From assembly GCF_900187275.1 (NCBI RefSeq), contig NZ_LT906458.1, forward strand, positions 2,160,001 to 2,192,000: 32,000 bases of DNA, in the 5' to 3' direction. The notes beneath the pieces were generated by a model. That model ran no database searches. It worked only from the letters and a program-made list of their open reading frames with translations, and was not told the origin of the DNA. Origin of the DNA: Pasteurella multocida (GTDB lineage Bacteria > Pseudomonadota > Gammaproteobacteria > Enterobacterales > Pasteurellaceae). How positions within the stretch are numbered: the first letter of the stretch is position 1; each line of letters starts with the position of its first letter. A program made the translations under genes and the position numbers. Below are positions 1-32,000 of this stretch, in pieces.

Positions 1-403
1 GTACTAAGTGCGGTGCTTTTTCCAAATTTTTTCGCCAATTCGCAAAGTTATCACCTTCAATAAATTGAATGCTGAATTGGGCTTCTTTACCTTGATTGAG
101 TACATGAATCAAATCTGCGACGGTATTGACCCCTTGCATTGAATACGTTCCCGCTTTGATTTTATTGAGTTGGGGATTTAATTTAAGCAAGTAAGGGAGC
201 AAATTGGCGTTATCGAGGATCTTCTCTTGTTCTAAAAGCGTAGCAAGTTTATTGCCTGTGGTGCCGCGTTCGACGGTTAAAAGCTGATCCGCTTTGACGT
301 TGACCGGCGTGTCCATAAATTGCTGAATATGTTGGTAAGCAACAAACAAAATCCCTAACCCCACGAGAATGAGCAGGAAAAACGAAGTAAGCCATTTTTT
401 CAT
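1..403 (-). CDS. mltG: Endolytic murein transglycosylase MltG/YceG, N-terminal part (gene runs off the left edge)
   Basis: Truncated, so absent from the ORF track. My reverse-strand translation from the ATG at 403..401 gives MKKWLTSFFLLILVGLGILFVAYQHIQQFMDTPVNVKADQLLTVERGTTGNKLATLLEQEKIL...KAGTYSMQGVNTVADLIHVLNQGKEAQFSIQFIEGDNF. This is an N-terminal TM helix followed by the KAGTY and GKEAQF..EG motifs shared with E. coli MltG. Confidence 0.8.
   Translation of the reverse strand, partial: MKKWLTSFFLLILVGLGILFVAYQHIQQFMDTPVNVKADQLLTVERGTTGNKLATLLEQEKILDNANLLPYLLKLNPQLNKIKAGTYSMQGVNTVADLIHVLNQGKEAQFSIQFIEGDNFANWRKNLEKAPHLV
6..14 (+). repeat. Hin-type uptake signal sequence core AAGTGCGGT
   Basis: Exact 9-mer, found by hand scan. 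Confidence 0.8.
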
Positions 404-481
404 CGATACGAATTATCCGTCCACAGTAAAGTCACAGTTTGGCGATTATAGCATAAAGCTGGGCAGAAATTGATAAGCCCT

Positions 482-511
482 AAAAGACAAAATGCGATCT
501 GAATGATCGCA
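482..511 (-). terminator. Rho-independent terminator downstream of serA
   Basis: Perfect 7-bp inverted repeat TGCGATC (493..499) / GATCGCA (505..511) with a 5-nt loop. On the minus strand it is followed by TTTTGTCTTTT (complement of 482..492). It lies 25 nt after the serA stop. Confidence 0.65.
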
Positions 512-535
512 CTTTGCATGAGATGAAGTCTATCA

Positions 536-1768
536 CTAGTACAAGACGCGTGCGCGAATCGTGCCTTCAATCTCTTTTAATTGCGTTAATAAGCTGTGTG
601 TGTCTTCTGTCTCAACATCGATTACGACATAACCGATCGCTGGGTCTGTTTGTAAATATTGTGCGGCGATATTCACGTTAGCATCCACAAACACTTGGTT
701 AATCTTATTGAGTACCCCTTGTTTATTGTGGTGAATATGTAATAAGCGTTTAGTACCAACATGTTCAGGGAGTGACACTTCAGGGAAGTTGACCGCAGAA
801 AGGGTAGAACCATTATCTGAATATTTGACAAATTTACCGGATACTTCTGCACCAATGTTTTCTTGTGCTTCTGACGTGGAGCCACCGATGTGCGGCGTAA
901 GAATCACATTATCAAAAGCACGCAACGGTGAAACAAATTCCTCTTGAATGGAGGCGGGTTCTTCTGGGAAGACATCTAAGGCTGCGCCACGGATTTTGCC
1001 AGCCTCTAAGGCTTGTGCTAAGGCATCAATATCTACTACTGTTCCTCTTGCCGCATTAATTAAGATGGCGCCTTCTTTTAATTGTGCGATGCGTTCTGCA
1101 CTGATGAGGTTTTTGGTTGAGGCATTTTCAGGCACATGTAATGACACTACATCACAGCTAGACAGAAGTTCTTCTAATGTACGTAATTGCTGCGCATTGC
1201 CTAATGGCAATTTATTCTCGATATCATAGAAGAATACGCGCATCCCGAGTGACTCCGCAATAATACTTAACTGTGAACCGATATGCCCGTAACCAATGAT
1301 ACCCAGTTTTTTACCACGTACTTCATGTGATCCATTGGCTGATTTATTCCAAATCCCACGGTGTACTTCGGCATTGGCTTGGGGAACGTTACGCATTAAC
1401 AGGAGAATTTCCCCTAACACTAACTCTGCTACAGAACGGGTATTTGAAAACGGCGCATTAAACACTGGAATACCACGTAATTTTGCTGCTTGTAAATTGA
1501 CTTGGTTAGTACCGATACAGAAACAACCAATCGCAATTAATTTTTGTGCATGGGCAAGTACTTCTTCCGTTAAGAACGTGCGTGAGCGGATACCCACAAA
1601 GTGCGCATCTTTAATGGCTTCTTTTAATTCATCATCATCTAAGGCTTTTTTATGGTATTCAATGTTGGTATAGCCAGCATTTTGTAGCACTTCCAATGCC
1701 GTTTGATGGACACCTTCTAATAAGAGAAATTTAATTTTAGATTTATCTAAAGACACTTTGGTCGTCAT
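536..1768 (-). CDS. serA: D-3-phosphoglycerate dehydrogenase
   Basis: 410 aa, the same length as E. coli SerA. It has the N-terminal KIKFLLLEGVHQ, the GIIGYGHIG NAD-binding motif and a C-terminal ACT-like domain. Confidence 0.95.
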   Translation of the reverse strand: MTTKVSLDKSKIKFLLLEGVHQTALEVLQNAGYTNIEYHKKALDDDELKEAIKDAHFVGIRSRTFLTEEVLAHAQKLIAIGCFCIGTNQVNLQAAKLRGIPVFNAPFSNTRSVAELVLGEILLLMRNVPQANAEVHRGIWNKSANGSHEVRGKKLGIIGYGHIGSQLSIIAESLGMRVFFYDIENKLPLGNAQQLRTLEELLSSCDVVSLHVPENASTKNLISAERIAQLKEGAILINAARGTVVDIDALAQALEAGKIRGAALDVFPEEPASIQEEFVSPLRAFDNVILTPHIGGSTSEAQENIGAEVSGKFVKYSDNGSTLSAVNFPEVSLPEHVGTKRLLHIHHNKQGVLNKINQVFVDANVNIAAQYLQTDPAIGYVVIDVETEDTHSLLTQLKEIEGTIRARVLY

Positions 1769-1785
1769 GTTTGCTTTCCTTTTTG

Positions 1786-2445
1786 TTATTCAATGACTTT
1801 GGCACCTTCAGGCGTGCCGACAATAATAATATCTGCTGCGCGTAGAGCAAAAATGCCATTGGTGACCACGCCCGGCACATTATTTAATTCTTTTTCCATT
1901 TCAACAGGATTCATAATAGCAAAATGATAGACATCTAAAATCACGTTACCATTATCTGTAACAACACCTTCGCGGTATTCTGGTGAGCCACCTAAGGCGA
2001 CTAATTTACGCGCCACTTGGGAGCGCGCCATTGGAATCACCTCAACTGGTAAGGCGAAAGTTGAGCCGAGCACATCAACTTGTTTACTTGTATCAACGAT
2101 ACAAATGAATTTTTTTGCCAACGCTGCCACAATTTTTTCACGGGTTAGTGCGGCACCTCCGCCTTTGATCATCATTTTCTGTGGGTTAATCTCATCGGCA
2201 CCATCGACATAGATATCAAGGCTTGAAACCTCATTGGCACTAAACACTTCAATCCCTTGTTTTGCTAATAAGGCTTCTGAGGCTTTTGAGGCCGCCACCG
2301 CCCCTTTAATTTGATCTCGCATACTCCCTAGCGCTTCAATAAAACAATTGACTGTTGAGCCACTGCCTACCCCAATGATTGAATCGGGCTTCACGTATTG
2401 CAGTGCGGCTGCCGCAGCCATTTTTTTCATTTCAAGTTGATCCAT
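1786..2445 (-). CDS. rpiA: Ribose-5-phosphate isomerase A
   Basis: Motifs [25 protein letters not shown] and VVTDNGN match RpiA. I moved the start to the ATG at 2445 (MDQLEMKK..., 219 aa like E. coli RpiA). It is preceded by AAGGAA, whereas the ORF-track start at 2466 is a TTG with no SD. Confidence 0.93.
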
Positions 2446-2596
2446 GTTGATTCCTTTAAATTGCAAATAATCCTGTTTAACGTCGTGCTAAAAGCAATGT
2501 AGCACGACATCTTTTGATTGATATATAACTTGCGTAATCGTTTGCGCATGGTGTAATAACGCCTTACTTTAATCTTATTCAAGCGGATTAACAAGC

Positions 2597-3751
2597 CTAT
2601 TTTGGTAAAAATTCTGCTAACAATTCATTTAAAAATAACTTGCCTTGTTCGGTCACTTGCCATGCAACTTCCGTTTCAACAAGATATTTTTTGGCTAATG
2701 CCCATTGAATTTGTGGCTGAATACTTTCTTCACACAGTCCAGTGAGTCGGGTGAAATCTGTTTTGGGGACCGCTTCTAATAAACGAAAACGGTTCATAAA
2801 AAATTCAAAAGCCAGATCTTCTGTGGCAACGGTTTTTTCTTCGTACAAATAGTCCCCACGCATATAACCTTTTGGATGTTTGGTTTTTGAATAACGTTTA
2901 ATTTCGCCGTTGGGTTGTGTGATTTTACCATGTGCACCACAACCAATTGCTAAATAATCACCAAAACGCCAATAATTCAGGTTATGCCGACATTGAAAAG
3001 CGGGTTTCGCATAAGCAGAGGTTTCATATTGCACATAACCTGCCTCCGTTAATAGTTGATGACCTTGTTCAAAAATATCCCAGAGTGCGTCATCATCAGG
3101 CAAAACGGGCGGACGATAGGCAAACATCGTATTAGGTTCAATAGTGAGTTGATACCAAGAAAGGTGGGGAGGCTCGAGCGCAATCGCTTGTTGTAAATCA
3201 GAGAGCGCTTCTTCTAAGGTCTGGTTAGGTAGCCCGTGCATCAGATCTAAATTAAAACTTTTTAGCCCGGAAAGTTTGGCAAAACCAACCGCACTTTTGG
3301 CTTCTTGTGCATTATGGATGCGACCTAAACGTACTAATTTATCATCATTGAAGCTTTGAATACCCATTGAAATGCGGGTGACACCTGCTTGGACATAACC
3401 TTTGAAACGTTCTGCTTCGGCTGTACCGGGATTAGCTTCAAGCGTAATTTCAATGTCGGGTTGAAAAGGGAGACATTGTGCAACGCCAGATAAGAGCGTA
3501 TGAATTCCTTCCGCAGAAAATAGACTAGGTGTTCCTCCCCCAATAAAAATCGAATGGAGAGAACGATCTTGAATACTGTCTTGAAAACATTGCCGATCTT
3601 GATGTAGATCTTGCAATAAGTGGGCAATATAGTCTTGTTCAGGAATATGTCCTTTTTGTGCATGAGAATTAAAATCACAATAAGGGCATTTTTGTACACA
3701 CCAAGGAATATGAATATACAGGCTTAGTGGGGGAAGGCGGTTTATATTCAC
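2597..3751 (-). CDS. hemW: Radical SAM heme chaperone HemW (YggW, coproporphyrinogen-III-oxidase-like)
   Basis: LPPLSLYIHIPWCVQKCPYCDFNSHA (CxxxCxxC) and near-colinear similarity to E. coli HemW along the whole length (e.g. PPHLSWYQLTIEPNT, NLNYWRFGDY). It starts at GTG and overlaps the upstream stop by 1 nt. Confidence 0.9.
   Translation of the reverse strand: MNINRLPPLSLYIHIPWCVQKCPYCDFNSHAQKGHIPEQDYIAHLLQDLHQDRQCFQDSIQDRSLHSIFIGGGTPSLFSAEGIHTLLSGVAQCLPFQPDIEITLEANPGTAEAERFKGYVQAGVTRISMGIQSFNDDKLVRLGRIHNAQEAKSAVGFAKLSGLKSFNLDLMHGLPNQTLEEALSDLQQAIALEPPHLSWYQLTIEPNTMFAYRPPVLPDDDALWDIFEQGHQLLTEAGYVQYETSAYAKPAFQCRHNLNYWRFGDYLAIGCGAHGKITQPNGEIKRYSKTKHPKGYMRGDYLYEEKTVATEDLAFEFFMNRFRLLEAVPKTDFTRLTGLCEESIQPQIQWALAKKYLVETEVAWQVTEQGKLFLNELLAEFLPK
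3288..3296 (-). repeat. Hin-type USS core (ACCGCACTT on the plus strand)
   Basis: Exact 9-mer, found by hand scan. Confidence 0.8.
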
Positions 3752-4074
3752 TAACGTACCACCACGGCTGTTCCACTTGCCACAATCATAAACATACTTT
3801 TGCCTTCACCATTGATTGATGTGTAATTGACTTCGACACCCACAACCGCATTGGCGCCTAAACGTTTTGCCTGCTGTTGTAATTCTTCTAAGGCTTCTTT
3901 GCGAGCACGCGCAATTTTGGACTCGTATGCCCCAGAGCGTCCACCAATGATATCAGTAATGCCCGCAAAAAAGTCACGGATAAAGTTTGAGCCAGCAACC
4001 ACTTCACCGAATACCACCTCTTTGTATTCAATGATTTGTTTTCCCTCAATGCTTGGCGTCGTGGTAATAAGCAT
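3751..4074 (-). CDS. ybjQ: YbjQ/UPF0145 family protein
   Basis: 107 aa. The pattern TTTPSIEGKQI...GEVV.G.N..RD.FAGI.DI.GGRSG.YE......R..A..E....A...GANAV.G is typical of the YbjQ family. Confidence 0.85.
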   Translation of the reverse strand: MLITTTPSIEGKQIIEYKEVVFGEVVAGSNFIRDFFAGITDIIGGRSGAYESKIARARKEALEELQQQAKRLGANAVVGVEVNYTSINGEGKSMFMIVASGTAVVVR

Positions 4075-4083
4075 AGGTATTCC

Positions 4084-4764
4084 TTATTTAAGTTGGTCTA
4101 ACAGTGAAAAAAGTGCAGTTGGTTTTTGTTTAATTTCAGCTGCCATTTTGTTGGCTAGTTTTTGTGCTTGTGGCCAATCAGCCCGATTGAGGACATCGCC
4201 ACTGCATAAATACTCCATATCTTCTTTATTGATATCACCATGGCGCAAATTGTTATACGTTGCTAGAGTGCAGGCCTTAATGGTAGAAAATGCTACACCA
4301 TAATTTTTGGCTAGCCGACTGTCACCGTAAATCCAGCTTAATTGGGCAAGTGCCGTGTAGTTTTCTAATTCTGCGGCTTGTTTGAGTTTGCTCACAATCA
4401 GCGCGTAATTTTTAGGTTGCTGTTTATCTAATTGATACACTTCATCGAAGATTTTTTGACTCCCATTTGGTGCCAAGTCTTGTAATAATCTCGGATCATA
4501 TTCTGCCAAAATATCGTCTAATAAATCTTGCGCAACGTCGTATTTATTATTGGCAGCTTGCTCCAACCAGTAGAAAAAGTCACTTCGTTTTAAGTGTGCC
4601 ATATCAGTAGTTGTCTGCAAACTCATGGCTAAATCATACTGTGCTTCTGGATTGCCTTTTTGTGCCTCTTTTAGTAATTCAATTTGCTCAGGTAAATAAT
4701 CTAGTCCATAAACTGTGTGAGATAAAGTAAAGCTCATTAAAAATAGACCGCACTTTTTCCACAT
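4084..4764 (-). CDS. Secreted Sel1-like repeat protein (hypothetical)
   Basis: N-terminal signal-like segment MWKKCGLFLMSFTLSHTVYG. There are three degenerate Sel1-type repeats (EAQKGNPEAQYDLAMSL; WLEQAANNKYDVAQDLL; LKQAAELENYTALAQLSWIYG). It is tightly packed between rdgB and the YbjQ gene. Confidence 0.5.
   Translation of the reverse strand: MWKKCGLFLMSFTLSHTVYGLDYLPEQIELLKEAQKGNPEAQYDLAMSLQTTTDMAHLKRSDFFYWLEQAANNKYDVAQDLLDDILAEYDPRLLQDLAPNGSQKIFDEVYQLDKQQPKNYALIVSKLKQAAELENYTALAQLSWIYGDSRLAKNYGVAFSTIKACTLATYNNLRHGDINKEDMEYLCSGDVLNRADWPQAQKLANKMAAEIKQKPTALFSLLDQLK
4747..4755 (-). repeat. Hin-type USS core
   Basis: Exact 9-mer ACCGCACTT on the plus strand. Confidence 0.8.
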
Positions 4765-4766
4765 AA

Positions 4767-5375
4767 CTAAGCTCCTTTTGTTGCTAATTTAGTTTGTAAC
4801 ACAGATAGCGCTTTTGCTCGGTGGGAAATTTTTTTCTTTTCACTTGTTGCTAACTCCGCAAAAGTGCAGTTTACTTCAGGACTAAAGAATAGGCTGTCAT
4901 AGCCAAAGCCATTTTCGCCTTTTTCTGCAAAACCAATTTCACCATAACATTCTCCTTCGGCAATAATCGGAGAAGGATCGTGTTCGTGTTGTAACATGAC
5001 GATACAGCTGACAAATTTTGCTTGTCGATGTGTTGGCGCGATATGATGTAGCGCGTGTAATAATTTTGCGCGGTTTTTCGCGTCTGCATCAGGACCATCT
5101 ACCCCCGCATAGCGTGCAGAGTATAAACCCGGTGCGCCACCAAGGGCAGGCACGACTAACCCTGAGTCATCAGCAATGGCGGGTAAGCCTGACATTTTAC
5201 TGGCATAGCGTGCTTTTAATAGTGCATTTTCCACAAATGTCAAACCAGTTTCTTCTGGGCTTTCAATGTTGAGTTCTGTTTGAGCAATCACTTCAAAACC
5301 AAAATCAGCCAAGACATCTGACATTTCTTTGACTTTTCCTAAGTTGCCTGTTGCTAAGACGATTTTTTGTTTCAT
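4767..5375 (-). CDS. rdgB: dITP/XTP pyrophosphatase (non-canonical purine NTPase)
   Basis: [36 protein letters not shown] and FGYD are Ham1/RdgB family motifs. It lies next to hemW, as in E. coli. Confidence 0.9.
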
Positions 5376-5441
5376 TTGAGACCTTGTACTGAAGAAAATG
5401 TGAGGAAATTATACGCTTTTCTACGACATAAAGCCAAATGA

Positions 5442-5465
5442 CAAAAGCGGAATCCTAAGATTCCA
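5442..5465 (-). terminator. Probable terminator downstream of comEA
   Basis: 6-bp stem GGAATC (5449..5454) / GATTCC (5459..5464) with loop CTAA. On the minus strand it is followed by GCTTTTGTCATTT. It lies about 30 nt after the comEA stop. Confidence 0.4.
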
Positions 5466-5495
5466 CATGTGAATAAAATGAGGTGATGAGGAGGG

Positions 5496-5843
5496 TTAGA
5501 GTTGAAGGCGTGTTTTATTTTTTTCCAAGATAGCTTGACCAATACCTTGAATATCACGTAATTGTTCAATATCGGTAAACGGACCATGCTTTTCTCGGTG
5601 TTGGATAATGGCTTCAGCTTTTTTCGCGCCAATGCCAAGTAGCTTTTGTTGCAAGTCAGTTGCGCTGGCTGTATTAATATTCACTTTTTCATTAAGTGTA
5701 TCCTGTGGTTTGCTTTGTATGTTTTGTACTACAGCGTGTTCTGTTTTCGCTTTTGTCATGTTTGCTGATTCAGCACATACATTGCTACTGTTAGAAAGAG
5801 AAACAAAGACAAAAACAGAAAATAAAAGAGATTTTAATTTCAT
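5496..5843 (-). CDS. comEA: Competence protein ComEA/ComE1 (periplasmic helix-hairpin-helix DNA-binding protein)
   Basis: Signal peptide MKLKSLLFSVFVFVSLS. The C-terminal VNINTASATDLQQ.LLGIGAKKAEAIIQHREKHGPFTDIEQLRDIQGIG is a tandem HhH motif. Confidence 0.85.
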   Translation of the reverse strand: MKLKSLLFSVFVFVSLSNSSNVCAESANMTKAKTEHAVVQNIQSKPQDTLNEKVNINTASATDLQQKLLGIGAKKAEAIIQHREKHGPFTDIEQLRDIQGIGQAILEKNKTRLQL

Positions 5844-5949
5844 AAGTCTTCCTTAAAAATATTTGAGGTTAATAAGAAGAAGGTGTTGAACAAATTCAAC
5901 AGGGGCTATTTTCTCGATCAGAAAGGTCTTTGACTAAAATAGGGTGTTT

Positions 5950-5971
5950 TTTTGAGATGAAGATCGAAAAA
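5950..5971. promoter_or_regulatory. Weak candidate CRP / CRP-S-like site upstream of comEA
   Basis: TTTTGAGATGAAGATCGAAAAA has T-rich and A-rich flanks and the core TGAGA-N6-TCGAA, against the CRP-S core TGCGA-N6-TCGCA (2 core mismatches). It lies about 110-130 nt upstream of the comEA ATG. A related copy, TTGAGTGAAAGATCG, starts at 6002. Confidence 0.2.
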
Positions 5972-6055
5972 GAAAATTATTGTTGCCAGAATTTTTCATC
6001 CTTGAGTGAAAGATCGCCATCTGATGATAGGATTGAATCATGTTGTTGAGCCAAT

Positions 6056-6087
6056 AAAAAAACCACGGGTATTCAATCCGTGGTTTT
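6056..6087 (-). terminator. Rho-independent terminator downstream of ispH
   Basis: Stem CCACGG (6063..6068) / CCGTGG (6078..6083) is extended by A:T pairs and has a 9-nt loop. On the minus strand it is followed by a 7-nt T run (complement of 6056..6062). Confidence 0.65.
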
Positions 6088-6121
6088 CATCATGTCTGGA
6101 TAAATTAAGCAATGAGGGAGG

Positions 6122-7069
6122 CTAATTGACTTCGGTAATACGCAGTTCTCTCGGCACTTCAAACACCGTATTTTCTTCACACCCTTGTAGCTCTTCTACA
6201 CGGGTAACACCTAATTCTTGCAAACGTTTGACGACCGATTGGACTAACACTTCTGGAGCAGAGGCACCAGCAGTAATCCCAATGGTAGTTACATTTTCTA
6301 GCCAAGTTGGATCAATGTCATTTGCATCATCAATCAGTTTGGAGACGACGCCCATACGAGAGGCAAGCTCAGCTAACCGGTTAGAGTTAGACGAATTTTT
6401 AGAACCAACGACAATGACTAAATCGGATTGTTGTGCCAGTTCACGCACGGCTTGTTGGCGGTTGGTGGTGGCATAACAAATATCGTTTTTACGCGGACCT
6501 TGAATAGCCGGGTATTTTTGTTTGAGTGCTTCAATCACTTCACTGGTATCGTCAATTGACAAGGTAGTCTGTGTCATAAAGGTTAAATCATCTTCTTGTC
6601 TTAACCCTAACTTAGCAATATCTTCCACACTTTCCACCAAGAAAATGCCCCCTTCAGGGTTGTCATATTGCCCCATCGTGCCTTCGACTTCTGGATGCCC
6701 CTCGTGACCAATTAAGATCGCCTTGGTACCTTTACGGCTTGCCCTTGCCACTTGCATATGGACTTTTGTCACTAAAGGACAGGTCGCATCAAACACTTTG
6801 AGATTGCGATTTTTGGCTTCTTGGCGGACCGCTTGTGAAACACCATGGGCTGAGAAAATCACAATCGCACCATCCGGTACTTCATGTAATTCTTCTACAA
6901 AAATTGCCCCACGTTCGCGTAACCCATTAACAACAAAGCGGTTGTGTACCACTTCATGACGCACATAAATAGGTGAACCGTGAATCTCTAACGCAGATTC
7001 TACGATACTAATCGCACGATCAACACCGGCACAGAAACCACGTGGATTGGCTAAAATAATTTTCATCAT
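6122..7069 (-). CDS. ispH: 4-hydroxy-3-methylbut-2-enyl diphosphate reductase
   Basis: [34 protein letters not shown] and [11 protein letters not shown] give near-colinear similarity to E. coli IspH/LytB. The second ATG (7066) has better spacing to AGAGGA and may be the true start. Confidence 0.95.
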
Positions 7070-7078
7070 CGTCCTCTA

Positions 7079-7576
7079 TTATTCTGTACGTTGTTCAGGC
7101 TCATGGCGATTTTTGAACGCATCAAGAATCATCAATCCTGCACCAAGGGAAATGGCGATGTCGGCAACATTGAAAACTGGGTAGTGATAAATATCCCAGT
7201 AAAAATCAAAGAAATCGACAACAAAACCATGATATAAACGATCAATCATATTACCTAATGCCCCACCAATAATCAGTGCGTAGGCAATATTCTGTAATTT
7301 CTGTGTTGCTTGATTTTTTGCGAGAAAATAACACAACATCAGTGAAATCGCGATGGCAAGCACAATAAAAAAGTATTTTTGCCAACCATCGTGATCGGCT
7401 AAGAAGCTAAATGCTGCGCCATAGTTCCGCACATAAGTTAAATTAAACACGGGAAGAATATTGATACTTTCATACAGTTCAAAATTTTTTACGACGAAAT
7501 ATTTGCTGCTTAAATCTAATAAAAATGTCACCGCACTTAACCAAAGAAATGAAAGCCCACTTTTCGATTTTGTCAT
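7079..7576 (-). CDS. lspA: Lipoprotein signal peptidase (signal peptidase II)
   Basis: 165 aa and four hydrophobic segments. The motifs N.GAAFSF and GGALGN..DR...G.VVDF.......P.FN.AD are LspA catalytic Asp motifs. Confidence 0.95.
   Translation of the reverse strand: MTKSKSGLSFLWLSAVTFLLDLSSKYFVVKNFELYESINILPVFNLTYVRNYGAAFSFLADHDGWQKYFFIVLAIAISLMLCYFLAKNQATQKLQNIAYALIIGGALGNMIDRLYHGFVVDFFDFYWDIYHYPVFNVADIAISLGAGLMILDAFKNRHEPEQRTE
7530..7538 (-). repeat. Hin-type USS core
   Basis: Exact 9-mer ACCGCACTT on the plus strand. Confidence 0.8.
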
Positions 7577-7608
7577 AATAACCTTTACATCGTTTCAATA
7601 TTGCAAGA

Positions 7609-7679
7609 GGCGAACGTTCATGTTCGCCTGTAAGAATAAATTCGAGCATGCACAACAAAGGCAGGATAAACTGCCTTTG
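7609..7679 (-). other. Two intercistronic stem-loops between ileS and lspA
   Basis: GGCGAAC (7609..7615) / GTTCGCC (7622..7628), loop 6 nt. CAAAGGCAG (7656..7664) / CTGCCTTTG (7671..7679), loop 6 nt. Neither has a clean T run on the minus strand. Confidence 0.4.
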
Positions 7680-7686
7680 TGCAAGA

Positions 7687-10485
7687 TTATGCGAATTGTC
7701 TGACTTCGCCCTGACCGTTGACGTTTTCATCACAGCGAGAGCAGAGCGATTCAGCATCTTTGCTGTCAGAATAATGCCAACAACGAGGGCATTTGTGATT
7801 CGCTGAACGTACCACTTTTACTGCAAAGCCTTTCACTTCACCTTCCGCCACATCAGCGTCTGCCAATGGTTTGACTTCTGCTTTTGAGGTAAGTAACACA
7901 AAACGCAATTCATTTTGTAATTTGGCTAAGAGTGGAGCGTAAGTGTCATTCGCATAAATGGTCAATTCCGCTTCAAGGGCAGCCCCGATAATTCTATCGT
8001 TACGTGCTTGCTCTAATACGCGGTTAACTTCATTACGTAAAGTGATGACTTGTTGCCAGTAAGCATCATTCATTTGTTCATTTGCATCTAACGCAAATAA
8101 ACCGTTGTAGAATTCTTCAGTAAACACAAATTCACCACGCTCACCCGGAATATACTGCCAGATTTCATCCGCAGTGAAGGATAACACTGGGGCAATCCAA
8201 CGAACAAGCGCTTCTGCAATATGCCATAACGCCGTTTGACAGCTACGACGTGCAAGGCTATCTGCTTTAGTGGTGTATTGACGGTCCTTAATAATATCTA
8301 AATAGAATGAACCCATTTCAATTGAGCAGAATTTCATTAAACGTTGAATTACTGCATGGAATTGATAGTTATCGTAGGCATCTTTAATTTCATTCTGTGC
8401 TTGGTATGCACAATCCACTGCCCAACGATCGAGCACCATCATCTCTTCAGGCTTAACCAGATCATGTTTTGGATCAAAACCATTTAAGTTCGCCAGTAAG
8501 AAACGTGCGGTGTTACGAATACGACGATAAGCATCGGCTGCACGTTTTAAGATTTCATCCGACACAGAAATCTCGCCAGTATAGTCAGTGGAAGCAACCC
8601 ATAAACGTAAAATATCGCCACCGAATTTATCCATTACCTCTTGTGGCGTCACAATGTTACCGATAGATTTTGACATTTTACGACCTTGACCATCAACGGT
8701 GAAACCATGCGTTAAGACTTGTTTATAAGGCGCTTTATTGTCGGTTGCGGTAGAAAGCATTAAGGAAGACATAAACCAACCACGGTGTTGGTCAGAACCT
8801 TCTAAATACATATCCGCTTCTTGACCATTAAATTCAGGACGATCTTTCACCACGGAATAATAGGTTGATCCCGAGTCGAACCAGACATCAAGGGTATCTG
8901 GTACTTTGATGTAGTTGTCGGCATCTGCACCTAATAATTCTGCCGTATCTAAATCCCACCATGCTTGAATCCCTTTTTGTTCAACACGTTTTGCTACTTC
9001 TTCGACAAGCTCAACGGTGCGTGGATGCAGTTCTTCTGTTTCTTTGTGGATAAATAACGCAACTGGCACGCCCCATGTACGTTGACGAGAAATACACCAG
9101 TCTGGACGATTTTCCACCATTTTTTCAATTCGCGCTTGCCCCCAATCTGGAATCCAACGCACTTTTTTGATTTCACTTAAGGCTTGTTGGCGTAAGCCTT
9201 GTTTTTCCATGCCGATAAACCATTGTGGTGTGGCGCGGAAGATAATTGGGGTTTTATGACGCCAGCAGTGTGGGTAACTGTGTTTGATTTTGCTGAATTT
9301 CAGCATTGCACCCACTTCTTGTAATTTGGCGACCACTAAATCATTCGATTCAAACACGCCTTTGCCCGCAAAGAACGGCACATCAGCTTTAAACAAGCCA
9401 TCGTTACCAATTAAGCCCGCCATTTCGATGCCATTTTTTTGCGCAATAATGTAGTCGTCATGACCATGATCTGGTGCGGTGTGTACTAAACCGGTACCGC
9501 CATCAGTGGTAACGTGATCACCTAAAATAAAGGGCACGCTAAAATCATAAAACGGATGTTGGAAACGTAACCATTCAAGATCTTTCCCTTTGCTTTCGCC
9601 TAAGATGACAACTTGTTCTACCCCCGCCGCTTTTGCTACTTCTTCTACTAAGTCTTTGGCTAAAATCACACGCTCATCATTGAATTGAACGAGTTGGTAA
9701 TCCAAATTTTCATGAATAGCGATAGCGCGGTTAGACGGAATGGTCCAAGGCGTAGTCGTCCAAATAACCGCTGAAATGTTACCTGTACCTTTGTCTGTCG
9801 CATTGAATTTCGCTAAAACGGCGTCAGAATCCACCGCACTAAAACGCACATAGATAGAAGGGGAGACTTTGTCTTCGTATTCGACTTCGGCTTCAGCCAA
9901 TGAAGAGGCGCAGTCTAAACACCAGTGAACCGGTTTTGAACCTTTGTATAGATGCCCATTTTCCACGGCTTTACCAAAGGCGCGAATGATATTCGCTTCG
10001 GTGTGATAATTCATGGTTAAGTAGGGATTGTCCCAGTCACCTAATACGCCAAGACGGATAAAATCTTTTTTCTGACCTTCAACTTGTTCTGCCGCATATT
10101 GACGGCATGCCTCACGAAATTGTGCTGCACTGATATTTTGGTTTGGTTTACCCACTAAACCTTCAACTTTTAATTCAATCGGCAAGCCGTGGCAGTCCCA
10201 ACCCGGAATATAAGGAGAGTCATAACCTAATGCCGTTTTGGATTTCACAATAATATCTTTCAGGATTTTATTGACGGCGTGACCAATATGGATAGTGCCG
10301 TTTGCATAAGGAGGGCCGTCATGCAGAATAAATGATTTTTTACCTTTGGACGCTTGACGGATTTTTTGGTAAAGATCTTTCTCGTACCAGCTTTTTAACA
10401 TATTTGGCTCACGTTTAGCCAAATCCCCACGCATAGGAAAGCCTGTTTCTGGCAGGTTAAGAGTGTTTTTATAATCAACTGTCAT
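7687..10485 (-). CDS. ileS: Isoleucine--tRNA ligase
   Basis: 932 aa. It has the class I HIGH motif ([11 protein letters not shown]), KMSKS (RKMSKSIGN) and C-terminal zinc-finger cysteines (CPRCWHY...CSRC). Confidence 0.97.
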
Positions 10486-10518
10486 CTTGATATCCTAATG
10501 AATAAAATAAATTAATTT

Positions 10519-11454
10519 TTAAATTTGTTGTGTTCTGAAAAAATGCTTTGCGGTTTCCACATCTTGGGCGATTTGCTCTTTTAATGCCTCAAAAGAGGGA
10601 AACTTAAATTCGTTACGGATTTTGTGGCAAAATTCGACTTCTAAGCACTGTCCATAAATAGTTGAATGAAAATCAAAAATATGCACCTCTAACAGCTGTA
10701 CAACGCCATTAATCGTGGGACGTTTACCAATATTCGCAACACCGTGATAAATCTCTTGATTTTTTAACCGCACTTTTACCGCGTAAACCCCTTTAACGGG
10801 GTTCACTTGCCGATGTAATGGAATGTTAGCTGTCGGAAAACCGATAGTTCGACCTAATTTATTGCCGTGTGCAACACGCCCTAAGATGCGATAAGGTTTA
10901 CCTAACATTTTTTCAGCATAGGCTAAATCATCCTCGGCTAAGGCTTCTCGGATCGCAGTGCTACTAATACGTAACTCGTCACAGCAAAAACTGTGGTTAT
11001 CTTCCACGAAAAAGCCAAATGCCTCGCCTGACTTCTGTAACAGGGCAAAGTCACCTTGTCGTTTCGCCCCAAAACGGAAATCATCACCAATACTTAAAAA
11101 GCGGACATTCAACTTTTTGATGAGCCAATCTTCAATAAATTCTTCGGCGGTTTGGCTAGCAAAATTTTCATTAAAACGAATACAAAGCACATAATCTACT
11201 TTTGCTTGAGCGAGATAATGTAATTTATCACGTAGGCGCATCAGGCGTGCGGGAATGGCTTCGCCAGTAAAGTATTCGCGCGGTTGTGGTTCAAATAACA
11301 TCACGACCACCGGCAAATTCAACGCATCGGCTTTTTGACGTAAATGGCGCAAAATGGCTTGATGACCTAAATGTACACCATCAAAATTGCCAATAGTCAG
11401 CGCACAACCAGATAAATTTGGGGGTAAATTGTGAATGCCACGAATCAGTCGCAT
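10519..11454 (-). CDS. ribF: Bifunctional riboflavin kinase / FMN adenylyltransferase
   Basis: MRLIRGIHNLPPNLSGCALTIGNFDGVHLGHQ aligns with the E. coli RibF N-terminus (MKLIRGIHNL...). I therefore set the start at the internal ATG at 11454, not the ORF-track start at 11511. The C-terminal part contains G.PTAN (FPTANI), typical of the riboflavin kinase domain. Confidence 0.92.
   Translation of the reverse strand: MRLIRGIHNLPPNLSGCALTIGNFDGVHLGHQAILRHLRQKADALNLPVVVMLFEPQPREYFTGEAIPARLMRLRDKLHYLAQAKVDYVLCIRFNENFASQTAEEFIEDWLIKKLNVRFLSIGDDFRFGAKRQGDFALLQKSGEAFGFFVEDNHSFCCDELRISSTAIREALAEDDLAYAEKMLGKPYRILGRVAHGNKLGRTIGFPTANIPLHRQVNPVKGVYAVKVRLKNQEIYHGVANIGKRPTINGVVQLLEVHIFDFHSTIYGQCLEVEFCHKIRNEFKFPSFEALKEQIAQDVETAKHFFRTQQI
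10767..10775 (-). repeat. Hin-type USS core
   Basis: Exact 9-mer ACCGCACTT on the plus strand. Confidence 0.8.
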
Positions 11455-11542
11455 TGAAATCGTTATCCGTTCGAAATTTATAAGCAAAAATAATTCGGAC
11501 ATTATAAGCATAAATCAAGCAAATAGGCGATATTTTTTTAGC

Positions 11543-13117
11543 TTATCCTTTAGTGGTTAAATGATGTTTACGAATACCGACCAAGGCTAGCATTGAGAAG
11601 TAAATCACCACGGCAAAACCAATCAGCCAAATCAGCCAATGTAGGCGTGTTAAGAAGGTCATTGCATGCCATTCAAGTAAAGTGGGCGTGTTATACCAAA
11701 CTAATCCGCCCATGACACTTGCGGACAATAAAACTTTGCCAAAAAACACCGCACTTTGACGACTAAAATGGTAAACCTCCTCTTTTACTAAGCCACGATA
11801 AAGGAGATAAGCGTTAAGGGTAGCAGACATGGCGGAAGCCATCGCTAATCCTACATAGCTAAAGGGAATTGCCAGTAAATTAAAGCCCATGTTACTGACC
11901 ATAGCAATGATCCCAATTTTGACAGGGGTTTTAGTGTCCTGACGGGCGTAATAGCCGTTAGCCAAAATTTTGATGAGCATAAAACTGAGTAACCCAGCAT
12001 TAAATGCCCAGAGTGAAAGCGAAGCGGCTTGTACATCATTTAAGCCAAAGTTGCCACGCATAAATAACACTAACAGTAACGGCTGCGCTAAAATTGCAAT
12101 GCCGACCATCGCAGGCACACCTAAGAGTAGAATCATGCGAATGCCCCAATCTAGAGTATGACGGAAATCAATAGCACTTTGGCTTGAATGATCATGACGA
12201 TTGACATGGTGGCGTGCGAGAGTGGGAAGGATAACGGTGGAAATCGCAATCCCAAAGAGCCCTAATGGGAATTCCAGTAAGCGGTCGGAATAATATAACC
12301 AACTGATTGAACCCGTCATTAAAAAGCTCGCAATTAAGGTGTCTAATAATAAATTAATCTGACTGACAGACACACCAAATAATGCAGGGATCATGAGTGT
12401 GCGGATTTTCTTTACCCCTTCATCGTGCCATGCCCATTTGGGTTTGACGAGTAACCCGGCTTGTTTTAAAAAAGGAATTTGAAACAGAAATTGTAATAAC
12501 CCGCCAGTGAAAATACCGATCGCTAACGCTAAATCGGGGCTATCCATATGGGGGGCGAGGAACAAAGCGGTAGCAATCATCGCAATATTCAGTAAGACGG
12601 GAGAAAATGACATCACCCCAAATTTCCCAATCGTATTTAAGATTGCGCCAGAAAGGGCGACAAAGGTAACAAACCAAAGATAAGGAAAGGTGATTTTGAG
12701 TAGGAAAGAGGCTTGCTCAAATTTTTCCGCATTGGGTCCTTCATTGACCCAATCAATGAACCAACCCGTGCCAAACAGGGCGGCAATCAACGGGGAAAAG
12801 ACCATCGCCAAAATGGTGACAATGGAAACTAACCCGCCTAATGTGCCAGAGACTTTGCCGATAAATTCGCGAGTCTTATCCAGATCACCGCTTTTTCGAT
12901 ATTCTGCCAAAACAGGAACAAAGGCTTGTGAAAATGCGCCTTCGGCAAATAAACGTCGTAAAAAGTTAGGGATTTTGTTGGCAAATAAAAAGACATCTGC
13001 TGCCACACCCGCCCCCAGTAAATTTGCAATAACGACATCTCTGACTAAGCCTAGAATGCGTGATAACAACGTCATTGTACTGACGACAATGCCCGATTTT
13101 AATAATCCTTTGCTCAA
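11543..13117 (-). CDS. murJ: Lipid II flippase MurJ (MviN)
   Basis: 524 aa polytopic membrane protein. The N-terminus SRILGLVRDVVIANLLGAGVAADVFLFANKIPNFLRRLFAEGAFSQAFVPVLAEY closely matches E. coli MurJ. Confidence 0.93.
   Translation of the reverse strand: MSKGLLKSGIVVSTMTLLSRILGLVRDVVIANLLGAGVAADVFLFANKIPNFLRRLFAEGAFSQAFVPVLAEYRKSGDLDKTREFIGKVSGTLGGLVSIVTILAMVFSPLIAALFGTGWFIDWVNEGPNAEKFEQASFLLKITFPYLWFVTFVALSGAILNTIGKFGVMSFSPVLLNIAMIATALFLAPHMDSPDLALAIGIFTGGLLQFLFQIPFLKQAGLLVKPKWAWHDEGVKKIRTLMIPALFGVSVSQINLLLDTLIASFLMTGSISWLYYSDRLLEFPLGLFGIAISTVILPTLARHHVNRHDHSSQSAIDFRHTLDWGIRMILLLGVPAMVGIAILAQPLLLVLFMRGNFGLNDVQAASLSLWAFNAGLLSFMLIKILANGYYARQDTKTPVKIGIIAMVSNMGFNLLAIPFSYVGLAMASAMSATLNAYLLYRGLVKEEVYHFSRQSAVFFGKVLLSASVMGGLVWYNTPTLLEWHAMTFLTRLHWLIWLIGFAVVIYFSMLALVGIRKHHLTTKG
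11748..11756 (-). repeat. Hin-type USS core
   Basis: Exact 9-mer ACCGCACTT on the plus strand. Confidence 0.8.
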
Positions 13118-13347
13118 AATAATATACTCGTCAGGTTTTGTTTGGATAATTAGTGAGGAAAATTTGCTTAATTGTATAGAAATTTTGTTTTTACGCTATA
13201 TTCTACGTGAAAAAACTGCTAAAATCTCGCCCACATCGTTTGGTGAGCCTATCTTGAAAGCGCTTGATTGATATAACGATGCTTAACTTTCGGTTGTGTC
13301 TCACCGAAATCAATAACAAATTTTCAGTGACTAAACGCAATTAGTCA

Positions 13348-13376
13348 TTGACAAAAGCATAGAAAATAGGCATATT
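13348..13376 (+). promoter_or_regulatory. Candidate sigma-70 promoter for rpsT
   Basis: TTGACA (13348..13353), a 17-nt spacer, then CATATT (13371..13376). It lies about 50 nt upstream of the rpsT start. Confidence 0.45.
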
Positions 13377-13428
13377 TTACGCCTTTAATTTATCTCGTTT
13401 ACTAACAAATAATTTTAGGAGTTTGACC

Positions 13429-13692
13429 TTGGCTAATATCAAGTCAGCTAAAAAACGTGCGATTCAATCAGAAAAACGCCGTCAGCACAATGCAAGTCAA
13501 CGCTCAATGATGCGTACTTACATTAAAAAAGTTTACGCAGCAGTCGCAGCAGGTGATAAATCAGTCGCAGAGAAAGCATTTGTTGAAATGCAAAAAGTGG
13601 TGGACAGAATGGCTTCTAAAGGCTTAATCCACGCAAATAAAGCGGCGAATCACAAAGCAAACTTATCTGCACAAATCAAAAAATTAGCGTAA
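13429..13692 (+). CDS. rpsT: 30S ribosomal protein S20
   Basis: [17 protein letters not shown]...[23 protein letters not shown] matches E. coli S20. I set the start at the second TTG (13429), which gives 87 aa and a 7-nt spacing from AGGAG (13417..13421). The ORF-track TTG at 13423 is only 1 nt from the SD. E. coli rpsT also uses a UUG start. Confidence 0.95.
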
Positions 13693-13713
13693 TTTTTCGA
13701 TTCTAAGCAAATT

Positions 13714-13744
13714 AAAAAACCGCATTATCAGGTGCGGTTTTTTT
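13714..13744. terminator. Bidirectional rho-independent terminator between convergent rpsT and smp/ytjB
   Basis: AAAAAACCGCA (13714..13724) pairs with TGCGGTTTTTT (13733..13743) around an 8-nt loop. There is an A run on one side and a T run on the other. Confidence 0.75.
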
Positions 13745-13748
13745 ATTT

Positions 13749-14429
13749 CTATTTATTCAAACGTCTGCGACGTCGGTGGTAGTTTCCTACATTTTGCTTG
13801 GTTTTTAACACCTTAACCGCTTTATTTTCAGTGACTTTACGGTAAGTTCTTCGGTAATGGCTCAGGAAATAATGTATAGAGCTTGCCAATAATACCCCAG
13901 CCAGAAAAATAATAATTAATTCGCCATATAACTGATGAAATAAATGATCAATTTTGCTTTGTGTCGTTTTGCCATATTTGGAGTCAAAGGTCACCCGCAA
14001 AAAGCCTTCAATCCCATTTAGCGAATAAATAGGTTCTACAATTTGTTGCGTATTTTCTTCATCAGGTTGAGTGGGACTATTTAAGCCGAGTGTGAGGCGC
14101 AAATTTTGAAAATGACTGGTGTGCGCTAAAAGTTCCCCTCTATTAGAATAAATTGAGGCATCCAACACAAATTCCTCTTTTGCGAACGCATCTAAACTTT
14201 CCGTTAATTGTTCTGTACTTGCATTATTTACTAATAGCATAGAAAGTAAATTAGCCTGTTGACGGATTAATAAATGTGACAAATTAGACACTTGGTTAAC
14301 ACTGGCTAATTGTGAACCAATTTTGAATTGCTGAACACCAAATAAGATCACCGAAACAATCGCAATACATAAGATGATGATCGATGAAATCATGCTTAAT
14401 TTAATGAATTTTTCTTTGGTTAAATGCAA
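13749..14429 (-). CDS. ytjB: Smp/YtjB (AhpA) family inner-membrane protein
   Basis: 226 aa with an N-terminal and a C-terminal TM segment flanking a periplasmic-looking domain and a basic tail (RRRRRLNK). It is divergent from serB, the conserved smp-serB arrangement of E. coli. The call rests mainly on synteny and topology. Confidence 0.65.
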   Translation of the reverse strand: MHLTKEKFIKLSMISSIIILCIAIVSVILFGVQQFKIGSQLASVNQVSNLSHLLIRQQANLLSMLLVNNASTEQLTESLDAFAKEEFVLDASIYSNRGELLAHTSHFQNLRLTLGLNSPTQPDEENTQQIVEPIYSLNGIEGFLRVTFDSKYGKTTQSKIDHLFHQLYGELIIIFLAGVLLASSIHYFLSHYRRTYRKVTENKAVKVLKTKQNVGNYHRRRRRLNK

Positions 14430-14508
14430 GTTATTTTTTCCTAAAGATAAGTAAATGGGCTAGAATACCAACACGTTATTTTCAGCTCGACAATTTACAG
14501 GATTTTCT

Positions 14509-15471
14509 ATGCAAACACAAAATCTTGCGACGATTACGCAATTTTTTTCTTCTTTCCCTTGTTCGATTACGAGTAGTGAACCAGTAACGGAAGGGAAAAC
14601 ACACATGGTTGTCTATGGAGAAACCTTAAATCTGCTCAAGCTTCGTCAATTTCAACAAAAGTGCGGTGAAAATTTCATTATTTTAGAAGCTTGGAATGTA
14701 TTACACAATACAGTCGTATTATTACGAGGGGATTGGCACACACAATGGCTCGATTATGCACATGAATTGGGCCTTGATTGTGCATTATTGGATTTTAGTC
14801 CTCGTTTAGCACAAGCCGGGTTGTTAGTGATGGATATGGATTCCACAGCAATTCAAATTGAATGTATTGATGAGATTGCAAAATTAGCTGGAACAGGGGA
14901 GTTGGTTTCTTCCATTACGGCACAAGCCATGCGTGGCGAGTTAGACTTTGAACAAAGTTTACGTCGTCGTGTGAGTACTTTAAAAGGGGCGCCTGAAACG
15001 ATTTTAAAGACAGTACGTGATAACTTACCTTTAATGCCCGGTTTAGAAGACACATTAGCAGTATTACAACAATATGGTTGGAAAACGGCGATTGCTTCAG
15101 GTGGTTTTACGTATTTTACTGATTATCTCAAACAGCGTTTGAAGTTAGATTATACCGTTGCAAATCAGTTTGCTATTGAAGAAGGGATACTGACTGGTGA
15201 CGTCGCGGGTGACGTGGTTGATGCACAGTATAAAGCACGTACTTTAGGCGAGTTAGCAGAAAAATTTAACATTGCTTTACAACACACGGTGGCGATTGGC
15301 GATGGCGCAAATGATCTGGCTATGCTAAGTGTAGCAGGCATGGGTGTTGCATTACATGCCAAGCCGAAGGTACAACAACAAGCCAAAGTTGTGGTAAACT
15401 TTGCAGACTTTAGCGCACTGTTATGTTTACTGAGTGCAAATGATAAATTGGTTAAAGCAAATAAGGAGTAA
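14509..15471 (+). CDS. serB: Phosphoserine phosphatase
   Basis: HAD motifs LLVMDMDSTAIQIECIDE, ASGGFT and AIGDGANDLAM. 320 aa, against about 322 aa in E. coli SerB. Confidence 0.93.
   Translation: MQTQNLATITQFFSSFPCSITSSEPVTEGKTHMVVYGETLNLLKLRQFQQKCGENFIILEAWNVLHNTVVLLRGDWHTQWLDYAHELGLDCALLDFSPRLAQAGLLVMDMDSTAIQIECIDEIAKLAGTGELVSSITAQAMRGELDFEQSLRRRVSTLKGAPETILKTVRDNLPLMPGLEDTLAVLQQYGWKTAIASGGFTYFTDYLKQRLKLDYTVANQFAIEEGILTGDVAGDVVDAQYKARTLGELAEKFNIALQHTVAIGDGANDLAMLSVAGMGVALHAKPKVQQQAKVVVNFADFSALLCLLSANDKLVKANKE
14659..14667 (+). repeat. Hin-type USS core AAGTGCGGT
   Basis: Exact 9-mer, found by hand scan. Confidence 0.8.
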
Positions 15472-15477
15472 TGATTT

Positions 15478-15969
15478 ATGCCTTCTTTTGATATCGTATC
15501 TGAAATTACCTTACATGAAGTGCGCAATGCCGTCGAAAATGCCAATCGTGATTTGACGAATCGCTGGGATTTTCGCAATGTACAAGCCGCGATTGAATTG
15601 AATGAAAAAAATGAAAGTATTAAAGTATCTAGTGAGTCTGATTTTCAAGTTGAGCAATTAGTGGATATTTTACGCAACGCTTGTATTAAGCGTGGCATTG
15701 ATTCAGGTTCCTTAGATATTCCAACAGAATATGAGCATAGTGGGAAAACCTACAGTAAAGAGATTAAATTAAAACAAGGGATTGCGTCAGAAATGGCGAA
15801 GAAAATCACCAAGTTAATTAAGGATTCCAAACTGAAAGTACAGACGCAGATTCAAGGTGAACAAGTTCGCGTGACTGGAAAGTCAAGGGATGACTTGCAA
15901 GCGGTGATTCAATTGGTGAAAGGCGCAGAATTAGGACAGCCATTCCAATTTAATAATTTTAGAGATTAG
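15478..15969 (+). CDS. yajQ: YajQ family nucleotide/cyclic-di-GMP-binding protein (UPF0234)
   Basis: [10 protein letters not shown]...[21 protein letters not shown] and 163 aa are typical of YajQ. Confidence 0.9.
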
Positions 15970-15990
15970 CATGTAATGCTGTGATCTAGA

Positions 15991-16016
15991 AAGCCGAGTG
16001 AGAACTCGGCTTTTTT
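15991..16016 (+). terminator. Rho-independent terminator after yajQ
   Basis: AAGCCGAGT (15991..15999) / ACTCGGCTT (16004..16012) with a GAGA tetraloop, followed by a TTTTTT run to 16016. Confidence 0.8.
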
Positions 16017-16052
16017 GTATCATGATACGCAATCTCGTGTGATTGCTCTTCA

Positions 16053-16316
16053 TTATTTACTCATGATTTTAAAGAATCTTAAGATAAAGATCAGAACACT
16101 TGCACCTAATACACCAAAGAGTAAGCCTGCAAATGAGAAACTGCCTGCTGCCTGTGCTGAGCCAATTTCAAGAACATCACCAAATAACCAACGACCAAGT
16201 GATGAACCGATAATCCCGATGATGATATTCATTAACAGACCCATGTCACTTTTCATGACTTGCTCTGCAATCCAACCGATTAAAGCCCCAACAATAATAG
16301 CTGAAATCCAACCCAT
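16053..16316 (-). CDS. GlsB/YeaQ/YmgE family (transglycosylase-associated) small membrane protein
   Basis: 87 aa. MGWISAIIVGALIGWIAEQVM......NIIIGIIGSSLGRWLFG is typical of this family. AGAGGAG SD precedes the ATG. Confidence 0.85.
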   Translation of the reverse strand: MGWISAIIVGALIGWIAEQVMKSDMGLLMNIIIGIIGSSLGRWLFGDVLEIGSAQAAGSFSFAGLLFGVLGASVLIFILRFFKIMSK

Positions 16317-16791
16317 ATTTTTCTCCTCTATGAGTAGTTTATATACAAAAAAATTAAAATCGATTCATGATTTTAAAAAAAGAAAAATGATATATAAAAG
16401 ATAGTGGAGTATGTTATGCATCAATCACACCATTTCTTATATAAAAATAACATAACAGAAATTTACATTATTTCAACAAAATGACGTATTTATGTACAAT
16501 AATCATGCTTGATGATGTTTATTTAATCAATTTCGATGGGTTGAAAACGTTTGTTCAGTGCTTTTTGTTATAAAGAGATGATGGATATTATTAGTGAGTC
16601 TCTTCGCCCTTCCGGCATTTTACAGTACATTTGAGATTTTATCTGGTATTACTCTATTTTGAGGCACGACGAGAATCAGCAACTTAACTATCAGTGAATA
16701 CAGGGTAATTAAACTCGAGTCGTTGTACTCAATTCGAAAACATTAACGGATTTGAGAGGAGGCTGTTGGATGAGGTTTAGGATAAGGGCTT

Positions 16792-16868
16792 TGGTGCCCC
16801 CAACAGGACTTGAACCTGTGACCAATCGATTATGAGTCGACTGCTCTGACCGACTGAGCTATGGGGGC
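16792..16868 (-). tRNA. ileX: tRNA with anticodon CAT, most likely tRNA-Ile2 (lysidine-modified, ileX-like) rather than tRNA-Met
   Basis: The minus strand reads GCCCCCA TA GCTC AGTCGGTCA GAGC A GTCGA CTCATAA TCGAT TGGTC ACAGG TTCAAGT CCTGT TGGGGGC ACCA. This is a 77-nt cloverleaf with a 7-bp acceptor stem and encoded CCA. The acceptor pairs C4:G69 and C5:G68 and a G27:U43 wobble match E. coli tRNA-Ile2, whose C4:G69/C5:G68 are TilS determinants. Elongator tRNA-Met has U4:A69/A5:U68. Confidence 0.9.
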
Positions 16869-16892
16869 TATATGAAATATGAAAGCTCGACG

Positions 16893-16921
16893 ATTATAGA
16901 GAAATCTTGTTGTAAAGTCTA
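16893..16921 (-). promoter_or_regulatory. Candidate promoter for the tRNA
   Basis: The minus strand reads TAGACT (16921..16916), a 17-nt spacer, a perfect TATAAT (16898..16893), then the GC-rich discriminator CGTCGAGC. It lies about 25 nt upstream of the mature 5' end. Confidence 0.45.
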
Positions 16922-17106
16922 GGGAGTGACTTTTATCTGTTTTAAATTTAAGCAAGAGAGAGGGCACATATTGCATATCTGTTTTCTTAAATTTAAGTTT
17001 ACTACGCGTATTTTTTCCTTATTACGACAGGAACAAGTAGTGTGGTGCTGTTTTATTTACGCTTATGCCTGTAACACATTCTGCGGTGTGTTGTGTTCAA
17101 ATTGGG

Positions 17107-17155
17107 TTGAAAATAATAAAGCCTGCGATCAACTTCCTCTGATGGCAGGCTTTAT
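17107..17155 (-). terminator. Probable terminator after the minus-strand TRAP operon
   Basis: 11-bp stem ATAAAGCCTGC (17116..17126) / GCAGGCTTTAT (17145..17155) with an 18-nt loop. On the minus strand it is followed by TATTTTC. It lies 13 nt after the dctM-like stop. Confidence 0.55.
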
Positions 17156-17167
17156 TTCGTTTCATCA

Positions 17168-18448
17168 TTAATAGAATAGGTCCACCATACCAACCGTCAA
17201 TGCAGGAATATAAGTGACCATCATTAAAGAAATTAATAATACAACAATAAACCAAACATTATCCTTAGTGACACTCCAAATATCTTTTTTCGCGATAGAT
17301 GAGGCTGTGATTAATACACTTGCCACCGGTGGTGTTTGCTGACCCACTGCAATGTTTAACGTTAAGATGATACCAAAATGAATCGGATCAATGCCCAATT
17401 GTGTAATCAGAGGCATAACAATAGGGACGACTAAAATAATGGCCGCCGCGCCATGTAAAAACATACCAACAATAAATAACATGACATTTAGCATCATTAA
17501 AACGATATATTTATTGTCCGAGATATTTAAAATTGCTGCAGCCATTTGTTGAGGTACTTTCTGTTCTGTTAAAAACAATCCCAAAACAGCTGACGTCGCA
17601 ACCAGTAGCATGACAACGGATGTTCCATTTACACTTTCTACCAATGCTTTATATACTGCATTGAGTGTGAGCTCTTTGTAAATGAAAAAACCAATGATTA
17701 ATGCTAAAAGTACAGCTAAGCCGGCCGCTTCTGTTGCAGTGGTAAAACCTGAAATAATCCCACCTAAAATCAGAACAGGTAACGTTAACGCCCAGAACGC
17801 ATTTTTGAATGCTGTGCATAATTTAGACAAGCTGAAGTGTTCTTCCCTCGGTAAATTATATTTAACCGCATAATAATAACATACAGCAAACATACCTAAC
17901 GAAGCTACACCACCTGCGGCAAGTCCTGCCACAAAAAGCTTAGAAATAGAAACATCCGCCATCGCACCATAAATAATCATGGGGAGTGAGGGTGGGATAA
18001 TCACCGCTAAGGAAGCCGATGATGAAGTAACAGCAGCAGAAAAGCTTGATTTATAACCTCTTTTTTTCATTGCAGGAATGAGGATAGAACCCAGTGCGGC
18101 AACATCCGCTACAGAAGATCCGGAAATTTCAGCAAAGATCATGGAAACACCCACATTGACCATTGCAAGCCCACCTCGGACGAAGCCGATTAAAGCATTA
18201 ACAAAATTAATCAGCCTAACCGATATTCCGCCTGTATTCATTAATGCTCCTGCTAAAATGAAAAGCGGAATAGCAAGTAATGAAAAATTAGAGGCGCCAT
18301 CAAAAACAGACAGTGCGACGTTATATATTGCATCAAAACTATTTGTAATTAACATACCTATGAGTGAAACAATACCAATTGCTACTGCGATAGGCACATT
18401 AATCATAACAAGTAGAACAAGTGCAATTAAAACTAAGAATGCAATCAT
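17168..18448 (-). CDS. TRAP transporter large permease subunit (DctM family), system 1
   Basis: 426 aa polytopic protein. It is paralogous to 27055..28347 (e.g. [44 protein letters not shown]) and overlaps the DctQ gene by 4 nt. Confidence 0.9.
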
Positions 18449-19005
18449 TGTAATTTCTCCCTTGCTATCTTCATACCTTCATTACTGTCCACATCTCGTA
18501 ATGCTTGTTCTATTTCCTCATCATCTTGGGTTTTACCTTTGCTGAGAGAATTAAACGCTTTCGGTATGGATAAAAGTTCTGCAATGATGAATAACACACA
18601 ACCTATAGGCAAAGCAGATTGTGCAACAGATAACGGAATAAAATCGAGGCTGGTGAGTGTTTCATCACCGAAAATAGAAAGCACATAAAAACCAGCCCAA
18701 GTTAATAAAATAAAGAAACTAATAATTAATACTTCTGTGATGCAGAAAAGAACCTTTCTTGTGGTGAGCGGTAACGAAGCGATAAAATTCCCGAATCCCA
18801 TATGACAACGATTTAACGCACTTAGTGCCGCACCATAAAAAGTGAGCCAAGCGAGTAATATCGCCGAGATTTCATCATACCAATATAATGATTTGCCTAA
18901 GAATCGGGTAAATATAGAAATAATGATAATAATGGCCAATGCACTTAAAATAAGTACTGAAATCAGCGTTAAAATTCTTTTCGTTAGGTTAAAGAGTGCG
19001 TCCAT
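18445..19005 (-). CDS. TRAP transporter small permease subunit (DctQ family), system 1
   Basis: 186 aa with four hydrophobic segments. It sits between the DctP and DctM genes and has an acidic C-terminal tail. Confidence 0.85.
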   Translation of the reverse strand: MDALFNLTKRILTLISVLILSALAIIIIISIFTRFLGKSLYWYDEISAILLAWLTFYGAALSALNRCHMGFGNFIASLPLTTRKVLFCITEVLIISFFILLTWAGFYVLSIFGDETLTSLDFIPLSVAQSALPIGCVLFIIAELLSIPKAFNSLSKGKTQDDEEIEQALRDVDSNEGMKIAREKLQ

Positions 19006-19028
19006 AAAAACTTACCCCCGGTTTCTTT

Positions 19029-20018
19029 TTACTTAAGCGTATCCTTCATTTTCTCTAATAATTCTTTTCCATTTGGAACTTCAGAAATGAATTCATCGTA
19101 GATAGGTTGGCTCGCTTCGATAAATGCTTGAATATTTGCATGATTAAGTGTCATGCCACTTTCTACTAATTTCTTTTCCAGTTCACTTTCTCGTTTTTCG
19201 GCCTCCTGATATCCCCATGTTTGTGCTTCTTTTGCCCCAGCTTCAATAATTTTCCGAACATTTTCAGGTAATTTTTGATATGTGTTTTTGCCTACCGTAA
19301 GGTAAGCAGGAGAATAAACATGGTTAGTGATACTGAGATATTTTTGAACCTCTTGGAGTTTGGCTGCATAGATGTTTGTTAGTGGGTTTTCTTGACCGTC
19401 TATGACGCCGGTTCTTAAACCAATAAACACGTCTCCGAAAGGAATTGGTGTTGGGTTAGCACCCCATGCTTTAAACATTTTTAAACGCCAAGAGCTACTT
19501 GGGGTACGAATTTTTAATCCTTTCAAGTCTTCAGGGCGATTGATTGGGCGTGTATTGTTAGTAATACTTCTAAATCCATTCTCCCATAACCCAATGATTT
19601 TATATCCTTTTTTCTCTACTTCTGGTGCAACGAAAGGATAGAAGACTTGTTGCTCAATTTTATTCAGCTGTTGACGGTTTGTGATTAAGAAAGGTAATTC
19701 AAAAATCGCCATTTGAGGAATGTTCGTAGCGAGTGTTGAAGAGAGAAGGGCTATATCAATCGTCCCTAATTTTAATTTTTGCTGCGTGTCTTTATCATTC
19801 CCTAGTTGACCAGAACCAAAGAAATTTAAACGGTAGTCTAATTTAGCTTCCGAAAGTTTTTGGTTTGTGACATCCACAAAATATTTTGTCGTGTCATATT
19901 GTAAAGAACCTAGACTAGCCGTTGTGGATACAACGAGATCTTTAGCCAGAATACTATTCGCAAATAAGAGTGATAAAGATGCCACAATGGTTAATCTTTT
20001 TAATAATGATGTACTCAT
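19029..20018 (-). CDS. TRAP transporter substrate-binding protein (DctP family), system 1
   Basis: Signal peptide LLKRLTIVASLSLLFANSILA. DctP-family core GFRSITNNTRPI...DLKGLKIRTP...WGANPTPIPF...TGVIDGQENP. I moved the start to the second ATG (20018), which has GGAG 9 nt upstream. The ORF-track ATG at 20033 has no SD. Confidence 0.9.
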   Translation of the reverse strand: MSTSLLKRLTIVASLSLLFANSILAKDLVVSTTASLGSLQYDTTKYFVDVTNQKLSEAKLDYRLNFFGSGQLGNDKDTQQKLKLGTIDIALLSSTLATNIPQMAIFELPFLITNRQQLNKIEQQVFYPFVAPEVEKKGYKIIGLWENGFRSITNNTRPINRPEDLKGLKIRTPSSSWRLKMFKAWGANPTPIPFGDVFIGLRTGVIDGQENPLTNIYAAKLQEVQKYLSITNHVYSPAYLTVGKNTYQKLPENVRKIIEAGAKEAQTWGYQEAEKRESELEKKLVESGMTLNHANIQAFIEASQPIYDEFISEVPNGKELLEKMKDTLK

Positions 20019-20164
20019 AGTGAAAGTCTCCATTAGTAGTTTTATGTTTGTGGAAGGATAAAACAGCCTAATAAATCCTCAGTGTTGAAAAGTGATTGGG
20101 ATATGCGAATATTGTTCAATATAACCAAAGGTGATCGTTTGTTCAATCTATGTAATTTTGAATA

Positions 20165-20180
20165 TGTGATCGTATTCACG
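20165..20180. promoter_or_regulatory. CRP-binding site (near-consensus) in the divergent control region
   Basis: TGTGA-TCGTAT-TCACG has one mismatch to TGTGA-N6-TCACA. A TATATT hexamer on the minus strand (20123..20118) would place the site centre near -61.5 of a leftward promoter (class I geometry). That placement is inference. Confidence 0.55.
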
Positions 20181-20260
20181 TTTTTGATGTACTATTAACA
20201 CAAAACCTTTTAAAGAACGGGGTTTTTATTTGAAAAAGTTTTAAAAAAGAAATTCAATTA

Positions 20261-20276
20261 TGTGATATTCATCACA
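20261..20276. promoter_or_regulatory. CRP-binding site (perfect core) upstream of the PdxA-family/dhaKL genes
   Basis: TGTGA-TATTCA-TCACA is a perfect consensus core. The TTTAAT hexamer at 20298..20303 would put the site centre near -41.5 (class II geometry). That placement is inference. Confidence 0.7.
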
Positions 20277-20370
20277 CTATAAAGGTATGAAATTTGTTTT
20301 AATACATTTAACAAAAGTTAAAATATTGATCTTTTGATCATTTCGTTTATTTGTTATTAGGAGAGTTATC

Positions 20371-21384
20371 ATGACGAAATCTACAGTGGCATTGACGTTA
20401 GGTGATCCTGCCGGTATTGGTCCAGAGTTAGTTGCTAAATTACTAGCAAAACAAAATATCAGAGAGAAAGCGAACATTGTGCTAGTGGCAGATAAAGATG
20501 AATTAGAAAAAGGGATGGAGATCGCTAAAGCACAGTTTGTATATGAAGAAGTATCTTTTCATCAATTAGGTCAATATGAATTCAAAACAGGTGTACCCGT
20601 TTTAATTTCTCATAAATCTTCACACCCAAAGCCTTTTGAGTACGGCAAAGTTACTGAACAAAGTGGTGTCTATATTTTAGAAACGCTAAAAGTCGCATTA
20701 AATTTAGCAAAAATGGGGTATGTGCAAGCGATTTGTTTTGCACCACTAAATAAACAAGCGATGCATAAAGGTGGACTGCGTTATCGAGATGAATTGCATT
20801 GGTTTGCCGAGCAAACAGATTTCAATGAATTTGTTTGTGAGTTAAATGTGGTTGATGATATTTGGGCTGCACGAGTGACTTCTCATATTCCATTTAAAGA
20901 TATTGTGCCTAATCTATCAATTAAGGGTGTATTTGATTGTATTCATCTTCTCTATCGCTCGTTAGTTCAAGCTGGTGTTGAAAATCCTAAAATCGCTGTT
21001 CAGGCATTAAATCCTCATGGCGGGGAAGGGGGTGTTTTTGGTGATGAAGAAATGACGATTATTCAACCAGGAATGGAACAAGCACGTAAAGCAGGAATTG
21101 ATGTTTATGGCCCATTTCCTGGTGATACCACAATGCGTGAAGTTGAACGTTTAAAAATTAATGGCGTTGTTTCCATGTACCATGATCAATTTTCTACTGC
21201 GTTGAAGATTTTAGGTTTTGAACGTGGTGTGACAGTACAAGGTGGCATTCCGATTCCTATCACAACAGCTAACCACGGTACCGCATTTGATTTACATGGT
21301 AAAAATATTGCTATTCCGACTGCATTTGAAGCAGCGTTTAACATTGCAGTTAGAATGGGACAGGGTGTTTTAAATCAAAAGTAA
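20371..21384 (+). CDS. PdxA-family NAD-dependent 4-phospho-hydroxyacid dehydrogenase (PdxA2-like; true substrate unknown)
   Basis: LTLGDPAGIGPEL, LNPHGGEGG, MYHDQ and TTANHGTAFDL are signature motifs of the PdxA / 4-hydroxythreonine-4-phosphate dehydrogenase family. Strong SD TAGGAGAG. Confidence 0.85.
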   Translation: MTKSTVALTLGDPAGIGPELVAKLLAKQNIREKANIVLVADKDELEKGMEIAKAQFVYEEVSFHQLGQYEFKTGVPVLISHKSSHPKPFEYGKVTEQSGVYILETLKVALNLAKMGYVQAICFAPLNKQAMHKGGLRYRDELHWFAEQTDFNEFVCELNVVDDIWAARVTSHIPFKDIVPNLSIKGVFDCIHLLYRSLVQAGVENPKIAVQALNPHGGEGGVFGDEEMTIIQPGMEQARKAGIDVYGPFPGDTTMREVERLKINGVVSMYHDQFSTALKILGFERGVTVQGGIPIPITTANHGTAFDLHGKNIAIPTAFEAAFNIAVRMGQGVLNQK

Positions 21385-21404
21385 TCTTTGCTGAGGACTC
21401 AAAA

Positions 21405-22409
21405 ATGACTAGAAAACCAAAAAAACTCCTTAATCATCCAAATGATGTGCCTGCGGAGCAATTAGAAGGGTTGCTCTATGCATGCCATGGGAAACTTTCA
21501 AAAGTAGAGGGTTATAGTGGAGTGATTCGTACAGATATTGCAGATCAGCAAGTCGTCGTGGTTACTGGTGGTGGTAGTGGACATGAACCGATGTTTGCGG
21601 GCTTTGTGGGGAAAGGATTAGCAGACGCTGCGGCACTGGGTGAAATTTTTACTTCACCTTCTCCAGATATTATTATCGAAACGACTAAAGCCGCACAAAA
21701 AGGTCAAGGTGTTCTTTTCGTCTATGGTAATTATGCTGGGGATAATATGAATTTTGATATTGCGGCAGAATTATTAGAAGAAGAAGGTATCACTGTCAAA
21801 ACCGTACGTGTGACAGACGATATTTCTGCGGCACCGCCAGAAAGAATGCAAGAACGTCGTGGTGTTGCTGGTGATATGTATGTCCTTAAAATTGCAGGTG
21901 CAGCCGTTCAGTCCGGTTATGACCTTGACGCCTTACATGAAGTGACGAGTAAAGGGAATTTTAATACTCGAACTATGGGGGTTGCTTTAGCGGCATGTTC
22001 TATTCCTCAGACAGGAAAATTTAACTTTGAGCTTGCAGATGACGAATTAGAGCTCGGTATGGGGATTCATGGTGAAACGGGCGTAAGACGTCAGAAATTA
22101 ACAAGTGCGGATGAAATTAACCAAGAAATTGTTGATCGGATTTGTGCGGATATCGGGTTGCAAGCAGGAGATAGGGTGTGTGTCACAATCAATAATTTAG
22201 GTGCGGCAACTTATACTGAGTTATTGATTTCAAACCGCAAAGTCCATCAAGAATTAACAAAACGTGGTATTCAGGTGCATGACACTTTGATTGGTTCTTA
22301 TTGTACGTCTCAGGAAATGGCGGGGTATTCTGTGACACTTTTCCGCTTAGATGATGAATTACAAAAATTATATGACTTGCCTTGTGATGGTTTTGCATGG
22401 AGAAAATAA
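21405..22409 (+). CDS. dhaK: Dihydroxyacetone-kinase-family substrate-binding subunit DhaK (Dak1 domain)
   Basis: VVTGGGSGHEPMFAGFVGKG and ELGMGIHGETG are Dak1 motifs. 334 aa. Confidence 0.9.
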   Translation: MTRKPKKLLNHPNDVPAEQLEGLLYACHGKLSKVEGYSGVIRTDIADQQVVVVTGGGSGHEPMFAGFVGKGLADAAALGEIFTSPSPDIIIETTKAAQKGQGVLFVYGNYAGDNMNFDIAAELLEEEGITVKTVRVTDDISAAPPERMQERRGVAGDMYVLKIAGAAVQSGYDLDALHEVTSKGNFNTRTMGVALAACSIPQTGKFNFELADDELELGMGIHGETGVRRQKLTSADEINQEIVDRICADIGLQAGDRVCVTINNLGAATYTELLISNRKVHQELTKRGIQVHDTLIGSYCTSQEMAGYSVTLFRLDDELQKLYDLPCDGFAWRK

Positions 22410-22410
22410 A

Positions 22411-23037
22411 ATGAATGTAATTGAAACAAAAGCATTATTGCTATATACCGCAGAGAAAATGATGGCAAGCGAGCCAACACTTACTGAACTTGATCTCAAG
22501 ATCGGTGATGGTGATCATGGTTTAGGCATGTTACGTGGATTTACGGCAGTAAGAGATCTGTTACAGCAAGAGAATTTTCAACCTAAAGACATTGGCGAGT
22601 TATTTGTGACAGTTGGGACGAAAATGATGTCAAGTATGGGAGGCGCTTCTGGCGCGATATTTGGCACCCTCTTTCGTGCTGGAGGTAAGGCGATTATTGG
22701 AGAGAATGAATTCGATACTTCGGTTTTTGCTAAATTTCTTGTAGCGGGTTCAAGTGCTGTATTTGCGAGAGGTGGTGCTAAGCCGGGTGATAAAACAATG
22801 GTTGATGCTCTTGTTGCCGCAGAGAAAAAAGCGGAGGAAGTTAGTCATGAGCCACTTAATGTTGCTTTATTAAGTATTGCAAAAGCTGCAGAAGAAGGCG
22901 CTGAAAATACCCGTCACCAAGTTGCTGTTTTTGGTCGTGCCAAAAGTTTGGGGGAGCGTTCATTAGGTTATGTTGATCCCGGTGCTGTTTCAATGTCATT
23001 CATCATTAAGTATATGGCTGAATTTGTTAACCAATAA
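22411..23037 (+). CDS. dhaL: Dihydroxyacetone-kinase-family nucleotide-binding subunit DhaL (Dak2 domain)
   Basis: LDLKIGDGDHGLGM is the DxxxGDGDxG Mg-nucleotide motif of Dak2. I set the start at the ATG at 22411, with GGAG 8 nt upstream and 1 nt after the dhaK stop. The ORF-track extension to 22351 overlaps dhaK. Confidence 0.9.
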   Translation: MNVIETKALLLYTAEKMMASEPTLTELDLKIGDGDHGLGMLRGFTAVRDLLQQENFQPKDIGELFVTVGTKMMSSMGGASGAIFGTLFRAGGKAIIGENEFDTSVFAKFLVAGSSAVFARGGAKPGDKTMVDALVAAEKKAEEVSHEPLNVALLSIAKAAEEGAENTRHQVAVFGRAKSLGERSLGYVDPGAVSMSFIIKYMAEFVNQ

Positions 23038-23215
23038 TATTTTTAAGTATAGAAGATAAGAGCGGAAGAAAGTCGTGTACTAAAAAAGCATCATATAAAT
23101 ATGCCTTTTATACATTTTCTGCTCTATCTCTTGATGGCTATTGCACTGTTTCTATTCGGGAAATAAATAACCTAGAAAGTCAAGTTAGCGTTAAATTTTA
23201 TCATTGGAATACAGA

Positions 23216-24076
23216 ATGGAAAGTAAAATAAAACTCGCGGTCAACACGTCAATCTATGACGGCTATGATTTAGAAACGATCTTTTCGTCAATAAGAAAGT
23301 GCGGTTTCCAGTTTTTCGAATTAGCATATAATCAGGGTTATGTCAGTGATTTTAAAGAAGACCGCTTTAGCGAAAAACATGCGGGTGAAATTAATCTCTT
23401 AAAAGATAAATATCAATTAAATACGTTGGCGCTTGGCTGTACAATGGATTTAGCAACAGATGATTTATCTTCAATTTTTTTACCTCGTCTCCAGTTTGCT
23501 CATTTAATTGGTGCAAAATATATCAATGTCTGTACGACACAATTAGTTAATAAAAATAAGCTTATTCAAAATCTTATTTCGCTCAAGCCTTTGTTAGCGC
23601 GTTTTGATTGTATTTTATGCTTAGAAAATGCGGGCGATTATAATTTTAATGCGTTTACGACGTTAGAGGATGGTATTGAATTATTACATTTATTAGGTGA
23701 TGAACGTTATGCCTTAAATTTTGATCCCGGTAATATGATGACTTATCAACCTCATCTGGATATTGTCCAACAAGCATTGGATTCCATGCAGTACTGCAGA
23801 TATTTTCATGTTAAAGATGTGGTTGTTCAAAAAGATAAATTTAATTTTGTGACTATTGGACAAGGTGAAATAGATTATTCACTTATTGTGAATAAGTTAA
23901 TTGAAAGCGATATCCCTTTTAGTTTTGAAATTCCATTGCGTATATATAGAGAGCTTGATTCTACACCGAAGAAAATAGAAGGTTTGATTCCTTTGCCGTT
24001 AATTGAAACGACATTGATTGAATCAAAAAAATACATTGATGATATTTATAAAGGATTAGTGAATAAAAATGAGTGA
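23216..24076 (+). CDS. Sugar phosphate isomerase/epimerase, xylose-isomerase-like TIM barrel family
   Basis: Pattern F.FFEL..., GAKYINV, LCLENAG, LNFDPGN, FHVKD and GQGEIDY matches the AP_endonuc_2 / xylose-isomerase-like barrel (metal ligands E, D, H, E spaced as usual). The start is uncertain, either the ATG at 23216 or the TTG at 23204, and the SD is weak. Confidence 0.75.
   Translation: MESKIKLAVNTSIYDGYDLETIFSSIRKCGFQFFELAYNQGYVSDFKEDRFSEKHAGEINLLKDKYQLNTLALGCTMDLATDDLSSIFLPRLQFAHLIGAKYINVCTTQLVNKNKLIQNLISLKPLLARFDCILCLENAGDYNFNAFTTLEDGIELLHLLGDERYALNFDPGNMMTYQPHLDIVQQALDSMQYCRYFHVKDVVVQKDKFNFVTIGQGEIDYSLIVNKLIESDIPFSFEIPLRIYRELDSTPKKIEGLIPLPLIETTLIESKKYIDDIYKGLVNKNE
23297..23305 (+). 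repeat. Hin-type USS core AAGTGCGGT (the only perfect copy I found right of 15 kb)
   Basis: Exact 9-mer followed by a T-rich extension (TTTCCAGTTTTTCG). Confidence 0.8.
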
Positions 24077-25022
24077 AGAAGAAATGGATTTATTAACCGA
24101 GATTGCAGTTTCTTACTATGAACATGAGTTAACGCAAGAGGAAATTGCAAACCGATTTAATATCTCTCGAGTTAAGATTGGTCGGTTATTAAAGAAAGCC
24201 CGTCAGGAAGGGATTGTTGAAATTAATGTGAAATATCACCCGATTTTCACATCAAAATTAGAACAGCGTTTGATAGAACAGTTTGGTATTCATCGCGCCT
24301 TAATTGCTATTGATACTCAGAATGAAGTAGAACAGCGCAAACAAGTCGCTGCGTTAGTAAATGCCTATTTATCCAGTACGTTAAAAGACGGTATGACAGT
24401 AGCAGTTGGGCAAGGACGAAATGTAGCCGCCGTTGGAGAATATGTGGGCGTTTTTCCTGAGCGAAATTGTAAGTTCATTTGTGGTATCGGTGGTACACAT
24501 CGAATAGGTCCACCAATAGATGCTGACCATATTTGCCGTAACTTAGCGCGTAAATTTAATGGCACTAACGAAACGTTGTATTCCCCTGCTTATTTAGAAA
24601 AGCCCGAATTTAGAGATATTTTTTTACAAAATGGGGTAATAAAAGAAACGCTTGATAAAGCTCGCAAAGCGGATATTGCTTTGGTTGGCATCGGTGATAT
24701 GAATGAGAATAGCTATATGGTTCAGTTGGGATGGTTTACTCCTCAGGAAATTACGCATGCACGCATGAATTTAGGTGTGGTAGGTGAGATTGCAGGCTAT
24801 GGCTTTTTTAACTTTCAAGGAGAGCCTGCGGATACAGTGATGAATAACCGAGTGATTGGTTTAAGTCTTGAAGATTTAAGAAAGATACCTTGCGTGATAG
24901 GCATCGCTTCTGAAAATACAAAAGCGACGGCAATTTTGGGCGCTTTAAGAACAGGAATTATTAATATTATTGCTACAACCGCCAGCAACATTAACACAAT
25001 TTTGAGTTTAACGAAAAGTTAA
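24069..25022 (+). CDS. SorC-family transcriptional regulator (HTH plus sugar-phosphate-binding domain)
   Basis: The N-terminal LTQEEIANRFNISRVKIGRLLKKARQEGIVEI is an HTH, followed by a roughly 250-aa SorC/DeoR(Bsu)/CggR/EryD-type effector domain. It overlaps the upstream gene by 8 nt. Confidence 0.85.
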   Translation: MSEEEMDLLTEIAVSYYEHELTQEEIANRFNISRVKIGRLLKKARQEGIVEINVKYHPIFTSKLEQRLIEQFGIHRALIAIDTQNEVEQRKQVAALVNAYLSSTLKDGMTVAVGQGRNVAAVGEYVGVFPERNCKFICGIGGTHRIGPPIDADHICRNLARKFNGTNETLYSPAYLEKPEFRDIFLQNGVIKETLDKARKADIALVGIGDMNENSYMVQLGWFTPQEITHARMNLGVVGEIAGYGFFNFQGEPADTVMNNRVIGLSLEDLRKIPCVIGIASENTKATAILGALRTGIINIIATTASNINTILSLTKS

Positions 25023-25043
25023 GATACTGATAAGGAGCTAAAA

Positions 25044-25499
25044 ATGAAAATCGCCATTGGCTGTGATGATGCGGCTTATAATTTGAAGGTGGAATTAATT
25101 AAGTTTTTAACTTCCCTTGGCATTGAATGTGATGATTTTGGTGCGGGTGCTGGTGATACAACACTGTATCCGAATGTTGCTGAGAAAGTCGCAATCGCTG
25201 TCGCAAAAGGAGAATATGACAGAGGCATTTTAACCTGTGGAACAGGAATTGGTATGTGCATTACTGCGAATAAGATTCCTGGGATTCGTGCTGCTGTGTG
25301 TCATGATGTTTTTTCTGCAGAGCGAGCAAGAAAGAGTAATGATGCGCAGATTATTTGTTTTGGTGAAAGGGTTATCGGTGTCGAATTGGCCAAAGCATTA
25401 TTAAAAACGTGGTTAGCGTGTGACTTCGCAGGTGGTGGTTCTACACCTAAAGTTGCGCAAATTAATGAAATTGATTCTAAATATCATCGCTCTTTATAG
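25044..25499 (+). CDS. rpiB: RpiB/LacA/LacB-family sugar-phosphate isomerase
   Basis: MKIAIGCDDAAYNLK, GILTCGTGIGMCITANK (catalytic Cys) and RKSNDAQIICFGERV. 151 aa. Confidence 0.9.
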   Translation: MKIAIGCDDAAYNLKVELIKFLTSLGIECDDFGAGAGDTTLYPNVAEKVAIAVAKGEYDRGILTCGTGIGMCITANKIPGIRAAVCHDVFSAERARKSNDAQIICFGERVIGVELAKALLKTWLACDFAGGGSTPKVAQINEIDSKYHRSL

Positions 25500-25547
25500 C
25501 GATATTAGAATTGAATGTGTTCTTATTTTAACAATAGGGTGTGACTT

Positions 25548-26525
25548 ATGAAAAAACTTAATCTTATTTCTTCTGCGATAGTATTAACAATGTTTTCTAG
25601 TGCGTCTATTGCGGCCAGCAACTACACATTTGCTTTGAGTCATTATGGTTCACCAAGTGATACGGTGACAAAAGCGACAGAGTTAATGGCAAAAAGAGCG
25701 CATGAATTATCTAATGGTCGCATTACCATAAAATTACATCCGAATAGTGAATTAGGTAATTCAGGTGCACAAATTGATGGTGTGCGTATGGGGACAATTG
25801 ATATTGTGGTTGTGGGAAATCCATATTATACCACTTTCAATGAAGAGCTAAATTTACTTGATTTACCTTTCTTATTCCGTGATGAAGCACATGTTGAAAA
25901 AGTTTTAGCAGGCGATGTTGGTGAGCATTTGTTAGCTTCTTTTGAAAAAGTGGGGCTTAAAGGTCTAGCGTTTTATGAAGTCGGCTTTAGAGATATTACC
26001 AATAATAAACGCCCTATCAGTACAGTCAAAGATTTATCCCATTTGAAATTAAGAACGACACCAAATCCAGCACATATTTCTGCATTTAAAGAATGGGGTG
26101 TGAATCCAACACCAATGCCATTTAATGAAGTCTATTTTTCTTTAAAAACAGGGGTCATCGATGGCCAAGAGAACCCAGTTCATCATATTTATAACAATAA
26201 CTTACAAGAAGTTCAAAAATATCTTTCTCTGACTCACCATGCCTATACAGCCGCGCCAATGACCATGAATTTAGATACCTTTAATTCTTTGGATAAAGAA
26301 ACGCAGCGTATTTTATTACAAGTGGCTAAAGAAGGGGCAGAGTTAGAAAAACAACTCAACATTGAAGAGAATAAAATTTATCTTGGTAAATTGAAAGAAC
26401 AAGGAATGGAAATTGAGTATTCCCCAGATACGGCGTCATTCCAAGAAGGTGCTAAAAAAGCATGGCATGATTATGCGAAAAAATTTGGTGACAAATTAAT
26501 TAATAAAGTGGTTGAAACTCAATAA
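25548..26525 (+). CDS. TRAP transporter substrate-binding protein (DctP family), system 2
   Basis: Signal peptide MKKLNLISSAIVLTMFSSASIAA. Core GFRDITNNKRPI...DLSHLKLRTT...WGVNPTPMPF...TGVIDGQENP. It is paralogous to 19029..20018. Confidence 0.9.
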   Translation: MKKLNLISSAIVLTMFSSASIAASNYTFALSHYGSPSDTVTKATELMAKRAHELSNGRITIKLHPNSELGNSGAQIDGVRMGTIDIVVVGNPYYTTFNEELNLLDLPFLFRDEAHVEKVLAGDVGEHLLASFEKVGLKGLAFYEVGFRDITNNKRPISTVKDLSHLKLRTTPNPAHISAFKEWGVNPTPMPFNEVYFSLKTGVIDGQENPVHHIYNNNLQEVQKYLSLTHHAYTAAPMTMNLDTFNSLDKETQRILLQVAKEGAELEKQLNIEENKIYLGKLKEQGMEIEYSPDTASFQEGAKKAWHDYAKKFGDKLINKVVETQ

Positions 26526-26530
26526 TAGGT

Positions 26531-26561
26531 AAAAGGCTACTAGTAAATAGTAGCCATTTTT
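26531..26561 (+). terminator. Intercistronic hairpin / partial terminator between the DctP and DctQ genes of system 2
   Basis: GGCTACT (26535..26541) / AGTAGCC (26549..26555) with a 7-nt loop, followed by ATTTTT. Confidence 0.5.
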
Positions 26562-26578
26562 ACATTCAAGAGGGAATT

Positions 26579-27055
26579 ATGATTGAACGTTATAATAAAT
26601 TTATTAGTAATACTTTCCTTTCTTTAGGATGTGTATTCTTTTCAATCCTCGTCATTATGACCTTTATTCAAGTGATTACAAGATATGTTGTGAATATCTC
26701 TTTCCCTTGGGCAGAGGAGTTTTTGCGATTTTGTTATACATGGATGATTATCTTTGGCATTTTGACAACCACACAGATCCAAGTGCCCTTACTCAGAATC
26801 ATGATTTTTGAGAAGTTTAAATTTGGTTGGGTTTTATCCTCTTTACTTTATTGCATTATGTTGTTTTGTTTATTCCTATTAGTTAAAGGTGGAATAAAGC
26901 TTTATACAATGAATGTAAATAGCTATTACTCTGCATTCAAAATTTCTATTTCTTGGGTTTATGTGCCATTTATTATTTGTTTATCTCTAGAAGCATTCAG
27001 AATTGTATTGGCTTTAATTGCGTTAATTCAAACTAAAAAAGTGAGGGATCTATAA
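26579..27055 (+). CDS. TRAP transporter small permease subunit (DctQ family), system 2
   Basis: 158 aa with four hydrophobic segments. Its stop overlaps the DctM start (TAATG). Confidence 0.85.
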   Translation: MIERYNKFISNTFLSLGCVFFSILVIMTFIQVITRYVVNISFPWAEEFLRFCYTWMIIFGILTTTQIQVPLLRIMIFEKFKFGWVLSSLLYCIMLFCLFLLVKGGIKLYTMNVNSYYSAFKISISWVYVPFIICLSLEAFRIVLALIALIQTKKVRDL

Positions 27056-28347
27056 TGTCATTCATTCTTTTATTAGGGACAATGTTTTTATTAACAGTTT
27101 TTGGCTTGCCACTATTTTATAGTATTATTTTTGCTTCAATTGTGACATTGTTTTATTTCTTACCTAATATCCCTGTTACGATTGTTGCACAACAAGTGAT
27201 GCAAGGGTTAGACACCAATGCATTACAAGCACTCGCATTTTTCTTTTTAGCCGGTGAACTGATGAGTGTGGGCGGCATAACTAATCGTATTATTCGATTT
27301 GTCACCTCGATAATTGGTCGTTGGAAAGGTTCTCTGGCATATATCAATATTTTCTCCAGTTTATTTTTTGGTTCTATCAGTGGTTCCGCTGTGGCATCTA
27401 CTGCCGCGATTGGAAGCTCATTAATCCCTGAAATGAAAAAAAGAGGTTATCCCGCCCCTTTTTCTGCTGCATTAACGCAGTCGGCTTCTATCATTGGTCC
27501 CATTATTCCGCCTAGTGTGCCGATGATTGTATTTGCTGCATTAGCAGGAGCAGGTGTTTCCGTTGGGAAGATGTTTATGTCTGGGATTATTCCTGGGCTT
27601 ATGATCGCATTAACATTAATCTTAATTACGTTCATCATTTCAAAAATTAAAGGTTATGGTAATCATTCAGTAGAATTTAGCCTCAAAGAAGTTAAAGAAA
27701 GCGCGAAAGATGCAGTATGGGCGTTACTCTGTCCGATTATCATTCTCTATGGCATTATTTCAGGTATTTTTACGGCAACAGAAGCAGGCGCAGTTTCGGT
27801 CGTTTATGCCTATTTAATTGGTACGTTTGTTTATAAAGAATTAAATCTGGAGCGATTAAAGAAAGCTTTTATTTCTTCTTTAAAAGGTACCATTACAGTA
27901 ATGTTAATTGTTGGCGCGTCTTCTATTTTTGCGTGGATGATTGCGCGTTTGCAAATCAGCCATCAAGTCGCAAGTTGGGTATCTTCTGTGTGCAGTAGCC
28001 CATTAGAGGCGCTTATTCTTATTAATGTGATTGTTCTTTTTATTGGCATGATAATGGATCCTACCGCGGCATTAACCATTTTAGTTCCTGTATTTATGCC
28101 AATCGTTAATCAATTTGGTATTTCACCTATTCATTTTGGGTTAGTTGTTATTTTAAATCTGATGATAGGTCTCATTACCCCGCCTGTCGGTTATTTAATA
28201 TTCTTGTCAGCAAATATCGCAGAGTGTGAACCCATTAAGGTATTGAAAGAAAGTTTACCTTTTTTACTGTCATTACTAGGTTTACTTATTTTACTCATTT
28301 TAGTACCTGAATTTAGTACATTCTTACCCGATTTATTATTTAAATAA
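27055..28347 (+). CDS. TRAP transporter large permease subunit (DctM family), system 2
   Basis: 430 aa polytopic protein. SGSAVASTAAIGSSLIPEMKKRGYPAPFSAALTQSASIIGPIIPPSVPMI is paralogous to system 1. Confidence 0.9.
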   Translation: MSFILLLGTMFLLTVFGLPLFYSIIFASIVTLFYFLPNIPVTIVAQQVMQGLDTNALQALAFFFLAGELMSVGGITNRIIRFVTSIIGRWKGSLAYINIFSSLFFGSISGSAVASTAAIGSSLIPEMKKRGYPAPFSAALTQSASIIGPIIPPSVPMIVFAALAGAGVSVGKMFMSGIIPGLMIALTLILITFIISKIKGYGNHSVEFSLKEVKESAKDAVWALLCPIIILYGIISGIFTATEAGAVSVVYAYLIGTFVYKELNLERLKKAFISSLKGTITVMLIVGASSIFAWMIARLQISHQVASWVSSVCSSPLEALILINVIVLFIGMIMDPTAALTILVPVFMPIVNQFGISPIHFGLVVILNLMIGLITPPVGYLIFLSANIAECEPIKVLKESLPFLLSLLGLLILLILVPEFSTFLPDLLFK

Positions 28348-28357
28348 GGAGTAAATC

Positions 28358-29029
28358 ATGAGTAACTGGATTGATTTATCAATGCCGATTGCTAACAACC
28401 ATGTGCGTTGGCAAACCCATATTGAGAAAAAAGGTAATTTTGATTCGGGGGATTTATTTGAAGCGACACAGCTCCAAGTCTCTTGCCATGCATTCACACA
28501 CATGGATGCACTCAGTCACATTCAGAAAGGCGCTTATAATATTTTAGATATTTCTCCAGATGTATATATTGGCAAGTTTCATGTATTGGATTTATCTAAA
28601 CAAGTGACAGAAAATTTGGCGATTACAGCAGACGTACTTGATGCGATTTGGCCTGAAGGTGATGTAGAGAGAATTATTTTTAAAACTTGTTGGGATCAAC
28701 ACCACCATTATAACACGGTTTGTTTTTGGACCAAGTCTCCCTATATTACTGAAGATGGTGCTAAGTATTTAGCGGAAAAGAAACTGAAACTCATTACTTT
28801 CGATTTTCCTCAAGATTATCCTATTCGAAGATGGGTTGATGGCATCATAGAAAAACCTTTGTCAAAACATGTCACTCACCAGCACTTATTAATGCAAGGC
28901 GTGACATTGGTCGAATACATTTGTAATACACATAAAATTACAAGTCACTGTGTGGAAGGGTTAATGATACCTATTGCTATTGAACATGCAGATGGCGCGC
29001 CTTGTCGCGTTTTGGTCAAAAATCTTTAA
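28358..29029 (+). CDS. Cyclase-family (kynurenine-formamidase-like) metal-dependent hydrolase
   Basis: SCHAFTHMDALSH fits the HxxTHxDxxxH metal-binding signature of the putative-cyclase family. At 223 aa the size fits. Confidence 0.7.
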   Translation: MSNWIDLSMPIANNHVRWQTHIEKKGNFDSGDLFEATQLQVSCHAFTHMDALSHIQKGAYNILDISPDVYIGKFHVLDLSKQVTENLAITADVLDAIWPEGDVERIIFKTCWDQHHHYNTVCFWTKSPYITEDGAKYLAEKKLKLITFDFPQDYPIRRWVDGIIEKPLSKHVTHQHLLMQGVTLVEYICNTHKITSHCVEGLMIPIAIEHADGAPCRVLVKNL

Positions 29030-29041
29030 AAGGTAAATGTT

Positions 29042-30091
29042 ATGGAAAAAAAAATTTACTTTGGTACAAATTTAAAAATGTATAAAGGTAATTGTGAAAC
29101 AGTCGATTACCTTACTCAGTTACTTGCCCTCAGAGAAAAACTTCAATCTGATTATGATATTGAATTATTTGTCATTCCTTCTTATATCGCCTTAAAAGAT
29201 GCTGTACATGCAGCGGCATCAGAGACAACGCATAAAATTCTTATTGGTGCACAGAACATGAATGCTAAGGATAAGGGGCAGTTTACTGGCGAAATTTCAC
29301 CACTCATGTTGAAAGAGCTAGGGGTTCAGTTGGTCATGATTGGGCATTCTGAACGTCGCCATGTTTTGAAAGAAACCGATCAGGAAGAGAATGAGAAAGT
29401 ATTGTCAGCGTTGAAGCATGGCTTTAAAACATTACTCTGTGTTGGTGAAACGTTAGAACAGAAAAATTATCAGATTTCCGATGAAGTACTTCGGACACAA
29501 TTAAAGATCGGTTTGCACGGTGTATCAGTGAAGCAATTACCTCATTTATTCATTGCATATGAACCCGTTTGGGCAATTGGTGAAGGTGGTATTCCTGCAA
29601 CAGCGCAATATGCAGATGAGAAACAGAAGATCATTAAACAATGTTTATTTGAAATGTTTGGTGAGGAAAGTAAAAAGATACCGGTATTGTATGGGGGAAG
29701 TGTGAATTTAGAAAATGCAAATGAATTAATTATGCAGCCTCATATTGACGGATTGTTTGTTGGGCGTAGCGCCTGGGATGCACAATGTTTTTATACTTTA
29801 ATAGACGGTGCGTTAAAAGCCTTGGCGGGTACAACACATCAATTTAGCCCTATTGCTACTCAGCTCATTAAACACTTAGGAGGAAAAGAAAATATCAGTG
29901 CGTTAACGCATTGTGCGAGTCGGATTAGAGTGATGACGCGGAATGAAAATCATATAAATAAAGTAGCAATAGAAAAAATAAATGGGGTGAGCGGGTTATT
30001 TTCGATCGCTAATCAATATCAAATTATTGTAGGTCCTAAATGGGTAGAAAAAATTTATAGCGAAATGAAAGCGTTATTAGAAACAGAATAG
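29042..30091 (+). CDS. Triosephosphate-isomerase-family isomerase fused to a C-terminal PTS EIIB(Glc-type) domain
   Basis: Residues 1 to about 262 form a TIM fold with the catalytic set (GTNLKMY Asn/Lys, GHSERR His102, AYEPVWAIG Glu174, YGGSV phosphate loop). Residues about 268-349, [29 protein letters not shown]...GVSGLF...NQYQIIVGP, match the EIIB(Glc) domain including the phospho-Cys motif C-x-S/T-R-x-R (Cys291, nt 29912..29914). Confidence 0.85.
29843..30088 (+). other. PTS EIIB(Glc-type) domain portion of the fusion protein
   Basis: GGKENI....THCASRIR resembles E. coli PtsG GGKENITNLDACITRLR. The domain boundary is approximate. Confidence 0.75.
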
Positions 30092-30108
30092 ATGATAGGG
30101 AGAAGAGC

Positions 30109-31059
30109 ATGACACAATTAGATTCATTACGCAGTATGACGGTTGTTGTCGCAGATACTGGTGATATTGAAGCAATTAAGCAATATCAGCCACAAGATGC
30201 AACAACAAATCCTTCTTTGATTTTAAGTGCTTCTGCATTGCCCCAGTATGCGCCATTAATTGATGACGCCATTGCTTATGCGAAAACAAAAAGTGATTGT
30301 CCACGCCAGCAATTGGTTGATGCTGAAGATAAACTGGCCGTTAATATCGGCTTAGAAATACTCAAAATTATCCCCGGACGGATTTCTACAGAAGTCGATG
30401 CAAGGCTTTCGTATGATACACAAGCGACTATTGAGAAAGCGCGTAAATTGATCAAGCTTTATAATGAAGCGGGAATAGAGAATCATCGGATCCTCATCAA
30501 AATTGCTTCAACTTGGCAAGGTATTCGAGCTGCAGAAGTGCTTGAGAAAGAAGGAATTAATTGTAACTTGACGTTGTTATTTTCTGAAGCACAAGCGAGA
30601 GCTTGTGCTGAAGCTGGTGTGTATTTAATTTCGCCGTTTGTAGGGCGAATTTTAGATTGGTATAAAGCAAATACGGGCAGACAAGATTATCCGGCTGCGG
30701 AAGATCCAGGTGTGATTTCCGTGACTCAAATTTATAATTATTATAAACAACATAATTATAAGACGGTTGTCATGGGCGCAAGTTTCCGAAATGTAGATGA
30801 AATTATTGAGTTAGCAGGATGTGATCGTTTGACGATTTCACCTACTTTATTGAGTCATTTACAAGCAAGAGAAGGGGAACTTGTTCGTAAGTTAGCATTC
30901 AGCGGCGAGTTAAAAGACAGACCTCAACCTTTAACAGAGAGCGAGTTTTATTGGCAACATAACAGCGATCCAATGGCTGTTGCAAAATTAGCAGAAGGCA
31001 TTTGTAAATTTGCAGAAGATCAAGAAAAACTAGAAAAAATGCTCTTGGAAAGACTATAA
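30109..31059 (+). CDS. talB: Transaldolase B
   Basis: 316 aa, near-colinear with E. coli TalB ([72 protein letters not shown]). Confidence 0.95.
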
Positions 31060-31086
31060 CATGTTGAATAAGAGGGAGTAATCACT

Positions 31087-32000
31087 ATGGCAACACGTAG
31101 AGAACTGGCCAATGCCATTCGTTTTTTAAGTATGGATGCAGTGCAAAAAGCAAAATCAGGGCATCCAGGTGCACCGATGGGGATGGCAGATATTGCAGAA
31201 GTCTTATGGCGTGACTTTTTAAAACATAACCCAAGCAATCCACACTGGGCCGATCGCGACCGTTTCATTTTATCCAATGGTCATGGTTCAATGCTGATTT
31301 ACAGTTTATTACATTTAAGTGGTTATGACCTTTCTATTGAAGATTTAAAACAATTCCGTCAATTACATTCCAAAACACCGGGACACCCAGAATATGGTTA
31401 TGCGCCGGGTGTTGAAACCACAACAGGACCATTAGGTCAAGGGATTACGAACGCAGTGGGTTTTGCGATTGCGGAGAAAACCCTTGCCCATCAATTTAAC
31501 CGTCCAGGTCATGAAATTGTTGACCACCACACCTATGTGTTCTTAGGCGATGGTTGTTTAATGGAAGGGATTTCTCATGAAGCTTGTTCTTTAGCGGGTA
31601 CTCTAGGGTTAGGTAAACTAATTGCCTTCTATGACGACAACAATATCTCAATTGATGGTCATGTGGACGGTTGGTTCACTGATGATACGCAAAAACGGTT
31701 TGAGGCCTATGGTTGGCATGTGATTCCTGCGGTAGATGGTCATAATCCAGAACAAATTCTTGAGGCGGTGAAACAAGCCCAAGCGGAGACAACCAAACCA
31801 ACGCTCATTATTTGTAAAACCATTATCGGTTATGGTTCACCGAATAAAGCCAACTCACACGATTGTCATGGTGCTCCATTAGGTGATGATGAAATTGCGG
31901 CAGCACGTGAATTCTTAAAATGGGAGCATGCCCCGTTTGAAATTCCTGCGGAGATTTATGCACAGTGGGATGCGAAAGAAAAAGGTCAAGTTGCTGAAAA
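31087..32000 (+). CDS. tktA: Transketolase, N-terminal about 304 codons (runs off the right edge)
   Basis: Truncated, so absent from the ORF track. My translation from the ATG at 31087 (SD GAGGGAG) gives [41 protein letters not shown]...[15 protein letters not shown]...GPLGQGI...[12 protein letters not shown], which contains the TPP-binding motifs. Confidence 0.95.

Follow-up and report, generated by a model that had tools for sequence, protein, structure and literature searches.

Gene content, conservation and control of the locus

The analysed window, a 32,000-nucleotide stretch of Pasteurella multocida DNA, contains at positions 17168-32000 a closely packed set of 16 genes, the last two of which are talB and tktA; a tRNA-Met gene lies at 16792-16868. 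An earlier note on this DNA had listed these gene families with their coordinates, and ORFs are indeed found at those positions. Pfam and NCBIfam profile searches confirmed all the named families apart from those of the six TRAP genes, which were assigned through PDB relatives (the two solute-binding proteins) and tblastn homologues with precomputed DctP, DctQ or DctM Pfam hits (all six). From the pdxA-like gene to tktA the genes lie on the plus strand with gaps of at most 53 nt, the sole exception being the 178 bp (23038..23215) between the Dak2 and AP_endonuc_2 genes.

P. multocida entries identical to the window proteins occur on at least 1000 contigs. Cricetibacter, Gallibacterium, Basfia, Budvicia, Vibrio, Salmonella, Erwinia and Arthrobacter likewise have the core beside the PdxA paralog; given this recurrence across genera, the grouping is not a matter of chance. 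Every locus encoding a PdxA-like protein of at least 59% identity also codes for Dak, AP_endonuc_2, SorC and RpiB proteins, with the exception of one from Sodalis (L098), and all those loci whose fetched DNA extends far enough to cover its position have the TIM gene as well. Erwinia has a minimal version, comprising only these genes (PdxA-like, Dak, AP_endonuc_2, SorC, RpiB and TIM) and a single MFS transporter. The 178-bp gap marks a variable cassette slot, which in other genomes is occupied by MFS and Amidohydro_2 genes (Cricetibacter, G. salpingitidis and Budvicia), TctCBA (Gallibacterium sp.) or TIM and Mem_trans genes (Vibrio).

The first TRAP system is encoded on the minus strand by a DctM-type large permease (17168..18448; ORF and tblastn), a DctQ-type small permease (18445..19005) and a DctP-family periplasmic solute-binding protein (19029..20033), most database entries for which begin 5 codons downstream (329 aa). 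In tblastn comparisons its DctM is 77% identical to that of the Vibrio cluster and 61-68% identical to TRAP permeases beside the sister-clade PdxA-like genes described below, while the DctQ and the binding protein respectively show 58-72% and 60-76% identity to their counterparts in the Vibrio and Cricetibacter clusters. The closest PDB relatives of the binding protein are SiaP-type DctP proteins (E ~1e-47), and it displays an LKIR motif at residue 173, presumably the carboxylate-binding arginine position of DctP proteins. The second system, on the plus strand, consists of a solute-binding protein (25548..26525) with LKLR at residue 166, and permeases at 26579..28347 (DctQ 26579-27055, DctM 27055-28347); a plus-strand stem-loop with an 8-bp stem (26535..26555) was detected by the terminator scan between the binding protein and DctQ genes. 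The best PDB relatives of this binding protein (4nq8, 4p9k/4pak, 4pdh and 4pdd; E 1e-57 to 1e-51) are presumably pantoate or D-erythronate complexes. Its permeases, found only in Pasteurellaceae versions, are 77-89% identical to the Cricetibacter and Gallibacterium orthologues.

A 337-bp divergent control region (20034..20370) separates the first TRAP system from the pdxA-like operon. It contains two CRP-like sites, one with a single mismatch (20165-20180) and one with a perfect TGTGA-N6-TCACA (20261-20276), out of three such matches in the 32 kb window, where about 1.25 would be expected. Both are predicted to bind CRP. The operon also encodes a SorC/DeoR-type sugar-binding transcriptional regulator (24069..25022, plus strand; Pfam Sugar-bind 285 bits), 56-83% identical among the clusters of type B. 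In light of the two CRP-like sites, we propose that the island may be controlled as a catabolic unit by cAMP-CRP and SorC.

A candidate erythrulose-to-erythrose-4-phosphate module

Two plus-strand genes encode the subunits of a Dak kinase: a substrate-binding DhaK-like Dak1 (21405..22409; Pfam 383 bits) and a nucleotide-binding DhaL-like Dak2 (22411..23037; Pfam 175 bits, TIGR02365 171 bits, over cut-off). The Dak2 ORF spans 22351-23037, and its true start is probably 22411, giving 208 aa as in the Basfia and Gallibacterium orthologues. Dak1 carries the GSGHEP, GDNMNF and GIHGE motifs, and shares 48% identity with the R. etli DhaK from the D-apiose cluster and 42% with the fused Dak of Pantoea. 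It resembles PTS-type DhaK structures (250 bits) more than ATP-type DAK (162 bits); although the subunits thus look PTS-dependent, no DhaM is encoded within the 32 kb window. We propose that they form an erythrulose kinase.

The TIM-family isomerase (29042..30091, plus strand; NCBIfam NF011497 749 bits) has a glucose-type PTS EIIB domain fused to it (Pfam match at residues 274-306, with Cys291), an arrangement restricted to some Pasteurellaceae that probably couples the pathway to PTS state. The best PDB match of the TIM domain is 11ef, annotated as L-erythrulose-1-phosphate isomerase (182 bits), against 168 bits for the best canonical TIM. Both the domain and 11ef possess a GRSAW loop-8 and an IGExGIPAxAxYAD motif that are missing from canonical TIM, which has a GGASL loop-8. 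Likewise, 11ef and the cluster-linked TIMs of Vibrio, Budvicia, Salmonella and Arthrobacter have GR[STF]A[WH] in common, whereas canonical TIM 7rgc and an unlinked TIM (L023) show G[SG]ASL. The RpiB-family isomerase (25044..25499, plus strand; LacAB_rpiB, Pfam 176 bits), kept in all related clusters, falls below the cut-off of the NCBIfam DerI model (168 bits against 240) and passes that of the rpiB model (151 bits against 139). Hence, when canonical enzymes are set against the tetrulose-phosphate isomerases, as the earlier note proposed, the TIM domain sides with the latter and the RpiB protein looks like an ordinary RpiB. The presence of a housekeeping rpiA in the same window but outside the island (1786-2466) nevertheless supports a reading of the kinase, TIM-family and RpiB-family proteins as an erythrulose-to-erythrose-4-phosphate module. 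The earlier view of a dedicated catabolic unit, in which the Dak, TIM and RpiB genes resemble the LerK/LerI/DerI (EryH/EryI) route to erythrose-4-phosphate, is upheld.

The plus-strand genes for a TalA/B-type transaldolase (30109..31059; TIGR00874 527 bits) and the N-terminal 304 codons of the transketolase TktA, cut by the window end (31087..32000; Transketolase_N 526 bits), follow after gaps of 17 and 27 nt. As had been claimed, neither gap contains a terminator-like site in a terminator scan. The position of these two genes in P. multocida may be due in part to housekeeping gene order, and the versions in Basfia, Vibrio and Erwinia lack tal-tkt. On the other side, the linkage noted earlier recurs in other lineages: tal is in the same position in Gallibacterium and also occurs in the Salmonella and Klebsiella clusters, and tkt is linked to those of Gallibacterium, Salmonella, Klebsiella (plasmid) and Pantoea.

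Entry enzymes and the nature of the substrate

The PdxA-family paralog (20371..21384, plus strand; Pfam PdxA 273 bits) scores under all NCBIfam PdxA and D-threonate-4-phosphate dehydrogenase cut-offs. It retains the conserved histidines H172, H216 and H271, the equivalents of which we take to be the metal ligands of E. coli PdxA, and has DELHW (residues 140-144) instead of GHTE and TTANHG (297-303) instead of R-[ST]-S-x-DHG. Both GHTE and R-[ST]-S-V-DHG persist in the PdxA proteins that adjoin DUF1537 kinases (A. succinogenes, Dorea, Budvicia, Lentibacillus), while the PdxA-like proteins without an upstream kinase (those of the window, Erwinia, Arthrobacter and Ruegeria) show DEL[HRK] and T-[TAP]-[AN]-HG. 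This replacement of the phosphate-type motifs in the absence of an upstream kinase suggests a non-phosphorylated substrate, and we propose that the paralog could be an NAD(P)+-dependent, possibly decarboxylating, 3-dehydrogenase of a sugar acid.

The xylose-isomerase-like TIM-barrel protein (23216..24076, plus strand; AP_endonuc_2, Pfam 61 bits) belongs to a distinct subfamily, for which sequence searches of the PDB found no relative. Its AlphaFold model (pLDDT 92.6) comes nearest in fold to ketose 3-epimerases, UlaE and Art22 (10-16% identity), and an E137/D170/H198/E238 set is invariant. It stays with Dak, TIM and RpiB on a Klebsiella plasmid without a PdxA-like gene, and a 28% identical homologue adjoins DhaK/DhaL in R. 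phaseoli; these linkages suggest that it acts near the kinase step. We favor it as the site of CO2 loss, that is, as a putative 3-oxo-acid decarboxylase. Alternatively it could be an isomerase or 3-epimerase, consistent with its nearest modelled folds, and CO2 might possibly be lost on the PdxA paralog itself.

The earlier note had envisaged import of a free tetrose or tetrulose. This is unlikely, since the transporters in all cluster versions are of acid type (TRAP, TTT or MFS) and the conserved entry enzyme, a PdxA-family beta-hydroxy-acid dehydrogenase, has its phosphate-type motifs replaced; together these indicate a sugar acid without phosphate, from which loss of CO2 would yield the C4 ketose. 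In a sister PdxA-like clade (42-50% identical), 57 of 83 loci adjoin a homologue of an enolase-superfamily dehydratase scoring 798 bits to PDB 3stp, presumably L-lyxonate dehydratase. This L-lyxonate-type context favors a C5 acid and also keeps alive the idea of ascorbate breakdown products. A five-carbon (pentonic-type) acid, or the lactone of one, is hence the most probable substrate, this carbon count being derived from the logic of acid in and C4 phosphate out, together with this sister-clade context. Lactone opening, or an accessory hydrolysis, is the probable role of the Cyclase-family (PF04199) metal hydrolase (28358..29029, plus strand; Pfam 69 bits), which in Pasteurellaceae always comes after the second TRAP system and has a 32% identical homologue adjoining a sister-clade PdxA-like gene (locus L039); the Amidohydro_2 protein of relatives may do the same job.

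Proposed pathway and comparison with apionate clusters

Building on the observed gene content, conservation, motif patterns and best solved relatives, we lean slightly towards a pathway in which the island imports a sugar acid, removes one carbon to give erythrulose and feeds the pentose phosphate pathway. The acid or lactone would enter via the TRAP systems, and the PdxA paralog would use NAD(P)+ to oxidize the free acid at its 3-hydroxyl, giving a 3-oxo (beta-keto) acid. Decarboxylation, on that enzyme or preferably on the xylose-isomerase-like protein, would then yield erythrulose, probably the L form. This would be phosphorylated by the DhaK/DhaL-type kinase to erythrulose 1-phosphate, converted by a carbonyl shift on the LerI/EryH-type TIM domain to D-erythrulose 4-phosphate, and isomerized by the RpiB-family enzyme, in the DerI/EryI role, to D-erythrose 4-phosphate, which co-transcribed transaldolase and transketolase would pull into the pentose phosphate pathway.

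The architecture parallels the D-apionate clusters of Rhizobium etli and Pantoea. A literature search, with most subscription journals outside its reach, found no paper on the entry module (PdxA-like and AP_endonuc_2). The earlier statement that no characterized pathway has this composition holds for the entry pair, the unit of the second TRAP system and cyclase, and the EIIB fusion, which have no described counterpart, but not for the lower modules, which match the above clusters. The lower half appears to be known chemistry and the entry enzymes appear uncharacterized. The Pantoea cluster, which includes an ApnO homologue, has the same module order (regulator 68%, RpiB 56%, Dak 42% and Tkt 77% identical). 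Its xylose-isomerase-family protein is only remotely related to that of the island (hhalign 92.7%, E 4e-7), with no BLAST-level similarity. The PGAP-named D-apiose/D-apionate cluster of R. etli, in which NCBIfam names OiaX, OiaK, ApnL and DerI, holds a LerI/DerI pair (TIM 44% and RpiB 47% identical to those of the island). In contrast to the D-apionate clusters, the island lacks ApnO, ApnL, OiaK and OiaX, and instead has the PdxA-like protein and the distinct xylose-isomerase-like enzyme.

Organization and conservation of the island

The island (17168-32000) comprises 16 genes between a tRNA-Met gene (16792-16868) and the end of the window. The genes upstream of it are housekeeping, namely serA (536-1768, minus strand), rpiA (1786-2466, minus strand, 23 kb from the RpiB-family gene of the island), hemW, ispH, ileS, ribF, murJ, serB and yajQ. 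A TRAP transporter (TRAP1) is encoded on the minus strand (17168-20033), and a divergent region of 337 bp separates it from 13 plus-strand genes, which code in order for a PdxA paralog (20371-21384), the kinase subunits Dak1 (21405-22409) and Dak2 (22411-23037), a xylose-isomerase-like protein of the AP_endonuc_2 family (PF01261; 23216-24076; XI-like protein below), a SorC-family regulator (24069-25022), RpiB (25044-25499), a second TRAP system (TRAP2; 25548-28347), a cyclase-family protein (28358-29029), a TIM-family domain fused to an EIIB domain (TIM-EIIB; 29042-30091), TalB (30109-31059) and TktA (from 31087). The intergenic gaps on the plus strand range from -8 to 53 nt, with the sole exception of the 178 nt between Dak2 and the XI-like gene; those 5' of talB and tktA measure 17 and 27 nt, and a terminator scan found no terminator-like sites in either. 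Promoter and terminator scans performed at or below chance and are used here only for this absence. The earlier note had described the gene families, the short gaps and the terminator-free junctions at talB and tktA, and all of these are confirmed. Two of the three CRP-type matches in the 32 kb lie in the divergent region (20165-20180 and 20261-20276), a pair that would fit a catabolite-controlled operon. A perfect 8-bp stem-loop (26535-26555) is found between the genes for the TRAP2 binding protein and the TRAP2 permease, and may have a role in differential expression of the former. The eight island proteins that were looked up all match P. multocida database entries exactly; several are recorded on at least 1000 contigs, and P. 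canis and P. oralis have close relatives. The island also occurs at 99-100% identity, with genes annotated pdxA and tpiA, on three P. multocida "plasmids" (PLSDB NZ_CP020346.1, CP084164.1 and NZ_CP113523.1; 260-325 kb); these records look like chromosome segments filed as plasmids.

Conservation of the grouping was surveyed with the PdxA paralog as anchor, and homologues of the other proteins were located in the fetched loci by tblastn with reference proteins. The PdxA paralog has relatives at 57-81% identity across many Pasteurellaceae, some Enterobacterales (including Salmonella enterica, Budvicia, Erwinia, Leminorella and Sodalis), and Vibrio and Photobacterium. All but one of the fetched loci in which the PdxA-like protein reaches 59% identity contain homologues of Dak, the XI-like protein, SorC and RpiB, and also of the TIM gene wherever the fetched DNA extends to its position. 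The exception is a Sodalis locus (L098; PdxA-like protein 67% identical) that retains only MFS, PdxA-like, MFS and Amidohydro_2 genes. The smallest version, from Erwinia piriflorinigrans, has SorC, TIM and Dak on one strand and RpiB, MFS, PdxA-like and AP_endonuc_2 genes on the other. In an Arthrobacter locus, a PdxA-like protein with 45% identity is accompanied by TctC and TctA, a fused Dak, RpiB, TIM and an AP_endonuc_2 protein from another subfamily. The type of transporter differs among the versions (TRAP, TTT or MFS), each being a class used for organic acids. Another variable element is the slot between Dak2 and the XI-like gene, which is empty in P. multocida and Basfia, holds MFS and Amidohydro_2 genes in Cricetibacter, G. 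salpingitidis and Budvicia, TctCBA in another Gallibacterium, and TIM and Mem_trans genes in Vibrio. The 178-bp gap of the window (23038-23215) may be a deletion scar, and tblastn detected in it no remnants of the cassette genes of relatives. The second TRAP system and the cyclase gene are confined to the Pasteurellaceae versions. The island is real and functionally coherent.

The Klebsiella pneumoniae plasmid pMagicconchshell_02 (comparison locus L100, 4479-16503) carries a relative of the Salmonella cluster with SorC, TIM, RpiB, tal, tkt and an XI-like protein (38% identical). It has no PdxA-like gene and contains instead genes for an MFS transporter, a 2-hydroxyacid dehydrogenase and a second PF01261 protein, with an adjoining IS5 element; a Dak homologue (41% identical), missing from the PLSDB gene table, is found by tblastn.

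Isomerases, kinase and the probable link to erythrose 4-phosphate

The TIM domain of TIM-EIIB finds its top PDB match in 11ef, deposited as an L-erythrulose-1-phosphate isomerase (182.5 bits), by a modest margin over the best canonical triosephosphate isomerase (168.9 bits), and scores 283 bits, under the cut-off of 293, with the canonical NCBIfam model NF000722. For a LerI-type assignment the motif evidence appears more telling than this bit-score margin. Loop 8 reads GRSAW in both the window protein and 11ef and conforms to GR[STF]A[WH] in the TIMs of the Vibrio, Budvicia, Salmonella and Arthrobacter clusters, in contrast to the G[SG]ASL of a canonical enzyme and of an acidobacterial-MAG protein that merely neighbours a PdxA-like gene. 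The segment after the catalytic glutamate is likewise common to the window protein and 11ef (IGENGIPASADYAD in the latter), and an IGExGxPA insertion at this point is seen in the window, Vibrio and Budvicia proteins; the canonical TIM 7rgc has GSASL and IGTGKSATPE at the corresponding positions. The catalytic K12, H102 and E174 are retained. We infer that the loop-8 and post-Glu motifs may define the isomerase activity. The window TIM domain is 60-65% identical to proteins named "triosephosphate isomerase 2" in gut Firmicutes (Erysipelotrichaceae, Dorea) and Apibacter, and only 31-45% identical to the cluster TIMs of Vibrio and Enterobacterales, which suggests horizontal transfer of the TIM gene.

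An RpiB-family gene is present in every version of the cluster. Given that housekeeping rpiA lies in the same window, the island RpiB represents a second gene for a protein of the ribose-5-phosphate-isomerase type. It reaches 168 bits with the DerI equivalog NF051858, under the cut-off of 240 of a model built for Rhizobiales (the Rhizobium etli protein scores 258), and passes the ordinary rpiB model TIGR01120 (151 bits, cut-off 139); its assignment to the DerI role therefore rests on context. Clustering with tetrulose-phosphate isomerases, as proposed in the earlier note, is accordingly borne out for the TIM domain, with 11ef as best match and GRSAW at loop 8, but not for RpiB. The two proteins are respectively 44% and 47% identical to the pair encoded in the cluster on plasmid p42f of R. 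etli CFN42 (L094), which combines LerI and DerI with DhaK and DhaL, and in which NCBIfam identifies other genes as OiaX, OiaK, ApnL and DerI of the D-apiose/D-apionate pathway. LerI converts L-erythrulose 1-phosphate to D-erythrulose 4-phosphate, from which DerI forms erythrose 4-phosphate (E4P) (PMC10733421).

The Dak subunits retain the GSGHEP, GDNMNF and GIHGE motifs. The last of these presumably holds the histidine that forms a hemiaminal with a free carbonyl. Dak1 is 48% identical to DhaK of the R. etli cluster and Dak2 34% to its DhaL; Dak2 exceeds the cut-off of the DhaL model (171 against 138 bits), whereas Dak1 falls slightly under that of the DhaK model (376 against 406 bits). The best structural matches of Dak1 are PTS-type DhaK, and the subunits are nearer to PTS-dependent DhaK/DhaL than to ATP-dependent kinases. 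No gene for the phosphoryl donor DhaM was found within the 32-kb window. The EIIB domain (Glc-type) of TIM-EIIB retains its cysteine (C291, context CASRIR). The fusion is confined to a part of the Pasteurellaceae, namely Pasteurella, Basfia, Testudinibacter, Avibacterium, Gallibacterium and Lonepinella koalarum; orthologues from A. succinogenes, Cricetibacter, Rodentibacter and Conservatibacter, which are equally close, are without EIIB. Speculatively, TIM-EIIB could pass PTS phosphate to DhaL-ADP, or simply report the PTS state. The fusion offers a compact system for studying the cross-talk of the PTS with a non-PTS pathway.

In Gallibacterium, tal and tkt follow TIM-EIIB; RpiB-tal-tkt occur within the Salmonella and Klebsiella-plasmid clusters, and tkt-rpiB in that of Pantoea. 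The linkage is missing from the Basfia, Vibrio and Erwinia clusters, and hence the association is frequent rather than obligatory. The route encoded by the island very likely ends in E4P.

The PdxA paralog and the xylose-isomerase-like protein

The PdxA paralog gives a full-length match to the Pfam PdxA model and fails all curated PdxA and PdxA2 models, with 244 bits against a cut-off of 290 for TIGR00557 and 206 against 583 for NF002891 (D-threonate-4-phosphate dehydrogenase). H172, H216 and H271, which we take to be the equivalents of the metal ligands of E. coli PdxA, are invariant. The solved PdxA2 structures conserve GHTE and IRTSADHGTAFD, in place of which the window protein has DELHW and ITTANHGTAFD, and this replacement holds across the PdxA-paralog subfamily. 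The His/Thr, Asn and Arg with which E. coli PdxA contacts substrate and phosphate presumably fall at the positions of GHTE and R-T-S-x-DHG. GHTE and R-[ST]-S-V-DHG are retained in PdxA proteins whose genes adjoin a DUF1537 kinase gene (Actinobacillus succinogenes, Dorea, the second Budvicia cluster and Lentibacillus), and both motifs are lost in those without an upstream kinase (window, Erwinia, Arthrobacter and Ruegeria). This comparison is an internal control, independent of the E. coli contacts, and it supports a role on a non-phosphorylated substrate: the PdxA paralog would act on a free acid, with the Dak kinase acting afterwards.

The chemistry of the PdxA family is the oxidation of a beta-hydroxy acid, with or without decarboxylation. 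As an acid enters, a C4 ketose phosphate leaves and an enzyme of this family acts between them, the simplest substrate would be a C5 acid from which C1 is released as CO2. That a LerI-type isomerase is needed suggests that the product is L-erythrulose, which would derive from a pentonate of the L series or from a branched acid. Genes named "pdxA" on Rhizobium plasmids match at about 31% identity, and lie in unrelated gene contexts. If this reading holds, the name '4-hydroxythreonine-4-phosphate dehydrogenase' borne by the PdxA paralog in databases is a widespread mis-annotation; the paralog would gain a function, and this copy would not serve vitamin B6 synthesis in P. multocida and its relatives.

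A sister clade with PdxA-like proteins 40-52% identical (83 fetched loci) has a different neighbourhood, with homologues of an enolase-superfamily dehydratase in 57 loci, DHDPS-family genes in 29, aldehyde dehydrogenase genes in 24, and relatives of the Amidohydro_2 gene of the Salmonella cluster in 29. The dehydratase scores 798 bits against PDB 3stp, which we take to be the L-lyxonate dehydratase of the published L-lyxonate pathway. Loci of this clade (among L012-L093, e.g. L088, L092 and L093) often also have a TRAP, TctC or MFS transporter, and nine of them encode TRAP permeases that share 61-68% identity with that of TRAP1. We had expected the homologues at 42-47% identity beside DUF1537 and RuBisCO-like genes and found them instead with the enolase-superfamily dehydratase, DHDPS and aldehyde dehydrogenase genes. 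The sister-clade context would tie the PdxA-like clade as a whole to non-phosphorylated C5 sugar acids, which is no proof for the substrate of the window protein. L-xylonate and L-lyxonate are breakdown products of ascorbate, and this link of the sister clade to C5 acids keeps the ascorbate idea of the earlier note alive. The TRAP1 binding protein (19029-20033, minus strand) is annotated '2,3-diketo-L-gulonate-binding protein YiaO' in strain 36950, an automatic name for which no evidence was found, but which points to the same ascorbate-derived chemistry.

The XI-like protein found no relative in a sequence search of the PDB, and a word-indexed protein search yielded no more than 45 close relatives, which bear generic names. 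Its structural model (pLDDT 92.6) is nearest to the folds of ketose 3-epimerases, UlaE and the isomerase Art22, at 10-16% identity, and an E137/D170/H198/E238 set is invariant. The protein would fit as a decarboxylase of 3-oxo acids, as a 2-oxo/3-oxo isomerase, or as a 3-epimerase of erythrulose (phosphate). The last would be an EryC-type role; EryC is the D-erythrulose-1-phosphate 3-epimerase (PMC10733421). We lean towards a decarboxylase because the protein stays with Dak, TIM, RpiB, tal and tkt in the Klebsiella plasmid that is devoid of a PdxA-like gene, because a homologue (28% identical) is encoded directly 5' of DhaK/DhaL in R. phaseoli, and because the sister PdxA-like clade, which is without it, does not lead to erythrulose. 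With the PF01261 protein of the Pantoea ApnO-type cluster there is no blastp match, and hhalign (92.7%, E 4e-7) points to remote kinship. If correct, this would provide a function for an orphan xylose-isomerase-like subfamily.

Candidate substrates and relation to known pathways

The earlier note had proposed that free C4 sugars are converted to E4P. The end point stands as very likely, but a sugar acid one carbon longer than a tetrose is the more likely imported substrate. We tentatively propose, as a possible though not probable reading of the whole, that the PdxA paralog represents a new class of free-pentonate dehydrogenases which, with the XI-like protein as decarboxylase, turns ascorbate-derived L-xylonate or L-lyxonate (or another host C5 acid) into L-erythrulose. 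Animal-associated bacteria (Pasteurella, Gallibacterium, Vibrio, some Salmonella and Klebsiella plasmids) would thereby reach E4P in a 'dehydrogenase-first, Dak-kinase-second' manner, with the EIIB domain of the Pasteurellaceae versions either carrying PTS phosphate to DhaL-bound ADP in place of DhaM or gating the pathway by the PTS state. A rather unlikely alternative is that the island degrades D-apionate, the oxidized form of the plant cell-wall pentose D-apiose, or its lactone, with the PdxA paralog replacing the oxidoisomerase ApnO and the XI-like protein acting as a 3-oxo-isoapionate decarboxylase to supply L-erythrulose to LerK, LerI and DerI. It draws on the close match to the Pantoea ApnO-type cluster (SorC 68%, RpiB 56% and Dak 42% identical, tkt linked), the use of the same LerI/DerI pair along with DhaK/DhaL in the R. 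etli D-apiose cluster, the TRAP2 binding protein (25548-26525), whose nearest solved relatives are presumably pantoate and D-erythronate binders, both resembling apionate, and the many hosts among herbivore- or bird-associated Pasteurellaceae. However, the C3 of apionate is a tertiary alcohol, which would make a PdxA-type 3-dehydrogenation impossible and require a new rearrangement activity; ApnO is a Rossmann/PGDH_C protein and not of the PdxA family; and the XI-like protein is only remotely kin to that of Pantoea. Moreover, tblastn of the R. etli and Pantoea ApnO against the window gave only noise (E >= 0.1), and no homologues of the ApnL lactonase, the OiaK kinase, the RuBisCO-like OiaX/OiaT or the ApsD dehydrogenase were found in it, even though NCBIfam models for D-apionate enzymes exist and match the R. 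etli proteins.

Import of the free C4 sugars or polyols themselves (erythrulose, erythrose, threitol or erythritol), with Dak acting on imported erythrulose and the PdxA paralog in a side role, accounts for the presence of Dak, XI-like, TIM-family, RpiB-family and SorC proteins, the families of the Brucella and Mycobacterium smegmatis routes. We regard it as improbable, given that the island has no polyol dehydrogenase, EryA/EryB-type enzyme or ABC sugar transporter, that all versions have acid-type transporters, and that the PdxA paralog is present in clusters of the island's type in every genus examined, including the minimal Erwinia version, where it adjoins the transporter gene; the only relative found to lack it is the cluster on the Klebsiella plasmid. 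The strict conservation of the RpiB gene, the recurrent tal/tkt linkage and a TIM domain with a LerI-type loop 8 rather than the canonical phosphate loop all weigh against the equally doubtful idea that a C4 acid (D-erythronate or threonate) is oxidized at C3 and decarboxylated to dihydroxyacetone, which Dak would convert to DHAP for a true triosephosphate isomerase. That chemistry would nevertheless mirror the DUF1537/PdxA2 routes with the steps in reverse order, Dak1 and Dak2 score near the DhaK/DhaL models, the TRAP2 binding protein resembles presumed D-erythronate binders, and the R. phaseoli locus fits (TRAP, beta-hydroxyacid dehydrogenase, XI-like and DhaKL genes, no TIM or RpiB). Lastly, several versions are without tal-tkt and the slot between Dak2 and the XI-like gene differs among genomes, as would be expected of a mosaic of unrelated sugar genes beside housekeeping talB-tktA with no common pathway; yet the seven-gene core stays together across Gammaproteobacteria despite rearrangements, six of the seven (no SorC found) recur in an actinobacterium, and the gaps are short or overlapping, so that a chance assemblage is very hard to credit.

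Were the reading of a sugar acid converted to E4P correct, it would represent a third way of shortening sugar acids by one carbon in bacteria, beside ApnO/OiaC and DUF1537/PdxA2, and would give veterinary and human pathogens a nutrient route around glycolysis and fructose bisphosphatase, comparable to that of erythritol in Brucella. For a direct test of the substrate, the island offers two binding proteins and five soluble enzymes.

The earlier note knew of no characterized pathway of this composition. The general design is in fact known from the erythritol, tetritol and D-apionate systems; for the entry enzymes and this cluster, no description was found in the searchable literature, the coverage of which omits most subscription journals. 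The DUF1537/PdxA2 pathways for D-threonate and D-erythronate are reported to handle acid sugars and, like the proposed island route, involve uptake by TRAP or other transporters and PdxA-family oxidative decarboxylation. In them the kinase comes first and PdxA2 acts on a phosphate ester, whereas the island has no DUF1537 gene, its PdxA protein is without the GHTE/Arg motifs and the Dak kinase would follow. The reported L-lyxonate degradation clusters house the nearest PdxA-like clade (42-50% identity), often with the related Amidohydro_2 and a TRAP system related to TRAP1, but proceed via LyxD, a DHDPS-family dehydratase and an aldehyde dehydrogenase to 2-oxoglutarate and not E4P; none of these three enzymes of L-lyxonate type is encoded in the window. 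A third type of cluster is found in A. succinogenes 130Z (L102, 5012-10786) and on a Dorea-like metagenome contig (L103, 6284-13303), where genes for a KdgT-family permease, a DUF1537 kinase and a PdxA of the phosphate type, with GHTE and Arg retained, precede that for a LerI-type TIM; RpiB is also present, and Dorea adds a fused Dak. The TIMs are 72% (A. succinogenes) and 62% (Dorea) identical to that of the window. The cluster appears to encode a 'kinase-first' route leading from a sugar acid to E4P, and we know of no characterization of it.

The Brucella erythritol pathway, said to consist of EryA, EryB, EryC, EryH (TpiA2), EryI (RpiB) and EryD, shares with the island enzymes of the XI superfamily and the TIM and RpiB families and a SorC/DeoR-type regulator, with E4P fed to the pentose phosphate pathway. 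The XI-like protein has 3-epimerases among its nearest folds and keeps the E/D/H/E set; there is no FGGY kinase (EryA) or GlpD-type dehydrogenase (EryB) among the 16 genes of the island. The M. smegmatis tetritol pathway of LerK, LerI and DerI (Huang et al. 2015 JACS, as summarised in PMC10733421) leads to E4P through a kinase of the Dak family and through isomerases for L-erythrulose 1-phosphate (TIM family) and D-erythrulose 4-phosphate (RpiB family), to all of which the island has counterparts, and the TIM motif of the island is shared with a solved LerI. Unlike this pathway, the island has no polyol dehydrogenase or ABC transporter, its kinase is split and DhaK/DhaL-like, and entry would be from an acid via the PdxA paralog.

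The D-apiose/D-apionate catabolic clusters reportedly convert a C5 sugar acid, as in the route proposed here, via erythrulose phosphate to E4P with TIM- and RpiB-family isomerases, and have Dak kinase genes. The PdxA paralog does not correspond to their oxidoisomerase: ApnO (PDB 5t57) belongs to the PF03807/PGDH_C Rossmann proteins, and PdxA genes are absent from the R. etli cluster. Among relatives of a described type, the plasmid cluster of Pantoea sp. At-9b (L095) comes nearest in architecture, with genes for an MFS transporter, a fused Dak, TIM, a PF01261 protein, an ApnO homologue and SorC, and divergent rpiB and tkt, a layout which we take to be the published 'xylose-isomerase-family decarboxylase' variant. 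Its SorC is 68% identical to that of the window, suggesting a response to a shared downstream intermediate. The island differs from the D-apionate clusters in that its oxidizing enzyme is of the PdxA family, its XI-family protein is of another subfamily and uptake is by TRAP transporters, and in the addition of an extra TRAP/cyclase unit and the EIIB fusion. On the predicted functions of its genes, the island is probably a parallel version of these systems, in which a PdxA-like dehydrogenase and a different XI-like protein take the place of ApnO and its XI-family partner.
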